Source: an archaeon
GTDB taxonomy: Archaea > Nanobdellota > Nanobdellia > Woesearchaeales > JBDRAZ01
Direction of reading: 5' to 3'
Length of the DNA stretch: 64,000 bases
Assembly: GCA_043823195.1 (NCBI GenBank)
Contig: JBDRAZ010000055.1
Span: forward strand, 3,780-67,779
Part shown: piece after piece, positions 1 to 64,000 of the stretch
How the letters are laid out: each line of letters begins with the position of its first letter
How positions within the stretch are numbered: the first letter of the stretch is position 1
Program-made: the position numbers and the translations under genes
The notes under the pieces: generated by a model
The model's input: only the letters and a program-made list of their open reading frames with translations
The model's database searches: none
Told to the model about the DNA's origin: nothing

Positions 1-29
1 TCAGGCATCACGGAGAATATGCACACCTT

Positions 30-677
30 ATGAACGAAGTATTTCCCGACAGCTCAGACATACTCTTGTTTCACAGGCTGGGCGGGACAGACCCGAGAAA
101 GATTGCAGAGATCCTCTACGAGAAATTTCCAGAGGCACGGAAGATGCCTGCGTTTACAAGTGTTAAAAGTGTTAATGAAACGGGCTTTGCCTACCTAAGG
201 GATCTGAGGCAGGCGGGCTATAGCAGGTTCCTTGTTGGGATTGAGGCATTTCATGGGCCGATGTCAAGGTTCCTTGGGAAAAATGAAAGCCCATCTGAAA
301 AAGGAGAGGCACTCCTGAAGCTGCTGGAGGCAGGATACAAGGTCAAGCCCATCATGCAGATAATTGACGGCGAGTCATTCAGGCAGGGAGGGAGAGAGGT
401 TAGCATCCGGAACGGTGTGAGGGCTACACTGGAGTATTTCGGCAGGATCATAGATCCGATGAAGCATAAAAATAGGGTCAAGGTGCTCGTATCAGTCACA
501 CAACCCATACCAGGAACACCAATGGCAAGGATGTATGAGAACGGGACAATTACCCCTCACAGCGATCCTGACGGTCTTGAAAAGATGCTTAAGAGCGTGA
601 GGCGGTTTTTCCATAGCAGAGACATTCCAGCTGAAACCGAATACGAGGTCGCGCTGGAAGGCAGGGTAAGGGCATAA
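30..677 (+). CDS. hypothetical protein, probably 5'-partial (reading frame stays open upstream to the window edge)
   Basis: 215-aa ORF from the track. The in-frame upstream codons (positions 3-29) contain no stop. No confident family assignment from the sequence alone. Confidence 0.35.
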   Translation: MNEVFPDSSDILLFHRLGGTDPRKIAEILYEKFPEARKMPAFTSVKSVNETGFAYLRDLRQAGYSRFLVGIEAFHGPMSRFLGKNESPSEKGEALLKLLEAGYKVKPIMQIIDGESFRQGGREVSIRNGVRATLEYFGRIIDPMKHKNRVKVLVSVTQPIPGTPMARMYENGTITPHSDPDGLEKMLKSVRRFFHSRDIPAETEYEVALEGRVRA

Positions 678-716
678 CCATTATAAAAGGAACATTCTTC
701 CGAGGCGTGTGGTGAT

Positions 717-1103
717 ATGATGAAAACAGCATTTATTCTGATTGCATTGTTTCTTGTCGGGTGTGCCGGGCAGGCTCCGGAACCCGGCCTTGCAGCGGCG
801 GATGTGCAGGTGCAACCTGCTGAGGCAGCTGCCCAGGCAAGTCAGCAGCCACAGGGAACTGAGCTCCGGCAGATCAGCGCAGAGGAGCTTTCTATGCACG
901 CAACAAGCGAAGACTGCTGGATTGTGTATGAGGGGCAGGTGTATGACTACACTAATGCACCAAGGCACCCCGAGATGGATAAGGTGTTCTTTGCACATTG
1001 CGGGAAAGAAAGCGGCTTTGAGGAGGGCGCTAAGGCGCGGCATTCAAAGAGCAGTGAAGAGAGGGTTGCGAATTACGGGGACCTTGTCGGACGGCTCGCG
1101 TGA
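717..1103 (+). CDS. putative lipoprotein with a cytochrome b5-like heme/steroid-binding domain
   Basis: N-terminal hydrophobic segment ending in the lipobox-like LVGCAG. The core 'SAEELSMHATSEDCWIVYEGQVYDYTNAPRHPE' resembles the cytochrome b5 fold motif (ELxxHNxxxDCWxxIxGxVYDVTxFxxxHPGG). Confidence 0.4.
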   Translation: MMKTAFILIALFLVGCAGQAPEPGLAAADVQVQPAEAAAQASQQPQGTELRQISAEELSMHATSEDCWIVYEGQVYDYTNAPRHPEMDKVFFAHCGKESGFEEGAKARHSKSSEERVANYGDLVGRLA

Positions 1104-1157
1104 TTCACGGTAAATCAGCGCAAGGTTTATATAGTAAGTATTCAAAAGTAGTGAAAA

Positions 1158-1784
1158 ATGTACAAAACACTCGTTACTGATATCGATGGGGTGCTGCTGC
1201 GCGGAGATTTCCTCGGCCACATGGCAGAGCAGTTTGGCGTAGACTGGGCGGTTCTGAGGGAAGCGGTCTGCGAGCCTAGAGCAAGGCTTGCTGTCAGGAC
1301 AATCGGTGATGAGCCAGAATACTGGGCGCAGGTCGCCGAGAGAGCAGGAATTTCCGAGGAACTCGGGCCCCACTTCAATGCTGATGCATGGCAGAAGGCT
1401 TATGCTGAGACTGCATGCAGGAACGAAAAGTATTTTCAGATGCTGCAGCGCCTGAAGGAAGAGGGTGCTTTCGACCAGGTAGTGGCGCTGTCAAACAGCT
1501 TCCCGCACAGGGTAGATGTGTATGAGAGCGAGCACATCCGCCTTGCCGATGTAGTCGACCACCTTGCCCTGTCGCACAGGCTTGTTGCACTTAAGCCTGA
1601 TCCGGAGGCATTTCATTCTGCGAACAGGCAATTTGAAATCGACCCGGTAAGATCATTGTTCGTTGATGATACCAGGGCAAATACCAGTGCTGCCGAAGGG
1701 ATCTACGGCAATGTCATGTGGTATGCAAGGCCCTGTAAGTTGGCAGACCAGGTCGTTGAAAGAAGAATTAAGGAACTGGGCTAG
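1158..1784 (+). CDS. HAD-superfamily hydrolase
   Basis: The N-terminal 'VTDIDGVLL' is HAD motif I (DxDGV/T). Length 208 aa is typical. Confidence 0.55.
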   Translation: MYKTLVTDIDGVLLRGDFLGHMAEQFGVDWAVLREAVCEPRARLAVRTIGDEPEYWAQVAERAGISEELGPHFNADAWQKAYAETACRNEKYFQMLQRLKEEGAFDQVVALSNSFPHRVDVYESEHIRLADVVDHLALSHRLVALKPDPEAFHSANRQFEIDPVRSLFVDDTRANTSAAEGIYGNVMWYARPCKLADQVVERRIKELG

Positions 1785-2488
1785 ATCTGATTTTTGGGAT
1801 CAGTCGGTTCCATCTGCTTTTTTTCCAGAGGGATGAATTGCTGCGGCTCAGTTGCCTCGCCCCGCCAATCAATGAATCTTCTCGTTAGGGTCCTGAATTC
1901 GTCAGGCTCAAATTCCGGAAAGCCTTCAATGGGAAGGTCGACCGGTTTTCTGTTCCAGTACGGCACAGCATAGGCGACGGTGTCACCGTCAGCAAGATAG
2001 ACCTCGTATTTTGCGGGGGTGTTGATGTTCACCCGGCTTAGGCCACCCATCAACGGCCACGTGATCTCAATATCCCCAATGTGCGCCTGAAGATTCGTCA
2101 GGGGCCTGCCGGTCATGGTTGTCCCGATGAAATGCGTGAGAATATAGACCGGGCTCCGGCCCCTCATCATATCCCCCATAATCTCGAGGCTGTCTTCTGG
2201 ATCTGCACCAGAATAAAAGTATTGGCCGTTTGTGAGATTCATAACAAGATTCGGTGAGGGCGTATAGGGCAAGCCTGATTCAGGAACAACGCGGTATTCA
2301 AGAGTTGAGTCAAGGAATGCCTCGAGGCCGGGGCCGGGAGGGATGTCAAGATACTGCGGACCCCCACGACCGGCAATCGATTCAGCTACCGGCGTTTGAG
2401 CTTTCCATGAGGCCAGCACCTCATCATGCGTAACAGGCGGAAGATCGCCGAACGGGGTAAAAAGAGTGAACAAGGTTCCAAATGGCAT
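1781..2488 (-). CDS. hypothetical protein
   Basis: 235-aa ORF. Start and stop abut neighbouring genes. No recognisable motif. Confidence 0.35.
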   Translation of the reverse strand: MPFGTLFTLFTPFGDLPPVTHDEVLASWKAQTPVAESIAGRGGPQYLDIPPGPGLEAFLDSTLEYRVVPESGLPYTPSPNLVMNLTNGQYFYSGADPEDSLEIMGDMMRGRSPVYILTHFIGTTMTGRPLTNLQAHIGDIEITWPLMGGLSRVNINTPAKYEVYLADGDTVAYAVPYWNRKPVDLPIEGFPEFEPDEFRTLTRRFIDWRGEATEPQQFIPLEKKQMEPTDPKNQI

Positions 2489-2624
2489 TTTGATACCTGG
2501 TAATCCCCTTCATTTTTTAAAGTTTACTACTTTAAGGTGAAGCTGGGCTTGTTATCTCGTCTGGGTCGGTAAATCCTGCCTTAAAAACCAACATTTAAAT
2601 ATGACCTGAAAACTATCAAAACCC

Positions 2625-3365
2625 ATGTTTGAATCATTTATTAACCCGCTTCTTGCGCCGCTTCTGGATTTGCCGCCTTTGGCGTCGATTACGATAATTG
2701 CGCTGGGCATTTCCATCCTGATAACTCTGGTCTACAGATGGATGACTGACCAGGATCTCATGAAGTCCCTTAAGGATGAGATGAAAAAGCTCCAGAAGGA
2801 GATGAAGGAGCTCAAGCACGACCCCAAGAAGATGATGGCTGTCCAGAAGCAGGCAATGGAAAAGAACATGAAGTACATGATGCATTCCATGAAGCCGACA
2901 CTCATCACCTTCCTTCCAATCATCATAATATTCGGCTGGCTGAACGGCCACCTGGCTTTCCATCCTATTGCGCCTGGCCAGGAATTTACAACAACCCTGA
3001 TTGCAAAGACGGGCGGAAGCGTAACAATAACTGTCCCGGAGGGTGTTGAGATCATTGGGGGTGCAGTCCAGGAGATTAAGAACGGGCTGGCGGTATGGAC
3101 ACTTAAGGGAGAGGCAGGCCAATACCTGCTGGAATATGATATGGACGGGAGAACCTATACCAAAGAGCTCCTGATAACTGAGGAAAGGGCGTATAAAACG
3201 CCGGTTGAGAAGAAGAAAGACGATTATGTGGCAAGCATCAGCATAGATAATGAGAAGATCAGGCCGCTTAACCTATTTGGCTGGAGGCTTGGCTGGCTGG
3301 GTACCTACATCATACTGTCAATCGTATTTTCTATGACGCTGAGAAAAATACTCAAATTGCACTAG
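2625..3365 (+). CDS. DUF106 / archaeal Oxa1-YidC-EMC3-like membrane insertase
   Basis: N-terminal TM helix, a lysine/methionine-rich coiled region (KDEMKKLQKEMKELKHDPKKMMAVQKQAMEKNMKYMM) and a second TM helix (ITFLPIIIIFGWLNG). This is the hallmark architecture of the DUF106 family. Confidence 0.65.
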   Translation: MFESFINPLLAPLLDLPPLASITIIALGISILITLVYRWMTDQDLMKSLKDEMKKLQKEMKELKHDPKKMMAVQKQAMEKNMKYMMHSMKPTLITFLPIIIIFGWLNGHLAFHPIAPGQEFTTTLIAKTGGSVTITVPEGVEIIGGAVQEIKNGLAVWTLKGEAGQYLLEYDMDGRTYTKELLITEERAYKTPVEKKKDDYVASISIDNEKIRPLNLFGWRLGWLGTYIILSIVFSMTLRKILKLH

Positions 3366-3442
3366 TGTCGAGGTGTATTGGGTTAGATTTAAATACTACC
3401 TCTTGCTTCCAGCCTTAATAATCATAAAAAACAGAAGAAAAA

Positions 3443-3709
3443 ATGCCATCAGGAAGACATAAATCAAGATCGCTAAGGAAAATCACGCAAAAGGCTTCCG
3501 GGGGACGGACTGTAGTACAGTATAAACCCAGGAAACCGGGAAAGGCGAAATGCGCAGAGTGCAGTTCATTGCTCCATGGCGTCCCAAGGGAACGGCCTGT
3601 TAGAATGATGAACCTGCCCAAGACAAAGAAAAGGCCGGAAAGGCCTTACGGCGGTGTGCTCTGCAGCAAGTGCCTGAGAAAAAGAATAGTTGATTCAGTA
3701 AGAAAATGA
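3443..3709 (+). CDS. rpl34e: 50S ribosomal protein L34e
   Basis: 88-aa basic protein 'MPSGRHKSRSLRKIT...CAECSSLLHGVP...CSKC' with the zinc-ribbon CxxC...CxxC arrangement and N-terminus typical of L34e. Confidence 0.85.
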   Translation: MPSGRHKSRSLRKITQKASGGRTVVQYKPRKPGKAKCAECSSLLHGVPRERPVRMMNLPKTKKRPERPYGGVLCSKCLRKRIVDSVRK

Positions 3710-4218
3710 TAGAAGTAGGAAGATTATGCGTTAAGATTGCCGGACGGGAAGCCGGCAAGAAATGCCTGATAGTTGATGTAATTGATGATAATTTTGTTCT
3801 TATAGACGGCCAGGTCAGGCGCAAGAAGTGCAACATCAAGCACCTTGAGGCACTTGACAAGGTTGTTAAGATCAACAAGAAAGCCTCACATGATACGGTG
3901 GTCGATGAGCTCAAGAAGCTTAAGATAAAGGTTGCAAAGACCAAGCCTAAAAAGGCGGCGGAAAGGCCACGAAAGAAGAGAAAGACGCCTGAAGAGCTCC
4001 GTGCCAAAAGAGAGGAGCGGAAAAAGGAAAAAGAGGCTGCCAAGGCAGCAGTCGAAGAGAAGGTCGAAGCCGAGGAAAAGAAGGCTGAAGAGGCAGTAAA
4101 GGCTGCTGAAGCCAAGCCTGAAAAGACCGGCAAAGCAAAGGCTGCCAAAGCTGCACCTGCGAAGAAGCAGATGAAAGAGGCCAGGACAAAAGACCCCGGC
4201 CAGATTAAGAAGTCCTAA
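3706..4218 (+). CDS. rpl14e: 50S ribosomal protein L14e (KOW domain) with an ~85-aa Lys/Ala/Glu-rich C-terminal extension
   Basis: 'MIEVGRLCVKIAGREAGKKCLIVDVIDDNFVLIDG' is the L14e KOW core. The C-terminal half is a low-complexity K/A/E tail (…AKAAKAAPAKKQ…). The start overlaps the L34e stop. Confidence 0.8.
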   Translation: MIEVGRLCVKIAGREAGKKCLIVDVIDDNFVLIDGQVRRKKCNIKHLEALDKVVKINKKASHDTVVDELKKLKIKVAKTKPKKAAERPRKKRKTPEELRAKREERKKEKEAAKAAVEEKVEAEEKKAEEAVKAAEAKPEKTGKAKAAKAAPAKKQMKEARTKDPGQIKKS

Positions 4219-4646
4219 TTGTCCCGCTGGTAGCCTTGCGGATAATTTTCTTCGTTGCGCCGGTGGGTGTTTCTGAGAGCGGACATTGCCTCATCGCTTA
4301 TCACTATGCCCTCTTCTCCCTGTTTTGCCTGAGCTTCACTAACCAGGCGATCCCATCCCCGGGTCTGCTGGTTACGGACAAACGCACTGTCAAGCGATAC
4401 ATCAGCAAATGTGCTCAGCAGGCCATCAAGATAACCATCAACGGTCCTGTAGGCCCCACCGTCGCTTCCTGTGTGCAACTGCACATTGCTGTTATCCGGC
4501 AAGACCTGAAGTCCGTCCAATCGGAGGGCTTCAAAGGCAGCCACCTGTTTTGCATCCTGCATATTGCCAATCTGGACCTTTGCATAATAGCCTGCGCCAA
4601 GAATTACGATTCCCGCCAGCCCGGCAAGCATCCCCCTATGAACCAT
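4215..4646 (-). CDS. hypothetical membrane-anchored protein
   Basis: 143-aa ORF with an N-terminal hydrophobic helix (MLAGLAGIVILGAGYY). No family recognised. Confidence 0.3.
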   Translation of the reverse strand: MVHRGMLAGLAGIVILGAGYYAKVQIGNMQDAKQVAAFEALRLDGLQVLPDNSNVQLHTGSDGGAYRTVDGYLDGLLSTFADVSLDSAFVRNQQTRGWDRLVSEAQAKQGEEGIVISDEAMSALRNTHRRNEENYPQGYQRDN

Positions 4647-4682
4647 AGTACCACCCGCTAACCACCCAAGAGTAGCAAGTAT

Positions 4683-6344
4683 TTAAATGTTGCGGGGCTC
4701 CCGGTACTGGCTATACAGATCCGTAAGGTTCAGTTCCAGCACTGCAACCGGCATAACCAGGCCCCAGTTTGCCAGGACTCCGGGATGTATCTCACCAATG
4801 TAAGCTATGTTCTGGCCCCGGTAAGATACCCTTCCAACCCTTCCGGAAATGAATGAGCCGTGGGTGGTTTCCTCAATGCCATACTTGATGTCAAGGGCGT
4901 TTGCCAGGTAGTCCAGGACCTGTTTTATCTTTGTAAAATCTGCACCCTTATCGCAAAGGGCAATGCACAGCCGTGCTGCCTCATCGACACCGGTCTCGGC
5001 ATTTCCTTTCCTGAAGACCACCCCGATATCGAATATGTTCTGGGGATACTCGTGGTGCTTGTTTTCAGACAGCACCTGCAGCAGCATCGGAGTCATCCAG
5101 GCCCGGAGTGCGTTGTGTTCTGCGGTGAGGGCGTTTGAGAGCTCAACAAGCTTCAGGTCAGAGTTCATTCGGTCACACTGGAACTCCCTGTTTGTAATAT
5201 GATATGTATTTAGCTCCAGGAATCCCAGGCCTACGAGGATATTTGCAACCCTGGCCTTAAACTTTTCAAATGGGTCCTCCTGGGCAACCGTAGGAACCCT
5301 GGGCATCTCGGGCTTAATATTATCAAAACCGTATGCAATGGCGATATCCTCCGCCAGATCGCAGGGGTGGAGAATATCTGCCCGGTAGGCAGGTATCTTA
5401 ACAGTGCTGCGGGAGTATGAATAACCCATCCTCTCAAGATATTTCTTCATATCCTTTTCAGTAAGGCCAAGCCCGAGCAGCTTGTTAACCTGAACCGGAT
5501 CAAGCTTCATCTCCTCGGGCGTAAGGTCCGGTGAAGTGTATCTCTTATCTGGATACACCAGATCCATCGATAGTATCTTCCCGCCCATGTCCGCTAGAGC
5601 TGTCACAATTATGTTTAAGCATTTTCTGAGGACCTTGAAATCGTGGCCTGAGCATTCTATGAAAACTTCGGTGGTCTGTTCAGTGACCTTCCCTGTCAGA
5701 TGCGAGTTAATGATTGGCGGGACTGAAAGCACGCTGCCATTTGCATCAATAAAGACCGGGAACAGCTCCAGGCCCTCAAGAAGATGGCCGTATTCCCTTC
5801 CTGCGGGGTGCTGCGACAGGATCTGCCTTGCGTTTATCTCCCTGGGAAACTCAAGCGGCCTGAATACTATGTCTTCCGGCCTTTTTGCAGCAAAGTGTAC
5901 AGGATATTTTATCTTGTCGCCCGGGTAAATGCCGATTGCCGCCTTTTTCCTGTGCCTGCCGAACGTCACATGGAGCTTTTCCTGGATCTGGACAACCTCG
6001 CGTATCTTTTCATCATCGAATACCAGGTTCTTCACAATTGCGCAGGCAGTATAGGGCCGGACCTTTTTTACTGACTTTTCCACGATAAGCTTTTCGCCGC
6101 TCTTCTCAATCGCGTATGCGCGCAGGCCTGTTTGAACGCCAATGAAGCTTGAGAATGCCCTCGCAAAACCCTGCTCGGAGAGCATGTCCGGCCTGTCAGG
6201 GAAGACCTCTACATTGATCTCTGAGCCCTTGATTCCCTCAAGGTCTGTTCCCAGGTAGCTTATCCTGTCTTTCAGCTTTTCAAGAGGCAGTTTCCTCCCA
6301 ACAAGCTTTTCAAAGACCTTTTTGTTTAGTGTTACTGACGGCAT
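4683..6344 (-). CDS. pheT: phenylalanine--tRNA ligase beta subunit, archaeal type
   Basis: 553 aa. The N-terminus 'MPSVTLNKKVFEKLVGRKLPLEKLKDRISYLGTDLEG' matches the B3/B4 domain of archaeal PheT. It lies immediately downstream of pheS. Confidence 0.9.
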   Translation of the reverse strand: MPSVTLNKKVFEKLVGRKLPLEKLKDRISYLGTDLEGIKGSEINVEVFPDRPDMLSEQGFARAFSSFIGVQTGLRAYAIEKSGEKLIVEKSVKKVRPYTACAIVKNLVFDDEKIREVVQIQEKLHVTFGRHRKKAAIGIYPGDKIKYPVHFAAKRPEDIVFRPLEFPREINARQILSQHPAGREYGHLLEGLELFPVFIDANGSVLSVPPIINSHLTGKVTEQTTEVFIECSGHDFKVLRKCLNIIVTALADMGGKILSMDLVYPDKRYTSPDLTPEEMKLDPVQVNKLLGLGLTEKDMKKYLERMGYSYSRSTVKIPAYRADILHPCDLAEDIAIAYGFDNIKPEMPRVPTVAQEDPFEKFKARVANILVGLGFLELNTYHITNREFQCDRMNSDLKLVELSNALTAEHNALRAWMTPMLLQVLSENKHHEYPQNIFDIGVVFRKGNAETGVDEAARLCIALCDKGADFTKIKQVLDYLANALDIKYGIEETTHGSFISGRVGRVSYRGQNIAYIGEIHPGVLANWGLVMPVAVLELNLTDLYSQYREPRNI

Positions 6345-7873
6345 TATCTCATCCAGCTCTTTATCTCCCTCAGCTGCCTGAGGTCATTCTTGTAAAGCTC
6401 ACGAATGTCATCCATTCCGTAATACATCGGTACAAGCCTGGACAGCCCCAGGCCCCACGCCAGAACCGGCACAGCTTTTCCCAGCAGCGGCTTGACCAGT
6501 TCAGGGCGGAACATGCCTGAGCCCGCAAGCTCAATCCATCGCCTGTGCCGCGGGTCATAGATATCCACCTCGGCACTGGGTTCTGTGTACGGAAAATAGG
6601 CCGGCCTTATCCTGACCTTATAGCCCATCTTTTTGAAAAACTCCTTAAGATAGCCAACAAGATGCTTGAAGTTTGCATCTGGATCGACCACAATGCCTTC
6701 AACCTGGTTGAACTCAAACAGGTGGCTCCAGTCAAGGGTCTCGTTCCGGAAGCACTTGCCAACAGCAAAATACTTTGCCGGAAGGCCGCTTTCCTTAAGC
6801 TTTGCAATGGTCTGTGCGCTCAGGACAGTTGTATGGGTCCTCATGACATTTTCCTTCGCAAGTTCAGGGTTCCAGGAATATTCCCAGCCCTTGCTGCCCG
6901 TGGTCCAGCCGTTTTCGTGGGTTTTCTGGACATTGGACACAAGCGATGCCGCAGGAAGTTTTCCCTTCGCAGGATTCCTGACATAAAAGGTGTCCTGGAG
7001 GTCGCGCGTGGGGTGGTCCTGGGCAGTGAACAGCGCATCAAAGTTCCAGAAGGATGTCTGCACCATGGGGCCCGTCATTTCCTTAAAGCCAAGCTCCAGC
7101 CAGATTTTCTTGACATATTCAGTGACTTCCCTGACAAAATGCCTTCTGCCGCCCGAGATCCTCGGCACATTGATCCTGATATCATAACTCCTGAAATCCT
7201 TGCCCTTCCAGCTGCCGGACTTTAGCATTGCCGGCGTGATGGAATCAACAACATCGGTTTTCAGGGCGGTTTTCTGGAGTGCCTCCCCGATCGGGGTGAG
7301 CCTGGCAGACCTTAACTTTATGACATCTTCCCGGACTATGTTTTTTCGTTTTTTCAGCGCCTCAAACGCAAACTTTTCCTCTGGCCCGAGCGATGATGCA
7401 TCACGGGGGAAGCCCGCCCTCAGGAAGGATTCTTCAAGGAATCCGCCTTCAAGAAGCCTTTTGCCGTTTGGGTTGATCGAAATAATCAGGCCCGCGTCCT
7501 TTTTAATGTCAATTGCGGCCTTTGATTTCAGAAGGCCGATGCAGATGTTAATCTCATCGCGCGAAAGCCCAGATCCCCCAAGTTCTTCAAGCGCAAGGGG
7601 TTTATCCCTGACCGCCTCAAGAAACTTTCTTTCAGGAAGGCCCTCCCTGGTGTACTTTTTTCCGTTTGAATCCAGGTTAATTACCTCTTTTATCTCCTGA
7701 GAGAGCTCGATTACACCCTTATTCTGCAGCCATTGCAGGGCGCGCATAACCTCAACATCCTTGAGCCCTGTGGCCCTGACTATATCGTCAAAGGACGTAT
7801 TAGCGGAGATTTTTGGGAGAACCTCCCTTTCCAGGGGATGAAGCTTTGCGCTCAGTGCGTCAAGATCTGTCAT
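6344..7873 (-). CDS. pheS: phenylalanine--tRNA ligase alpha subunit, archaeal type
   Basis: Class II aaRS motifs are present (…FNFDALFTAQDHPTRDLQDTFY…, …FRNETLDWSHLFEFNQVEG…). The start is set at the internal Met (MTDLDALSAKL…, ATG at 7871-7873). The longer track ORF would overlap pheA. Confidence 0.9.
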   Translation of the reverse strand: MTDLDALSAKLHPLEREVLPKISANTSFDDIVRATGLKDVEVMRALQWLQNKGVIELSQEIKEVINLDSNGKKYTREGLPERKFLEAVRDKPLALEELGGSGLSRDEINICIGLLKSKAAIDIKKDAGLIISINPNGKRLLEGGFLEESFLRAGFPRDASSLGPEEKFAFEALKKRKNIVREDVIKLRSARLTPIGEALQKTALKTDVVDSITPAMLKSGSWKGKDFRSYDIRINVPRISGGRRHFVREVTEYVKKIWLELGFKEMTGPMVQTSFWNFDALFTAQDHPTRDLQDTFYVRNPAKGKLPAASLVSNVQKTHENGWTTGSKGWEYSWNPELAKENVMRTHTTVLSAQTIAKLKESGLPAKYFAVGKCFRNETLDWSHLFEFNQVEGIVVDPDANFKHLVGYLKEFFKKMGYKVRIRPAYFPYTEPSAEVDIYDPRHRRWIELAGSGMFRPELVKPLLGKAVPVLAWGLGLSRLVPMYYGMDDIRELYKNDLRQLREIKSWMR

Positions 7874-7895
7874 TAGTATTGCCAAATTATCAGCT

Positions 7896-8720
7896 TTATT
7901 TATATTTATTCCTTCGGGACGGATATGAGCCAAGGACCTTTGCAAAAGATGTATACTTATCCAGCTGGTCCAGCGCGCCCCTGACAAGCTCATCCTCTAT
8001 ATGCCCCACGAAGTCAAGATAAAACAGGTAGTTCCAGGACCTGTGCCTGACCGGGCGGGACTCCACCTTGGTCAGGTTGATTCCCTTGTTTGCAAAGCAG
8101 CCGAGGCAATTGTAGAGCGCTCCGGGGATGTCCTTTGTATTGAAGACAACAGAGGTCTTTGAACTCTTATGGTGCTCTGAAGATTTATTTTTTGAAATGA
8201 CCAGGAACCTGGTTGTGTTCTCCTTGTCAGTCTCGATGCCCTTCTCCAGGATGACCAGGCTGTAAAGCTCTGCCGCCAGTTCGCTTGCGATGGCCGCTTC
8301 ATTGGCAGACCCTTTCTTTTTAATAAGCCTTGCGCTCTCGGCTGTATCGCTTGTTGCTAACTGCTGAAATCTGTGCTGTGAAAGGAATGCCCGGCACTGC
8401 TGCAGGGCCTGGGGATGCGAGCAGACCTTTTTTATGCCTTCAAGTTTTGCCCCCTGGTTTGCAAGCAGGCAATGGACAACCCTGAAGTAGATTTCATCCA
8501 CAATGAAAAGCCCGCGCTCCAGAAGCAGGTCATAGTTCTCGGTAATGCTTCCGGCGTGAGAGTTTTCGATCGGAATCACGCCCAGATCAACTGCACCTGT
8601 TTCAACTGCGCCAAAAACATCTGCAAAGGTCTTGCAGGGCACAGCGGAAACCCTTCCGAAATGCTGGAATATCGCCGCCTCGCTGTATGCGCCAGCCTCC
8701 CCCTGGAATGCGATCTTCAT
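7896..8720 (-). CDS. pheA: prephenate dehydratase (PDT + ACT domains)
   Basis: 'MKIAFQGEAGAYSEAA…' PDT domain followed by a C-terminal ACT-like region. No chorismate-mutase domain is present. Confidence 0.85.
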   Translation of the reverse strand: MKIAFQGEAGAYSEAAIFQHFGRVSAVPCKTFADVFGAVETGAVDLGVIPIENSHAGSITENYDLLLERGLFIVDEIYFRVVHCLLANQGAKLEGIKKVCSHPQALQQCRAFLSQHRFQQLATSDTAESARLIKKKGSANEAAIASELAAELYSLVILEKGIETDKENTTRFLVISKNKSSEHHKSSKTSVVFNTKDIPGALYNCLGCFANKGINLTKVESRPVRHRSWNYLFYLDFVGHIEDELVRGALDQLDKYTSFAKVLGSYPSRRNKYK

Positions 8721-9430
8721 AGTGATTCATCTATGCCCTGCAGGGTCCTTATCAGGCGTTTCCTGATCCCGGCTGCAAAGCGGTTGTATTTGTTCATATC
8801 ACGGAACAGCTCCATGGAGTCGTTCTGAACTGAGTTCAGGATCTTCAGGAGTGCGTTGTAGCCAACCGTATCAATGTCCTGCGGCCCGACACCCAGCTCA
8901 ATCATTGCCCGGCCGATAAGATGAACAAAGTTGAGTGAGTGCGCGATTGCCCTGTCATGCTCTTCAGCTGTTGCGACAATAACTTCAAGGCCCTTTTTCC
9001 GAAGATATGCCGCAATGGGCCTTTCATCTATGCGGACCGGGCACAGAACGATCTTTCTGCCAGCCAGGGTTTTTGCTGCGCTGTCCGGCCCGAAAAGCGG
9101 ATGGGTGCCCAGAATCCGGACGTGTTCAGGAAGATGCTTCTGCATAAGGGAGACCGGAACCTCTTTTACTGAACAGGTGTCGATCACTGTGGCGCCGGCC
9201 TTGAGATGCGGCCCGATCCTTTTCAGTGTTGCCTCCATTGCTGAAATCGGAACAGAAAGGATGACAATGTCCTGTGATGCAGCATCTTCTACCGGCGCAA
9301 AGGCAACGCCCATCCTTCGCGCTTCTGCCCCGCGATCGGTTCTGCTGGATGCCACTACATAAAAATCTGCTTTCAGGTGGCGGGCTGCGAGTTTGCCGAA
9401 CCTTCCGAAGCCGATTATCCCTATCCTCAT
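8717..9430 (-). CDS. tyrA: prephenate dehydrogenase
   Basis: N-terminal Rossmann motif 'MRIGIIGFGRFGKLAARHL'. Length 237 aa. Operon context between aroC and pheA. Confidence 0.8.
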   Translation of the reverse strand: MRIGIIGFGRFGKLAARHLKADFYVVASSRTDRGAEARRMGVAFAPVEDAASQDIVILSVPISAMEATLKRIGPHLKAGATVIDTCSVKEVPVSLMQKHLPEHVRILGTHPLFGPDSAAKTLAGRKIVLCPVRIDERPIAAYLRKKGLEVIVATAEEHDRAIAHSLNFVHLIGRAMIELGVGPQDIDTVGYNALLKILNSVQNDSMELFRDMNKYNRFAAGIRKRLIRTLQGIDESL

Positions 9431-10725
9431 TGCTGTATCCTTTTTGATTCCTTCAAAATGAGCCTGAAAAGCCGTTCAGCAAATTTCCTTTCAAGGCCTG
9501 ATTTTTTAACGGCTTTGAGGATTGCCTCCTCCCTTGACCTGTCGTGTATGGGCATCTCTGCCTGCCGCTTCATTTCTGCTATATCGTTGCACAGCCCGAA
9601 CCGTTCAGTAAGGATCCTTATCAGCTCGGCATCAAGGGCATCAATGTGAGACCTTAATGATTTCAGGCCACTTGCTGACTTCAGTGCCTTCTGCGCCTCA
9701 AGCCGGTCAGCAATTACCAGCGCTGCCATGGACTCAACAACCGGCACAACCCTTGGGCAGATGCACGGATCATGGCGGCCCCCAATGCTGATCGTGATAT
9801 CATTGCCGTCACTGTCAATTGTCCTTTGTTCCTTTCCAATGGATGAGGGCGGCTTAACTGCAACTCGGGCTACCAGCTCCTGCCCGGTTGAGATTCCGCC
9901 AAGGACGCCGCCTGCGTTGTTTGACATGAAACCCTTGCTTGTAAGCTCATCATTGCAGACAGACCCCGGCATAGTCGCCGCCCTGAACCCGGCACCGATC
10001 TCAAAGCCCTTTGTTGCCCCAATTGACATGATTGCTTTTGCGAGGTCTGCATCGAGCTTGTCAAAGACCGGGTCGCCAAGGCCGGCCGGAAGATTCTTAA
10101 TCCTTACCTCAACGATGCCGCCGACAGAGTCGCCGTGCAACTTGGCTTCCAGGATCTTTCTCTCCATGGCCTTTGCTGCCTTTTTGTCAGGGCAGCGGAC
10201 TGGGTTGCGCTCAATTTCCTCAGGATCAAATTCCTTCGCCCTTATGCCGCCAATCTCCAGGGTGTATGCAAGGATCGTTATGCCCTCTTTTTGCAGGATC
10301 TTTTTTGCAACCGCCCCTGCGGCAACACGCCCGACGGTTTCCCGTCCAGATGACCTTCCCCCTCCACGGTAGTCGTATATCCCGTATTTTTTCAGGAACG
10401 CAAATGCTGCGTGGCCCGGGCGGAAAACATCTTTTAGCTTGTCGTAGCTGGACGGATCATGGTCCCTGTTACGCACAATTATGCATATTGGTGTTCCGGT
10501 GGTCTTTCCATCGAATATTCCCGAGAGTATCTCAGGCCGGTCATCTTCTTTTCTCGGAGTAGAGACCCTGCTCTGGCCGGGCTTTCGCCTGTCAAGCTCG
10601 CGCTGGATATCCTGCTCTGAGATAGCAAGCCCGGGCCTGACACCATCTATAACTACGCCGAGCGCCGCCCCATGGCTTTCTCCGAATGTCGTAATCCTGA
10701 ACTGCCTTCCGAATGTGCTTGTCAT
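9427..10725 (-). CDS. aroC: chorismate synthase with a C-terminal AroQ-type chorismate mutase domain (bifunctional fusion)
   Basis: The N-terminal ~345 aa carry the chorismate synthase signatures (GESHGxALGVVIDG…, …GGRHDPCICPRVVPVVESMAALV). The C-terminal ~85 aa 'LRSHIDALDAELIRILTERFGLCNDIAEMKRQAEMPIHDRSREEAILKAV…' match the AroQ pattern (R..ID..D..l..Ll.eR….vae.K…g.pi.D..RE..il). Confidence 0.8.
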   Translation of the reverse strand: MTSTFGRQFRITTFGESHGAALGVVIDGVRPGLAISEQDIQRELDRRKPGQSRVSTPRKEDDRPEILSGIFDGKTTGTPICIIVRNRDHDPSSYDKLKDVFRPGHAAFAFLKKYGIYDYRGGGRSSGRETVGRVAAGAVAKKILQKEGITILAYTLEIGGIRAKEFDPEEIERNPVRCPDKKAAKAMERKILEAKLHGDSVGGIVEVRIKNLPAGLGDPVFDKLDADLAKAIMSIGATKGFEIGAGFRAATMPGSVCNDELTSKGFMSNNAGGVLGGISTGQELVARVAVKPPSSIGKEQRTIDSDGNDITISIGGRHDPCICPRVVPVVESMAALVIADRLEAQKALKSASGLKSLRSHIDALDAELIRILTERFGLCNDIAEMKRQAEMPIHDRSREEAILKAVKKSGLERKFAERLFRLILKESKRIQQ

Positions 10726-11222
10726 TTTCCTGCCACCTGCTTTGCAGCCTGTGCCTTTGTAAGTCCGGACACATCAACGGTTACATCAGCAATACCCTCA
10801 TACACGGGCTCCCGCTCTGCAAGCAATCGCTCAAAAGAGCCCCGGGGATCATTCCCGTCAAAAAATGCCGGCATCCCCTTTGCCATGATCCGCCTGTAAA
10901 GCGTATCGGAATCGACCTTTAAATAAATTACCCTTGCCATTGATTTCAGGGCAAGGCCGTTGTCGACCGGTGTTCCGCCGCCGGTTGAGAGGACCACATT
11001 TTCACCTGATATGGAGTTTAATGCGCTTTTTTCACAGTTTCTAAAGTATTTTTTATCTTTTTTCATGTATATTTGCCTACAGCTGAGCGATTCCCCTTCC
11101 GCTGCTTCGTACCTGTCTTCAATAACCCTGTCAAGGTCAATGAATCTCATGCCGCGGATTTTTGCAAGTTCTTTTCCTATGCTCGTCTTTCCGCATCCCT
11201 TGAAACCGATGAGTGCAATCAT
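10722..11222 (-). CDS. aroK: shikimate kinase
   Basis: P-loop 'MIALIGFKGCGKTSIGKELA'. Length 166 aa. Operon context. Confidence 0.8.
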   Translation of the reverse strand: MIALIGFKGCGKTSIGKELAKIRGMRFIDLDRVIEDRYEAAEGESLSCRQIYMKKDKKYFRNCEKSALNSISGENVVLSTGGGTPVDNGLALKSMARVIYLKVDSDTLYRRIMAKGMPAFFDGNDPRGSFERLLAEREPVYEGIADVTVDVSGLTKAQAAKQVAGK

Positions 11223-12481
11223 TGTGAGAAACCCGCCCCCAGCGAGGCCATGTCTTTTATGTAGCCGGGATATGTAACGCCAACTGAATCTGCAGTGTCG
11301 ATCTCAGTAATGCCGCCGGCCATCATTCCTGCGAGGGAGAGCGCCATGACTATCCTGTGATCGCTGTAGCCATGAACACTGCAGCCGGTCAGGCTGCTCT
11401 TTTTTATTATGAGGCCGTCCGGGCGTTCCTTTATGTCTGCACCCATCCTGGCAAGTTCAGATGCCATTGCCGCAATCCTGTCTGTCTCCTTGATCCGGGC
11501 ATGAGACACGTTCTTCAGTATTGTCTTTCCTTTTGCAAAGGTTCCAACAACAGCCAGTGCGGGCAGTGCATCGGGTGTGTCATTAAGGTCCAGCTCAGTG
11601 CCAGTCAGCTCGCCCCCCTTAACGCGGATGCCGCGTGCTGTTTCGGTGATGTCTGCGCCCATGGACCTAAGCATGCCTATTACCGCCTTGTCACCTTGGG
11701 CATCATCCATATCAAGACCCTTTAGCGTGATATCTGAATCTGTAATGGCCGCTGCACAGAGTGGGAATGTTGCCGACGAGAAGTCGGCCGGCACCCGCTC
11801 TTTAAAGCCTTTGTATTCCTGGTTGCCATATACATGAAATTCACTGAACGCACGATTCTCATACCTGATTCCCTGCCTGTCAAGCCAGCGCAGGGTCATT
11901 CCCACATAGGGCTTCTCATGAAGGTCTCTGACAGCAATATGGGTGTCATTCTCGGCTAGCGGACAGCTGATGAGAAGGCTTGAGAGGTACTGAGAGGTTA
12001 TGCCGTCAACTGTTGTTACGCCACCAGCCATCCTGCCCCTGACGGATATTGGGCAGCTGCCGTTGCCGCGGATTGATCTTGCAGCCGCACCCAGGTCATT
12101 CAATGAGTTGATAAGCGGCTGCATGGGGCGCTTCCTGATGGACTCATCACCGTCAAAGATGATTTCCCGGTCGCCCAGTGCTGCCACAGACGCGACTATC
12201 CGCAGCGTGGTTCCGCTGTTCCCAACATCAATGCGGTTTTGGCTTGGCCTTGGAACTCCTGCAAATCCCCTGACCTTCCAGGATTTATTTTCTTCTATGT
12301 CGGCGCCGAGTGCCCGGCATGCATCCCTTGCTGAAATGGCATCTGCAGAGTCAAGCGGATTGAGGATCTCGGATGTGCCGCCTGCGAGAGATGCCAAGAC
12401 AACTGCCCTGATTGTATGGGACTTTGAGGCCGGTATCTCGATTGTGCCATTAAGGCCCGATTGTCTTACCTTGAGTTTCAT
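11219..12481 (-). CDS. aroA: 3-phosphoshikimate 1-carboxyvinyltransferase (EPSP synthase)
   Basis: 420 aa. 'MKLKVRQSGLNGTIEIPASKSHTIRAVVLASLA' is the EPSPS N-terminal signature. Confidence 0.9.
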   Translation of the reverse strand: MKLKVRQSGLNGTIEIPASKSHTIRAVVLASLAGGTSEILNPLDSADAISARDACRALGADIEENKSWKVRGFAGVPRPSQNRIDVGNSGTTLRIVASVAALGDREIIFDGDESIRKRPMQPLINSLNDLGAAARSIRGNGSCPISVRGRMAGGVTTVDGITSQYLSSLLISCPLAENDTHIAVRDLHEKPYVGMTLRWLDRQGIRYENRAFSEFHVYGNQEYKGFKERVPADFSSATFPLCAAAITDSDITLKGLDMDDAQGDKAVIGMLRSMGADITETARGIRVKGGELTGTELDLNDTPDALPALAVVGTFAKGKTILKNVSHARIKETDRIAAMASELARMGADIKERPDGLIIKKSSLTGCSVHGYSDHRIVMALSLAGMMAGGITEIDTADSVGVTYPGYIKDMASLGAGFSQ

Positions 12482-13878
12482 TTTAACGCCTCCATGGCAA
12501 TGCTTTCCATGATGCCTGCGTCCGGCTTTTTTCCTGTCCAGAGCCTAAACCCTGCGGCCCCCTGATAGGCCAGCATCTTTATTCCGGAAATCGCCATGTT
12601 GCCCCGCTTTTCGGCATCCCTTATGAGGCGGGTCTTCATGGGATTGAACACTATATCCATGACTATTGCCCTCTTAAGCTTCTGCTCGTCAATGGGTGTT
12701 AGTTTGTCCGGACCCATGCCAACTGAGGTCGTGTTGACTATTATGTCGGGGTCATCGATCATGCCGCTTTTGCAGCCCAGCTCCCCGGCCAGGGCATCTG
12801 CTTTTTCTTTGGTCCGGTTATAGATGCTCAGTTCTGCCCCCGCCTGGACGAGGCCATAGGCTACAGCCCTTGCTGCGCCGCCTGCACCCAGAACAAGGAT
12901 TTTTTTTCCGCGGACCCTGGTCCGCTCCCTTAATGCAGCCACTGCACCAGTACCGTCTGTGTTGTAGCCTATAAAGCCGCGGTCATTAACAACGGTGTTG
13001 ACTGCGCCAATCTTTCCTGCGGTTTCGTCAACCGCATCTAGGTGCTTCATAACAGCAATCTTGTGGGGGATCGTGACATTGAACCCCCTCATGCAGATTT
13101 GCCGTGCAAATGCAATGAAATCCCCGAGGTCATCGACCTGGAAAGGGATGTATACATAATTCAGCCCCATATCCACAAACATCTTGTTGTGCATCAGGTA
13201 TGAGACTGAGTGCGCAACCGGGTTGCCAATCAGCCCCACTAGCTGCGTTGATGCGTCAAGCCCGCCTGCCCTATAGATGCCCCTGAGCTCATATGCCGGT
13301 ATCTGGCCCGGGGCAGACTCTTTTTCAGGAGCAAGTGATGCATATGTCAGGATGGAATTGAACCTCCTGTAGAGTATGCGGCTGACAAGCCCCTTTTGCC
13401 CCATGCAGAGGACAATTCTGTCTTTGTCTGCCGGGAGATTGAGGAGCTTGAGATTGTCGGTGTAACGGTTGGCCGTTGTGGCTATCTTTATTATGTCGGG
13501 CCCAAGAGACGCAATCTTATCATATATCCCTGACAGGTCAGGGGTGGCCCTGAAATTGTGGTAGGATACAATGATCTTTGTCCTGCGGCCGAGGAATTCT
13601 TTTATGGCATCTTTGCCAAGGTCAAGGTCAAGGTCAATGTAGTCTGCACCCAGATCAAGGGCGCGCTTAAGGATGGAAAGCCTTTTTTCATCCTTAACCC
13701 TGCCGCCCCGGAAGGTAACAATGACCGGTGAAAAGAGCGACATCAGGCGCTCAAGCGCCCTGCTGTCAACAGAGTCCAGGCAGTCCAGGCGTAACTCAAT
13801 AATGTCAGCATCCCTTGCTAGCGCAATGTCCCGCTCTGCCTCTGGTGCTGTTCTTGCCGTGATCGGTATGCAGATCAT
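12478..13878 (-). CDS. aroDE: bifunctional 3-dehydroquinate dehydratase (type I) / shikimate dehydrogenase
   Basis: The N-terminal half 'MICIPITARTAPEAERDIALARDADIIELRLD' is type-I DHQase. The C-terminal half carries the shikimate-DH substrate motif and the Rossmann fold (…ILVLGAGGAARAVAYGL…). Confidence 0.85.
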   Translation of the reverse strand: MICIPITARTAPEAERDIALARDADIIELRLDCLDSVDSRALERLMSLFSPVIVTFRGGRVKDEKRLSILKRALDLGADYIDLDLDLGKDAIKEFLGRRTKIIVSYHNFRATPDLSGIYDKIASLGPDIIKIATTANRYTDNLKLLNLPADKDRIVLCMGQKGLVSRILYRRFNSILTYASLAPEKESAPGQIPAYELRGIYRAGGLDASTQLVGLIGNPVAHSVSYLMHNKMFVDMGLNYVYIPFQVDDLGDFIAFARQICMRGFNVTIPHKIAVMKHLDAVDETAGKIGAVNTVVNDRGFIGYNTDGTGAVAALRERTRVRGKKILVLGAGGAARAVAYGLVQAGAELSIYNRTKEKADALAGELGCKSGMIDDPDIIVNTTSVGMGPDKLTPIDEQKLKRAIVMDIVFNPMKTRLIRDAEKRGNMAISGIKMLAYQGAAGFRLWTGKKPDAGIMESIAMEALK

Positions 13879-14924
13879 TGTTCCCCCAGGACTTTTCTTA
13901 ATACATCCTCTGGCACCGAATCTGCCACAAAGGCCTTCCCTATCCCGTCGAGCAGCACAAAGACCAGTTTGCCGTGGTGCGCCTTTTTATCATGCTTCAT
14001 GCTCCGGATCAGATCAGATGGCCTCAGGCCCAGTTTCCAGGCGGGCTGTATCTTTTCAATCAGCCTGTTATGCCTTTTAAGTTCAGCTTCAGAGAGATGA
14101 CCCAGCTCTGCAGACAGCTTTGCGGCAATCAACATGCCTTTGGCCACGGCCGCCCCGTGAGGTACTGCGTAGCTGCTGAGAGATTCGATTGCATGGCCAA
14201 AGGTGTGCCCGTAGTTGACAAGCCTCCTGATGCCTGCTTCCTTTTCGTCCTCCTCCACTATCCAGGCCTTGATCCGCACAGATGCAAGAATTGCGTCTTC
14301 CAGGCGTTCTTTTGCCAGAACCCTGTCAATGTTGGACTCGAGGTCCTTAAAGAAATCCCTGTCCCGGATAATTGCGTGCTTTACTAGCTCTACCATGCCG
14401 TTTCTGAACTCTGTTTCAGGCAACGTAGCCAGGGTTTCGGTGTCAATGAGGACTGCCTTTGGCTGGTGAAATGCACCAATGAGATTTTTGCCGTCCTTGG
14501 TATCCACGCCAACCTTTCCGCCAACGCTGCTGTCTACCATTGCCAGGAGTGTCGTTGGAACCTGAATGAAATCAATGCCGCGCATATAGGCAGATGCCAC
14601 AAATCCGGCGACATCACCGACCACTCCGCCGCCCAGGGCAATTATGAGTGAGCGCCGGTCAGCACCCTGAGCGTGCAGCATGTCGATGAGACCTGAAAAT
14701 GTGTCAAGGGTCTTGTGCTTTTCGCCCGCAGGAAAGCTCAGAAGGTGCGCCCGGTTCCGTTTCTGCACCTCGGCCAGCAGTTGCACACCATAGAGTTTCT
14801 TAACAACAGAATCAGTGATAATGAAACAGCTGCTGCAGTTGCCCAGCTGTACAGGGATGCCTATCCTGCTGCCGACAATAATATCATAAGAACTGTCGGC
14901 CTTTTTATGAAGCCTAACCCTCAT
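13875..14924 (-). CDS. aroB: 3-dehydroquinate synthase
   Basis: Nucleotide- and metal-binding motifs are present (…GGGVVGDVAGFVASAYMRGIDFIQVPTTLLAMVDSSVGGK…, …HTFGHAIE…). Confidence 0.9.
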   Translation of the reverse strand: MRVRLHKKADSSYDIIVGSRIGIPVQLGNCSSCFIITDSVVKKLYGVQLLAEVQKRNRAHLLSFPAGEKHKTLDTFSGLIDMLHAQGADRRSLIIALGGGVVGDVAGFVASAYMRGIDFIQVPTTLLAMVDSSVGGKVGVDTKDGKNLIGAFHQPKAVLIDTETLATLPETEFRNGMVELVKHAIIRDRDFFKDLESNIDRVLAKERLEDAILASVRIKAWIVEEDEKEAGIRRLVNYGHTFGHAIESLSSYAVPHGAAVAKGMLIAAKLSAELGHLSEAELKRHNRLIEKIQPAWKLGLRPSDLIRSMKHDKKAHHGKLVFVLLDGIGKAFVADSVPEDVLRKVLGEQ

Positions 14925-15534
14925 CTTCCCTTAAATGCTCATCGCAGTTAAAAATGTTCTGTTTGGCTGTAGTCCCGTCAATCTCAATCACTGTCAGCGA
15001 GCCGTTTTTGAATTTATGGCTGCTCAGTTTACTGTTAACCGGCGTTTTCATGAGGTTGGCGATAATCATCCTCAGGGAGCCGCCATGACCGACGATTACA
15101 ATGCTGCCCTTCTTGTGATCTGAAAACACCCTGTCCAGCCCACGCTGAACACGGCCATACAGCTTCAGGTAGCTTTCGCCTTGCGGCGGGGGAACATTGG
15201 CCTTATCCCTTTCACGCTCCTCCCACTCCCGGGCAAATCTCTGCCTAATCTCGGTGCGGGTCAGGCCCTCAAATGCCCCGTAGTTTATCTCGTTGAACTC
15301 AGCAAGATGATTAACCTTCAGGTTATGGGGCCCGGCAATAATCTCGGCAGTCACAATGGCCCTTCTGAGCGCGCTTGAATATACTGCACTAATCTGCTTG
15401 TTCCCTAATCGCATAGCCAGCCTTTCTGCCTGTGAAACACCTGTGCTGTTGAGTTCGGTGTCTACTGTGCCCTGCATCCGCTGCTCAGTGTTCCAGTCGG
15501 TTTCACCATGCCTTACAAGATACAGCGTCAGCAT
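14914..15534 (-). CDS. histidine-phosphatase superfamily protein (phosphoglycerate-mutase-like)
   Basis: The '[10 protein letters not shown]' catalytic RHG motif is at the N-terminus and a second His sits in 'IVGHGGSLR'. Embedded in the aro operon. Confidence 0.6.
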
Positions 15535-16544
15535 ATCTTCCGCCCCACCGCCCCTGCAACTGGCCTCAGCTCAGCCATAAGCCTAGAGAAGCGCTCTGTG
15601 CTAATTGTCTGGTCTGCATCAGTCACTGCGTTTTCCGGATCTGGATGAACCTCAATAATAAGCCCGTCTGCCCCGGCTGCGACGGCTGCCTTGCTCATTG
15701 GAGCAACGAGGCTCCATTTGCCTGTGCCGTGGCTGGGGTCTACAACTACCGGAAGATGGCTAAGTTCCTTAATGGCCGGCACTGCTGCAAGGTCAAGCGT
15801 ATTCCTGGTGTGTGTCTCAAATGTCCTTACACCCCTCTCACAGAGTATTACATCATGGTTGCCCTCTGCGATTATGTATTCGGCAGCAAGGAGGAATTCC
15901 TTGTATGTTGCACACATTCCGCGCTTAAGGAGAACGGGTTTCTTGATCTTTCCGACTGCCTTGAGCAGCTCAAAGTTCTGCATGTTCCTTGTCCCGATCT
16001 GCAGGATATCGGCGTAGCTGGCAACAAGCTCAACATCTCGGGTGTCCATAACCTCGGTAACAATCAGGAGCCCGGTCTTCTCCCTGGCCTCTGCCAGGTG
16101 CTTCAGCCCCTCTTCCCCAGGACCCTGGAAATCGTGCGGCGAGGTCCTGGGCTTAAACGCGCCGCCCCTCAGGATCTTTGCACCTGCTGCCTTTACTGCC
16201 TCTGCAGTCTTAAGTATCAGATCCCTGCCCTCAACCGTACATGGGCCAGCCATTATGACGATGCCGTTTCCGCCTATTGAGACATCACCGACCCTGACAA
16301 CCGTGTTTTCCTTTTTGAATTCCCTGCTGACAAGCTTGTACGGCTTGAGAACAGGCATTACCTTCTCCACCCCCGAAAGGACTGCGAGGCTTTCCACCTG
16401 AAGGACCCTCTCATCACCGATGACTGCAATAACGGTGCGTTCTGTCCCATACAGCGGGACGGGTTTGAGCTTGGCGTTTTCGATCTTTTCAATTACATGC
16501 TTAACCTGTGCCTTTTCAGCACCCCTCTTCATAACAACTATCAT
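15528..16544 (-). CDS. 3-deoxy-7-phosphoheptulonate (DAHP) synthase, type I-beta / KDO8PS-like, with an N-terminal regulatory extension
   Basis: The core '…[42 protein letters not shown]…[11 protein letters not shown]…' matches DAHPS I-beta. It is preceded by an ~90-aa extra N-terminal domain as in Thermotoga-type enzymes. Confidence 0.85.
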
Positions 16545-16846
16545 CTTTTACCTCCCACATATTTTCCGTTTAGTTCAACTGCATTCATTATCTCGTTAAA
16601 ACTCGGGTTTTTATTGAGCGTATATACCTTATCGAGAGCATCCAGCGTAGCAAGCGCGCCCTTTTTCATTATCATCCGGTCGACAAAATGGCCGTAGCTG
16701 CCCATAAGGAGGAGCGCATTCGTGTTGATTTTGAGATAGCCTTCGTTATTCAGGATCCTGAGAAGTTCCTTGGAATCCATGTTGGCATCTATATGTTTGC
16801 CTTGCCGGTGCTCTTCCATCATTTCCTTGAGCTGGATGCCGTTCAT
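16541..16846 (-). CDS. hypothetical protein, first gene of the aro operon
   Basis: 101-aa ORF in the track. Its stop overlaps the DAHPS start. No family recognised. Confidence 0.35.
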
Positions 16847-17189
16847 TGTAATATGTTAAAGTTTTTTAGATGCTCGGGCAGATTTTGAAAACAAAATCTA
16901 GCCTTTAGAACCAAAAGTAATAGCTGAAGCTAACAGAACAAGACTGCTTAGGGGTTAGCTTTGCTGTCATAATGGGAAGAAGGGTGTCAGTGGTATATAA
17001 AGGTTTTGGTTTTGTTGCAATTTTTTTCGATATTGAAAAAAATAGAAACCTATTTGAATTCGGGCCTTCAACGGGGACAATGAATAGGCAGTTATAGACG
17101 ACATCCCGCGCCGTTCTGTGTTCCTCGGGTATTGATTAACTACCCATAAATAGTAACATTTATATACTGATTGATGTGCAATAGCTACC

Positions 17190-17777
17190 ATGAAACAAGA
17201 TAAGGCACCGGAGCCCATCTCAGCAGAAGCATCTGAAGCTGTCAGAAGTTGGTATATGCGAAAAGGGGGCCCGATTATCCAATATCTCTCAGGTCGTTTC
17301 CCGGGTGTTGATCCCGAGGCTGTGCTGCAGGATACGGCCATAAGGGTTGCTCAAAAATACCATACACTCCAAGACACCGCCCTGATGGACACGTGGGCGT
17401 ACAGGATAGCCATTAACAGAGCAAGAGAGGTTGCCAGAAATGACAACAGGAGGCGGCACGTATCTCTTGAATCGGTATGCGATGCTGACACCCCCGAACT
17501 GGTCTCGTGGAGCCGCGCCGACAGGGAGCTGGACATAAGAATGCTGACTGTGGCTGTTGATGCGGTCCTTTGGGATGTTCCCGACCAGAGAGAAGTCGTT
17601 GATCTTATGATCCAAGGCTACAGCTACCGGGATATTTCAGATCAGCTGGGAATTCCGGTGACTACAGTCAAGGCAAGGATTTGGCACTGCAGAAATAGGC
17701 TGGCCAGGGATCTGGACGGTGCTGCCAGGGAGGCGGCGGCGCAGTATTTTCCCCAATTCATGAATAATTATGGCTGA
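17190..17777 (+). CDS. ECF-subfamily sigma-70-like protein (sigma-70 regions 2 and 4)
   Basis: Region 2 'AVLQDTAIRVAQKYHTLQDTALMDTWAYRIAINRAREVARNDNRRR' fits the ECF pattern (LxQDTFl…W…W…IAxN….R.rrR). Region 4 HTH is 'QREVVDLMIQGYSYRDISDQLGIPVTTVKARIWHCRNRLARDL'. Confidence 0.7.
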   Translation: MKQDKAPEPISAEASEAVRSWYMRKGGPIIQYLSGRFPGVDPEAVLQDTAIRVAQKYHTLQDTALMDTWAYRIAINRAREVARNDNRRRHVSLESVCDADTPELVSWSRADRELDIRMLTVAVDAVLWDVPDQREVVDLMIQGYSYRDISDQLGIPVTTVKARIWHCRNRLARDLDGAAREAAAQYFPQFMNNYG

Positions 17778-17950
17778 GGCTAACTGACCATCTTGAGATA
17801 CCCTTCTTTGGAAATCCTGGCTCACCCTCATGCACGAGCTTATCATAACATTCTGCTGCCTTGACCGGCCCCTGTCAGACTGAGTCATCACATGCTCAGA
17901 CCAGCAGTCCATAAACCTTGGCCTTTCTTCCTGATTTACCTGAATAAACT

Positions 17951-19009
17951 TCATGATGGGAGTCTGGTTTCCGTCGCATATAGGGGGTGGCTTGGCACTA
18001 CCCAGTATGTTGGGGCTTCCCTTGCGCAGAGGGTTCGCCTCTTGAAGTCATCAAGGTCCGTTGTCTCTGATCCGCCGACATCCACTTCTCTTATGCCTGC
18101 TTTTCGCATGTTGCCGAAGGCATGCATGTAGGCATAAGAAGATATCCCGTTGCTGTAATCGCGGTTTTTGTGGAGGTGACGAAGCGCAAAGCAGGAATAG
18201 AGCCCGGCAGCTGTCTTGCCTGTCCGCTCACCTATAAAGAGCATTGCCGGCTTCTTTTGGAGGTAGCCAATGTATGCGAAATAATCGTGCCCGTTTTTTC
18301 CTGCTGGAAGATTTTCTACAACACCCATGTAGTCCTCCCAGGAGGAGCCGATGTTTTTGTTCCTGCTCTTCAGCCAGCGAAAATGGCTCCTGATAATGAA
18401 CTCTGCATCCGACAGCTGTCCGGGTGTGTATTCCCGGATATCGAGGCGATTTGCAGCTGACTGGAACCGTTCAAACTGCCGTATGTTCCTTCTGAAATGC
18501 TTTCCGAACGCTGCTGAGATGTCAACAACCCGGTGGTTGAAGGTCTCATCCTCTGCAAATGCGCCGGGGTGCCACTTCTGGCTGCATCCTGCAGTAACTG
18601 TATGATAGCCCAACCGGTTCAGGTGGGTCCTCTGCTGTGATGTAAGATGCCTTATATAGCAAGTTAATCCGGGCATTTTGTCCTGGATTGTCTTAACAAA
18701 GCGATCGACAGTCAGAAGACTTCCAACTGGTGCAATTATGTGCATGTGGACAGTGTCATCAGATTCCCTTGCAAAAAAACCCAGCGCAAACCTTGTGGAA
18801 CCATCATCATAGATGAGTCCCAGCGGGTGTTTTCTGCTCATGCCCCTTTCGTTGTAGCCATTGGCATAGATTATATAGGACAGGAAGCTAACCCCAAACC
18901 GGCCGTCTTTGAATGTGTTTATCAGGTAGCTGTCTTCTGAAGCAATGGGCCTAACATCCCGGCACAGCTCCATAACCGCAGATTCCATCTGCTCCCTTGC
19001 AGTAACCAT
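17951..19009 (-). CDS. hypothetical protein
   Basis: 352-aa ORF. No recognisable catalytic motif. Confidence 0.35.
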   Translation of the reverse strand: MVTAREQMESAVMELCRDVRPIASEDSYLINTFKDGRFGVSFLSYIIYANGYNERGMSRKHPLGLIYDDGSTRFALGFFARESDDTVHMHIIAPVGSLLTVDRFVKTIQDKMPGLTCYIRHLTSQQRTHLNRLGYHTVTAGCSQKWHPGAFAEDETFNHRVVDISAAFGKHFRRNIRQFERFQSAANRLDIREYTPGQLSDAEFIIRSHFRWLKSRNKNIGSSWEDYMGVVENLPAGKNGHDYFAYIGYLQKKPAMLFIGERTGKTAAGLYSCFALRHLHKNRDYSNGISSYAYMHAFGNMRKAGIREVDVGGSETTDLDDFKRRTLCAREAPTYWVVPSHPLYATETRLPS

Positions 19010-19070
19010 GATAAAGTGGAGAGCGAAAACAGTAATAAATTTAAGTAGTAAAAGTTTTTACGAAACTACC

Positions 19071-19805
19071 ATGATAAAAGAAGCCTTAAAGGAGCTTGGC
19101 CTTACAAACAACGAGTCAGAGGTGTACCTTAAACTGCTAAGCGTTGGCTCAGCAACAGCAAATGAGATTGCCCGCATATCCGGGCTGCACAGGCAGGCGG
19201 TGTATGATGCGCTGGACAGGCTCCTGGAAAAAGGGTTCGCCAGCTATGTCGTGAAAAACAACAAGAAGTGTTTTCAGGGAATTAGCCCTGAAAAAATCCT
19301 GGACTATCTGAAAGATAAGGAGGAAGATTTCAGGTCAGTCCTGCCTCAGCTGGCAAGGCTGACAAGGCTGCCCAAAGAGAGTACGAGTGTTGAGGTTTTC
19401 AAGGGAAAGGGCGTTATCAGGACCGTATACCGGGACATAATCAAAGAGTTTGCCACAAGGAGGGGCGAGGTGCTGCTCTCGGGGGCAGAGGAAAAAAAGT
19501 TCATGGAAGAAGACCTGATTGCCCTTAAGCAGCACATCGGGCGGCTGAAAAAAATGGGCTGCAGAGAACGGATTCTGATAAGGAAGGGCGACAGGCACCT
19601 TGTTGAAGGCAGCCAGACAGCCTACAGGTGCATAGGAAAGGAATCATTCAACCCGACACCGATGTATGTTTACAATGATACCCTTACGATAATAATCTGG
19701 GGCAACCCCAACCATGCGATCATCACAAGGAACAGGAACCTTGCTGACGCCTACAGGAAGCAGTTCAATCTGCTGTGGAAGATTGCCGGAAAGGTCAGAC
19801 AGTAA
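19071..19805 (+). CDS. TrmB-family transcriptional regulator
   Basis: The N-terminal winged helix 'LKELGLTNNESEVYLKLLSVGSATANEIARISGLHRQAVYDALDRLLEKGFASYV' is the TrmB HTH. The start is set at the Met preceded by an AT-rich TATA-like stretch (ATG at 19071) rather than the longer track ORF. Confidence 0.75.
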   Translation: MIKEALKELGLTNNESEVYLKLLSVGSATANEIARISGLHRQAVYDALDRLLEKGFASYVVKNNKKCFQGISPEKILDYLKDKEEDFRSVLPQLARLTRLPKESTSVEVFKGKGVIRTVYRDIIKEFATRRGEVLLSGAEEKKFMEEDLIALKQHIGRLKKMGCRERILIRKGDRHLVEGSQTAYRCIGKESFNPTPMYVYNDTLTIIIWGNPNHAIITRNRNLADAYRKQFNLLWKIAGKVRQ

Positions 19806-20643
19806 TTAGCAATGCTCCGCAGATCATCAGGCATGTTCCGAGAAGGCTTCCACGGATGCCTGATTCTTTGAAAAGAAAGTAACCATAGAGAACGCTGAAG
19901 AATGTGCTGAGGCGCTTAAGCGAGATGACATATGACACCAAAGCCATCTTGACAGCAACTGCTGCAGTGAACATCATGACGCCGCCTGCGGTTCCCATGA
20001 TGATGAAAAGAGGCAGGTTTTTTCTGAAATTGATCCTGCTGACCCCATTGGCAAAACTTGGCAGAAAGAGAACTGCAATAAAGACATAGCTTGCCAGGCT
20101 GAATAGCGCGGGGTCTGAATACAGTATTCCGATTTTTGAGAGGCTTGCTGTTACGCTGTAGATCACTGCAACTGCTGCAACACAAAGAGCGCCTTTGTTC
20201 TTAAGAAGAATCCTGAAGGGCTCCAGAATGCCATGGTGAGCCTCTGAGATATTGATTGCAAAGGCACCGATAACTATCAGGATTATGCCAAACACGCCGG
20301 ATATGGCGGGCTCCTCACCCAGCATGAGGTAAGATGTGAGGATCAGCAGCAGGGGAGTCAGGTTCAGGAGCGGTATGGATTTTGACAAATCAGAGCGCTG
20401 TGTTGCCCAGTACATCAGGTATGACCCCAGTGCAATCAATAGGGCATTGAGAACCATGGCCGGGTAAAACTGCCGGGCAGGCCACGAATGATCATAAAAG
20501 AACAGCGAAAGCACAAGAAAAGGGATGGCAAAGGCGAAGCGCACCCAGACGATTACCAGAGGATCAATGCCCTGCAGCTTTTTCATGGCTGCATAGACTG
20601 TTGCGTCCCCAAATCCTGCCAGAACAGAGAGTGCTGCCCACAT
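19795..20643 (-). CDS. EamA/DMT-superfamily transporter
   Basis: 282 aa. About 10 predicted TM helices in two repeated halves, typical of EamA. Confidence 0.7.
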   Translation of the reverse strand: MWAALSVLAGFGDATVYAAMKKLQGIDPLVIVWVRFAFAIPFLVLSLFFYDHSWPARQFYPAMVLNALLIALGSYLMYWATQRSDLSKSIPLLNLTPLLLILTSYLMLGEEPAISGVFGIILIVIGAFAINISEAHHGILEPFRILLKNKGALCVAAVAVIYSVTASLSKIGILYSDPALFSLASYVFIAVLFLPSFANGVSRINFRKNLPLFIIMGTAGGVMMFTAAVAVKMALVSYVISLKRLSTFFSVLYGYFLFKESGIRGSLLGTCLMICGALLITV

Positions 20644-20644
20644 G

Positions 20645-21415
20645 TCAGGTTGCGGCTTTCAGCTCCTTTAGATACTTTTCCATTTCGGCGTCATTTCTAA
20701 TGCGGTCAACCACGGCCGACCCCACAATTGCGCCGTCTGCACCTGCTGCCAAGACAGACCTAACGTGCTCTGGCCTTGATATTCCGAACCCCACGCAGAT
20801 TGGCAGGACAGTATGCTTCCTTGCCCTCCGGATAAGCTCAAGCGCGCTCTTATGAAGCGAGGCCTTTGCACCTGTTACGCCCAGCCTTGAGACCAGATAG
20901 GCAAAGCCCGTTGTCTTCTCAAGGATCATCTTCATCCTTGCCTCATCTGTAAGCGGGCTTATAATGAAGACGGTATCAACCCCCGCCTTTTCCGCTGCTT
21001 TCACGTATTCGTCAGATTCCTCTACTGGCAGATCTGCAACGAGGACCGAGTCAACGCCTGCTTTTGCTGCATCTGAATAGAACATGCCAATCCCCCTCTG
21101 AAAGATGAGATTAGCATAGACCAAAAGGCCAATGGGGATCTGCGTAAACCTGCGCACTTCAGCAATGAACCGGAAGGCAAGGTCTGTGTTTATGCCTCCT
21201 TGCAGGGCAACCCTGTCCGCTTCCTGGATTGTGGGGCCGTCTGCAATGGGGTCAGAGAATGCAAGGCCCAGCTCAAGCATGTCCGCGCTCCTGGCAAGAG
21301 TCTTTACAACCTCCAGGCTTTTGCCGTAGTCAGGATAGCCAATTACTGTAAATGGAATCAGTGCTCCGCGGCCGCTTTTTTTGAGATTCTGAAATGTTTT
21401 CTTGATTCGTTTCAT
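20645..21415 (-). CDS. trpA: tryptophan synthase alpha chain
   Basis: 'MKRIKKTFQNLKKSGRGALIPFTVIGYPDY…GLAFSDPIADGPTIQ…' TrpA signature. The start is set at the internal Met (ATG at 21413-21415). The track ORF extends further but would overlap trpB. Confidence 0.9.
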   Translation of the reverse strand: MKRIKKTFQNLKKSGRGALIPFTVIGYPDYGKSLEVVKTLARSADMLELGLAFSDPIADGPTIQEADRVALQGGINTDLAFRFIAEVRRFTQIPIGLLVYANLIFQRGIGMFYSDAAKAGVDSVLVADLPVEESDEYVKAAEKAGVDTVFIISPLTDEARMKMILEKTTGFAYLVSRLGVTGAKASLHKSALELIRRARKHTVLPICVGFGISRPEHVRSVLAAGADGAIVGSAVVDRIRNDAEMEKYLKELKAAT

Positions 21416-21426
21416 GGGATCACCTT

Positions 21427-21443
21427 TACTTACATTGTAAGTA
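21427..21443. promoter_or_regulatory. single copy of the 17-bp palindrome TACTTACATTGTAAGTA filling the trpB-trpA intergenic spacer
   Basis: Exact match to the repeat unit of the 40.2-kb array. Half-sites TACTTACA / TGTAAGTA are perfectly inverted. It lies between the trpB stop (21444) and the trpA start (21415). Confidence 0.4.
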
Positions 21444-22616
21444 TCACATCTTTTTGCCAAGCTGAGCTGCGACGTGGAACATGTCCTTGTCACCCCGCCC
21501 CGAAAGATTGATAATAACCAGGTCGTTCCTGCCGAATTTTGCCTCAATTGCATAGGCAACCGCGTGGGCGGATTCAAGCGCGGGAATGATTCCCTCCTCT
21601 GTGCTCAGGATCTTCAGGGCATCCAGGGCCTGTTTGTCTGTAGCATATGTGTATTCTGCCCGCCTGAGGTCGCGAAGCATTGCGTGCTCAGGGCCAACAG
21701 CTGAATAATCAAGCCCTGCTGAGACCGAGTGGGTGTTGTATATCTGGCCGAACTTGTCCTGCAGCACATAGGTCAGGGTCCCGTGAAGTATGCCGGGCCT
21801 TCCGAGTTTTTTGTCTGCAAAGCGCGCGGCATGCTTTCCCGAAGATATGCCGAGCCCCCCTGCCTCAACGCCGATAAGCCTCACGCCCTTGTCATGAAGA
21901 AAGCCCCTGAAAATGCCGATGGCATTGGAACCGCCGCCCACGCAGGCAATAACTGCTGCCGGGAGCCGGCCCTCTGCAGCAAGAATCTGTTCCCTTGCCT
22001 CTTTGCCAATCATCGACTGAAAATGTGCAACCATCGTCGGATAAGGATGCGGGCCAAGAACCGACCCCAGGAGGTAGTGGGTGTCCTGCACGTTTGTTGT
22101 CCAGTCCCTCAGTGCCTCGTTTATTGCGTCCTTCAGTGTTTTTGAGCCTGATTCAACAGGTGTCACCTTTGCACCCAGAAGCTCCATCCTGAATACGTTC
22201 AGCTTCTGGCGTTCCATGTCAACACTGCCCATGTAGACCTCGCACTTGAGACCGAGCTTGGCGGCGGCCGTTGCAGTTGCAACACCGTGCTGGCCTGCGC
22301 CGGTCTCTGCTATGATGCGCTTTTTTCCCATGTATTTTGCGAGAAGGGCCTGGCCGAGCGCGTTGTTGATCTTATGTGCGCCTGTATGCGCAAGGTCTTC
22401 GCGCTTCAGGTAAATCCTGTAGCCGAGCCTGTCGCTGAGCCTTTTGCAGTGTGTCAGCTGGGTAGGCCGGCCCGCGTACCCGGAAAGAAGCGCAGAGTAT
22501 TCCATCTGGAACTGCTTGTCCTTCCTGCATCTGCCAAACGCAGATTCCAGTTCCTCAAGTGCCGGCATCAGGGTTTCTGGAACAAATTTTCCCCCGTATT
22601 TTCCAAACTGCTTCAT
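21444..22616 (-). CDS. trpB: tryptophan synthase beta chain
   Basis: 390 aa. PLP-lysine region '[20 protein letters not shown]' and 'GGGSNAIG'. Confidence 0.95.
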
Positions 22617-23965
22617 TTTATCACCTTAAAAAAACGCTTCATCTTTGCCTTGTCCTTTATTCCGGGACTTTGCTCAATTCCGCTGGCAACATCAACAGCA
22701 AATGGTCTGTATTTGAGGCAGCCTGAGACGTTGTCCGGATTCAGGCCCCCGGAAAGGATATACTTCCGATCAAATGTTTCAAGAAGCCCGTGGTCAAAGG
22801 ATTTGCCTGTGCCGCCATACTGGCTGCCGTGATGCGTATCAAGCAGGATCAGGCAGCTGTAGTCCTCTGCAGGTTCCAGGCTGTCTGTTATATGCAATGC
22901 CTTTATGACAGCCAGGCCAGCTGCCTGAAGCTCTGCTGCGTAGCCTGGCGACTCATTTCCTGAGAGCTGCACATAGTCCAGGAACGTTGCATCTTTTACA
23001 TTACAGGGGCATTCATCTACAAAGACGCCGACCATCGCCGGGCAGCGGATTCCGTATTTTGCCCGGACTGCAGAGATAATTTTCTTTGCCTTTGCCGGAT
23101 CAATGTACCGCGGGCTCTTTTTGTAAAAAATGAAGCCCAGGTAGTCTGCGCCAAGCTCTGCTGCATAAAGTGCGTCCTCTTTTCGTGTTAGGCCGCAAAC
23201 CTTTATGCGCGGATCCGGCCGGATCGCATCATAGATTTCCCTGACCTTGTTTCTTGTGCTGCCGGCAAGGAGGCTGGTCCCGACCAGAAATGCATCTGCG
23301 GAATCCCTCAGCCTCATGACATCATCCCTTCCCAGGATTCCGCTTTCTGAAACGATAATCCTGCCTTCGGGAATCTTTGCCGAGAGCCTAAGCGTCGTGC
23401 CAAGATCAATTTCGAGCGTATCAAGGTTGCGGTTGTTTATGCCGATTATCCCTGCTTTTGTCCTTAGCACCCTATGCAGATCCTCTTCGCTGTGGACCTC
23501 AACCAGGCAGGCCATGCCCAGATCATGTGAAATAGCAAGGAACCGCGACAGGGTCCTTAAGTCAAGCATTGCTGCGATGAGAAGCACTGCATCTGCCCCG
23601 TAATGCCTTGATTCATATAGCTGGTATTCGTCAATTATAAAGTCCTTTCTTAATACGGGCAGGGAAGTCAGTTTCCTGACCTCGCTTATGTGCCTAATGT
23701 CCCCTGAGAAGAATTTCTTATCTGTGAGAACAGAGATGGCCGATGCATAGCGGTCGTAGATGGATATGATCTTCGGGATGCTGAACTCCCTCACAATTGT
23801 CCCTTTGCTGGGCGATGCCTTTTTCAGCTCGGCAATCAAGGCGCGTTTCCTTATTGCCCCCGGGAAATCGCGAAGCGGAAGGGCAAGCCGCATCTGAGAG
23901 GGCGGCAGTGTTTTCTTCCTTTCCTTAACCTCCTTTTCCTTGTTTTGCCTGACCTTATCCAGCAT
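22613..23965 (-). CDS. trpCF: bifunctional indole-3-glycerol-phosphate synthase / phosphoribosylanthranilate isomerase (TrpC-TrpF fusion)
   Basis: The N-terminal ~255 aa carry the IGPS motifs (…[13 protein letters not shown]…, …[12 protein letters not shown]…). The C-terminal ~195 aa '[34 protein letters not shown]…' are PRAI. Confidence 0.85.
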
Positions 23966-24965
23966 TTGTGAACTCCTTCAGTTTTTCGAGTTTTTCAAGA
24001 GCCAGTCCGTCGTCAATTGATTTTGCAGCCATTGCAACCCCCCCCCGGAAATCGTGCGCCTTTTCAGCTGCAACCAGCGCCGCGCCGGAATTTGCGAGAA
24101 CAATGTCTCTCTTCGGACCGTTTATTTCCCCCTTCAGTATGCCAAGGATTGTCTCTGCGTTTTCTTCAGGTGTCCCCCCACGGAGATCCGTAAGCGGAGC
24201 TGCCCTGAGGCCAAGGTCTTCTGCGGTGATTGTATATGCTTTAACCTGGCCGTCCCTGTATTCCGCAACTGCTGTCGGTGCGAGTGCAACCTCATCCATT
24301 CCGCTGCCGTGGACAACGAGCGCATGCCTGCAGCCGAGTTTCCCCAGCACCTCTGCAAGCGGCCGGATTAGCTTTTCATCAAAAACGCCCATCAGTTCAT
24401 ACTCTGCCCCTGCCGGATTTGTGAGGGGACCCAGAATGTTGAAGATGGTCCTTATGCCCACCTCTTTTCTCGGGCCGATAGCATACCTCATGGCCGGATG
24501 GAACTTCGGGGCGAACATGAAACCGATGCCAACTTCATTTATGCAGGCTTCAACCTGGCCAGGCTCAAGACCTATATTGACACCGAGGGCCGAAAGAACA
24601 TCAGCTGAGCCGCTTTTTGAACTCACCCCCTTGTTGCCGTGCTTGGCTACACCAATGCCGCAGCCCGCAGCAACAAATGCTGAGGCCGTAGAGATGTTGA
24701 ATGTCCCTGAAGAGTCCCCGCCGGTTCCAACCACATCCAGGAGCGGCCCGGCCGGAGAGATTTTTGCTGCCTTTTCCCTCATTACCCTTGCGCACGCTGT
24801 AATCTCATCAATCGTCTCTCCCTTAAGCCTCAGTGCAACAAGGAATGCCGCAATCTGTGCGTCTGTTGCAGAACCGCCCATGATCTGGTTCATGACATCC
24901 CCGGCATCCTGCATAGAGAGATCATCTGAATCGACCAGCTTTGCAATTGCCTCTTTAATTTCCAT
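23955..24965 (-). CDS. trpD: anthranilate phosphoribosyltransferase
   Basis: '…DVVGTGGDSSGTFNISTASAFVAAGCG…' TrpD signature. The start is set at the internal Met (MEIKEAIAKL, ATG at 24963-24965). Confidence 0.9.
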   Translation of the reverse strand: MEIKEAIAKLVDSDDLSMQDAGDVMNQIMGGSATDAQIAAFLVALRLKGETIDEITACARVMREKAAKISPAGPLLDVVGTGGDSSGTFNISTASAFVAAGCGIGVAKHGNKGVSSKSGSADVLSALGVNIGLEPGQVEACINEVGIGFMFAPKFHPAMRYAIGPRKEVGIRTIFNILGPLTNPAGAEYELMGVFDEKLIRPLAEVLGKLGCRHALVVHGSGMDEVALAPTAVAEYRDGQVKAYTITAEDLGLRAAPLTDLRGGTPEENAETILGILKGEINGPKRDIVLANSGAALVAAEKAHDFRGGVAMAAKSIDDGLALEKLEKLKEFTNAG

Positions 24966-25539
24966 TTGGGCACCTCCGGATAAGATTCTCAATGATTATG
25001 CCACCAACCGGGGTAAGAATGCTCTCCGGATGGAACTGGACGCCGCATACCGCGAATTTTTTATGCTGGACAGCCATGACAATCTTGTCTTCGGTTTCAG
25101 CTGTGATATCCAGGCAGCCGGGAATCTTCAGGCCGGAGAGCGAATGATACCGTCCTGCCTGAAATGGACTGCCTAACCCCGAGAAAATGCCTTTTGCATT
25201 ATGAAATATCCTGGACGGCTTGCCGTGGATTATTGTGGGTGCATGACCCACTACACCCCCAAAGGCCTCTACAATTGCCTGGTGGCCCAGGCAAACGCCA
25301 AAAAGCGGGATTTTGTCATGGTACTTACGAATCAGCGGAATTGAGTTTCCCGCGTCCTTGGGCGAAGACGGGCCGGGAGAGATCACAAGAAGATCGGGCC
25401 TGAACCCCTCAATTGCGTCCCTGTAGGCCTCCATGCTAATGTTGTTCCGGTAAACCCTGATGCTGCACCCCCTTTTTTCGAACTCATCAACAAGGTTAAA
25501 TGTGAAGGAGTCAAAGTTATCCACAAAGAGGACTTTCAT
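24955..25539 (-). CDS. trpG: anthranilate synthase component II (glutamine amidotransferase)
   Basis: 'MKVLFVDNFDSFTFNLV…' with the GATase triad Cys in 'GVCLGHQAI'. 194 aa. Confidence 0.9.
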   Translation of the reverse strand: MKVLFVDNFDSFTFNLVDEFEKRGCSIRVYRNNISMEAYRDAIEGFRPDLLVISPGPSSPKDAGNSIPLIRKYHDKIPLFGVCLGHQAIVEAFGGVVGHAPTIIHGKPSRIFHNAKGIFSGLGSPFQAGRYHSLSGLKIPGCLDITAETEDKIVMAVQHKKFAVCGVQFHPESILTPVGGIIIENLIRRCPNGN

Positions 25540-27131
25540 TTTTCAGCCCCCAGAGCCTTCAGGCATGCCCCGGCCTTCTTTTCAGTTTCAAGGTATTCGG
25601 ATTCGGGACTGCTGTCATAGACAACCCCTGCGCCTGCACGGATGTATGCCCTGCCGCCCTTAAGGCACATTGTGCGAATGACAATTGCGCTGTCCATGTC
25701 CCCCGAAGGCGTAAGATAGCCGACAGTGCCGCCGTAAAAGCCCCGTTTGCTTTTTTCAAGGTTTCTAATCAGCTTCATTGCCTCGACTTTAGGTGCGCCT
25801 GTGACTGTGCCCATATTCATGGTTGCCAGATAGGCGTGAAGGGCATCATAGCCTGGCTTAAGTGTGCCCCTGATATTTGAGACCAGGTGCTGCACGTGCG
25901 AGTACTTTTCCACAACAAAAGGTTCATCAACAACCCTTGTTCCGGGTATGCTGATCTTTGCAACGTCGTTTCTCGCCAGGTCAACCAGCATGACATGCTC
26001 AGCAAGCTCCTTTTCATCGATTTTGAGCTCGGTCTCGTATCTGCTGTCAAGGTCGCGGTCAATTTTTCCTTTGATTATGCCTCGGGGCTTGGTCCCTGCA
26101 ATCGGGCGCATCTCGACCGTCTTTTCCCGATCGCCTGTAACCCTGATGGCCATCTCCGGCGAGGCACCGATCAGGATTGTTTCGCTGTTAACATAAAACA
26201 TGTACGGGCTGGGGTTCAGGCTCCTGAGGCGCCTATAGATATCCAGCGGCTCGGAGTTGTAGCCTGAGACAATGGTCCTTGAAGGAACTGCCTGGAAGAC
26301 ATCGCCTGCAACAATATGCCTCTTGATTCTGGAGACAATCGCCTCATATTCGGCTTTTGTCGTGTCAGATTTCGGCCGGGGGGGGGTGTTTTTATAGGGG
26401 TGTTTCCCGGGCATCCTGCGATGTATCGTTTTCCTGTAGGACTCTATGACCCTTGTGCAGCGTTCATAGGCTGCATCACGGTCATCATCCATTATGAGCG
26501 CATTTGCTATGAAATGGGTCTTTTTCTCCTTGTGATTTATGAGAAACAGGTTGTCGCAGTAGAACATCTCATAGTCTGGTGCATCAAGTGTGTCGGCCTT
26601 GTTTTTCGGCAGGTCTTCAAACTGGTCAATAAAGTCGTATGAGATTGTCCCGAAGAGCCCGCAGTAAGGGACAAAGGGCTTGACCGTGGGCCTGAATCTG
26701 AAGGCTACGGCCCTCAGTATGTCGGCATGGGTAATGAGCTTGAGCCTCTCTTCTTCAGAGACTGATTCCCGCTGGGGCCTAAGTGTGCCCCTTATTGTTT
26801 TGCCATATTCGACATCTGCAAAGTCAAAGCTGCCATCAAGGAATTCGCAGAAGCGCCTGCCGAGGCCGTTCAGTGACCGGATCCGGAATTCATCGCCGCG
26901 GCCGGTAATCTTCAGGCAGGGGTCTGCCGTCCCGATGCTGTTCTCGCCGTATTTCGGGACTATGTCTGCGGACTCGAGAAGGATGCAGTTCGCCTTTCTG
27001 CCATAGTCTGAAAGCTTTGCGAAATACTCAATTGCGCACCTTGTCTCATCGTTTGTTTCAGTATGGACTACAGGAACAACAGTCCCTTCTTTAGCCTGCT
27101 GAATAATCTGCATCTCATGCATAGCTATCAC
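25536..27131 (-). CDS. trpE: anthranilate synthase component I
   Basis: 531 aa. C-terminal chorismate-binding domain (…GTVTGAPKVEAMKLI…, …RGFYGGTVGYL…). Confidence 0.9.
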   Translation of the reverse strand: MIAMHEMQIIQQAKEGTVVPVVHTETNDETRCAIEYFAKLSDYGRKANCILLESADIVPKYGENSIGTADPCLKITGRGDEFRIRSLNGLGRRFCEFLDGSFDFADVEYGKTIRGTLRPQRESVSEEERLKLITHADILRAVAFRFRPTVKPFVPYCGLFGTISYDFIDQFEDLPKNKADTLDAPDYEMFYCDNLFLINHKEKKTHFIANALIMDDDRDAAYERCTRVIESYRKTIHRRMPGKHPYKNTPPRPKSDTTKAEYEAIVSRIKRHIVAGDVFQAVPSRTIVSGYNSEPLDIYRRLRSLNPSPYMFYVNSETILIGASPEMAIRVTGDREKTVEMRPIAGTKPRGIIKGKIDRDLDSRYETELKIDEKELAEHVMLVDLARNDVAKISIPGTRVVDEPFVVEKYSHVQHLVSNIRGTLKPGYDALHAYLATMNMGTVTGAPKVEAMKLIRNLEKSKRGFYGGTVGYLTPSGDMDSAIVIRTMCLKGGRAYIRAGAGVVYDSSPESEYLETEKKAGACLKALGAEK

Positions 27132-27311
27132 CTGGTCGATTAGATAGTGTCGTGACTAGAAAGAGTCTCAGATGGTTAACGCCACGGACAATCACTTTTC
27201 ATTTTATGTTTATTAGAAATGTCCGGGATTATTTAAAGGTTTTGATTGGCCCTGTCACCCTCCTCGAGTAGGACAAGAAAGTATAAAAAGTAGTAAAGCC
27301 CGCCTTTTACC

Positions 27312-28298
27312 ATGGACGAAAAAGAGATGAAGAGCCAGATCAAGGGTTTTCAGCAGATAATTGAGCAGGTCAGGAAGGAGGCTGCCAGGGCTGTTGTCGG
27401 CCAGCAGGCGGCGGTCAGGTCATTCATCAGGGGGATAATCTCAAACGGCAATATCCTGGTTGAGGGTGTCCCCGGCATTGCAAAGACACTTATTGTAAGG
27501 ACCCTTTCAGTTGTGATGGGGTGTGAATTCAAGAGAATCCAATTCACGCCTGACCTTCTGCCAACAGACATAATAGGGATAAGCACATATGAAAAGGAGC
27601 GGGGGTTCTATGTCCTCAAGGGGCCAATTTTCTCAAATTTCATACTTGGAGATGAGATCAACAGGGCGCCGCCCAAGGTACAGTCAGCTCTGCTCGAAGG
27701 CATGCAGGAGAAGCAGGTAACCATTGGCAAGGAGACATTTCCGCTGCCAAAGCCATTCTTTGTGCTTGCCACACAGAACCCAATAGAGCAGCTTGGTACG
27801 TTCCCGCTGCCAGAGGCACAGCTGGACAGGTTCCTCTTCAAGATTAATGTGGGGTATCCCACGATCGAGGAGGAGCAGGAGGTCCTTGAGAGAAACATGA
27901 GCCTGCATAAGTTTGAGGATTTTAACCTTGCACCGCTCCTCAACCCCGATAAGATCATAGCCATGCAGAAGCTGGTGCAGAGCATATATCTTGACAAGAA
28001 GATTGAGATGTATATCGTAAAGATCGTCGATGCGACAAGGTATCCCAAGAAATATGGCCTGAGGATGGCAAAATACTGCGGCTGGGGTGCTTCACCAAGA
28101 GCATCAATTGGCCTCTTTATAGCCTCAAAGGCCGAGGCGCTCCTTAGGGGCGATACATTTGTGACTCCTGCGCACGTGAAAACTGTGGCACCTGACATCC
28201 TGAGGCACAGGCTGGTCGTCAATTATGAAGGCCAGTCCGAGGGCATCGGCCCGGATGACCTGATTAATGAAATTCTTACCAAGATTCCTGTTCCCTAA
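27312..28298 (+). CDS. MoxR-family AAA+ ATPase
   Basis: Walker A 'EGVPGIAKT', Walker B 'LGDEINRA', and 'ATQNPIEQ'. 328 aa. Confidence 0.9.
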   Translation: MDEKEMKSQIKGFQQIIEQVRKEAARAVVGQQAAVRSFIRGIISNGNILVEGVPGIAKTLIVRTLSVVMGCEFKRIQFTPDLLPTDIIGISTYEKERGFYVLKGPIFSNFILGDEINRAPPKVQSALLEGMQEKQVTIGKETFPLPKPFFVLATQNPIEQLGTFPLPEAQLDRFLFKINVGYPTIEEEQEVLERNMSLHKFEDFNLAPLLNPDKIIAMQKLVQSIYLDKKIEMYIVKIVDATRYPKKYGLRMAKYCGWGASPRASIGLFIASKAEALLRGDTFVTPAHVKTVAPDILRHRLVVNYEGQSEGIGPDDLINEILTKIPVP

Positions 28299-28299
28299 A

Positions 28300-29187
28300 A
28301 TGCATGAGCTAAAAGTTGACCTGAGGCCCCAGCTCAAGGATTTTGTCCTTTCGTCCTTGAGAGGAATTGAGAGCGGACAGATGTCAAAGGGCGCACAGGC
28401 AGGCATGAGAAAGGAGATGATGTTCAAGGGCAAGGGACTGGAATTTGAGAAGTTCAGGGAATTCAATCCCGGTGATGACGCCAGCAGTATTGACTGGAAG
28501 GCGAGCCTCAGGTCCGGCAGGATGCTTGTCAGGGTGTATGCCGAGGAGCGCAACAAGGACATCGTATTCTTCGTTGATGCCAGCTCATCAATGGCCTATT
28601 CCTCGTGGGGAAAAATGAAGAATGAGTATGCAGTGGAACTTGTCACGTCACTGAGCTACTCCTTCCGCAACTCAGGGGACAACACAGCGCTTGCCATGTT
28701 CTCAGACAGGCTGGTCGACACTGTGCCGCCGGAAACAGGGATCATGCAGCACACCCGCATACTGAGGTCGCTTACAAGGGTAAAAAACTATGACGGGCCG
28801 TGCAATTTCGTAAGATCAGTCAACCTGCTCATGGAGTGGCTGAAGCGGCCGGCCGTTATATTCATTGTATCTGATTTCATTGGGTTTGGTGAAGGCTGGC
28901 AGCACGCAATTGAAGCGGCTTCAGTGAACTTTGAGATAATGGGCTTGGTAATACGGGACCCGGCTGATGACATCATGCCACTGGGTGTGGGCCAGATGGT
29001 GTTCTCAGACCCGTTTACCGGGGAAGAGATTCTCGTCGACCCCGCAAAGATCAAGAGACGGTATGACCGCTACAACCAGGAGTTCAGGGATGAGATCAGG
29101 CGGGTCTTCAGGAGAATAAACACAGGGTCGGTGTTTTTCCATACCGATGATTCCTTTGTTAAACCAATAAGCGCGATGTTTGCATAA
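28300..29187 (+). CDS. DUF58 family protein (VWA-like, MoxR partner)
   Basis: '…GLEFEKFREFNPGDDASSIDWKASLRSGRMLVRVY…VFFVDASSSM…' is the DUF58 pattern. The start is placed at ATG 28300, two nt after the moxR stop. Confidence 0.8.
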   Translation: MHELKVDLRPQLKDFVLSSLRGIESGQMSKGAQAGMRKEMMFKGKGLEFEKFREFNPGDDASSIDWKASLRSGRMLVRVYAEERNKDIVFFVDASSSMAYSSWGKMKNEYAVELVTSLSYSFRNSGDNTALAMFSDRLVDTVPPETGIMQHTRILRSLTRVKNYDGPCNFVRSVNLLMEWLKRPAVIFIVSDFIGFGEGWQHAIEAASVNFEIMGLVIRDPADDIMPLGVGQMVFSDPFTGEEILVDPAKIKRRYDRYNQEFRDEIRRVFRRINTGSVFFHTDDSFVKPISAMFA

Positions 29188-30142
29188 AATGGAGGCATCA
29201 TTCCTTAATCCGGAATATCTGTGGCTTTTGCTAGGCGTGCCGGTGCTGATTGTAACACACATTTTTGTTCTGAAACACCTCAAGACAAGGGCATGGGCCT
29301 TTGCAAATTATGAGGCAATCATGAGGGTTACAGGCGGCGTGCCCACTGTCAAGAATGTTACGGCAGTGTCAAAAAACCTGTTTCTCCTGGTATTCCAGAT
29401 AATTGTATTTGTATGCCTGATATTTTCAGTTGCCGGCACAACCCTATGGTACTGGGGTTCCGGGTCCCCCAAGGATTATGTCCTGGCAATAGATGCCTCC
29501 AGCAGCATGCTTGCTGATGATTTTGCTCCAAACAGGCTTATTGCTGCAAAGACTGCGGCACAGGCATTTGCTGAAAGCATCCCGAGAGGAACCAGCGTCG
29601 GCGTCATATCATTTGCAGGAACAAGTTTCATTGAGCTGCCAATGACAGAGACGCGGGCAAAGGCATATGAAAAGATAGGGGGCATCAACATACGCTACGT
29701 AGGGGGAACAGACTTAACAGAGGCAATTGTAACAGCCACCAACATGTTTGAAGACACTGAAAGGTCAAGGCAGGTCGTACTCCTGACTGACGGAAGGGGC
29801 ACTGTCGGAGACCCTGTTGAAGAGGCAATTAAGTATGCAATTGAAAAGAATGTCGTTGTGAACACTGTCGGCATCGCAACTGATGTGGGAGGCACATATA
29901 TCAGGGATAACCTCGTCTCAACAATTGATGAAGCCACACTCGGGACAATTGCAAGCGAGACAGGCGGCGCATTCTACAGGGCCCAGAACACTGATGAGCT
30001 GGCCTTGGCTTATGATGAGATCGGGAGGACCACAAAGGAAAAAATACCGATAAGGCTGCAGCTCCCGCTCCTTACTGCAGCCATAATACTGATTTTTGTC
30101 GAGTGGGGGCTCATCAACACAAGGTACCGCACGCTTCCCTAA
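29180..30142 (+). CDS. BatA-like membrane protein with von Willebrand factor A domain
   Basis: Two N-terminal TM helices, then the VWA MIDAS motif '…AIDASSSMLADDFAPNRL…' and 'VVLLTDGRGTVGD'. Confidence 0.8.
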   Translation: MHKMEASFLNPEYLWLLLGVPVLIVTHIFVLKHLKTRAWAFANYEAIMRVTGGVPTVKNVTAVSKNLFLLVFQIIVFVCLIFSVAGTTLWYWGSGSPKDYVLAIDASSSMLADDFAPNRLIAAKTAAQAFAESIPRGTSVGVISFAGTSFIELPMTETRAKAYEKIGGINIRYVGGTDLTEAIVTATNMFEDTERSRQVVLLTDGRGTVGDPVEEAIKYAIEKNVVVNTVGIATDVGGTYIRDNLVSTIDEATLGTIASETGGAFYRAQNTDELALAYDEIGRTTKEKIPIRLQLPLLTAAIILIFVEWGLINTRYRTLP

Positions 30143-31113
30143 AAGGTGTAGTTTAGGCCCAGGACCAGGTCTGGCGACATTCTGTCTGTGCCGATGGATA
30201 TCCTTGGGTGCAGCATCACGTCCAGCTTCTTTGTCAAACCGACCTGCGCCTTTGGCTCCAGATACAAGCTGAAGGGATCAATGTTGATGTCTGCCATGAA
30301 GCTTGCATTGAACCTGTCTGACAGATCCCCTTCTGCATACACGCTCACCTGCGGACCTGCGTCTCCTGTGTCGAAGGGATAGACCTTTAGGAGGGCAAAG
30401 GTGCCTTCGCCTGTCCTGGGTACATAGATCAGTCCCATGCGGACGAAATCCTGAAAGCCGTTGCCGCTGTTGAGTTCAGCTGTAGCGCCCGTATCCCGTA
30501 TGATTGAGCGCAGAAGGCCGACGTCAGTGGTGTCCCGGGGGCTTCCGAACCCGTAGCTAAGCCGGGTTTCGAGGTAAAAATTCTCGAAATCCGACCTGCT
30601 GTCTCCGCTGTCAAGGTCAAGGAATCCAAACAGGGTTGCATTGCCTGCGAGGCCCGCCTTTCCCTCAAGCCTTAGCGTTGTAGCGTCTTCATCAAGCATG
30701 TAGCCAGGCTGGATGTTTGCATAGTCTGCAGCAGCAGGCAGCGCTGCAGCTAAGAGTGCTGTTCCCGCAAGAGCACAGGCCGCAAGGGGCAGCCTCCCGG
30801 ATTGTCTTGCTGCCGGCTCCAGGATAACATCCTTTTCATAGGCAATCAGATCCAGTCCGGATGCCAGCCCGTTCGGAGTTGAGGGCGAGACCGCCTGATG
30901 GACAAAGTATGCTCCGTCTGAATCCCTGTGAATGGTCCTTCCTCTGCTGTCTAACAGGGCAGTTGAAACGGGGCCCTGCTCGTGCCTTTTGATGTCGGAT
31001 TTCGTTGGTTTTGCTATTCTTTTTCTAAACATCTGATACCACCTCGCAAGTGTTTGCCAGTCAATAACTACCATTAAGTGGTATCGATATATAATGATTA
31101 GCATACCAGACAT
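30139..31113 (-). CDS. hypothetical secreted/membrane beta-rich protein with an internal signal-peptide-like segment. True start uncertain.
   Basis: Ala/Leu-rich hydrophobic stretch 'RLPLAACALAGTALLAAALPAAADYA'. Alternating-hydrophobic beta-strand-like C-terminal region ending '…LVLGLNYTF' (terminal aromatic residue). The N-terminal 100 aa of the track ORF are probably not translated. Confidence 0.3.
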   Translation of the reverse strand: MSGMLIIIYRYHLMVVIDWQTLARWYQMFRKRIAKPTKSDIKRHEQGPVSTALLDSRGRTIHRDSDGAYFVHQAVSPSTPNGLASGLDLIAYEKDVILEPAARQSGRLPLAACALAGTALLAAALPAAADYANIQPGYMLDEDATTLRLEGKAGLAGNATLFGFLDLDSGDSRSDFENFYLETRLSYGFGSPRDTTDVGLLRSIIRDTGATAELNSGNGFQDFVRMGLIYVPRTGEGTFALLKVYPFDTGDAGPQVSVYAEGDLSDRFNASFMADINIDPFSLYLEPKAQVGLTKKLDVMLHPRISIGTDRMSPDLVLGLNYTF

Positions 31114-31122
31114 AGTATGTAA

Positions 31123-31926
31123 ATGGCAAGAATTATATATGCGGGGGACTTATCGGGAGGCATGGACACCGCAGGATTAAGGGAAGCAGGACTTACAGAG
31201 GGTGAGATAAAGGTATATGCGGGCCTTCTGGGGCTGGGCGCGTCAACTACAGGGCCAATTGTGGATAAGTCAGGAATCTCGCGGTCAATTGTCTACAGGA
31301 TACTTGAAAGGCTCATCCAAAAGGGCCTGGTGTCCTATATAATCAAGGACAGGACAAAGTTTTTTCAGGCTGCGTCACCAAACAAAATACTGGGGTACAT
31401 TGACGAAAGAAGGGACGAACTCATTAAGAACAAGGCCAGGATCGAAGCGCTCCTGCCGGAACTCCTGATTATGGAGAAAATGTCTAAAAGGAATGAAGCG
31501 ACAATATATCTTGGCTATAGGGGAATAAGGAGTGCGCATGAGCACATATATGCAAAGCTCTCCGGGGGCGAGGAATACTGTTATCTGGGAATTCATGCAA
31601 TCCAGCCTGAAGAGCAGCACATCTACTGGAAAAAAGACCACCTGAAAAGGGTTGAGGCCGGCCTGAAGTGCAGGCTCCTGTTCAACAAAGACACTGAAAG
31701 AAGGGTTCTGAAGAACAGGAACAGCTTCGCGGGGTGCGATGCACGCTATATGCCTAAGGGAGTTGTAACGCCTGCATGCATTGTCACCTATAAAGACACT
31801 ACAATAATAATCCTTCAGATTCCAGCCGCAATTGCCGTGGAAATAGTCAGCCAGGAGATAAAGGATTCATTCCAGAGCTACTTTGAGGATTTCTGGAGAA
31901 AGAGTGTGCCGTTCAGATCCGGCTGA
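31123..31926 (+). CDS. TrmB-family transcriptional regulator (second paralog)
   Basis: HTH 'LREAGLTEGEIKVYAGLLGLGASTTGPIVDKSGISRSIVYRILERLIQKGLVSYI' aligns with the TrmB at 19071. The actual start may be the internal Met at about 31162. Confidence 0.7.
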   Translation: MARIIYAGDLSGGMDTAGLREAGLTEGEIKVYAGLLGLGASTTGPIVDKSGISRSIVYRILERLIQKGLVSYIIKDRTKFFQAASPNKILGYIDERRDELIKNKARIEALLPELLIMEKMSKRNEATIYLGYRGIRSAHEHIYAKLSGGEEYCYLGIHAIQPEEQHIYWKKDHLKRVEAGLKCRLLFNKDTERRVLKNRNSFAGCDARYMPKGVVTPACIVTYKDTTIIILQIPAAIAVEIVSQEIKDSFQSYFEDFWRKSVPFRSG

Positions 31927-34000
31927 TGAAGCCATGCTTCGGCTCAAAGAGGTCGCCGCTTCGCTTGAGCTTTTCGATTGCATCCTCAACCAGCTCCTCA
32001 GTAATGCCCTTTTCAGAGGCCTCCCTGATAACGTCCTCAAGTGGGATGGTCTTTCCCAGGGAGTTCTCAAGTTCTGCGATGATTTCCTTAACCGAATGGA
32101 GCTTGCTCCTCTCAGATGCGGGAACGCCTGTTGAAATCCTGTCTATGTCGATCTTCCCGGTTTCAGGGTCCATTCCCACCTGGGCAAGGCAGTAGTGCAG
32201 AAGGTCTATTGCCCGCCGCGCATCCTTTTTTGTGACCTTATCAGCAAGCCTTACACGGGCGCTTGCCTCAGCAATCCTGATAAGCGCCTCAAGCTGCCTT
32301 GCTGAGATAGGGATGCTCTGAACCTCGCCCTCAACGCCGCCGGAGCTTCGCATCTTTATGTAATAGTTCTTGATCTCTTCAACCGCTGCATCGGTGAGTT
32401 TTGGGAAGTTGGTCTGCTTTGCATACGCAATATATTTCCTGAGCACAGGTGTCAGTATCGGTGACTCAAGCTTTGTTGTGTCCTTATGAAGATTAAGGAT
32501 AAATGATGCCATGGTCTCATCCTTCTCCTTGTCTGGAAGGTCGCGGATTGCAAAGATCAGGTCAAAACGGTTTATGAGCGTAGGGGGAAGGTCGATCTGC
32601 TTGGCAACAGGATCATAGGGATCAAATCTTCCGAATTTCGGGTTTGCTGCTGCAAGGACTGCTGTCTCAGACCTTAGCGTTGCCTGGATATTGGCCTTTG
32701 ATATGGTTACCGTCTGCTGCTCCATTGCCTCGTGAATGGCGCTCCTGTCCTCAACACTGATCTTATCCATCTCATCAATTGCGCATACGCCCTTGTGCGC
32801 CAGGACGAGCGCCCCCGCCTCAAGCGCCCAGCCCTTAAGGAATTCATCCCGGACCACACTGGCAGTAAGGCCTGCTGCGCTGACTCCCTTACCGCCCACG
32901 TATCTTGCCTTGGGCGCTACGATGACGATCCTCTTGAGCAGCTGGGATTTGCCTGCGCCAGGATCGCCGATAAGAAGCACGTGCAGATCCCCGCGTGTGA
33001 TTGCACCATCATCATGGATCTTTCTTATGCCGCCGAAAAGGGCAAGAATGAGCGCCTCCTTAATCCTGTCGTGGCCATAGATCGAGGGGGCAATGGACGC
33101 GATCATCATCTCATAAATATGCCTGTTCTTTGACAGCTCCTTGAACTCAGCCTCCTCCTCCGGATTAATTATGATGTCCGAGTAATCCTCCTCAACAGAC
33201 TCGAGGTTGTTGGCCTCAATCAGCAAGTCAAAGCGTGTTGACGTGCCTCCCGTGTTCAGAAGAATCGGCACCTCCTTTATCTGGCCGACAACGACAATCT
33301 TTGTGCCGGGATTTGTCTTCTTCTCAGACATGGGACTTACAAGGTCATCTTTCAGAAACAGATTCATCCTCTTTGGCTGTTCACCGCCAATCAGGTCTTC
33401 AGGACACTCCTCAAGGACAATGCCCTGGGCGTCCACAAGTTCCTTGTCAATAAGCTTGAATTTCCCCTTCCTGCCGCAGCCGCACCTGGAGGGCTCCTTA
33501 AAGCGCTTATCCAGCTGCAGCACGGTTATGGTGTTTCCGCAGCTCGGGCACTCAAACTTTGCAGAACTAACCTGGGGGCGGACATCGGACTTCTGCCTCA
33601 CAACCCCTTCAGTATACAGGAGCTTATTTATGTGCTTGCTTCGGATGTCGCGGATAAGGATCCTCTGGGCCTCGGGCAGGTTCATAAGCCGTATCCTGAA
33701 CTTGCTTACCTCTTTTGGCAGCTCAAAATTTTCAACTGCAACCTCGGCAGCCCTGATCAGGTCATCCGGGTATTCAAGAAGCTCGTCAGCAAGCTTGGGA
33801 TCAAACTTGGAGAGCTCAGCAAAATCCACAACAAGATGGTTCTGGCCAAGGCGTGAAATCTCAAGGAGCTCGGACTTATAGACTGATTCAAAGAACTCCT
33901 CAAACCGCTTGACCTGTTCGGCAGCGGTGTAAGGCTGCTCCTGAAGATTCACCCCCCTAAGTGCCTCGGTTTGACTGGCCATTATCCCCCTAGTGACCAA
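31913..34000 (-). CDS. mcm: minichromosome maintenance (MCM) replicative helicase
   Basis: 695 aa. N-terminal zinc-finger C4 (CPSCGN…CGCG). Walker A 'GDPGAGKS', Walker B 'IDEMDK', and the arginine-finger SRFD motif. Confidence 0.95.
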   Translation of the reverse strand: MVTRGIMASQTEALRGVNLQEQPYTAAEQVKRFEEFFESVYKSELLEISRLGQNHLVVDFAELSKFDPKLADELLEYPDDLIRAAEVAVENFELPKEVSKFRIRLMNLPEAQRILIRDIRSKHINKLLYTEGVVRQKSDVRPQVSSAKFECPSCGNTITVLQLDKRFKEPSRCGCGRKGKFKLIDKELVDAQGIVLEECPEDLIGGEQPKRMNLFLKDDLVSPMSEKKTNPGTKIVVVGQIKEVPILLNTGGTSTRFDLLIEANNLESVEEDYSDIIINPEEEAEFKELSKNRHIYEMMIASIAPSIYGHDRIKEALILALFGGIRKIHDDGAITRGDLHVLLIGDPGAGKSQLLKRIVIVAPKARYVGGKGVSAAGLTASVVRDEFLKGWALEAGALVLAHKGVCAIDEMDKISVEDRSAIHEAMEQQTVTISKANIQATLRSETAVLAAANPKFGRFDPYDPVAKQIDLPPTLINRFDLIFAIRDLPDKEKDETMASFILNLHKDTTKLESPILTPVLRKYIAYAKQTNFPKLTDAAVEEIKNYYIKMRSSGGVEGEVQSIPISARQLEALIRIAEASARVRLADKVTKKDARRAIDLLHYCLAQVGMDPETGKIDIDRISTGVPASERSKLHSVKEIIAELENSLGKTIPLEDVIREASEKGITEELVEDAIEKLKRSGDLFEPKHGFISRI

Positions 34001-34004
34001 GAAT

Positions 34005-34589
34005 TTACTTTACAATCTTCTTGAGGTTCACAATAAGCTTTTCAAGCGCTGCGTGGACCTCTTCTTCACTCTTGGTTCCGGTGCAGACAACCTTTCCGTT
34101 TGAAAAGAGCAGGAAGGTCGCCTTTGCATCTGCGAGCTTATAGACCAGACCCGGAAACTGCTCCGGTTCATACTCTGTGTTCTCAAGCTTCATCGCCAGC
34201 GTATTAAGATTAAGGTCCATCCCTATTGATCCGCTGGCCACGATATTCTGTATCTTTATTACGGGCTTAACTGTGATTTTGATGCCGATCTTTTCCAGGC
34301 TCTTGATGATCTTCTTTATTGATTCCTCAACCTTATCCATGCTCCTTGCGCCTGTGCATACAACCTTTCCTGAGCTGAAAATCAGTGCTGAGGTCTTGGG
34401 GTCCTTGACCCTGATGACCAGGCCGGGGAACTGTTCCGGGTTGTACTCTGTGTTCGAGAGGGTTGCGGCCATCTTCTCGAGAGGTATGTCGTGTTCCAGT
34501 GACGTACTAACAACAATATTTACGACTTCTATCTTCACTTCAGTGCTGTTTGGATTTATCGTCCTTTGAATTGCATTCTTCTTTACCAT
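34005..34589 (-). CDS. tbp: TATA-box-binding protein
   Basis: Two direct TBP repeats (…IVNIVVSTSLEHDIPLEKMA…FPGLVIRVKDPKTSALIFSSGKVVCTGARS… and …IQNIVASGSIGMDLNLNTLA…FPGLVYKLADAKATFLLFSNGKVVCTGTKS…). The start is set at the internal Met (MVKKNAIQ, ATG at 34587-34589). Confidence 0.9.
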   Translation of the reverse strand: MVKKNAIQRTINPNSTEVKIEVVNIVVSTSLEHDIPLEKMAATLSNTEYNPEQFPGLVIRVKDPKTSALIFSSGKVVCTGARSMDKVEESIKKIIKSLEKIGIKITVKPVIKIQNIVASGSIGMDLNLNTLAMKLENTEYEPEQFPGLVYKLADAKATFLLFSNGKVVCTGTKSEEEVHAALEKLIVNLKKIVK

Positions 34590-34713
34590 GTAGATCCCTC
34601 CAATCAGATACCCCCTTTTTAAATAATTATTTATAAAGATAATGGGCCCACCTTTATAAATACTTGGATTATTAAATGGTTTTTTCACAAAATATAGCTT
34701 ATAAATGGCAAAC

Positions 34714-34817
34714 CCCCATCATTTCCAGTGGAGGTGTGCATTTTCAGCTTTCTTTCTCTTTGAATTTGCACAAATCACAGAAATGTTTCAGAATAACACC
34801 CCATGATTTCCGATGGA
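34714..34817. promoter_or_regulatory. two direct ORB-like (origin-recognition-box-like) repeats next to an AT-rich stretch
   Basis: 34714-34733 'CCCCCATCATTTCCAGTGGA' and 34799-34817 'CCCCATGATTTCCGATGGA'. The reverse complements read TCCACTGGAAATGATGGGGG and TCCATCGGAAATCATGGGG, i.e. a TCCAnTGGAAA dyad plus a G-string, as in archaeal ORB elements. AT-rich DNA at 34590-34710 lies immediately upstream. Confidence 0.35.
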
Positions 34818-34910
34818 AAACCCAGCCTATGAATTATAGTCCCTGGCACGGCATGCGCTATATTCCAAAGCGCAAGCCTTAAATACGGCTTAACAATCGT
34901 TAAGCCCGAC

Positions 34911-35288
34911 ATGAAAATGCCGCAGGAGATTGAAGTATGGTATATTCTTCCAGCCATAAGGCGGGAGATTGCAAAATGCCTGACCGGCAGCTTCGGCATG
35001 AGCCAGAAAAAGGTTGCCGGGATTCTCGGGGTGACCGAGGCGGCTATTTCCCACTACAAGAAATCCAAGCGTGCAAAGGATGTTGTTTTCGGAGAGGATG
35101 TGGTGGCCGAGATTGAGAAATCTGCCGGGCGCATCACCAATAACACGAGCAGGGTCATCTGCGAGATTAAGCGGCTGTCCAACCTTGCCCACATAAAGAA
35201 GATCGTCTGCCAGATGCATAAAGAACAAGAGGGCAACCTGGATTCCTGCTGCACATGTTTTGACGATTGCACAAAGGTGATACCATGA
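34911..35288 (+). CDS. XRE-like HTH regulator with C-terminal cysteine cluster
   Basis: HTH 'SQKKVAGILGVTEAAISHYKKSKRA'. C-terminal 'CQMH…DSCCTCFDDC' gives 6 Cys. The stop overlaps the iscS start (ATGA). Confidence 0.6.
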   Translation: MKMPQEIEVWYILPAIRREIAKCLTGSFGMSQKKVAGILGVTEAAISHYKKSKRAKDVVFGEDVVAEIEKSAGRITNNTSRVICEIKRLSNLAHIKKIVCQMHKEQEGNLDSCCTCFDDCTKVIP

Positions 35289-36427
35289 AAGTCTACCTGG
35301 ACCACGGGGCAACAACGCCCGTAGACCCAAAGGTTGTTGAAGCAATGCTGCCGTATTATACAGAGACATATGGAAACGCGTCTTCACTGCACCAATTCGG
35401 CAGGGAGGCAAAAGAGGCGCTGGAACGGAGCCGCGATACCATTGCCAAGAGCATCAATGCTGATCCGGCAGAGATCATTTTCACGTCCGGCGGCTCCGAA
35501 TCAGATAACCTGGCAATCAAGGGCATTGTGCCTGCTAAGAAAGGATCGCATATCATAACCTCGGCAATTGAACATCCGGCTGTGCTGAACACGTGCCAGA
35601 CACTTGAGAAAAACGGATGCAGGGTGACCTACCTTGGTGTTGATGCCGAGGGCTTTGTCAATCCGGATGATGTGGCAGAGGCAATAAGCAGGAATACGGC
35701 GCTGGTTACAGTCATGCATGCCAACAACGAGATCGGCACCATCGAGCCAATAAGAGAGATAGGAAAGATCTGCGGCGAGCATGATGTGCCGTTCCACACA
35801 GATGCTGTGCAGAGTTACACAAAGGTCCCGATTGATGTGAAAAAGGACTTCCTTGACATGATGTCTGTGTCTGCCCACAAGATCCACGGCCCCAAGGGAA
35901 TCGGGGCGATGTATGTGAAAGAGGGCACAAGGCCTTCCAAACAGATCGAGGGGGGCCATCATGAGCACGACCTTCGTGCAGGAACAGAGAACATCCCCGG
36001 GATTGTCGGGTTTGCAAAGGCAGCCGAGATTGCCCGCGGTAGGCATGTTGACTACATGACCGGCCTTAGGGACCACCTGATCAGGGGTGTTATCGGCGGC
36101 CTCTCTGATGTTAAGCTGAACGGACCCAAAAAGCTAAGGCTGTGCAATAATGCAAACGTCTCGATCAGGTATGTTGAGGGGGAGTCAATGCTCCTGCATA
36201 TGGACATAAAGGGTGTCGCACTTTCAACTGGTTCGGCATGCTCTTCGCAGTCGCTTGAGCCCAGCCATGTGCTGACCGCAATAGGCCTCAGAAGGGATGT
36301 GGCGCACGGCTCACTCAGGATGACCCTTGGCCGCGAAAACACCAGGGATGAGATTGATTATACTGTTGAATCACTAAAAGAAATCGTTGAAAGCTTAAGA
36401 AAGATCAGCCCATTGGGCAGAAGGTGA
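35285..36427 (+). CDS. iscS: cysteine desulfurase (IscS/NifS class)
   Basis: 'MKVYLDHGATTPVDP…' start. PLP-lysine motif 'SVSAHKIHGPKGIGAMY'. Active-site Cys in 'STGSACSS'. Confidence 0.9.
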   Translation: MKVYLDHGATTPVDPKVVEAMLPYYTETYGNASSLHQFGREAKEALERSRDTIAKSINADPAEIIFTSGGSESDNLAIKGIVPAKKGSHIITSAIEHPAVLNTCQTLEKNGCRVTYLGVDAEGFVNPDDVAEAISRNTALVTVMHANNEIGTIEPIREIGKICGEHDVPFHTDAVQSYTKVPIDVKKDFLDMMSVSAHKIHGPKGIGAMYVKEGTRPSKQIEGGHHEHDLRAGTENIPGIVGFAKAAEIARGRHVDYMTGLRDHLIRGVIGGLSDVKLNGPKKLRLCNNANVSIRYVEGESMLLHMDIKGVALSTGSACSSQSLEPSHVLTAIGLRRDVAHGSLRMTLGRENTRDEIDYTVESLKEIVESLRKISPLGRR

Positions 36428-36816
36428 TGCAGATGTATTCAGAAAAGGTCATGGAACACTTCAAGTCACCGCACAACATGGGAGAGATAAAGGATGCGGA
36501 CGGCATAGGAAAAGTAGGCAATACAATGTGCGGGGACCTCATGTGGATTTACATTAAGGTAAAGAAGCAAAACGGAAAGGAATTTCTTGAAGACATAAAG
36601 GTGAAAACATTCGGATGCGTTGCGGCGATAAGCTCATCTGATGTGCTCTGCGACATGGTAAAGGGCAAGGAGCTAAATGAGGCGCTGAAGGTCAAGAACA
36701 GCGATATTGTGAAGCAGCTTGGCGATCTGCCCAGGGAGAAGGTACATTGTTCCGTTCTTGCGGCCCAGGGGCTGAAGAATGCTGTTGAGGACTACAGAAA
36801 AAAGATTACGAGCTAG
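36424..36816 (+). CDS. iscU: Fe-S cluster assembly scaffold IscU/NifU-like
   Basis: Three conserved Cys (…GNTMCGDLM…, …FGCVAAISS…, …HCSVLA…). The track ORF begins at the GTG at 36424; the ATG at 36427 is an alternative start. Confidence 0.85.
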   Translation: MMQMYSEKVMEHFKSPHNMGEIKDADGIGKVGNTMCGDLMWIYIKVKKQNGKEFLEDIKVKTFGCVAAISSSDVLCDMVKGKELNEALKVKNSDIVKQLGDLPREKVHCSVLAAQGLKNAVEDYRKKITS

Positions 36817-36837
36817 ATGCGGATAGTTTTGGAGGTG

Positions 36838-37152
36838 TCAGACATCCAGCTCGAAATCAAATAGCCTCATGAACTCATCAGCCAGTTCAGGGTCTTCCTC
36901 AACAACAGACAACATTTCTTTGCAGCAGCAGTGGGCACAGACATCTATGTCCCCGCCGCAGATGATGCATGTCATGTTACCTGGCTCCATTTGCGAGAAT
37001 ACATCTCCAGCTTTCTGCAACTGCGGCACGAGGCCCGGCACCTTCTCGGCTGCCCACTGGGTCCCCTGCTTTTCCAGGCAGTGCCTGCAGATTGGGTTTG
37101 TTATGGCCTCTTCGCAGACCATACAGACATCGTTGCACATTTGCTGTCGCAT
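36838..37152 (-). CDS. small cysteine-rich protein (14 Cys in 104 aa), putative zinc-ribbon/metal-binding
   Basis: Multiple CxxC pairs (CNDVCMVC, CRHC, CIIC, CAHCCC) and an acidic C-terminus. Confidence 0.35.
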   Translation of the reverse strand: MRQQMCNDVCMVCEEAITNPICRHCLEKQGTQWAAEKVPGLVPQLQKAGDVFSQMEPGNMTCIICGGDIDVCAHCCCKEMLSVVEEDPELADEFMRLFDFELDV

Positions 37153-37569
37153 TATTTTGCACCTCGGATATCACTGTTGCCGGGTTCCTGCGACGAGAGA
37201 AGATTGGGAAGCCCCAAACGCAAGTAAGGAGCACCAAGAAATCACAAGAACCCAGCAAGCAGTGAGTTCTAATGAGTATTACAATTATTGGCAGTCTTGG
37301 ATAAAAGCGAGTGGTTTAGGCTCACATCTCTTGATACGAGTTCCTGACATTCACCCTTGCACATCTCTGCCATGAACGTAAGGAAGTACGGCAGTTTTTT
37401 TATATTTAACTATATTTATTCGGAATATCATTCCATATTTTTGAAGCTGTTTGAAATGTTTATTCCACCCGTCGTCTATATTTCGGAAAACCCGCATGAT
37501 TTTCAACGGATCGGATAGCGAACGGGGCTTCCGAAAAGATTATAAAGCGCCGGACCTGAAATCTGCAAT

Positions 37570-40179
37570 ATGTACGATATTATTATCGGCAGGAACAAGT
37601 CCGACATGGACAAATTCGGTGACAGGGGCACCGTCCTTATCGGCAAGCACTATATCAAGATGGGGCGGGAAACCTCCCTTTCGAACAAGGTATTCCTGGA
37701 TGTGGCGCGGGCGCACGTTGTCTTTGTGTGCGGGAAGCGCGGCGGGGGAAAATGCCTGCATGGCGATACGCTGATTACCTTGGATGACGGTTCGCTGGTG
37801 CCAATCAGGGACATTAAGGAAAGCAACAGGCACGTTATGGCCCTTAACAAGAATCTTAAGATGCAGCCTTCTGAGAAGCTGGACTTTTACAGGAGACCGG
37901 TTGGAAGGCTCCTCAACATTAAGCTGAGAAGCGGAAAAGAGATAAGGCTTACGCCGGAACACCCGCTGCTTACTGTCAAGGGATGGATGCCTGCTGACCG
38001 GCTCAATATAGGCTCAAGAATTGCAACCCCGAGAAGTGTGCCGGCATTTGGTGATGAGCATATAAGCGAAGCCGAGACAAAAATCCTGGCTTACCTGCTG
38101 GCAGCGGGGAATGTTTCGAACAATTTCTTGTCCTTTGCAAGCCGCGATGAAAAAATTGTCGGCGATTTTAGGAACTCAGTCAGATTGTTTGATGAAAACC
38201 TGAAAATACACAAACACCCCCCGGGGGCTTGTTTTAGGGTTGCAGAAAAGCGGAAGAGGATAGTCATTAAACAACCGCCACGGGATAGGCTGGGCAGATT
38301 TTCATCGGCCACGGCCATAAGCGGCACATCATCCCTGGATGTGTGGCTTGACAAAATTGGGATCTGCAAAAAGCCCGCACGACAAAAACATATCCCAGAC
38401 ATTATCTTCAAGCTTCCGAGAAACAAAATCAGTCTTTTCCTTAACCGGCTGTTTTCCTGCGGCGCATCAATCTGCCGGGAAGGCGGGTTGTTCTGGAAAA
38501 TTTCCTACTGCTCCAGTTCAGAAAAAATGGCAAGAGAGGTGTGCCACCTCCTCCTGAGGTTTGGCGTAGTCGGCAGGCTAAGGCGCGGAGAGACAGCAGA
38601 CCCGCCCCGCTACGAGATTGAGATCGAGGGGGAATTTGTGCACACATTCCTTTCTGAGATTGGTTTGTTTGGAGATAAGGAGGAAAAGGCGGGGGGGGCG
38701 CTTGCCGATGCGCTGAAGATTGTGAGGACCCCTAACCCCGATAACATACCCGGGGGGATATGGGACCTGTACAGACCAGACGGCCGGGCAGGGGTTGGGC
38801 GTAAGCTGCACTACTCGACCCCCAAGACCTACAGCGAGAGCGGGCATTGCAGCCCATCCAGGCAGGAACTGCTGCAGATTGCCAGAGCTGATGAGAATGA
38901 CCTGTTGGCAAGGTTTGCCGCATCAGACATATTCTGGGACGAGGTCGTGCATGTTGAGTTGACTGAAGGGGATTTTACAGTGTACGATATAACTGTTCCT
39001 GAGAACCACAACTTCGTTGCCAATGACATAATTGTCCATAACTCCTATACGATGGGCGTCATTGCAGAGGGCCTTGCTGACCTGCCAAAGGATGTCTCAG
39101 ACAACCTCAGCTTCATCATGCTTGACACCATGGGAATATACTGGACCATGAAGTACGCCAATAAAAAAGAGGAGGATCTCCTCAAGGACTGGGGACTCAA
39201 ACCCAAGGGGCTTGACGTCAAAATCTATACCCCCGCCGGATATTTCAAGAGATACAAGGAAGAGGGGATACCCACCGACTTTCCGTTCTCAATCAGGCCA
39301 TCTGAACTGGATTCATCTGACTGGTGCATCACGTTTGGTGTTTCGGCCAACGAGCCCATGGGGGTCCTTATCGAAAGGACGGTCAATGAGCTGAAAAAGA
39401 AAAAAACAGGGTTCTCTGTTGAAGAAATCATTGAGGCCGTACAGGCGGACAGTGATGCGGAAAAAGAAGTCAGAGATGCGGTTGTTAACCGGTTCAGGAA
39501 CACCGAAGCATGGGGGGTGTTTTCAAAAGAGGGAACGCCGCTCAAAGAGTTGGTGCAGAAGGGCCAGGTAACGGTGCTTGATGTTTCGTGCTATGCAACA
39601 GTCCCCAATGGATGGGATGTTAAATGCATGGTTGTCGGGATAATCTCAAAGAAGCTCTTCATTGAAAGGATGGTCGCAAGAAAGGACGAGGAATACCGGA
39701 GCATTCACGCGGCCACCAATTACTTCGGAGATGATTCAGCCAGTAAACAGGAAATGCCCCTCGTGTGGCTTGTTCTGGATGAGGCGCATGAGTTCCTGCC
39801 AAATAAGGGAAAGACCACTGCAACCGACCCCCTGGTAACAATACTCAGGGAGGGAAGGCAGCCCGGACTGTCACTTATCCTTGCCACGCAGCAACCCGGA
39901 AAGATACATACCGACGTCATGACACAGTCTGACACAGTAATCAGCCACAGGATAACTGCAAAAATCGACACTGATGCGCTCGGGATGCTGATGCAGAGCT
40001 ACATGAGGGAGGGCCTTGACAGGCAGCTTGACAACCTTCCAAGGGTCAAGGGCGCAGCCATTGTCTTCGACGACACCAATGAAAAGATGTATCCGATAAG
40101 GATAAGGCCCAGATTCACTTGGCACGGCGGGGAGTCGCCCGTTGCTGTTAAGGAGAAGAGCGGGCGGTTTATGCTTTAG
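37570..40179 (+). CDS. HerA/FtsK-like P-loop ATPase (DUF87-type) interrupted by an intein. The extein is about 439 aa.
   Basis: Extein Walker A 'VVFVCGKRGGGK|SYTMGV' is split by the intein. Walker B and the HerA-type helicase motif read 'LVWLVLDEAHEFLPNKGKTT…ILREGRQPGLSLILATQQPGKI'. Confidence 0.8.
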   Translation: MYDIIIGRNKSDMDKFGDRGTVLIGKHYIKMGRETSLSNKVFLDVARAHVVFVCGKRGGGKCLHGDTLITLDDGSLVPIRDIKESNRHVMALNKNLKMQPSEKLDFYRRPVGRLLNIKLRSGKEIRLTPEHPLLTVKGWMPADRLNIGSRIATPRSVPAFGDEHISEAETKILAYLLAAGNVSNNFLSFASRDEKIVGDFRNSVRLFDENLKIHKHPPGACFRVAEKRKRIVIKQPPRDRLGRFSSATAISGTSSLDVWLDKIGICKKPARQKHIPDIIFKLPRNKISLFLNRLFSCGASICREGGLFWKISYCSSSEKMAREVCHLLLRFGVVGRLRRGETADPPRYEIEIEGEFVHTFLSEIGLFGDKEEKAGGALADALKIVRTPNPDNIPGGIWDLYRPDGRAGVGRKLHYSTPKTYSESGHCSPSRQELLQIARADENDLLARFAASDIFWDEVVHVELTEGDFTVYDITVPENHNFVANDIIVHNSYTMGVIAEGLADLPKDVSDNLSFIMLDTMGIYWTMKYANKKEEDLLKDWGLKPKGLDVKIYTPAGYFKRYKEEGIPTDFPFSIRPSELDSSDWCITFGVSANEPMGVLIERTVNELKKKKTGFSVEEIIEAVQADSDAEKEVRDAVVNRFRNTEAWGVFSKEGTPLKELVQKGQVTVLDVSCYATVPNGWDVKCMVVGIISKKLFIERMVARKDEEYRSIHAATNYFGDDSASKQEMPLVWLVLDEAHEFLPNKGKTTATDPLVTILREGRQPGLSLILATQQPGKIHTDVMTQSDTVISHRITAKIDTDALGMLMQSYMREGLDRQLDNLPRVKGAAIVFDDTNEKMYPIRIRPRFTWHGGESPVAVKEKSGRFML
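37753..39042 (+). mobile_element. intein (430 aa) with LAGLIDADG homing-endonuclease domain, inserted in the P-loop
   Basis: Block A 'CLHGDTLITLDDG'. Block B 'RLTPEHPLLTV' (TxxH). LAGLIDADG-like 'ILAYLLAAGNVSN' and 'ISLFLNRLFSCGASI'. Blocks F/G 'DFTVYDITVPENHNFVANDIIVHN' are followed by the +1 Ser. Confidence 0.8.
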
Positions 40180-40220
40180 TTCTGCCTACCATATCGGATA
40201 GGGTTTTTATTTTTGAGACA

Positions 40221-40405
40221 TACCTACATTGTAAGTATTAATAAATTCCGAGTACCTACATTGTAAGTATGAACGGACAATAATACCTACAATGTAAGTA
40301 CAAAGGCCACCATATCCGCAAGATATTTATAGAAGTTCCTACATTGTAAGTAAAAACTCATTCTGTTCAGAAAAATTTATATATAGATACTTACATTGTA
40401 AGTAT
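40221..40405. promoter_or_regulatory. array of five 17-18-bp palindromic sites TAC(C/T)TACA(T/A)TGTAAGTA, putative TrmB-type operator cluster
   Basis: Copies start at 40221, 40253, 40284, 40337 and 40388 (spacings 32, 31, 53 and 51 bp) in an AT-rich intergenic region. The motif fits TACT-N8-(A/G)AGTA, like the haloarchaeal TrmB site TACT-N7-8-GAGTA. Confidence 0.55.
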
Positions 40406-40430
40406 TGCGCTGTGTTGGGGAACACACTGA

Positions 40431-40901
40431 CTAGGGGGTCAAAGGGGCCCCAAAATAGAGTACAGAGAGAAAAGAGGTGCAGGCGCTTCATCTAGTTCTC
40501 GGGCTGCTTCGCCTGAGTTTAATGCTGAACCCATTCCCTGCTCGATATTCTATGACAGGGGCGTTAGCGTCCTGGAGGCGATTTCTGAATATCTCAAGGA
40601 TGCCAAATCACTGAACTACCACCAGATAGCCGTTCTTCTGAACAGGGATGATCGGACCATATGGACCTGCTACTCAAGGGCCAAGAAGAAACGGGCCGGA
40701 ACCAGAACCAGGATATCCCAAGTCAGTGTCCCCAGCACCATATTGCGCGACAGGAACGTAAGCGTCCTGGAAGCGATTTCTGAATACCTCAAAGACTCGC
40801 TTGGGCTGTGCTATCATGAGATAGCTGTGCTTCTGAACAGGGATGATCGGACCATATGGACCTGCTACTCAAGGGCCAAGAAAAAGAGGGATGCCCAATG
40901 A
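40431..40901 (+). pseudogene. start-less 156-codon open frame encoding two copies of a sigma-70-region-4-like HTH module. Possible pseudogene or non-canonically initiated small regulator.
   Basis: The frame is open from the stop at 40428-40430 to the TGA at 40899-40901 with no ATG, GTG or TTG. It contains a ~135-bp imperfect direct repeat (40561-40690 and 40757-40895). Each copy encodes 'VSVLEAISEYLKD…YH(Q/E)IAVLLNRDDRTIWTCYSRAKKK'. The stop overlaps the ATG of the downstream protease gene (ATGA). Confidence 0.4.
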
Positions 40902-43900
40902 CAGCGTACGGCAGAAAGGTAAGGGAGCTGCAGAGACGCATCAGGGCGTGCGAGGAGAAGAAGAGAAACGTAATCGACTGCTGCAACGACCTTTCAAGGC
41001 AGTGCGAGCACAACAGGATATCCTACTCGAGATACAGGATTCTGCTGAAAGACCAGCTGGGCGGCAAAAGCATATCTGATACACTCGTGCACTATGACAG
41101 GGCAATCACCAGATATAGGGTTGCTGTGAGCCAGTACAAAAGCGATACTCCTGACCGGCTTAACATTGCGCTGGTCGTGATGCTTATCCTTTCTGCGGGC
41201 CTTTGGATTCCTGTACTCAATAATCTGCGGGCAAGCCCAACCGGATTTGTTGCCGGCGAGACAACAGAAAGCTACACTGATGCTATAAACATGAACCTCA
41301 GCGGCAGCTACAGCTGGATACCCCCCGAATCAGGGGAGCTACGCAGCGTCATGGTTTCCGGCCGGATCACCGGGAACGGAACCGTTGGCATATACCTCGT
41401 GAGCAGGAACAGCAGGCAGCTCATTTACCGGACCCCGGAAAGGGAGGGGATCGCGGCCATCACCGGGAATGTTGTGGACAACCAGACAGAGGACAACCGG
41501 ACAGGCAACAGCTCAGGGGCTGATCCAGCCAATGAAAGCGAAATCACGCCAGAAATTACGCTCAACCTAAAATATAAGGAGGGCACCCCATTTGATGCTG
41601 ATAATGACGGAGCGGAGACCCTTGAGGGAGTAATTGACTTCTATGCAGATTCCGCATTCAGCTGGGATGCCAACCTCAGCAATGTCTGCTCGGTCTGGAG
41701 GATTTCATCAGGGGGCACAGAGTCAACAATCTGCCATGGGGCCTGGCGCTGCTGCAACTTTGCCGAACTGCTGCCGGAAGAGGGCCATTCTTGGGACGAG
41801 ATGCACCTGTACTACGGCCTATTGGGTGCCGGCACAGAAAACAACGTCAGCTCCCGGGTGCTGTATGTTGACTACAGCCTCGATCCGGAAAACCCGTACT
41901 CTGTCATTGCATACAGCAACTGGTCCACACTGCCTGCAAGATTCTATGAGCCTGCTGACGAATGGCTGGATATTGAGGACGAATGCCTGGAGACCTGCCT
42001 CCTGGGGCTGGATGAATACAACTACACGATAGCTGTTGAAACAGAGAATGCCACCGTCTTCCTGAGCAACATTACATATTCTGTCGTTGAGAAGAATAAG
42101 AAGCCCCAGCTGGTCCGTGCGATACCCCAGGTTACGGCAGGTGCAAATTTCACGATCAATGCCTCTGATTACTTTACTGATGATGACACGCTGGTGTACG
42201 CTGTTGAGGGGTGTGACATTCCGCACACAATCACGGGCGGAATCATAAGGTTCAAACCGGACGCAACCGGCATATCCAAGTGCAGAATTCGCGCATCTGA
42301 TGACCAGGACAGCGTGCTGTCAAATGTTTTCAAGGTCACGGTGGTCAGGGTGGTTCCGCTGGTTGTTGACCAGGCCATAAACATAACGCTAGCGACACAG
42401 GAGACAGTCAGGGTGATTGTCAGGCTGATAGACAACACATCCGGCTCCAACCTGAGCCTTATCAGGAAAATCGATGAATTTGAGGTACTATACCTGAACA
42501 GCTCGGCACTGAACGAACTGCAGAATAACCTCTATGCGCTCGAGGTCATGATCGACCAGCCGCTATCGCTCCTCCTTAACGACAGCATCGGCATAATCGG
42601 AGCAGAGTCAGCATGGAACATCTCACTCAACGGCTCCGGGCAGCGGGTCTGCGTGATTGATTCGGGAGTGGACAATGGCGTAGTGCCGGTTGCCGGAGGC
42701 TACGATTTTGTTAACAATGACGCAGATCCGTATGATGACCACGGCCACGGGACTTCTGTTGCTTATGTAATACACAGGATAGCACCGGAATCAGGGATAA
42801 TTGCCGTGAAGGTCATTGATGAAAACGGCGCGGGATACGAATCAGATGTCCTTGCCGGCATTGAATACTGCAGGGAGCAGAACGTGAGCGTCATCAGCTT
42901 CTCAATCGGGTCCGGGGGCTACCCCGGCACATGCAATGACAACATTGTTGCCTCCTATGCAAATTCTGCTGCGGCCGCCGGAATTTTTGTATCGGCTGCA
43001 ACAGGAAATGACGGAACAGCCCTGCTCAAGTCTCCTGCCTGCGCAAGCCTTGTAACGGCTGTTGCCGCATCAACAAAGAACGACACACTTGCCAATTTCA
43101 GCAACGTAAATGCCCTGGTGAGGATAGTGGCGCCCGGTGACAGCATCACCACGATCCTTCCGGGAGGCGATGCCATAGTCAGGAGCGGAACATCCATGTC
43201 TGCCCCCCATGTTGCCGGGGCTGCGGCACTCCTGCTGCAGAATGATGATCTTGAGCCGGAGGAACTGGAGGAGAAGATTGCCATAAGCGGAAAGGTGATC
43301 GAGCATGATGGCAGGAACTATTCAAGGATTGACATAGGGCGCGCACTTAACATAACAGTCAATGTCACTGTAAATGAAACAAACATTACCTTTGCGGCAA
43401 ACGCAACAGTTGATCCGCGGGTTGAGGAATTTGTCAACAGAGTTGGCTTCGTGCGGGCGATTGTAAGGGTGTCTGACCCCAACATCAGCCTAAACTACAG
43501 CATAATTGTCAGGGTCAACCAGTATATCGCCCTGATCCTAGACAACGAGTCGCTAAGCGTGCTGAGGCACCTCCCCGGCGTTGAAGAGATTGTAATGGAC
43601 CAGCCGGTATTGCTCCTCCTTAACGAGAGTGTGCCGCTGATCAGGGCAGATATGAACCTGTCGGTTAACGGCTCGGGCCAGAGAATCTGCGTAATTGATA
43701 CTGGTGTCGATTACAGCGTGGTCCCAAATTATGAATACGGGTTTGATTTTGTCAACAATGACACAGACCCGTTTGATGAGCACGGCCACGGAACATCGGT
43801 TGCAAACGTAATCTATAATGTTGCACCGGGGGCGGGAATAGTTGCTGCAAGGGTCGTGAATGGCAGCGGGACCGGCTATGAGTCAGATGTTCTTCTGGGA

Positions 43901-44863
43901 ATTCAATACTGCAGGGAGCAAAACGTAAGCGTGATCAGCCTCTCAATCGGGTCAGGCGCCTATGATACCTGCTATTGTGACGACAACCCCGTCGCCAACC
44001 AGAGCAATGAGGCTGTACTGGATGGAATCTTTGTTGTCGCTGCCACAGGAAACTCCTACTCAACCAGGGCTAAGAGCCCCTCCTGCGCAAGCCGCGTTGC
44101 CTCGGTATCATCAACAGACAAGCGGGATAATGTCTCGCTGTTTGCAGACATCAATAACATAACAAAACTGCTTGCGCCCGGCGAGCAGATATACACGAAA
44201 ACGGTTGGCGGGAATAACACTACTGTTTCAGGCACTTCCATGTCTGCTGCGCATGTAGCGGGTGCAGCTGCGCTGATTTTGCAGAACAGCAGCCTTTCTC
44301 CTACAGAACTGAGCTACAGGCTGAGGTCCACTGGGCGGGTTGTGGAGTTCATTTTGCAGAATTACTCGAGAATCGATTTGCTGAATGCCATACTCAATAA
44401 CGTGACAAATACACCGAAGGAAATGGATGCTGTGCAGTGCTCCGAGAGCCTGTATAGTCCGCTGGCGCTGCTGACCGGGCCCGCGGTCACAATCCAGTGC
44501 TCAAGCTACGGCTGCCTCAGGATACAGAACAGCGGCGGCACGGATATTGCGGTCATCACTGAATACGGCCACATGAGCACCATAGGAGCCCTAACGCAGG
44601 GCTGCACAAGCAGCCCAAACGGCAATGACTGGCAGATTCAGGATTCAAGCAGCAATGTCAAGGCGTGGCTTGATGACAGCACCGGGGCTTTCTGCATTGA
44701 TGGCTCGCTAAGCACCGAAACCACAGTCAGCCCGAGCGGAAGCAATGATTTCATTGTGAGAAACCCCTCAAACGCGAATGTTGCCATGCTTGACGGCGGG
44801 ACAGGAAACCTTGTGCTCCTTGGGAATTACAGTCAGAACGCGGGACCAATAACAATAACATGA
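40898..44863 (+). CDS. membrane-anchored tandem subtilisin-like serine protease (two I9-propeptide + peptidase-S8 units), heavily N-glycosylation-sequon-rich
   Basis: Start 'MTAYGRKVRELQRR…'. About 95 cytoplasmic aa then the TM helix 'LNIALVVMLILSAGLWIPVL'. Catalytic triad of unit 1: 'VCVIDSGVD…HGHGTSVA…GTSMSAPHVAGAAALLLQ' (about 42640-43330). Unit 2: 'ICVIDTGVD…HGHGTSVA…GTSMSAAHVAGAAALILQ' (about 43680-44350). Each is preceded by an I9-like propeptide. Many NxS/T sequons. Confidence 0.85.
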   Translation: MTAYGRKVRELQRRIRACEEKKRNVIDCCNDLSRQCEHNRISYSRYRILLKDQLGGKSISDTLVHYDRAITRYRVAVSQYKSDTPDRLNIALVVMLILSAGLWIPVLNNLRASPTGFVAGETTESYTDAINMNLSGSYSWIPPESGELRSVMVSGRITGNGTVGIYLVSRNSRQLIYRTPEREGIAAITGNVVDNQTEDNRTGNSSGADPANESEITPEITLNLKYKEGTPFDADNDGAETLEGVIDFYADSAFSWDANLSNVCSVWRISSGGTESTICHGAWRCCNFAELLPEEGHSWDEMHLYYGLLGAGTENNVSSRVLYVDYSLDPENPYSVIAYSNWSTLPARFYEPADEWLDIEDECLETCLLGLDEYNYTIAVETENATVFLSNITYSVVEKNKKPQLVRAIPQVTAGANFTINASDYFTDDDTLVYAVEGCDIPHTITGGIIRFKPDATGISKCRIRASDDQDSVLSNVFKVTVVRVVPLVVDQAINITLATQETVRVIVRLIDNTSGSNLSLIRKIDEFEVLYLNSSALNELQNNLYALEVMIDQPLSLLLNDSIGIIGAESAWNISLNGSGQRVCVIDSGVDNGVVPVAGGYDFVNNDADPYDDHGHGTSVAYVIHRIAPESGIIAVKVIDENGAGYESDVLAGIEYCREQNVSVISFSIGSGGYPGTCNDNIVASYANSAAAAGIFVSAATGNDGTALLKSPACASLVTAVAASTKNDTLANFSNVNALVRIVAPGDSITTILPGGDAIVRSGTSMSAPHVAGAAALLLQNDDLEPEELEEKIAISGKVIEHDGRNYSRIDIGRALNITVNVTVNETNITFAANATVDPRVEEFVNRVGFVRAIVRVSDPNISLNYSIIVRVNQYIALILDNESLSVLRHLPGVEEIVMDQPVLLLLNESVPLIRADMNLSVNGSGQRICVIDTGVDYSVVPNYEYGFDFVNNDTDPFDEHGHGTSVANVIYNVAPGAGIVAARVVNGSGTGYESDVLLGIQYCREQNVSVISLSIGSGAYDTCYCDDNPVANQSNEAVLDGIFVVAATGNSYSTRAKSPSCASRVASVSSTDKRDNVSLFADINNITKLLAPGEQIYTKTVGGNNTTVSGTSMSAAHVAGAAALILQNSSLSPTELSYRLRSTGRVVEFILQNYSRIDLLNAILNNVTNTPKEMDAVQCSESLYSPLALLTGPAVTIQCSSYGCLRIQNSGGTDIAVITEYGHMSTIGALTQGCTSSPNGNDWQIQDSSSNVKAWLDDSTGAFCIDGSLSTETTVSPSGSNDFIVRNPSNANVAMLDGGTGNLVLLGNYSQNAGPITIT

Positions 44864-44876
44864 GAGAGGTGAAGAA

Positions 44877-47800
44877 ATGAACGTGCTAGGACATGAGAAG
44901 ATGAAGCGAATAGGTGCCCTGGCAGTCATCTTCATGCTTCACCTAGCGATAGCTCTGCCCTTTGTTGAGGCAGCAGACCCGGGCCATTCTGCGGCTGCGG
45001 TTGGCTCAGGAACATTCGAGTCCGGAGATTACGGGTTCCCGGGAAGCCTTAACATTACAGCAAGCCTCGGCGTCGGCTCAAGGTGGCCGGGCGGGACAGG
45101 AAACATAAATGCCAGCGGAAACATCTCGATAGGCGGACTGTTCTTTTCGCGGGGAGCCGGCAACAACTACTTTGCCGGGAACCTCGGCATAGGCACAGCT
45201 GCAGCCGCGTCCAAGCTTACCGTGATTGGCAACGGCAATATTACCGGGGGGCTGAATGTTACCGGAAGCATAAAGTCCATCTCAGGGATATTCTACGGAG
45301 ACGGATCAGGGCTGACAAACCTGCCGGCGGGATCTGTGCAGGATGTTTGGGTAAATGAATCAGGGGATACAATGACGGGGAACCTTATCATCAATGCCAA
45401 CCTGACCGTTGATTCGGGCGTGCTGTTTGTGGATAACTATGGCAACTATGTGGGAATCGGCACGACCAGGCCGGATGAGCTGTTTGAGCTGTCCAGCTCA
45501 AGTTTTAGCAACACCGACATGAAACTGACTGCAACTGCAAACGGCGCTGTGGGCGGCTCAAAAGTGGGCAATGTCATGTTTGAGGGGCAGGATACATCTG
45601 TTGGCACAGCTGTTTTGTCCCAGATCAGCGGCATATACGTCGAGGGCGCCTCAGGCGGGGACGGCTTTGCAATAGACGGCTCTTCCGGGGACGGCGGCGG
45701 CATTGCGTTCCTGACAAACAAGTACACCGGCTCATGGGACGGGCTGTCTGAAGCGATGAGGATCGACATGAACGGATATGTTGGAATAGGGACCGGCAGG
45801 CCGACACAGCTGCTGGATGTCCGCGGAAACATCTACACAACCGGCAACATTGCAGTGAACGGGGACCACATCACATCAGACGGAAACCTAGAGATCGAGG
45901 CAACCGGGTATGTAAGGATTGGCGATGACGGATCGCCGGGAAGCGCCAACGGGGATGATGACCTGTATGTGCGGGGAAGCATTGAGGCGGACGGAATCTT
46001 CTACGGAGACGGATCAGGGCTGACAAACCTGCCATCGGGTGCGGTGGCAGATGTGTGGGTGAATGAGTCAGGGGATACGATGACGGGGAACCTGGTATTC
46101 AGTTCGGCCAATCTGGACATGGGAGGGGGGATAATTAACCTGTCAGGAGGATACATATATGATTCAACCGGTGCGGCAACCGTGAACGATGACCTGAAGG
46201 TTAACGGCGGCGACATAACGGGTGCAAACTCAATAACAATGGATCTCGGAGAGGCAGACACCGATGCAGTTGTAATAACAACCGACAATGTTGGCGATTA
46301 TGATGATCCCGACCTGGTCATCAACTCAGGGGGGGAAGGGAACATCCGGCTTGGTGCAGCAGATGCGGATACCGGATTCCAGATTTATACTGACAGCGCC
46401 TCATTTCCGCATGCCCTGAAGGTAAGGGCTGAACTTAATCCGGATGCTGCAGACTATGAGATGTTTGTCGTAATGAGCTCGGGTGCTGCTGAAAGGTTTT
46501 CTGTCATTCATGGCGTAACAGGATACGGCAGCCAGTTCTATGACAGCCTGGCTGTCGGCGCAGCCGGGGACAACAGCCCAACCCTGACGCACATTGATTT
46601 TGGAACGGACAGCAGCGGAGACCTGTGGGTTGGCGATGATGCTGAGATCAATGGTGAAATGCACATTGACGGAACCGGAACAAGCACCATGGACGGAGAC
46701 TTGCAGGTTGCAGATGACAGCTGGATCGGGATCGGATCAGGTTCCGAGAGGGTTGTGTTTGATTCCGCAGGAGATATTGAGGTCCTGGGCGCAAACGTCG
46801 GGATCGGGACAACAGTGGCAAGTGCATATCTTCACATAGAGGACCTGTTATCATCAGGTGACTTGCTGGAGTTGACAACAGATAATAAGGATATTGACAT
46901 AAGAATAGGTGAGAACGATGACGGGGGATACGGATATTACTGGCGCTATGTGGGTACCCAGGGCGGGAATGATAATGAGCTGGAGCTGTGGACTGAAGGG
47001 CAGGCCGGCGCAGATGTCCAGGTGTATGAGATCGAACAGGACGGCCAGGTCAATTTCCTGCAGAATGTTGGCCTCGGAACAGACTCTCCTGCATACCGGC
47101 TGGATGTGGTTGATTCAATAAGGGCAGGAACCGGGTCGCCGGGAACGGCGGACATGAGCACAGGGGCCAATGCCGACCTATTTGTAACAGATGACCTGGA
47201 GGTTGACGGGATAATCTATGGGGACGGCTCTGGGCTGACTAACCTGCCGGCAGGAGCTGTTGCAGACATATGGATCAACGAGTCAGGAGATACGACAGGT
47301 GCGCTCACAAAGGACCTGAACATCGATGCAGGAACACTGGTTGTCGACTATGATGCGAATGCCGTCGGGATTGGAACAAGTGTTGCTACAGGTAAATTAA
47401 CAATTACGGGCCCGACCGCCAACACGGGTGTTGACTCCAACAGCGAGCTGGTTATTTATGGCGCACACCCGCAGATAAAATTAAGGGACACGGATGGTGT
47501 CGGCGAGAGTTGGTGGATCCATGCGAATGATGCCGGGCTTTATTTCCTGAAAAACGATGATGAAAGCTCAACGAGCACATGGGACAGCACCAGGCCATTT
47601 TTCATTGGGGAGTCAGGCAACGTCGGCATTGGGACTGCAGCCCCAAGTGCACTTCTGGATGTGCAGGGCGATGCTTATCTTACCGGAGACATCCTGATGA
47701 CTGACGGGAATTACATTGGAATATCGGGGAATGAGAGGATTGTGTTTGATGATGCCGGGGATATTGAGATCCTTGGGGCGAACGTCGGGATCGGGACGAC

Positions 47801-50800
47801 AGCTGCTGAAACCACATTGCATGTTGAGGGGAACATGACCATTGGAGGAACCGGACTGTTGTTTGAGGATTCAACCTCGGGAGGGGATGCATCGCTGACA
47901 AGAGTAATCCGCTTTAACAACAATGACGACCTGAGATATGATGACACCAATAACATCTACACATTTACAGGAGACGCAAAAACGTACCTGGTTATGGACG
48001 ACCAAAGCGTGGGAATCGCAAGGGCACCATCATATGGCCTGGATGTCATCAATTCCACTAGGATAGGCGACGGCACTCCGGGAACAGCCGACATGAAAGG
48101 GAAATCGGCCGCGGACCTATATGTAACTGATGACATTGAGTTCGACGGAGTCATCTATGGCGACGGCTCGGGGCTCACAAACCTGCCGGCTGGAGCGGTG
48201 CAGGACATATGGATCAACGAGTCTGGAGATACGACCGGCGCGCTGGTAAAGGACCTGAACATTGATGCGAATACGCTTTTGGTAGACTATGATGCGAACA
48301 GCGTCGGGATTGGGACTTCTGCTGCAAGCCAGGGACGGCTGCATGTATACCGCTCAGATACAATCGGCGGAGTAGGGGGCACACTTACAAATGCCGCACT
48401 TGCAATCTCAAACGGCGCTAATGACGGATTTTATATTGATGAGAACGAATTCCACCAAAGCGGCGACAATTTTAACCTCTATCTGGACACGGATGCGAAG
48501 AATTTCATTTTTTATGATAATGCCGGCCAGATTATGACTATCCAGGATGGGGGAAACGTGGGGATTGGAACTGCGACAGCCACGCAGAAGCTGGATGTGC
48601 AGGGGAACGCGTACATCACAGGAGACATCCTGATGACTGACGGGAATTACATTGGAATATCAGGGAATGAGAGGATTGTGTTTGATACTGCAGGGGATAT
48701 TGAGATCCTGGGGGCGAGTGTCGGAATAGGTACGACTGTGGCAACGGCCCCATTGGAGATTGCTGCAAGCGCTGATGAACAGCTCCTTATAGAGGGCGGC
48801 TGGGATGACACATTAACAAGCAACGCAAGAATGAACTTCAATGATGAGAACTTCGGAGTTGGCGCAGGCCAGTATGGAGGCGGAAGCTCTGAGGACGCCA
48901 TGGTTCTCTGGTCATACAAGGGCGCGGGCCGGGGCATCCTCTTTGCATCCACGGCTGCCGGGGACACCACAACATTCCAGTCAATGACCCATAACATGTT
49001 TATAGATGGCAATACCGGGGCGGTCGGCATCGCAAAAACAAGCCCGTCTTATACGCTCGATGTATCTAACTCGACAAGGATCGGCACGGGCACGCCAGGA
49101 ACAGTTGACATGAAAGGCGGACCGGATGCCGACCTATATGTAACAAATGACATCGAATTTGACGGCGTGATCTACGGGGACGGATCAGGCCTGGTAAATT
49201 TGCCGGCCGGAGCTGTGCAGGACATATGGATCAATGAGTCAGGAGATACGACGGGTGCGCTTACAAAGGACCTGAACATCGATGCGGATACATTCGTGAT
49301 AAGCTACGATGATAATCGCGTGGGGATTGGGACGGCTGCACCAACGCAGCTATTGGATGTGGAGGGCAACCTGGAGGTCGACGGGACGCTGTACTTTGAC
49401 GCAGCCAATGCGGACGGGACCATAGACATGGACGGGTACAGGATCGAGGATCTTGGAGACCCAGATTCTGGAGACGATGCAATGGACAGGGATTATGCTG
49501 ATTCCAGGTACGTTAACACCAATGGGGATACCATGACAGGCACCCTGACAACAAGGCAGGTCACTGTTCAGGACGGATATGTCATAAGGCATCAGGAGCA
49601 GGGAGGAAATGCCATCATGTTCGACTGCGACGGGACTGACTGCGATTCGAGGATAACAATCCATGACGGACAGGGCAACTTCAACATCAAGACCGGGGTT
49701 GATGACGGCGAACTTTTCATCGCGGGCGGGAGCCACGGCGCAGCCAAGTACACGCAATATGCTTCCGGCGCAGACGGGGCCCACATTTTCCAGGTGGATG
49801 ACCAGGGAACTGGCGGCGCAGCTGTAAGCTATGACGGTGGGCTGCGGTTTGATGATTCAGGACTATTTATCACGACAAGCCCCGGGGACCATTTTGCCAC
49901 CGGCGGAAACCAGATCGCTGACCTGTCCGGACACCTGTATACGGAGGCATACCTCTACCATGAGGGGGATACCAATACTTACGTGGGATTCCCGTCTAAT
50001 GATGAGATCAGGCTAAGAACCTCGGGGACAGACAGGATAACAATCGTATCCGGCGGAAATGTCGGTATCGGGACAGCAACCCCGTCACAGCTGCTGGATG
50101 TGCGCGGAAACATCTACACAACAGGCGATATCGCGGTGAATGGGGATGACATAACCTCAGACAGCAACCTGGACATCTCGGCGACGGGATACGTGAGGAT
50201 CGGGGACGACACAGGAACGCCCAACTATGCAAGCGGAGACGACGACCTGTATGTGTATGGCGATATCGAGGCTGACGGAGTATTCTACGGGGACGGCTCA
50301 GGGCTGATTAACCTGCCGGCGGGGGCGGTGCAGGACATATGGATCAATGAGTCAGGAGATACCACGGGTGCGCTGATCAAGGACCTGAACATCGATGCGA
50401 ACACTTTTGTGATAAGCTATGATGATGATCTGGTTGGCATTGGGACAGCGACTCCTGCCACAAAGCTTGATGTTGAAGGGGACATACAGTTGTCCGGACA
50501 ACTATTGGGTGATGTGCAAAGAGGCGGAGAGACCACGTATAGCTCTGTCGGCTACTGGACATTTGATGGGGATTATGACGACTATTCGGGTTACGGGCAG
50601 ACGGGCACAGCGAGAAATAACGCCGCCCGCACTTCAACAAATGCGCTTTTTGGACAATCGCTAAGCCTGGACGGAACCGATGATTCGATTGAGATCGCAG
50701 ATTCTGGATCAAGCCCCCTTGACGTAACAAATGCCTTCACTTTCGAGGCATGGGTACGTCCTGATCTGAACACTGATGAGATGATCCTGAATAAGGAGAC

Positions 50801-53800
50801 AAGTTATGAGTGGGTGATTCAGGGAAGCGGTACTGTCCAGTGGGCACTTTATACCAGCGGCACATGGGAGTGGCATGACACGGGGGTATCTGTCCCGACA
50901 CTAGAATGGACACACCTTGCGCTTACGTATGACGGGACGAATGTCAGGGTTTACAAGAACGGGGAACTCAAGAGCACTATCGCGGACCCGGACGGCGGCG
51001 CAATTGGCACCAATGACAACAACCTGTGCATCGGCACACGGGGCGGGGACGGCTGTGCCGGAACCCAGGACTACGACGGGCTTATTGACGAAGTGCGCAT
51101 CTACAACCGCGTCCTGACATCAGAGGAAATACGGGCCCACCACACCCAGAGTTACTGGGCAGAAGAGGGGAGCAACGTATATCTTACAAGTTCAGGAAAC
51201 GTCGGCATCGGGACTGCTACAGCAACACAGAAGCTGGATGTGCGGGGCAATGCCTATATTACGGGCGACGTCCTCATGACCGATGATAATTACATCGGAA
51301 TCTCTGGTGCTGAGAGATTAGTGTTTGATACGGCCGGGGACCTGGAGATACTGGGGGCAAACCTGGGAATCGGCACTTCAACTACCAATGCAAACCTGGA
51401 TATCTACGGCGGCGGGAGCGCCACAACACAGATCTTCATCCAGAACCCGGGCAATAACGGGGCAGGGAAGGGCGCAATAGATGTAAACAATGGGGACATA
51501 ATCGGCCTGAACAAGATTTTTTTTGACGACCTCGGAGAAGGCCTAGTGTGGGCAACTGCAAACACTGCTGCAACATCAAAGACACAGATATATTCAACAG
51601 ATGCAACACCCTCAAACATTTACCTTGACACAAATCTGAATTCAAACGCCGGGCACGTCATAATCCCAAGCGGGAATGTGGGAATCGGCACAGTAACGCC
51701 TGCGCAGAAGCTCGATGTGCGCGGAAACATATACACAACAGGCGACATCGCAGTAAACGGGGATGACATCACGTCGGACGGAAACCTGCTCATTGCCGCA
51801 ACAGGGTATGTAAGGGTCGGCGATACAGGAACGCCCACCTATGCAAGCGGAGACGACGACCTGTATGTGTATGGTGACATCGAGGCTGACGGAGTATTCT
51901 ACGGGGACGGCTCAGGGCTTGTAAATTTACCGGCGGGAGCGGTGGATGACATATGGATCAATGAGTCAGGAGATACGACAGGAGCCCTAACTAAGGACCT
52001 GAACATCGATGCGGATACATTCGTGATAAGCTATGATGATAATCTGGTAGGAATCGGGACGGCAACACCCAGTCAGAAGCTGGATGTTGTTGGGAATGTA
52101 GAAATCAATGGAAAATTTGGTGCCGCAACCGGAAGTAGTGATGGTCAAACGCGAGGTTTCTGGGTTTGGAACTTAGGGGATTCGAACCACGTCATTTATT
52201 CTGCAGCTTCAACAGGGACGTCTCCCGCGGGAGCAGGTGCAGCCGACGGGCTATGGGATGCAGGCCACAGAATGAGATTCAGAACTGCAACCACCCAGGG
52301 ATTCCTTTTTGAAAACAACGGAGAAACAGCATTGGTTGACATTGATTCTGATAACGGCAACCTGAGATCCATTGGCACTGCGTATTTCAGCGGTTCCGGA
52401 AATAACTATTTTGCGGGCAACATTGGCATCGGGACTGCGACACCCAGCCAGCTCCTTGATGTGCGCGGAAACATATACACAACAGGCGACATCGCGGTGA
52501 ACGGGGACGACATAACATCAGACAGCAACCTCGACATCTCGGCTACGGGATATGTGAGGATTGGTGATGATACGGGAACGCCCAACTATGCAAATGCTGA
52601 TGATGACCTGTATGTATACGGGGACATTGAGGCGGACGGAGTATTCTACGGGGACGGATCAGGGCTTGTAAATTTGCCGGCGGGGGCCGTGGACGACATC
52701 TGGATCAATGAGTCAGGAGATACGACCGGGGCACTAACTAAGGACCTGAACATCGATGCGGACACGCTTGTGATAAGCTATGATGATAATCTGGTAGGAA
52801 TCGGGACGGCTAGCCCCAGTGATGCATTACATGTACATAAAGACTCTGGTATCAGAATAAGCGACCCAAACAATGTTTACAGGGCTAATTTGTTGTTTGG
52901 GGCTGACAGTGCGTGGAACAGCGGCATCAGGGTATACGACAACGGAGATGCAGAGATGAGGATCTGGCATGAGAATGTGGACGGCCAGATTATCCTAGCA
53001 ACCGGCTATGCCGGAGATATGGCTACTACTATTCCGGGTGATGGCCTGTTCATACATGAGAACAAATTAGGAATAGGATACGGTGCCACAACAATCCCAG
53101 ACGGCGCACGTCTGGCTGTGAACGGCAACACAGGCATAGGAACAGCATCACCAACACAGCTGCTGGATGTCCGCGGAAACATATATGCTTCAGGAAATGT
53201 TGATGTGGACGGGACGCTGTACTTCGATGCTGCTAATGCAGACGGACAATTGGACATGGACGGGCAGACCATACAGATGAGAGGGGGAGTTATTGAGGAC
53301 GCAACTGATGAGGTAGATATAAATGATAACCTTGCGGTGGCCGGGCAGATTACGGCAAATTACTTTAAAGCCGGGCAGGGCAACTCTGCAACCATCGGGA
53401 GCGTCGGGTGGTACAGGATTGCCTCAAACGGCGGGAACAGGGCCAATGCCGAGTTTACATTGAGGGACTATATCAGCGGCGGCGGGCACTCCATGCTGAC
53501 ATTCAAGGTGGGCGTATCCTATGACTGGGAACCCGGCATGAGCTTTACCCTCCTTAACCACAATTACTATAGCACAGCAACCTTTACGAAAGTAAGGGTA
53601 TGGGAGAGCAGCTATACCTATGACCCCATGTATGTTGAGGTTTATGTCGCAAGGACAGGGAGCATGGATTACTCAATATATGATAACCTGCAAAGCAGCG
53701 GATGGAGCCCCATTGACTGGACAGCGGGTGCCACACCCACAGGAACTGGAGCATATACCGCGAGGGAGTTTGAGGTAAATAACCTATTTACCGTCGGGGA

Positions 53801-56800
53801 TTACGACGACAGGTTTACTGTTGCACGGGGGGGCAATGTCGGCATAGGAAGCACAAGCCCCAGCCAGAAACTGCATGTGCAGGGAAACATCTATGCTTCA
53901 GGAAACGTTGATGTAGACGGGACGCTGTACTTCGACGCAGGAAATGCTGACGGGACGCTGGACATGGACAACCAGGTGATAACAAACATTGGCGATGCTG
54001 GGACTGATTTCACGTCGGGCGGGCACCTGACCCTGGCCGGAGACCTGGCGGTTAACGGCGATGACATCACGTCAGACAGCAACCTCGACATCTCGGCGAC
54101 GGGATACGTGAGGATTGGTGATGATACGGGAACGCCGACCTATGCAAACGGGGATGACGACCTGTATGTGTATGGCGATATCGAGGCTGACGGAGTCTTC
54201 TACGGGGACGGCTCAGGGCTTGTAAATTTGCCGGCGGGAGCGGTGGACGACATATGGATCAATGAGTCAGGAGATACGACCGGAGCTTTAACCAAGGACC
54301 TGAACATTGATGCAGATACATTCGTGATCAGCTATGATGATAATCGCGTGGGGATTGGGACGGCTGCACCAGGGGCTTCACTGGATGTATACGGGACAGC
54401 AACAGACCACTACTTTAGGCTTGGTTCAGGGGCAGCAGGAGCAAACAGCTGGGATTTTGTCACCTCCGGGACAGGCAGCACTTTCGTGCCGGCGGGCTCA
54501 TTCTGGCTATCAAAGGCCGGAACAGGGAACGTACTTACTGTAGACACATCAGGCAACGTTGGCATCGGGACAAATACACCTACACAGCTTCTTGATGTCG
54601 AAGGAGATATGACACTGGAAGGAGACATACTCATGACCGATGGTGATTACATAGGAATCTCTGGCAATGAGAGGATCGTGTTTGATGGTGCCGGAGACCT
54701 GGAGATACTGGGTGCGAGTGTCGGTATAGGGACGACCGTAGCATCCGATACCCTGGACGTGCGCGGGGATGCAGTCATAGGTGACGGAACAACATACGGG
54801 GACACCAGGTTTGCAATAGCCGGGACGAACGGCAACAATGACGGCACTTTTTTAACTGTCAAGAGGGACGGAACAACAAACCCCGTATACAGCATGCTGC
54901 CATGGGATAGCCAGATTTACCTCAGTGCGGGCATTTATTACAGCAATGGCGCATGGGTACATAATTCTGATGATACAAACAATCTGCTGTTTGTCCTGGA
55001 CCCGGGTGCAGGCACCGCATGGTATGCATCGAATAACGGTGCTGGCTCATGGAATGTGGCTAGCAATGAGGCTCTCTGGGATGCTGGAGCCAACTGGAAA
55101 AACCTTGTGCAGTCAACACAGTCCGGAGTTTCCTATTTTACAGGAGGAAATGTGGGGATTGGGACAGCAACCCCGTCACAGCTGCTGGATGTCCGCGGAA
55201 ACATCTACACAACAGGCGACATCGCAGTAAACGGGGATGACATCACGTCGGACGGAAACCTGCTCATTGCCGCAACAGGTTATGTAAGGATCGGCGATAC
55301 AGGAACGCCCAACTATGCAAATGCTGATGATGACCTGTATGTGTATGGCGATATCGAGGCTGACGGAATCTTCTACGGGGACGGCTCAGGGCTGGTAAAT
55401 TTGCCGGCCGGGGCTGTGCAGGACATATGGATCAATGAGTCAGGAGATACGACAGGTGCGCTGACCAAGGACCTGAACATCGATGCAGATACCCTGGTCG
55501 TGGATTATGATGCGAACAGTGTGGGGATCGGGACAGCGACGCCGGGATACAAACTGGAAGTGGCCGGGACTGCAAAATCAGGAGCTGCAGCAGTCAGCGC
55601 AGCAAATCAGCCAGCCCTGAGAATTGCTGCGGCAAATACCGCCGCAACCGGCAGAATAACTGCGATCCAGCAGCTTACCACCGAAGGGGATACAAGAATT
55701 TTTGCAGATTATGACCCATATGTGGAATACGGCATGTATGCAAGGAACAGCGATGATTCAATACATTTCACTGCCGGGACGTCTACAAACGGGCTTGAAT
55801 CCTGGACAGAATATAATACCGCGGGGGCTGCGAGGACAGCCTACTCAAAAATGAAGGTCAGCCTGGGTAATGGCCAGGTCACAATCGGCGGCAACGTCGG
55901 CATCGGGACTGCCACAGCAACACAGAAGCTGGACGTCCGGGGAAACATATATGCGTCAGGAAACGTTGACGTGGACGGGACGCTGTACTTCGATGCAGCA
56001 AATGCGGACGGAACACTGGACATGGACGGGCAGACCATACAGATGAGGGGAGGAGTTATCGAGGATGCAACTGATGAGGTGGACATTAATGACGATGTGG
56101 CGATTACAGGAAATGTCCTCATGGCTGACGATAAGTACATTGGAATATCGGGTGCAGAGAGGATTGTGTTTGATACGGCAGGGGATATTGAAGTGCAGGG
56201 GGCAAATCTGGGCATCGGCACTGCAACCGCAAGCCAGGCCCTATATGTTGTCGGACAGCACATCTACACAACAGGTACGCTTGTTGATGACGGAAACGGC
56301 AAGAACCTCATACCGAACTGGCAGATGGAGTCTGATACGTACTGGGCGGATCCACCCGAACAGACGGCGATTGCTGACTTTGAGGGCGTCACCCATTATG
56401 CGCATCAGGCAACAGAATCAGGGACCGGCTGCTACCAATGGGCGCAGACGGGAAGCATACCTGCAGACGCAAGCAAGACATACAAGTTCACGGTGTGGAT
56501 TAAGTCAACCGGGACAGACATGAACAACTACTTTGGGTTTTATATTTTTGATTCTGCCGGAACAAGAATAACAGGATCATGGGACAACCCATACTTCAAG
56601 ACCAGCGAGAGCGATCCCAACTCATGGATTAAATGGACCGCGTACCTGGGACCGAGCTATGCCGGCGGTGCAACAGGATGCGATACAAGCAAGACAAATG
56701 CAGATGACTGGTGCATGTCGTCATCCACAGCGTACATACGGATGAGATTCGGTTCCTGCTACGCAGACGGGTCAGGAACATCATATTCGTATTTCATATA

Positions 56801-59800
56801 CCCGTCAATTGAGGAGGTCAACCCCGACGATAGCTATACCGTAGGCAACCATGTGTTCATGAGCGGCAATGTCGGCATAGGAAGCACAAGCCCAAGCCAG
56901 AGGCTGCATGTGCAGGGAAACATCTATGCTTCAGGAAACGTTGATGTGGACGGGACGCTGTATTTCGATGCAGGCAACGCAGACGGGACGCTGGACATGG
57001 ACAACCAGGTGATAACAAACATCGGCGACGCAGGGACAGATTTCACTTCTGGCGGGCACCTGACGCTGGCCGGAGACCTGGCGGTGAACGGCGATGACAT
57101 CACGTCAGACAGCAACCTGGACATCTCGGCGACGGGATATGTCAGAATCGGCGACACTGCGTCACCCGGAATAGCTAATGGTGACGACGACCTGTATGTG
57201 GAAGGAGATATCGAGGCTGACGGAGTCTTCTACGGGGACGGATCAGGGCTTGTAAATTTGCCCGCCGGGGCGGTACAGGACATATGGATCAACGAGTCAG
57301 GAGATACGACGGGTGCACTGACCAAGGACCTGAACATCGATGCAGATACATTCGTGATCAGCTATGATGATAATCGCGTGGGGATTGGGACGGCTGCACC
57401 AGGAGCACCCCTGCATGTACGGTTGGCCGCCGGCGGGGAAACTGTACGCATAGACGGCGGTACAAGCTACCCCAGATTGTACTTCGATTCGGGCCACGCA
57501 AGTGTTCTTGCGGTCATCAACCGGCAAACCGGAGACGAAGCCAAGAATCTGTACTTCGGTGAAACAGCTGACACAGGACAATACATCTTCCGGACCTCTG
57601 GTGCAACAACGTTTGAGGGCAACGTCGGCATCGGGACCGGGACCCCGACCCAGAAGCTGGATGTCCGCGGAAACATATATGCTTCAGGAAATGTTGATGT
57701 GGACGGGACGCTGTACTTCGATGCTGCTAATGCAGACGGACAATTGGACATGGACGGGCAGACCATACAGATGAGGGGAGGAGTTATTGAGGATGCAACA
57801 GACGAGGTGGACATCAATGACGATGTGGCGATTACTGGAGATATACTCCTGGCTGACGGGAATTACATCGGAATCTCGGGTGCGGAGAGGATCGTGTTTG
57901 ATGATGCCGGAGACCTGGAGATACTGGGGGCGAACGTCGGCATCGGGACAACTGTAGCAGGCGAAGCGCTGGATGTGCGCGGAAACATTAGGGCCTACGG
58001 CAGAATTGATGCGGGGCTTTACGAGGAGCCAATACCGGGGATAGGATACGGGAATACTGCAATGCCCAGCTCAGGCATCACCTATACGGATACAGGGGTC
58101 AACCTGCCATCCACGGCCTTCAGGGGGGTTGTATGGACCGGCAAGCACTACCTCTTTACAGACTATGTCAATGACAGGGTGTACTTTTATGACCAGAATT
58201 TCAACCAGATACAGAATAAGTATGGAAACACTTATGTAACGCTTCCGAGCGACCCAGTCAACCCGCACGGGGCTGCATGGGACGGAAGGTACCTCTGGAT
58301 GATTGAATACCCGGGAAGCTCCAACTTCCTCGTTGCATATGACCTGGACGGGAGCAGTGTTGTGAGGGTGGCACGCTGCGATGTTGCAGGAACAGCTGCC
58401 TACGGCGTAGGCTATGCCGAGGGACTGCTCTATTACCTACAGAGCGGAACATTGTACGGCTACCGCTGGAACGGCGGGGATTCGTGCACTCAGGTCATGA
58501 CCGCAACAGGATTTGGCACAATAAGTGCCCAGGCAATAACCTATGACGGGTCATATCTCTGGATTACGCAGAACTCCAATACCATCTACAAGGCAAACCT
58601 TGACGGCGACATCATATCAACGATTGCCTGGGGCAGCGGCCAGCCCCCGGAGATAACCGGGTGGACATGGAACGGCAAGAACATAGTGGCTTTCGAGTAC
58701 AGCGCAATGGATATAGACATAATCCACACAACACAGGAGATCATGCTGACGGGCGCCGTAGGGATCGGCACATCATCTGCGCTGGAACGGATTGATGCGC
58801 GCGATGGCCAATACATTTTCGATGACAGGCTATGCATAGGAAACTCAGGCACTGCCTGCAGCGATATAGGGAGCGGAACAGCGGGCGTCTGGTACGGCGA
58901 TGATGCCGCAGATGACTTTTTTGTCGGCATGCACACTGCAAACAGCAAGTTCGGCTGGTACAGGGGCGGCTGGCTGGGAACAATTGACGGCGGCGGCAAT
59001 ATGGGGATTGGCACAGAAACACCTGCGCAGAAGCTGGATGTCCGCGGAAACATCTACACAACAGGCGACATCGCAGTAAACGGGGATGACATCACGTCGG
59101 ACGGAAACCTGCTCATTGCCGCAACAGGTTATGTAAGGATCGGCGATACAGGAACGCCCAACTATGCAAATGGTGATGATGACCTGTATGTCTACGGGGA
59201 CATTGAAGCGGACGGAATAATCTATGGGGACGGGTCGGGCATATTCAACATTGATGCAGATTCAATCGAGGACATATGGATCAACGAGGCAGGGGATACT
59301 ACAGGGGCATTGACAGAGGACCTGAACATCGATGCGAACACATTCGTGATAAGCTATGATGATAATCTGGTAGGAATAGGGACGGCGACGCCGGGGTACA
59401 AGCTGGAGGTTGACGGCACATTTAATGCTGACGTTGGCAACGCTGCAGAAACCACCATATTTGAGCATAGCGGAGTTGGAACTCCGGTTCCGTTTAACAT
59501 TCGCAAAACAGGTTATTCTGGCAGTTCCCAGTCCTTTGGTGTTTTACATCTCGACATGGGCCACAGCGTGGCAGGGGGCGGCTCAAATCTTCATTTCAGG
59601 CTGAAAGACAGCGCCGGAAACTATGATGAATATGGCGGGATCGGAGCCTACATAGTGGATTCGACCACTACAAGCGAGGATGGAAACTTGGCGTTTTATA
59701 CAACCGCAGCCGGAACCACTAGGCAACAAAGGATGACCATCCAGTACGGTGGAAATGTCGGCATAGGCACGGCGGCGCCGGGGGCGAAGCTACACGTGGC

Positions 59801-62800
59801 CGGCGACATCCTTGCCACCGGTCTTATTGCAGGGTCATCTGCAATTGCTGATGACAATGCCAACCTGGAAATCTACTGGCCCCTTGACGGCGACACAAAG
59901 GATTACAGCGGACACGGCTATGACGGCTCATTGTCAGGAGCCACATTCACATCATCAGGCAAGGTCGGCGGGGCGTATGATTTCGATGCTGCCAATGAGA
60001 AGATAGTGTATAATCCCGGGGACTATGCCGTGGCAGACTACACAATAGAGTTCTGGATGAAGGCAGACACCATCCCGGGAGGATGGCGCGACATGGTTAG
60101 CATCAGCGGGGAAGCCGGCAGGGTACATCTGGAATCCGGCGACAATAGCATTACCTGGTACGGGGTGGACAGCTTGGGAAGCATTGATTCAGGTGTAATC
60201 CCTACAGTGGGCCAGTGGTATCATGTTGCAGTCACAAAGCAGGGCACTGCTGCAAAGATTTATGTGAACGGGGCTGAGAAAAACAGCGCGACCCGCGGCG
60301 CGACCACCACATTCACCTACCTCCAGGTTGGATGTGACGCCGAGATCTTTGACGGCATCCTTGACGAGGTAAAGTACTACAGGCGCACGCTATCGGCACC
60401 CGAAATTTACCAGCATTATGCCGCCGGCGTAAGGCTGCTTGAAGGCGATGCCTATGTCAGAAAAGGCGGCGACACCATGTACGGCGACCTGCGCGTACTG
60501 CAGGGAGGAAATGTCGGCATAGGGACTGCCGTACCCACGCAGCTTCTCGACGTCGAAGGAGATATGACGCTGGAAGGAGACGTACTCATGACAGACGGCG
60601 ATTACATAGGAATCTCGGGCGCGGAGAGGATCGTGTTTGATGATGCCGGAGACCTGGAGATACTGGGTGCCAATGTCGGCATCGGAACCACTGCGGCCGG
60701 CAGCACACTTGATGTCAGAGGGGATACAGTCATAGGAGACGGGACCGCATACGGAGACACAAGGTTCGCAATTGCCGGGACGAACGGCAACAATGACGGC
60801 ACCTTCCTTACTGTCAAGAGGGACGGATCAACAAACCCCGTATACAGCATACTGCCCTGGGATACACAGGTACTTCTAAGTGCGGGCACATATTACAGCA
60901 ACTCCGCCTGGGTGCATAATTCAGATGACACGAATAGCCAGATTTTTGTTCTAGATCCTGGTGCAGGTACGAGGTGGTATGCATCAAGCGATAGCTCAGG
61001 CAGCTGGAATGTAGCAAGCGATGAGACATTATGGGATGACGCAGCCAACTGGAAGAACCTTGTGCAGTCAACGCAGTCAGGGACGTCCTATTTCACAGGA
61101 GGCAACGTCGGCATAGGGACGGCGGCGCCGGGCGGAAAATTGGATGTCCGCGGTGCCCGGGTCCTGCTGGGGTCAAACACTTTCGCAAAAGCGGCTGCAG
61201 GCCAGGGTGACATTATGCTCGACAACGGCGGAACAGACACACCAGGGATACACTTCTATACGGCAGCAAACGACAACTTTGGCATTGATGTTGCCAGCGG
61301 GAAACTGCGATTTGTTTACAAGTTGGATGAATCCGGCGGAGTTTCAAGAATGGAGATGGATTCTGCAGGGGCTGTAACTGCCACAAGCTTTAGCGGCGAC
61401 GGATCGGGACTGACAGGCGTTTCCGCAGGACGGCTGCTGACATCAGACACCCGCGCAACAAACCCGGCGCCGCAAACGTACAGCATGGGAATCATCTCTG
61501 ACTTCAAGGGCAATGCGGCAGACGGCCTATCAGATGGGGGCTCATACCATGGCGTATTGATCTTCAGGCAGTGGTCCAGCGGTAGCGACTGGAGCGGCGG
61601 CGGTGTGCGGCAGGTCGGGTTTACTGATAACCATAACCTGTGGATTCGCGGCGCGAACGCAGATACCACCTGGAGCTCATGGAACAGGATCCTGGACACA
61701 GACAGCACAGTGAAGACATCAGGGGTAATGCAGATCGACGGCACAGGCAACAGCTACGTGCTGGGGAATGTCGGGGTTGGGACGGCGAGCCCGAGCGATT
61801 CCCTGCATGTTTACAGAAACTATGACTCCGCGGGCAGCACAACAACAAATGCCGCCACTATTTTTATAGACGGTGCGGCAGGAAAAGATGCCTGGCTGGG
61901 GTGGGGAACCGCCGGAACAGCAAAAATGGTTGCAGGCATTGATGATGGCGGAAATAGTGTTAATTTCTGGGGCTATAATGGTGCCTGGAATCCTGGACTG
62001 GCAGTAACAACCGGCGGCTATGTCGGGGTCGGCACGACGACACCGGACAGCAAGATGCACGTGTATGGGGCAGGCGGAACAAACCCAACTTCCATTACAG
62101 GCCTCTATGGCAACAGCATTGTCCTGGAAAATACCGGCGGCGGAACAACAGGCAGCACGGTCGGCATTTTCGGTGCACAGTCAAATAATCCCGGAATCGT
62201 GTCAGGTATTGGCTTCGGGAGAGAGGACAGCGGCAACTGGGGCTCTACTATCCGGTTCTATACGCACCCGACAGCAACAAGCAACATCCAGGATATTACA
62301 GAACGCATGAGAATAACAGCCGACGGCGGTGTCGGCATCGGGACGGCGGGGCCCGCAACCAAGCTGGATGTCTATGGCGGCATTAGGCAGGGAGGTATAA
62401 CACCTATCGGGGTTGGCGGCGAGAGCGGAGGGTCTGCGATAGACAATGACTACACGTTCGGGTTTCAGGAGGCCGGCTCATGGGTATATCCCTACCCTGA
62501 CCTGATCTTGGGGTATCACACCGGCATTAAGATCGGCGGCTACTGGAATTATAACGGAGTGCGCTTTTATAATGACCACCCCTTGCGCGCGGGCGCAACA
62601 GAACTGTTCTCTGTCGGCAATCTTGACCAGAATGTCCGTGTAACTAACGACCTCTATGTTGGCGGAAACGTGGGAATTGGGACGGGGGCGCCGGCAAACA
62701 AGCTGGATGTCTGGGCGGGGGCCGGCCAGGCGAGGGTGTACAGCTCAAGCGATGCCCCGCTGAAGATCCAGGGCTCCAACACATGGTCGGGCATATCTTT

Positions 62801-64000
62801 TCAGGACAGTGCCGCATCTGACGAAATTTGGTATTGGGGCGGGACAGACACCTTTGCCATAGGCGGCGGGGGCTCAACAGGGCCTGCCGGCAAGAAGCTG
62901 CACGTCGACGGGGCAATGACCATCGGCTCACACTATGACACAACATCCATGCCGACAAATGGCCTCAGGGTTGAGGGCGCGATAATGGCAGGCGACGAGA
63001 TAATGGATTCGGGTTCAACAGACAACCTTGTTGACAACGGCGACTTTGAGCAGGGGGAAATCGGGTGGGGTGGGATAACTGGAATATCATCTACACAGTA
63101 CTATGCAGGAGGCAAGTCTGCGCTTTTCAGCGGCTCACTGACAATGCTTTCTGATGACTACATTCCCGTTGACCCCGAATATGATACGCTTCATCTCGAG
63201 GGGTGGTTCAAGAAAACAAGCGGGGGAGGTATTTTGTACTTCGGCTACATCGCATACGACCAGAACAAGGCTGTAATCACAACATCCCCGTGCGGAACAT
63301 ACTGCTACTTCGCTGCATCAGGGTATGGGCTTCCAATAGACGGCAACTGGCATAAGTTCCAGTCAACAACGACAGGGGAATGCACATCCTTCAACTGTTT
63401 CCCCGTGGGAACAAGGTACGTGCGCGTATTGGGCCTCATAAACTACGCTGGTTCAGGTGACACATATGTTGACCACGTACGACTCTACAAAGTGAGCAAC
63501 GGGCCGCTGGTCGTGGGTGACTACGCAAGCACAACAAACAGAATAGACTATAAAGAGACATCCAGAATATACACAACTAGTGCCGGTGATCTGATACTGT
63601 ATCCGAAAAGCGACGGACAGGGCGAAATAGGCATCGGTACAGCCAGCCCCACTGATGCATTGCATATTCACAGAGATTCCGGACTCAGGATAAGCGATCC
63701 TGCTAATCCATATAGAGCCAACATATTGTTTGGGGCTGATACCGTGTGGAACAGCGGTATCCGGGTATACGACAATGGCGATGCAGAGATGAGAATCTGG
63801 CATGAGAATGCCAACGGCCGGATTATTCTGGCCACCGGGTATGCGGGGGATATGGCAACCACAATGCCCAGCGACGGGCTGTTCATAGACCAGAACAACC
63901 TGGGAATCGGGGTCAATCCTGTCACTAACCTGCAGGTTGCAAACAACGTGGCAACTGATGCGCTTGACACCTATCCCGAGTACCAGATCATGCTGTATGA
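44877..64000 (+). CDS. giant secreted repeat protein, 3'-partial (at least 6,374 codons within the window). It has tail-fibre/beta-helix-like modules, two LamG domains, two CBM4/9-like domains and a beta-propeller-like region.
   Basis: The ATG at 44877 is preceded by GAGAGGTGA and lies 14 nt after the protease stop. The signal peptide is 'MKRIGALAVIFMLHLAIALPFVEAADP'. I read the frame (position mod 3 = 0) codon by codon through to position 63999 without meeting a stop. The ORF track lists no plus-strand ORF in this frame after 44863, consistent with one uninterrupted frame running off the window. Confidence 0.85.
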   Translation, partial: MNVLGHEKMKRIGALAVIFMLHLAIALPFVEAADPGHSAAAVGSGTFESGDYGFPGSLNITASLGVGSRWPGGTGNINASGNISIGGLFFSRGAGNNYFAGNLGIGTAAAASKLTVIGNGNITGGLNVTGSIKSISGIFYGDGSGLTNLPAGSVQDVWVNESGDTMTGNLIINANLTVDSGVLFVDNYGNYVGIGTTRPDELFELSSSSFSNTDMKLTATANGAVGGSKVGNVMFEGQDTSVGTAVLSQISGIYVEGASGGDGFAIDGSSGDGGGIAFLTNKYTGSWDGLSEAMRIDMNGYVGIGTGRPTQLLDVRGNIYTTGNIAVNGDHITSDGNLEIEATGYVRIGDDGSPGSANGDDDLYVRGSIEADGIFYGDGSGLTNLPSGAVADVWVNESGDTMTGNLVFSSANLDMGGGIINLSGGYIYDSTGAATVNDDLKVNGGDITGANSITMDLGEADTDAVVITTDNVGDYDDPDLVINSGGEGNIRLGAADADTGFQIYTDSASFPHALKVRAELNPDAADYEMFVVMSSGAAERFSVIHGVTGYGSQFYDSLAVGAAGDNSPTLTHIDFGTDSSGDLWVGDDAEINGEMHIDGTGTSTMDGDLQVADDSWIGIGSGSERVVFDSAGDIEVLGANVGIGTTVASAYLHIEDLLSSGDLLELTTDNKDIDIRIGENDDGGYGYYWRYVGTQGGNDNELELWTEGQAGADVQVYEIEQDGQVNFLQNVGLGTDSPAYRLDVVDSIRAGTGSPGTADMSTGANADLFVTDDLEVDGIIYGDGSGLTNLPAGAVADIWINESGDTTGALTKDLNIDAGTLVVDYDANAVGIGTSVATGKLTITGPTANTGVDSNSELVIYGAHPQIKLRDTDGVGESWWIHANDAGLYFLKNDDESSTSTWDSTRPFFIGESGNVGIGTAAPSALLDVQGDAYLTGDILMTDGNYIGISGNERIVFDDAGDIEILGANVGIGTTAAETTLHVEGNMTIGGTGLLFEDSTSGGDASLTRVIRFNNNDDLRYDDTNNIYTFTGDAKTYLVMDDQSVGIARAPSYGLDVINSTRIGDGTPGTADMKGKSAADLYVTDDIEFDGVIYGDGSGLTNLPAGAVQDIWINESGDTTGALVKDLNIDANTLLVDYDANSVGIGTSAASQGRLHVYRSDTIGGVGGTLTNAALAISNGANDGFYIDENEFHQSGDNFNLYLDTDAKNFIFYDNAGQIMTIQDGGNVGIGTATATQKLDVQGNAYITGDILMTDGNYIGISGNERIVFDTAGDIEILGASVGIGTTVATAPLEIAASADEQLLIEGGWDDTLTSNARMNFNDENFGVGAGQYGGGSSEDAMVLWSYKGAGRGILFASTAAGDTTTFQSMTHNMFIDGNTGAVGIAKTSPSYTLDVSNSTRIGTGTPGTVDMKGGPDADLYVTNDIEFDGVIYGDGSGLVNLPAGAVQDIWINESGDTTGALTKDLNIDADTFVISYDDNRVGIGTAAPTQLLDVEGNLEVDGTLYFDAANADGTIDMDGYRIEDLGDPDSGDDAMDRDYADSRYVNTNGDTMTGTLTTRQVTVQDGYVIRHQEQGGNAIMFDCDGTDCDSRITIHDGQGNFNIKTGVDDGELFIAGGSHGAAKYTQYASGADGAHIFQVDDQGTGGAAVSYDGGLRFDDSGLFITTSPGDHFATGGNQIADLSGHLYTEAYLYHEGDTNTYVGFPSNDEIRLRTSGTDRITIVSGGNVGIGTATPSQLLDVRGNIYTTGDIAVNGDDITSDSNLDISATGYVRIGDDTGTPNYASGDDDLYVYGDIEADGVFYGDGSGLINLPAGAVQDIWINESGDTTGALIKDLNIDANTFVISYDDDLVGIGTATPATKLDVEGDIQLSGQLLGDVQRGGETTYSSVGYWTFDGDYDDYSGYGQTGTARNNAARTSTNALFGQSLSLDGTDDSIEIADSGSSPLDVTNAFTFEAWVRPDLNTDEMILNKETSYEWVIQGSGTVQWALYTSGTWEWHDTGVSVPTLEWTHLALTYDGTNVRVYKNGELKSTIADPDGGAIGTNDNNLCIGTRGGDGCAGTQDYDGLIDEVRIYNRVLTSEEIRAHHTQSYWAEEGSNVYLTSSGNVGIGTATATQKLDVRGNAYITGDVLMTDDNYIGISGAERLVFDTAGDLEILGANLGIGTSTTNANLDIYGGGSATTQIFIQNPGNNGAGKGAIDVNNGDIIGLNKIFFDDLGEGLVWATANTAATSKTQIYSTDATPSNIYLDTNLNSNAGHVIIPSGNVGIGTVTPAQKLDVRGNIYTTGDIAVNGDDITSDGNLLIAATGYVRVGDTGTPTYASGDDDLYVYGDIEADGVFYGDGSGLVNLPAGAVDDIWINESGDTTGALTKDLNIDADTFVISYDDNLVGIGTATPSQKLDVVGNVEINGKFGAATGSSDGQTRGFWVWNLGDSNHVIYSAASTGTSPAGAGAADGLWDAGHRMRFRTATTQGFLFENNGETALVDIDSDNGNLRSIGTAYFSGSGNNYFAGNIGIGTATPSQLLDVRGNIYTTGDIAVNGDDITSDSNLDISATGYVRIGDDTGTPNYANADDDLYVYGDIEADGVFYGDGSGLVNLPAGAVDDIWINESGDTTGALTKDLNIDADTLVISYDDNLVGIGTASPSDALHVHKDSGIRISDPNNVYRANLLFGADSAWNSGIRVYDNGDAEMRIWHENVDGQIILATGYAGDMATTIPGDGLFIHENKLGIGYGATTIPDGARLAVNGNTGIGTASPTQLLDVRGNIYASGNVDVDGTLYFDAANADGQLDMDGQTIQMRGGVIEDATDEVDINDNLAVAGQITANYFKAGQGNSATIGSVGWYRIASNGGNRANAEFTLRDYISGGGHSMLTFKVGVSYDWEPGMSFTLLNHNYYSTATFTKVRVWESSYTYDPMYVEVYVARTGSMDYSIYDNLQSSGWSPIDWTAGATPTGTGAYTAREFEVNNLFTVGDYDDRFTVARGGNVGIGSTSPSQKLHVQGNIYASGNVDVDGTLYFDAGNADGTLDMDNQVITNIGDAGTDFTSGGHLTLAGDLAVNGDDITSDSNLDISATGYVRIGDDTGTPTYANGDDDLYVYGDIEADGVFYGDGSGLVNLPAGAVDDIWINESGDTTGALTKDLNIDADTFVISYDDNRVGIGTAAPGASLDVYGTATDHYFRLGSGAAGANSWDFVTSGTGSTFVPAGSFWLSKAGTGNVLTVDTSGNVGIGTNTPTQLLDVEGDMTLEGDILMTDGDYIGISGNERIVFDGAGDLEILGASVGIGTTVASDTLDVRGDAVIGDGTTYGDTRFAIAGTNGNNDGTFLTVKRDGTTNPVYSMLPWDSQIYLSAGIYYSNGAWVHNSDDTNNLLFVLDPGAGTAWYASNNGAGSWNVASNEALWDAGANWKNLVQSTQSGVSYFTGGNVGIGTATPSQLLDVRGNIYTTGDIAVNGDDITSDGNLLIAATGYVRIGDTGTPNYANADDDLYVYGDIEADGIFYGDGSGLVNLPAGAVQDIWINESGDTTGALTKDLNIDADTLVVDYDANSVGIGTATPGYKLEVAGTAKSGAAAVSAANQPALRIAAANTAATGRITAIQQLTTEGDTRIFADYDPYVEYGMYARNSDDSIHFTAGTSTNGLESWTEYNTAGAARTAYSKMKVSLGNGQVTIGGNVGIGTATATQKLDVRGNIYASGNVDVDGTLYFDAANADGTLDMDGQTIQMRGGVIEDATDEVDINDDVAITGNVLMADDKYIGISGAERIVFDTAGDIEVQGANLGIGTATASQALYVVGQHIYTTGTLVDDGNGKNLIPNWQMESDTYWADPPEQTAIADFEGVTHYAHQATESGTGCYQWAQTGSIPADASKTYKFTVWIKSTGTDMNNYFGFYIFDSAGTRITGSWDNPYFKTSESDPNSWIKWTAYLGPSYAGGATGCDTSKTNADDWCMSSSTAYIRMRFGSCYADGSGTSYSYFIYPSIEEVNPDDSYTVGNHVFMSGNVGIGSTSPSQRLHVQGNIYASGNVDVDGTLYFDAGNADGTLDMDNQVITNIGDAGTDFTSGGHLTLAGDLAVNGDDITSDSNLDISATGYVRIGDTASPGIANGDDDLYVEGDIEADGVFYGDGSGLVNLPAGAVQDIWINESGDTTGALTKDLNIDADTFVISYDDNRVGIGTAAPGAPLHVRLAAGGETVRIDGGTSYPRLYFDSGHASVLAVINRQTGDEAKNLYFGETADTGQYIFRTSGATTFEGNVGIGTGTPTQKLDVRGNIYASGNVDVDGTLYFDAANADGQLDMDGQTIQMRGGVIEDATDEVDINDDVAITGDILLADGNYIGISGAERIVFDDAGDLEILGANVGIGTTVAGEALDVRGNIRAYGRIDAGLYEEPIPGIGYGNTAMPSSGITYTDTGVNLPSTAFRGVVWTGKHYLFTDYVNDRVYFYDQNFNQIQNKYGNTYVTLPSDPVNPHGAAWDGRYLWMIEYPGSSNFLVAYDLDGSSVVRVARCDVAGTAAYGVGYAEGLLYYLQSGTLYGYRWNGGDSCTQVMTATGFGTISAQAITYDGSYLWITQNSNTIYKANLDGDIISTIAWGSGQPPEITGWTWNGKNIVAFEYSAMDIDIIHTTQEIMLTGAVGIGTSSALERIDARDGQYIFDDRLCIGNSGTACSDIGSGTAGVWYGDDAADDFFVGMHTANSKFGWYRGGWLGTIDGGGNMGIGTETPAQKLDVRGNIYTTGDIAVNGDDITSDGNLLIAATGYVRIGDTGTPNYANGDDDLYVYGDIEADGIIYGDGSGIFNIDADSIEDIWINEAGDTTGALTEDLNIDANTFVISYDDNLVGIGTATPGYKLEVDGTFNADVGNAAETTIFEHSGVGTPVPFNIRKTGYSGSSQSFGVLHLDMGHSVAGGGSNLHFRLKDSAGNYDEYGGIGAYIVDSTTTSEDGNLAFYTTAAGTTRQQRMTIQYGGNVGIGTAAPGAKLHVAGDILATGLIAGSSAIADDNANLEIYWPLDGDTKDYSGHGYDGSLSGATFTSSGKVGGAYDFDAANEKIVYNPGDYAVADYTIEFWMKADTIPGGWRDMVSISGEAGRVHLESGDNSITWYGVDSLGSIDSGVIPTVGQWYHVAVTKQGTAAKIYVNGAEKNSATRGATTTFTYLQVGCDAEIFDGILDEVKYYRRTLSAPEIYQHYAAGVRLLEGDAYVRKGGDTMYGDLRVLQGGNVGIGTAVPTQLLDVEGDMTLEGDVLMTDGDYIGISGAERIVFDDAGDLEILGANVGIGTTAAGSTLDVRGDTVIGDGTAYGDTRFAIAGTNGNNDGTFLTVKRDGSTNPVYSILPWDTQVLLSAGTYYSNSAWVHNSDDTNSQIFVLDPGAGTRWYASSDSSGSWNVASDETLWDDAANWKNLVQSTQSGTSYFTGGNVGIGTAAPGGKLDVRGARVLLGSNTFAKAAAGQGDIMLDNGGTDTPGIHFYTAANDNFGIDVASGKLRFVYKLDESGGVSRMEMDSAGAVTATSFSGDGSGLTGVSAGRLLTSDTRATNPAPQTYSMGIISDFKGNAADGLSDGGSYHGVLIFRQWSSGSDWSGGGVRQVGFTDNHNLWIRGANADTTWSSWNRILDTDSTVKTSGVMQIDGTGNSYVLGNVGVGTASPSDSLHVYRNYDSAGSTTTNAATIFIDGAAGKDAWLGWGTAGTAKMVAGIDDGGNSVNFWGYNGAWNPGLAVTTGGYVGVGTTTPDSKMHVYGAGGTNPTSITGLYGNSIVLENTGGGTTGSTVGIFGAQSNNPGIVSGIGFGREDSGNWGSTIRFYTHPTATSNIQDITERMRITADGGVGIGTAGPATKLDVYGGIRQGGITPIGVGGESGGSAIDNDYTFGFQEAGSWVYPYPDLILGYHTGIKIGGYWNYNGVRFYNDHPLRAGATELFSVGNLDQNVRVTNDLYVGGNVGIGTGAPANKLDVWAGAGQARVYSSSDAPLKIQGSNTWSGISFQDSAASDEIWYWGGTDTFAIGGGGSTGPAGKKLHVDGAMTIGSHYDTTSMPTNGLRVEGAIMAGDEIMDSGSTDNLVDNGDFEQGEIGWGGITGISSTQYYAGGKSALFSGSLTMLSDDYIPVDPEYDTLHLEGWFKKTSGGGILYFGYIAYDQNKAVITTSPCGTYCYFAASGYGLPIDGNWHKFQSTTTGECTSFNCFPVGTRYVRVLGLINYAGSGDTYVDHVRLYKVSNGPLVVGDYASTTNRIDYKETSRIYTTSAGDLILYPKSDGQGEIGIGTASPTDALHIHRDSGLRISDPANPYRANILFGADTVWNSGIRVYDNGDAEMRIWHENANGRIILATGYAGDMATTMPSDGLFIDQNNLGIGVNPVTNLQVANNVATDALDTYPEYQIMLY

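Follow-up and report, generated by a model that had tools for sequence, protein, structure and literature searches.

Genes and palindromes at the locus

The window, i.e., the whole 64 kb stretch of archaeal DNA analyzed here, carries an array of five 17-bp palindromes of the form TAC(C/T)TACA(T/A)TGTAAGTA at 40221-40404, which were detected by exact and near-exact searches. The array lies beyond the upstream gene, which ends at 40179, and ahead of the coding sequence that follows. The features referred to below are as follows (the palindromes are not assigned to a strand).

37570-40179: upstream gene, encoding a HerA/FtsK-like ATPase with an intein
40221-40237: palindrome copy 1 (distal), TACCTACATTGTAAGTA
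40253-40269: palindrome copy 2, TACCTACATTGTAAGTA
40284-40300: palindrome copy 3, TACCTACAATGTAAGTA, with the centre base inverted (A for T)
40336-40352: palindrome copy 4, TTCCTACATTGTAAGTA (TTCC for TACC), with ATATTTATAG directly before it
40371-40385, plus strand: BRE/TATA-like box AAAAATTTATATATA, as read from the sequence; core TTTATATA at 40376-40383, 4 bp before copy 5
40388-40404: palindrome copy 5, promoter-proximal, perfect TACTTACATTGTAAGTA, predicted operator, spanning roughly -17 to -1 relative to the predicted start site
40405-40407, plus strand: TTG adjoining copy 5, the position of the leaderless HTH start in the related loci L120, L122, L126, L001, and L007; here out of frame with the HTH repeats
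40431-40901, plus strand: open frame of a protein with tandem sigma-70-region-4-like HTHs; repeat 1 at about 40533-40700, repeat 2 at about 40728-40898
40898-44863, plus strand: membrane-anchored 1321-aa protein containing a pair of subtilase (S8) domains; start codon ATG, overlapping the HTH stop (ATGA, 40898-40901)
44859-64000, plus strand: giant ORF with a LamG domain, more than 6380 codons, running off the window and overlapping the protease stop codon
21427-21443: sixth palindrome, perfect, between trpB and trpA
18945 and 31123: TrmB-like genes (PF01978)

A previous sequence-only reading of this DNA had reported five clustered palindromes: all of them were recovered where they had been placed, and a sixth copy was found besides. 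Twelve strand-matches with at most three mismatches were obtained in the window, as compared with 0.05 expected by chance on the basis of 100 dinucleotide shuffles, none of which yielded more than one match. The half-site TACTTACA is confined to the six palindromes and has no further occurrence in the 64 kb window. Copies 1, 2, and 4 are preceded, like copy 5, by AT-rich TATA-like stretches. The start-to-start distances between the five copies are 32, 31, 52, and 52 bp. The helical phasing of this spacing is specific to the window: the spacing in the relatives ranges from 16 to 124 bp without any periodicity, and phasing was therefore dropped as a general rule and given no weight.

The sixth palindrome takes up the whole interval from the trpB stop codon (21444-21446) to the RBS and start codon of trpA (ATG at 21415, minus strand). 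It lies 11 nt ahead of the trpA start codon with an A-rich stretch before it, and this geometry is the same as that of the proximal copies found elsewhere. No palindrome was found between trpB and trpA in the sole relative examined (L199), where the gap consists of 212 bp of AT-rich DNA. The nearest non-identical relatives of the TrpA protein encoded in the window (59-65% identity) belong to the Nanoarchaeota and Woesearchaeota, which places the organism among the DPANN archaea, near the Woesearchaeota.

Since the HTH, protease, and giant ORFs overlap in series, the array sits on the promoter of the operon that they form, and it is the overlap with the protease stop codon that places the giant ORF in the same operon. 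The predicted promoter-associated, operator-like sites upstream of the protease and giant-protein genes are in keeping with what had been read from the sequence, apart from the 145-codon HTH open frame (frame 1, 40431-40901) separating the palindromes from the protease gene, which had gone unmentioned.

This frame codes for two repeats of about 60 aa (...SVLEAISEYLKD..L.YH.IAVLLNRDDRTIWTCYSRAKKKR). At the DNA level the two repeats diverge mainly at synonymous sites, which indicates that both are under selection as protein. The only canonical in-frame start is the TTG at 40743, and repeat 1 contains no ATG, GTG, or TTG in frame. The TTG at 40405 opens a frame of merely 9 codons, the HTH repeats being located in another frame. 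Because repeat 1 is devoid of a canonical in-frame start and the conserved TTG lies in a different frame, the regulator gene of the window may be frameshifted or inactive, or the assembly may contain an indel. The relatives L127, L130, L131, L132, and L137 are also devoid of a canonical start, and in this subgroup an in-frame CTG (ACG in L127) occurs exactly 21 codons ahead of a conserved Ile-Pro. Near-cognate initiation and re-initiation after a mini-ORF are the candidate readings for these genes, to which an assembly indel or a decaying gene can be added in the case of the window.

The tandem-HTH protein family

A protein search with the tandem-HTH protein yielded 520 matches, most of which are 125-165 aa long and nearly all of which are metagenomic; the named members are from Woesearchaeota or Nanoarchaeota. 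In the species-representative genomes 240 relatives were identified, here again nearly all in Woesearchaeota and Nanoarchaeota, and 79 loci were kept from this set. Two repeats are conserved in the alignment of the family, and the recognition region R-D-R-T-W-T is invariant in both. No curated family matched the protein at threshold in Pfam or NCBIfam: the repeats gave weak matches with Sigma70_r4_2 (PF08281), HTH_23, and HTH_38, all below the cut-offs. A sequence search against solved structures returned no match.

The structure was modeled with AlphaFold2 from a 69-sequence alignment (pLDDT 93.3, pTM 0.85), and these values point to a fixed geometry between the repeats in the model. In each repeat a short strand leads into four helices, the first short and the other three longer. 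In Foldseek searches, single repeats were found to superpose on the region 4 of ECF sigma factors with an rmsd of 0.5-0.9 A over 42-46 columns, the matches including SigE region 4 on -35 DNA (2h27, 0.5 A over 42 columns), SigR (5fgm), SigC (2o8x), and SigD (3vep); the DNA-binding domain of DeoR was also matched. No whole-chain match was obtained in the PDB with Foldseek (best E 0.03). As regards membership of the sigma-70 family, the HTH fold of region 4 is present and region 2 is absent: the protein is composed of the two region-4-like repeats of about 60 aa only, with neither region 2 nor an RNA-polymerase-binding region, and sigma-factor models score it far below their cut-offs. This architecture, a pseudo-dimer of two region 4 repeats, is one for which there exists neither a solved structure nor a curated family.

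Linkage between the palindrome and the HTH gene

In 51/79 loci the half-site TACTTACA occurs in the 600 nt preceding the HTH gene. Its density is 4.2 per kb in these upstream regions and 0.079 per kb elsewhere (about 1.06 Mb), which amounts to a 53-fold difference, and the background hits fall mostly in further promoter clusters. In most of the loci, 2-12 copies with at most three mismatches are present within the 600 nt, and in 28/79 loci a half-site lies no more than 45 nt from the predicted HTH start. At the loci carrying no motif, the HTH gene is mostly embedded between giant genes or inside a longer operon, and for this reason has no promoter immediately upstream.

The promoter geometry was taken from 98 sites in 30 loci, including the window. 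In 23 of these loci the TATA consensus ends 3-6 bp before the proximal copy, which abuts or nearly abuts the HTH start codon across the loci. In the first relatives analyzed, the proximal copy adjoins a TTG start codon (for example, tttaaatattagcaTACTTACATTGTAAGTA-TTG), and in L001, L004, L005, and L007 two palindromes occur upstream of the HTH gene, each behind a TTTAAATA-type box. As read from these sequences, the relatives have the geometry of a predicted leaderless archaeal promoter in which the palindrome covers approximately -17 to -1. The distal copies show no such regularity: 14/68 have no TATA-like box, and the offsets of the others are variable. The conserved unit is therefore the palindrome itself, and only the proximal copy is locked to the core promoter. 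In the window, as in L120, L122, and L126, a perfect proximal copy is accompanied by distal copies of the TACC variant.

The linkage was also examined in the opposite direction by searching JGI metagenomes with the DNA pattern only (two palindromes 14-44 bp apart), which retrieved 70 stretches. An HTH homolog was found within 200 nt of the cluster, reading away from it, in 46/70 of them. Between 16 and 24 of the 70 clusters have no adjacent HTH gene, the lower figure corresponding to the clusters that are flanked on either side by 500 nt or more and in which no homolog was detected. Among these 16, one precedes a divergent single-HTH relative (L201), and six are located 3-70 nt upstream of genes encoding large membrane or surface proteins (L208, L224, L228, L239, L243, and L263), one of which has a LamG domain. 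The remaining clusters lie between divergent genes, their neighbors being PAN, gyrA, an Asn-synthase-like gene, or the gene of an unannotated 317-367-aa protein. As a background control, 111 single-site matches were collected from viral contigs: they are at chance level, and none is beside an HTH homolog.

Some of the genomes harbor several arrays, each of them beside an HTH gene or a surface-protein gene and none beside orc1/cdc6. A further array is found in L139 and L146 in front of the rio1-KH-top6B-top6A operon, where it is located upstream of the TATA box. In at least 23/79 loci the HTH gene is immediately followed by an ORF of at least 1000 aa, the two frequently overlapping, and many of the downstream ORFs exceed 3300 aa before the end of the locus is reached. 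The Pfam domains identified in these ORFs, where there are any, are beta-helix/NosD, Big_9, LamG, and PKD. The protease and the giant LamG protein encoded in the window fit this pattern of downstream cargo.

Covariation of the site with the recognition helices

The form of the site varies with the type of HTH paralog. Where both recognition helices are canonical (R[DN][DEQ]RT[IV]W), the full palindrome is present in 28/48 loci. It is present in 0/12 of the loci encoding paralogs in which the first repeat is degenerate (RNxIxLAV; NRNEIALAVTYRNAKKK), 10/12 of which retain a TACTTA[CT]A half-site in the form TACTTACATAATATAA-ATG. The association between the loss of the palindrome and the degeneration of the repeat gives p = 1.8e-4 in a Fisher test, a statistic which ignores the phylogeny. 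In a third subfamily, the second helix of which is RDERNIW, the site reads TACATATATAATA[A/G]GTA. These subfamilies are found side by side on one contig (L165, L168) or in one genome, and each of them then has a distinct variant of the motif. These patterns fit an arrangement in which one HTH repeat would read each half-site.

A predicted autoregulatory operator array

The dyad site recurs in the promoter region of the gene encoding its putative regulator and is conserved across genomes (51/79 loci; 46/70 clusters), and the specificity of the site covaries with the DNA-reading part of the protein (0/12 as against 28/48, the phylogeny being ignored in this comparison). Both the palindrome and the regulator are present in more than 100 related loci, which makes the palindrome most probably the operator of that regulator. 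We therefore favor, with a probability of roughly 0.65, the reading that the palindromes are an autoregulatory operator array of the adjacent tandem-HTH regulator, which would control the giant surface-protein operon. Searches of the literature on the motif, on regulators of DPANN archaea and Woesearchaeota, and on sigma-70-like archaeal proteins returned nothing relevant; as far as these searches show, this pair of cis-element and regulator has not been described previously.

According to the model proposed, the HTH chain (about 130-150 aa) would hold its two near-identical sigma-70-region-4-like repeats in a fixed pseudo-dimer, and one molecule would occupy each 17-bp palindrome, with one repeat on each 8-bp half-site (TACTTACA). 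The perfect proximal copy would be located between the TATA box and the start of transcription and translation, so that, when it is occupied, TBP and TFB could still bind and the RNA polymerase would be excluded. The protein would thus repress its own operon, consisting of the HTH gene, the double-S8 protease gene, and that of the giant LamG surface protein, by negative autoregulation. The four imperfect distal copies (TACC...) might serve as auxiliary sites increasing the local occupancy, allowing cooperative binding, or acting as a buffer. The arrays at the rio1-top6BA operons and the site inside the trp operon suggest that the same factor would also act in trans on other genes; its targets would include further surface-protein genes and a few housekeeping promoters.

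In archaea, transcription is repressed by regulators that bind downstream of the TATA box and activated by those that bind upstream of it (PMC4158304). The effect of the array is probably repressive, judging solely from its position, and the location of the site upstream of the TATA box at some of the targets (L139 and L146) would suggest that activation occurs there. We infer from sequences and their positions the binding itself, the ratio of one chain per palindrome, the sign of the regulation, and the signal relieving it.

Alternative explanations

The palindrome might instead be a specialised core-promoter element, the tandem sigma4-like protein being an activator or a sigma-like specificity adaptor working beside TBP and TFB, which would permit strong transcription of the giant surface-protein operons instead of shutting it off. 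We regard this possibility as unlikely, though several observations speak in its favor. The position of the half-site directly after the TATA box is almost fixed, even in distant subfamilies; many of the distal copies have a TATA-like box of their own, and the arrays grow by duplication of 50-70 bp units made up of TATA box and palindrome; the rio1 promoters have the site ahead of the TATA box; and the protein has the fold of sigma region 4, which in bacteria touches both the DNA and the RNA polymerase. On the other hand, archaeal repressors classically occupy the interval from the TATA box to the start site (PMC4158304), the protein has neither sigma region 2 nor an RNA-polymerase-binding region, and 14/68 distal copies are without a TATA-like box, the offsets being variable. 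A stronger version, in which the protein would be a DPANN promoter-specificity factor docking on the TACTTACA dyad just downstream of the TATA box, next to TBP and TFB, is a speculation to which we give little credence. If it were true, this factor, derived from a duplicated region 4, would correspond in archaea to an alternative sigma factor, and the giant surface-protein (host-interaction) operons would have a separate class of promoters.

The second alternative, that the sites are operators for a trans-acting regulator encoded elsewhere, such as a global factor for surface-protein genes, seems improbable to us. It would account for the quarter to third of the clusters with no adjacent HTH gene and would not be affected by the HTH gene of the window having no intact start codon. 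However, the linkage between palindrome and HTH gene holds in both directions of search. The paralog-specific variants of the motif occurring on one contig, and the loss of a half-site in parallel with the degeneration of an HTH repeat, make a single unlinked factor hard to sustain.

The sequence-only reading had attributed the palindromes to TrmB-family regulators and had proposed that the protease and giant-protein genes are under sugar-responsive control, which now appears very unlikely. Three observations were in its favor: the outer TACT...AGTA of the palindrome is akin to the TrmB motifs TACT-N3-AGTA and TACT-N7-8-GAGTA, two PF01978 proteins are encoded in the window, and the giant protein downstream has a LamG module. 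The likeness to a TrmB operator is restricted, however, to these outer bases. The TrmB sites described are TACT-N3-AGTA, TATCAC-N5-GTGATA, and TACT-N7-8-GAGTA (PMC4158304); the site in the window, which reads TACT-N9-AGTA or TACT-N8-AAGTA, fits none of them in its N9 spacing, and its inner TTACA/TGTAA, which is conserved across lineages, is present in no TrmB motif. The window does contain two PF01978 ORFs, as had been claimed, but the proteins align over about the first 110 residues only, corresponding to the N-terminal wHTH, with no TrmB_C match, and they score 43.9 and 27.1 bits against the TrmBL1/TrmB equivalog models, the cut-offs of which are 600-650. No palindrome is present upstream of either gene (18945 or 31123). 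The arrays elsewhere are not linked to TrmB genes either: there are 0 TrmB homologs in the approximately 1.1 Mb flanking the 79 genome arrays and two weak ones in the 70 metagenome loci. As for the sugar-binding modules attributed to the giant protein, the LamG domain was confirmed, but no CBM was detected in the first 4800 aa at E<=1e-4. With no linked TrmB gene, with HTH and surface-protein genes as the targets, and with a motif covarying with the tandem-HTH paralog, both the TrmB assignment and the sugar logic are unsupported.

It is extremely improbable that the palindromes are a dispersed MITE-like repeat or an RNA hairpin element with no protein-operator role (rho-independent-like signals, processing sites, and an iteron/ORB array included): one copy does lie in the intercistronic gap of the trp operon and a 7-bp RNA stem is possible, but the hairpin is weak (-4.1 kcal/mol) and not distinctive in its context, the predicted start site lies downstream of the proximal copy, the 64 kb window contains the half-site at only six sites, with a 53-fold depletion outside promoters in the relatives, neither terminal repeats nor target duplications nor a transposase are present, Rfam yielded no match, and the several arrays per genome are next to HTH or surface-protein genes and never next to orc1/cdc6. 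The reading at the RNA level was rejected on account of the weakness of the hairpin and the lack of an Rfam family. An iteron/ORB array and a CRISPR were rejected because of the unit size, the several arrays per genome, and the gene context; in the case of CRISPR, this agrees with the original opinion, the units being 17 bp long with a 31-52 bp spacing and the array being located beside a TATA box and a gene start.

Comparison with known systems

DPANN archaea are mostly uncultured symbionts, in which giant surface proteins, such as the SPEARE proteins of Nanohaloarchaeota, are prime candidates for host attachment. The cargo of the window is similar to these SPEARE proteins in that a serine-protease module precedes a protein exceeding 6000 aa that carries adhesion-type (LamG) domains; the likeness concerns the regulated genes and not the palindromes. 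We know of no regulator or operator for the giant surface-protein genes of DPANN archaea. The pair described here is a widely conserved one, with an 8-bp half-site, a regulator of about 140 aa that should lend itself to expression, and a predicted promoter geometry. Since it is testable in vitro without any cultivation, the control of the DPANN giant surface proteins becomes experimentally approachable, and the motif is usable for predicting the surface-protein regulon in hundreds of Woesearchaeota genomes.

In single-chain DNA-binding proteins with two HTHs, such as those of the AraC/MarA type, paired domains, and the N-termini of Tc1/IS630 transposases, the two HTH units touch adjacent major grooves. 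The tandem-HTH protein differs from these binders in that its two units are near-identical internal duplicates and its predicted site is an inverted repeat. Its matches with the transposase HTH models (HTH_23/HTH_38/IS630) are weak and below the thresholds, and it has no catalytic domain.

With region 4 of the ECF sigma factors (SigE region 4 on DNA, 2h27; SigR region 4, 5fgm), the repeats share the three-helix HTH fold and a weak similarity to PF08281. Unlike these factors, the protein carries region 4 duplicated in tandem and has no region 2 or polymerase-binding part, its host is an archaeon with TBP/TFB promoters, and its predicted target is a palindrome rather than a -35 hexamer.

The archaeal autoregulated repressors, such as TrmB and TrmBL1-Tgr at TGM sites (PMC4158304), have in common with the system as predicted here a dyad site placed between the TATA box and the start, extra sites upstream, a regulator gene located inside the regulated unit and, as proposed here, the blocking of RNA polymerase recruitment. 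The TrmB-type repressors are wHTH homodimers, whereas here a single chain with two sigma4-like HTH repeats and no effector domain is predicted to recognize 8-bp half-sites (TACTTACA), and the targets would be giant surface-protein genes instead of those of sugar metabolism.

Distribution of the palindrome arrays

The 17-bp palindrome, a putative operator, is not confined to the neighborhood of the gene encoding the tandem sigma-70-region-4-like HTH protein. In two related loci, L139 and L146, arrays of palindromes occur upstream of a conserved operon encoding the rio1 kinase, a KH protein and topoisomerase VI B/A:
L139, 4394-4777: array of seven palindromes
L146, 4725-4761: two palindromes

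The palindromes of both arrays lie upstream of the TATA box, and their location suggests that the regulon extends to housekeeping genes. Directly upstream of the arrays, the two genomes share a conserved non-coding element (about 4060-4210 in L139 and about 4480-4610 in L146), in which the motif 'ccctggca...ctgc.ggggaaaaagaggtga' occurs twice. This element had no match in Rfam at E<=0.1, and it could correspond to an unknown small RNA.

Tandem repeats were observed within the arrays of L005 (1-110), L130 (the upstream 254 nt) and L139 (4394-4640). The repeats in these loci consist of a 54-bp exact repeat, a 69-bp unit present four times and a 53-bp unit present five times, and the arrays appear to grow via the tandem duplication of units of 50-70 bp that contain an AT-rich box and a palindrome.

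A perfect palindrome (21427-21443) is also present inside the trp operon of the window, where it occupies precisely the stretch that separates the stop codon of trpB from the ribosome-binding site of trpA. In the one relative compared at this place (L199, TrpA 62% identical), the palindrome is absent and a 212-bp AT-rich gap is found instead.

Organization and start of the HTH gene

In four loci with a higher GC content (L129, L134, L138, and L140), the HTH gene is located between giant genes, away from the promoter, and is preceded by a conserved gene encoding a membrane protein of ~416 aa; no palindrome was found within 20 kb in these loci. Many of the MAGs carrying the Woesearchaeota-type HTH locus (L122, L123, L125, L128, and others) are titled 'uncultured Methanosarcinales archaeon'; judging from the gene content and low GC of these MAGs, the titles are probably generic or wrong.

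No in-frame ATG, GTG or TTG is available for the first HTH repeat, either in the window (40405-40535) or in five relatives (L127, L130, L131, L132, and L137). An in-frame CTG exactly 21 codons ahead of the conserved 'IP' is common to L130, L131, L132, and L137, and is replaced by ACG in L127. Upstream of the HTH match, TTG-TGC-TAG occurs in frame in L127 and L130, and CTG-TGT-...-TGA in the window. The missing canonical start might be accounted for by initiation at a near-cognate codon, by read-through, by re-initiation following a mini-ORF or by a frameshift in the assembly.

Other features of the window

A HerA/FtsK-like P-loop ATPase gene (37570-40179, plus strand) is split by an intein that contains a homing-endonuclease domain of the LAGLIDADG type. 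The cumulative GC skew is lowest at about 25000-27000, where the gene orientation turns from mostly minus to mostly plus strand; this minimum could be replication-related or merely reflect a transcription strand bias.

The sequence-only reading assigned two proteins of the window (18945-19805 and 31123-31926) to the TrmB family of regulators and proposed sugar-responsive control. A sugar-sensor role is not evident from their sequences, since the similarity, with scores far under the equivalog cut-offs and the rest of each protein unmatched, lies in the N-terminal winged-helix domain, which does match the TrmB/TrmBL1 models.

Follow-up and report, generated by a model that had tools for sequence, protein, structure and literature searches.

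The last 19 kb of the window, by which we mean the whole 64,000-nt stretch of DNA analysed here, are occupied by a giant plus-strand open reading frame (ORF) of at least 6,374 codons that is still open at the window edge (44877..64000). None of the 6,374 codons in the frame of the ATG at 44877 is a stop, down to base 63998, whereas the remaining five frames contain 167–390 stops each and their longest open run is 181 codons. From the base composition, the probability of finding no stop in this frame is about 1e-131. The nearest upstream in-frame stop ends at 44858, and a Shine-Dalgarno-like GAGGTGA, read off the sequence (44866..44872, plus strand), lies 4 nt before the ATG. The internal repeat copies of the gene are under purifying selection, with dN/dS of 0.04–0.13 and dS of 0.4–1.1 between them, and its GC3 is 0.58 compared with 0.60–0.62 in housekeeping genes. 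The giant ORF, 19 kb or more in length, is a genuine gene under purifying selection, and the uninterrupted frame of at least 19.1 kb proposed in an earlier, sequence-only reading of this DNA is confirmed by the stop counts and the Shine-Dalgarno site.

The source is a metagenome-assembled genome (MAG) contig of 68,929 nt, which leaves at most approximately 4.9 kb outside the window. No stop codon of the giant ORF lies within the window, and contig searches yielded no downstream extension. An exact look-up of the upstream subtilase, both as the window ORF and as its NCBI version (P0038), matched no indexed contig. The last 433 aa matched only a Flavobacteriales MAG among genome contigs (46% identity across one 150-aa unit) and only a 2.8-kb fragment among metagenome contigs. 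The giant protein is missing from both protein collections searched, though its neighbours are in them; the source record may flag the gene as partial or pseudo.

Directly upstream, with its end 13 nt before the giant ORF, is the gene of a membrane-anchored double-subtilase protein (40856..44863, plus strand), characterised by Pfam, NCBIfam, and motif and transmembrane scans. The protein has a transmembrane segment at aa 101–124, and the catalytic triad is intact in each of its two complete subtilase (S8) domains; it corresponds to MFH1849614.1 in NCBI (by identity to P0038), in which the start is annotated 14 codons later. A comparison prompted by the idea of co-assembly showed no similarity between the subtilase protein and the fibre. 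Before it lies a tandemly duplicated small helix-turn-helix (HTH) segment, sigma-70 region-4-like (40533..40901, plus strand; tblastn and Pfam), and upstream of that an intein-bearing HerA/FtsK/Zot-like ATPase gene (37570–40179), leaving the subtilase gene and the HTH segment between the ATPase and the giant ORF. Other upstream ORFs are housekeeping genes, for enzymes of the shikimate pathway, a component of anthranilate synthase, PheRS, MCM and TBP. The host is archaeal, as indicated by an MCM with an archaeal winged helix, TBP, an archaeal PheRS and the NCBI label ‘archaeon’. Scans for tRNA genes and Rfam families across the window gave no matches.

A contig of a related archaeon, L005, is syntenic with this locus (identities: MCM 64%, MoxR 63%, DUF58 43%, VWA 52%, HTH 72%). 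The two HTH copies match a 90-aa L005 protein in the same position (72% and 67% identity, tblastn). Behind the HTH gene of L005 comes the gene of an 837-aa membrane protein, in which the N- and C-terminal parts of the subtilase partner are conserved; next in line are individual fibre genes of 1,044 and at least 1,421 aa, whose products each carry a signal peptide of their own.

Export signal and fibre segments

The giant protein begins with a predicted Sec-type signal peptide (aa 1–32; 44877..44972, plus strand), which by inspection has the n-h-c layout MNVLGHEKMKR / IGALAVIFMLHLAIALPF / VEA followed by AD, with cleavage predicted between VEA and ADPGH. A Kyte-Doolittle scan finds no other hydrophobic segment in the visible protein, and the junction A-x-DPGH after the signal peptide is also present in an archaeal homologue (P0001). 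The layout and the single hydrophobic segment agree with the signal peptide assigned in the sequence-only reading. The product is very acidic (pI 4.05), with 14.8% Gly, 10.2% Asp and 0.3% Cys, and is also rich in Thr and Ser. Its acidity prompted the idea of a halophilic host, which was dismissed: the host is not a salt-in halophile because its cytoplasmic proteins have pI values of 5.8–9.4. N-glycosylation sequons are three-fold depleted in the giant protein (21 observed versus 63.7 ± 6.9 expected) and three-fold enriched in the neighbouring subtilase protein.

Behind the signal peptide, most of the protein is taken up by a mosaic of approximately 48 segments of some 50–130 aa, bounded by GNVGIGTxxPxxKLxV, with 36 [VL]GIGT motifs under a strict and 49 under a relaxed definition. 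Self-BLAST distinguishes at least three kinds of fibre segment, A, B and C. Twelve of the 13 GDGSG[LI] cores belong to full A units of about 100–180 aa, which were delimited by self-BLAST, alignment and DNA repeat families within 45177..59393 (plus strand) and follow the pattern GNVGIGT..KLDV..GDDDLYV.GDIEADG..YGDGSGL.NLPAGAV.DIWINESGDTTGAL..VGIGT. They begin at aa 101, 300, 730, 1020, 1373, 1727, 2266, 2514, 2986, 3424, 3997 and 4707 and are separated by shorter B and C units, plus larger inserts at some positions. Hence the repeats noted earlier are real, but the count of 12 modules is better replaced by some 48 short segments of at least three kinds. Exact repeats longer than 100 nt occur only twice (140 nt at 55184 and 59033; 120 nt at 53162 and 57656), and the copies otherwise diverge at 8–40% of bases; all exact repeats of at least 40 nt are in phase.

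Two kinds of family match in these repeats carry little meaning. The Chlorovirus glycoprotein repeat (PF06598) reaches whole-protein scores of 38.4 and 35.5 bits, above the Pfam cut-off of 27, but the score stems from the GNVGIGT motif, each single repeat is below the cut-off, and the model spans a 34-aa loop motif alone and carries no functional information. Matches to Pept_tRNA_hydro / TIGR00447 and to TafC arise in the repeat or LamG region and were discarded as spurious.

Domains inserted between the fibre segments

There are about nine larger inserts, five of them with lectin-type folds: two LamG domains, two CBM-like sandwiches and one five-bladed propeller. The LamG / concanavalin-A-like domains match Laminin_G_3 (PF13385) over nearly the whole model and above its Pfam gathering cut-off of 27.6 bits, the first at aa 1932–2085 (50670..51131, plus strand; E 1e-30, 107.3 bits) and the second at approximately aa 5050–5177 (60024..60407, plus strand; E 1e-20, 74.8 bits). 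The first also matches PDB 5HON. Both domains had been recognised in the sequence-only reading, and the profile scores bear this out.

The first CBM4/16/22-like beta-sandwich (aa 3810–3985; 56304..56831, plus strand) was assigned from an AlphaFold2 model (pLDDT 80–92) and Foldseek. Its predicted jelly-roll fold resembles CBM4-2, CBM16 and CBM22 in the PDB (E 8e-7 to 1e-4, TM 0.52–0.63) and phage tail and structural proteins in BFVD (E 5e-12). Homologues share 57–69% identity, and one of these, P0013, carries CBM_4_9 (PF02018); a search of IMG/VR found no close relatives of the domain. The second sandwich (approximately aa 6039–6185; 62991..63431, plus strand) is a distant paralogue of the first, judged by an hhalign match to the family of the first copy over 140 columns (probability 75%, E 2.7e-5), which is the sole support for this copy. 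Neither copy matches a Pfam family, even at E ≤ 5. The proposal of two CBM4/9-like domains thus stands for the fold, with the second copy resting on hhalign, and falls for membership of the CBM_4_9 sequence family.

The third fold is a predicted five-bladed beta-propeller of about 20 strands (aa 4397–4619; 58065..58733, plus strand; AlphaFold2 pLDDT 85–95), with Foldseek TM scores of 0.70 to the glutaminyl cyclase 3MBR and 0.63 to 2IWA and 3NOK, a fold like that of bacterial and plant glutaminyl cyclases. This matches the propeller-like stretch described earlier. The propeller has no Pfam match, and because a sequence-family match is absent the structural neighbours imply no enzymatic identity. 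Its homologues (33–54% identity) occur in fibre proteins of 400–1,100 aa; more broadly, single-domain homologues occur within fibre proteins of 350–1,100 aa, some ending in Peptidase_S74. Pfam searches at E ≤ 5 on ten insert segments returned nothing usable, and among the inserts of more than 200 aa, four carry no assignment, at approximately aa 430–617, 1495–1728, 2825–2985 and 5425–5632. No catalytic or toxin domain was detected in the giant protein with Pfam or NCBIfam.

Relatives among fibres and giant proteins

By sequence, the only PDB relatives of the fibre segments are mosaic adhesive trimer (MAT) fibres (8OND; 8OL4/8ONF; 8OML). In phmmer, aa 727–981 (47055..47819, plus strand) are colinear with both beta-helix subdomains of the Bd2133 tip (PDB 8OND; E 7e-10), and the approximately 240 aa of residues 727–968 give E 1e-11. 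MAT fibres, exemplified by Bd2133, Bd3182 and Bd1334 (Caulton et al. 2024, PMC10769870), are surface-displayed adhesins that take part in prey handling in Bdellovibrio bacteriovorus, with V-G-G/N-pi-x-x-P-x-x-x-L capping loops, invariant trimerisation, described fibre dimensions and a conserved domain, beta-rich and about 130 aa long, right after the signal peptide (PMC10769870). Like them, the giant protein has, by inspection, an N-terminal signal peptide, a shaft of beta-helix subdomains that start at the capping loop GNxGIGTxxPxxKLxV and are homologous to solved structures, unrelated adhesive domains used as a mosaic, and kinship with phage S74 tail fibres. In contrast to MAT proteins, which are bacterial, about 1,000 aa long and have one adhesive domain or else an S74 chaperone/protease as their C-terminal tip, it is archaeal, at least 6,374 aa long and bears at least five lectin-type domains within the shaft. 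Peptidase_S74 (PF13884) has no Pfam match in aa 1–6374, and the true C-terminus lies beyond the window. Monomer AlphaFold2 models of fibre parts have pLDDT below 50, a low value expected for an obligate trimer and no positive evidence for one.

Kinship with phage tail fibres is visible as well. Tail-fibre PHROGs 9942, 3269 and 18345 match several stretches each (E 5e-37, 5e-36 and 2e-29), and phage tail fibres and tailspikes that carry Peptidase_S74 as an intramolecular chaperone (PF13884) belong to the same repeat family. Proteins of 400–1,100 aa ending in PF13884 contain homologues of single inserts, the CBM-like and the propeller domain. The giant protein differs from tail fibres in its Sec signal peptide, its chromosomal housekeeping setting and its six- to ten-fold greater length. 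The fibre segments are shown by homology to be relatives of MAT trimeric beta-helix subdomains and of phage tail fibres, and the tail-fibre or beta-helix character suggested for the modules is supported by Bd2133 and the PHROGs.

The size of the protein is uncommon in archaea, as had been stated: giant proteins are far fewer in archaea than in bacteria (bioRxiv 10.1101/2023.11.21.568195), and the largest protein of a cultivated archaeon has 9,409 aa (PMC10266531). The giant protein is not unique, since uncharacterised giants of 5,000–7,800 aa with the same repeats occur in CPR bacteria and metagenomes, such as WKZ27142.1 (Paceibacterota, 6,605 aa), NTU46041.1 (Roizmanbacteria, 7,448 aa) and metagenomic proteins of 5,098–7,831 aa. 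They share its size class and tens of GIGT-type fibre motifs (31–55 each), but identity is a repeat-driven 24–30% and none is orthologous. Unlike the giant protein, WKZ27142.1, NTU46041.1 and at least two of the other giants have a charged N-terminus that is not a signal peptide; several lack the GDGSGL A unit, and the CPR examples are bacterial. When the first 700 aa were used in a word-indexed search for an orthologue, 12 weak matches came up, the best at 31% identity, and an exhaustive HMMER search gave only repeat-driven relatives.

Among archaeal giants, SPEARE and Haloquadratum halomucin are likewise Sec-exported and acidic (pI ~4), and a role in cell-cell contact has been predicted for them (PMC10266531). 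The nanohaloarchaeal SPEARE proteins, such as SVXNc_0300 (9,409 aa), are described as combining Ig-like/fibronectin-like arrays with a VirB4/TraG-like ATPase domain (PMC10266531). Neither Ig-like/FN3 arrays nor such an ATPase domain were detected in aa 1–6374 with Pfam and NCBIfam (the HerA/FtsK-like ATPase encoded upstream is a distinct protein), and there is no evidence of homology between these proteins and the giant protein.

Proposed nature of the giant protein

We propose, with a probability of roughly 65%, that the product is exported by the Sec route and forms an extremely long fibre outside the cell, of the mosaic type known from tail fibres and MAT adhesins. By analogy with MAT proteins, three chains would intertwine into a single fibre, and its visible part would be approximately 0.25–0.4 micrometres long when scaled from MAT structures (0.4–0.6 Å per residue). 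Globular domains along the shaft would recognise glycans of other cells or of particulate polysaccharide and so make attachment multivalent. The fibre could be tethered to the cell through its C-terminus beyond the window or via the co-encoded membrane-anchored partner, whose two subtilase domains, presumably acquired in this host, may also process it. The giant gene would probably go back to fibre genes of some 1,000 aa that fused and duplicated internally; in the related archaeon these genes are still separate. The attachment role suggested in the sequence-only reading is supported by the lectin-type folds and the fibre homology, and adhesion itself remains the conditional part of that suggestion. 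Against the fibre, it must be said that MAT and tail fibres bear adhesive domains at the tip, not repeatedly within the shaft. The depletion of sequons is odd for an archaeal surface protein and was also counted against it.

Extreme length in a MAG raises the question of assembly, namely a chimeric or collapsed join in which the true number or order of repeats differs, or in which several tandem fibre genes have been merged. The repeat number is insecure from short-read assembly because of the exact 140-nt and 120-nt in-phase repeats, and a mis-join would leave the frame open because every exact repeat of at least 40 nt is in phase; the separate fibre genes at the same locus in L005, the MAG origin of the 68,929-nt contig and the absence of the protein from collections point the same way. 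However, with two exact repeats above 100 nt only, and copies otherwise as diverged as given above in both bases and dS, an artefact is distinctly unlikely, the more so as neither a stop nor a second signal peptide nor any other hydrophobic segment interrupts the 19 kb, whereas each L005 fibre gene has its own signal peptide. The gene would stay giant even given an in-phase mis-join of 3.8 kb or 4.5 kb. Descent from an integrated archaeal virus or mobile element, as its tail fibre or receptor-binding protein, is highly improbable, despite the PHROG matches, A-unit-like segments at 15 IMG/VR loci, the resemblance of the CBM-like domain to phage tail proteins, and the ATPase and duplicated HTH genes upstream. 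Tail fibres are assembled in the cytoplasm and sit amid virion structural genes, whereas this protein carries a Sec signal peptide and its gene lies among housekeeping neighbours, in synteny with a related archaeal chromosome fragment. Its size is several-fold beyond known tail fibres, its GC3 is host-like, and the scanned upstream ORFs, which are housekeeping genes, match no capsid, portal or terminase family.

Alternatively, the protein could form a non-adhesive coat, a halomucin-like, sheath or matrix layer in which glycans of the cell itself are cross-linked by the lectin-type domains, which would not bind foreign targets. The strong acidity, the abundance of Gly, Asp, Thr and Ser and the scarcity of Cys would suit such a layer, as would the absence of a detected catalytic or toxin domain and the size class shared with halomucin and the nanohaloarchaeal giants (PMC10266531). 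We nevertheless consider a coat unlikely, given that the homologues are surface-displayed adhesins in prey handling (PMC10769870), that the mix of different lectin folds recalls receptor-binding repertoires, and that the host, by its cytoplasmic pI range, is not a salt-in halophile.

Most likely, then, the giant protein belongs, as an exceptionally large member from an archaeon, to a type of fibre that has been characterised to date only in phages and one predatory bacterium. As far as is known, phages recognise target cell surfaces chiefly through trimeric mosaic fibres, and a predatory bacterium reportedly does the same, according to a 2024 study. If the extracellular fibre is real, this recognition block from phages and predators would extend to the third domain of life, multiplied here in one protein of more than 6,000 residues with several lectin folds and in a conserved chromosomal cassette. 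The protein would then be a concrete candidate for the attachment of uncultured archaea to partners or particles, and the gene a natural example of fibre genes of about 1,000 aa fusing into giant genes. Its size has precedents, and metagenomes are rich in the repeat family; the value lies in a well-defined, testable case and not in a new principle.

A more far-reaching version is doubtful but can be stated. The HTH regulator, the membrane-anchored partner and the fibre gene or genes would together form a conserved archaeal cell-contact cassette, with a fused MAT-like trimeric fibre of at least ~0.3 micrometres in this host that captures cells or particles as Bdellovibrio prey-recognition fibres do, and sequon avoidance would reflect a functional need of the intertwined fibre. 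The host is described in that version as a biosynthetically competent archaeon.

Open reading frame and exported product

From the ATG at 44877 on the plus strand, the giant gene runs for 6,374 codons, as far as complete codons extend in the window, without a single stop; over these 19.1 kb the other five frames have 167–390 stops, and the longest open run among them is 181 codons. Computed from base composition, the probability of 6,374 stop-free codons is ~1e-131. This confirms the uninterrupted ORF of at least 19.1 kb proposed in the sequence-only reading. With an in-frame stop that ends at 44858, the frame is open for only 18 nt upstream of the ATG, and a Shine-Dalgarno sequence (GAGGTGA) lies at 44866–44872 (+). 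At 0.58, GC3 of the giant gene is in line with the 0.60–0.62 of host genes. Two ORFs in alternative frames within the gene, 56065–56523 (+, 152 aa) and 58586–59053 (-, 155 aa), are most likely spurious.

The protein (pI 4.05, Gly 14.8 %, Asp 10.2 %, 17 Cys) starts with MNVLGHEKMKR-IGALAVIFMLHLAIALPF-VEA/ADPGH, which has the n-h-c layout of the Sec signal peptide that had been claimed. A hydropathy scan of all visible residues found no second hydrophobic segment, hence there is one export signal and none internally. Taken with the homologies described below, the product is probably a Sec-exported, trimeric adhesin of the MAT (mosaic adhesive trimer)/tail-fibre type, of exceptional length and with lectin-type domains along its shaft; the earlier interpretation as a candidate attachment structure is largely supported.

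Fibre family and repeat anatomy

Pfam gives only a weak match on the repeat, to a 34-aa Chlorovirus glycoprotein repeat, and PHROGs assigns the repeats to tail-fibre/tail-protein families 9942, 3269 and 18345 (E 1e-29 to 1e-37). Across the PDB, the only sequence relatives are MAT fibre proteins of Bdellovibrio bacteriovorus (8OND, which is Bd2133; 8OL4/8ONF; 8OML), plus a LamG domain. Residues 727–968 are colinear with Bd2133 tip residues 20–262 (E 1e-11) over one A unit (a fibre segment of ~100–180 aa with a GDGSGL core), the adjoining 86-aa segment and then the next GNVGIGT loop; the aligned Bd2133 stretches are two trimeric beta-helix regions in the crystal structure. In MAT fibres, motifs of this type are the ‘capping loops’ of a trimeric beta-helix with intertwined chains, which S74 tailspikes share; the fibres are displayed on the predator surface, and trimerisation is invariant along them (PMC10769870). 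The MAT homology and the tail-fibre PHROGs thus argue for the beta-helix or tail-fibre type of module that had been expected. Modelled as AlphaFold2 monomers, shaft parts have pLDDT <50, which is expected of an obligate trimer but is no evidence for one. MAT structures measure 60 Å per 135-aa beta-helix, 150 Å per 370-aa tip and ~550 Å per 922-aa protein (PMC10769870), and scaling by 0.4–0.6 Å per residue would put a fibre formed by the 6,342 mature residues seen here at ~0.25–0.4 micrometres.

In its visible part the giant protein differs from MAT fibres in size and in carrying adhesive domains elsewhere than at the tip only, and its C-terminus lies outside the window; we therefore regard it as a variant rather than a member of the MAT family. 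Neither the MAT paper (PMC10769870) nor the literature searched mentions archaeal members of this type of fibre family. Proteins of comparable size are, as had been suggested, rare in archaea, although documented: cultivated nanohaloarchaea have proteins of up to 9,409 aa (PMC10266531), and archaeal proteins >10,000 aa come mainly from Asgard archaea (bioRxiv 10.1101/2023.11.21.568195).

There are 36 strict [VL]GIGT motifs, or 49 under a relaxed definition, at a median spacing of 104 aa. GDGSG[LI] is found in 13 segments; 12 of them form complete A units, whose consensus is GNVGIGT..P.Q.LDVRGNIYTTGDIAVNGDDITSD.NL.I.ATGYVRIGDTGTP.YANGDDDLYVYGDIEADGVFYGDGSGLVNLPAGAVQDIWINESGDTTGALTKDLNIDADTFVISYDDN.VGIGTA.P. 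The claim of at least 12 recurring modules hence holds for the A units, but understates the variety, as two shorter types of fibre segment, B and C, are also repeated. The fibre unit ‘RISDPNNVYRANLLFGAD..IRVYDNGDAEMRIWHEN’, occurs twice (63639–63998 and 52809–53126, 77 % DNA identity) and has a 46 % identical counterpart in the Flavobacteriales MAG contig JANQJC010000075.1 (locus L001, 10001–10528).

Repeat copies share 60–92 % DNA identity, and comparison of A-unit cores with each other gives dN/dS of 0.04–0.13 and dS of 0.4–1.1; the copies are therefore old and maintained by selection at the protein level, rather than recent or collapsed duplicates. An in-frame mis-join of the gene in a short-read assembly is nevertheless conceivable, given exact repeats of 140 nt (55184–55323/59033–59172) and 120 nt (53162–53281/57656–57775), the only two >100 nt in the gene, and given that every exact repeat of at least 40 nt is in phase. 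These two islands, set in copies that have elsewhere accumulated strong synonymous divergence, may be gene-conversion tracts or assembly artefacts.

Domains inserted along the shaft

Both LamG/concanavalin-A-like domains that had been proposed match Laminin_G_3 well over the Pfam threshold, at aa 1932–2085 and ~5050–5177. The two proposed CBM4/9-like domains have no Pfam match even at E<=5, but are recovered by other means. The first (aa 3810–3985) has homologues at 57–69 % identity, one of which has the domain five times in tandem and carries PF02018; with these homologues as the alignment, the predicted fold of the first domain (pLDDT 80–92) has PDB matches in CBM4-2, CBM16 and CBM22 (E ~1e-6, TM 0.52–0.63), and in BFVD it resembles structural and tail proteins of phages (E 5e-12). 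The second aligns to the family of the first (hhalign 75 %, E 2.7e-5). The suspected beta-propeller is likewise seen in the predicted fold at aa 4397–4619 (pLDDT 85–95, ~20 strands), for which the best whole-domain matches are five-bladed glutaminyl cyclases (TM 0.70 to 3MBR); as there is no sequence match, the modelled fold implies no enzymatic identity. Four further inserts >200 aa could be matched to no domain family.

Locus, partner gene and relatives

The window is chromosomal and archaeal, with an MCM with archaeal winged helix, TBP and an archaeal PheRS. A long aromatic amino-acid run at 7896–27131 (-) comprises shikimate-pathway enzymes (DAHP synthase, AroB, AroD/E, AroA, AroK), a chorismate synthase-mutase fusion, prephenate dehydratase and dehydrogenase, and trp genes (those checked being trpE, for anthranilate synthase component I, and bifunctional TrpC/TrpF). 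This rules out a minimal-genome symbiont as the host and sets it apart from the CPR bacteria with similar giant proteins.

The giant gene is part of a conserved archaeal cassette. L005, a metagenome locus from a lower-GC archaeal relative (JGI 3300032737, Ga0335112_10668191; GC 37.6 %), is syntenic with 27312–46000, with identities of 64 % for MCM, 63 % for MoxR, 43 % for DUF58 and 52 % for VWA/BatA. A ~180-nt tandem duplication at 40533–40901, directly upstream of the subtilase gene, carries a small sigma-70 region-4-like HTH gene, and the 90-aa HTH gene at the equivalent L005 position is 72 % and 67 % identical to the two copies. L005 also encodes a 1,044-aa fibre protein, P0001, which is similar to the N-terminal 420 aa of the giant protein and shares the A-x-DPGH junction that follows the signal peptide. 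A second L005 fibre gene (at least 1,421 aa) encodes a signal peptide of its own and also a LamG domain. With at least two separate fibre genes in L005 where the window has one giant gene, the simplest history would be that fibre genes of ~1,000 aa were fused and internally duplicated into one reading frame.

The subtilase partner gene (40856–44863, +) ends 13 nt upstream of the giant ORF. Its product has a cytoplasmic N-terminus, a single TM segment (aa 101–124), a region shared with its L005 counterpart, two complete S8 domains (52 % mutual identity, Asp/His/Ser triads intact in both) and a conserved C-terminal region. An 837-aa L005 membrane protein matches its N- and C-terminal parts but lacks the protease domains, which makes proteolysis an unlikely conserved role of the partner; it may instead dock or assemble the fibre, as a reasonable guess, and no sequence similarity was found between partner and fibre protein. 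The giant protein is depleted three-fold in N-x-S/T sequons (21 vs 63.7 +/- 6.9 in shuffles), whereas the subtilase protein (48 vs 15.8 +/- 3.5), the L005 837-aa protein and P0001 are all enriched three-fold.

At E<=1e-3, a profile built from the 12 A units matched 13,967 cluster representatives, of which 68 remain at E<=1e-30. Among the best 150 matches, eight have at least 5,000 aa (5,098, 5,466, 5,875, 6,147, 6,149, 6,605, 7,448 and 7,831 aa), and the only two of these eight with names are from CPR bacteria (one Paceibacterota, one Roizmanbacteria); the giants share just 24–30 % identity with the protein described here and include no orthologue of it. The giant protein itself was not found in either protein collection, while its neighbours are NCBI proteins MFH1849579–MFH1849614, on a 68,929-nt contig labelled ‘archaeon’. 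Among homologous proteins, P0023 adjoins ribosomal genes L7Ae, S28e and L24e, an archaeal context; P0018, from the same sample as L005, is colinear with aa 3412–4266; and P0016 is encoded within a bacterial type IV pilus locus.

Elsewhere in the window, a HerA/FtsK/Zot-like P-loop ATPase (37570–40179, +) is split by a LAGLIDADG-containing intein (aa 62–492); intein placement differs in L005, where MCM has an intein and the window MCM does not. Matches of bacterial type, to sigma-70 region 2 and region 4/ECF-like families, are seen in an ORF at 17190–17777 (+).
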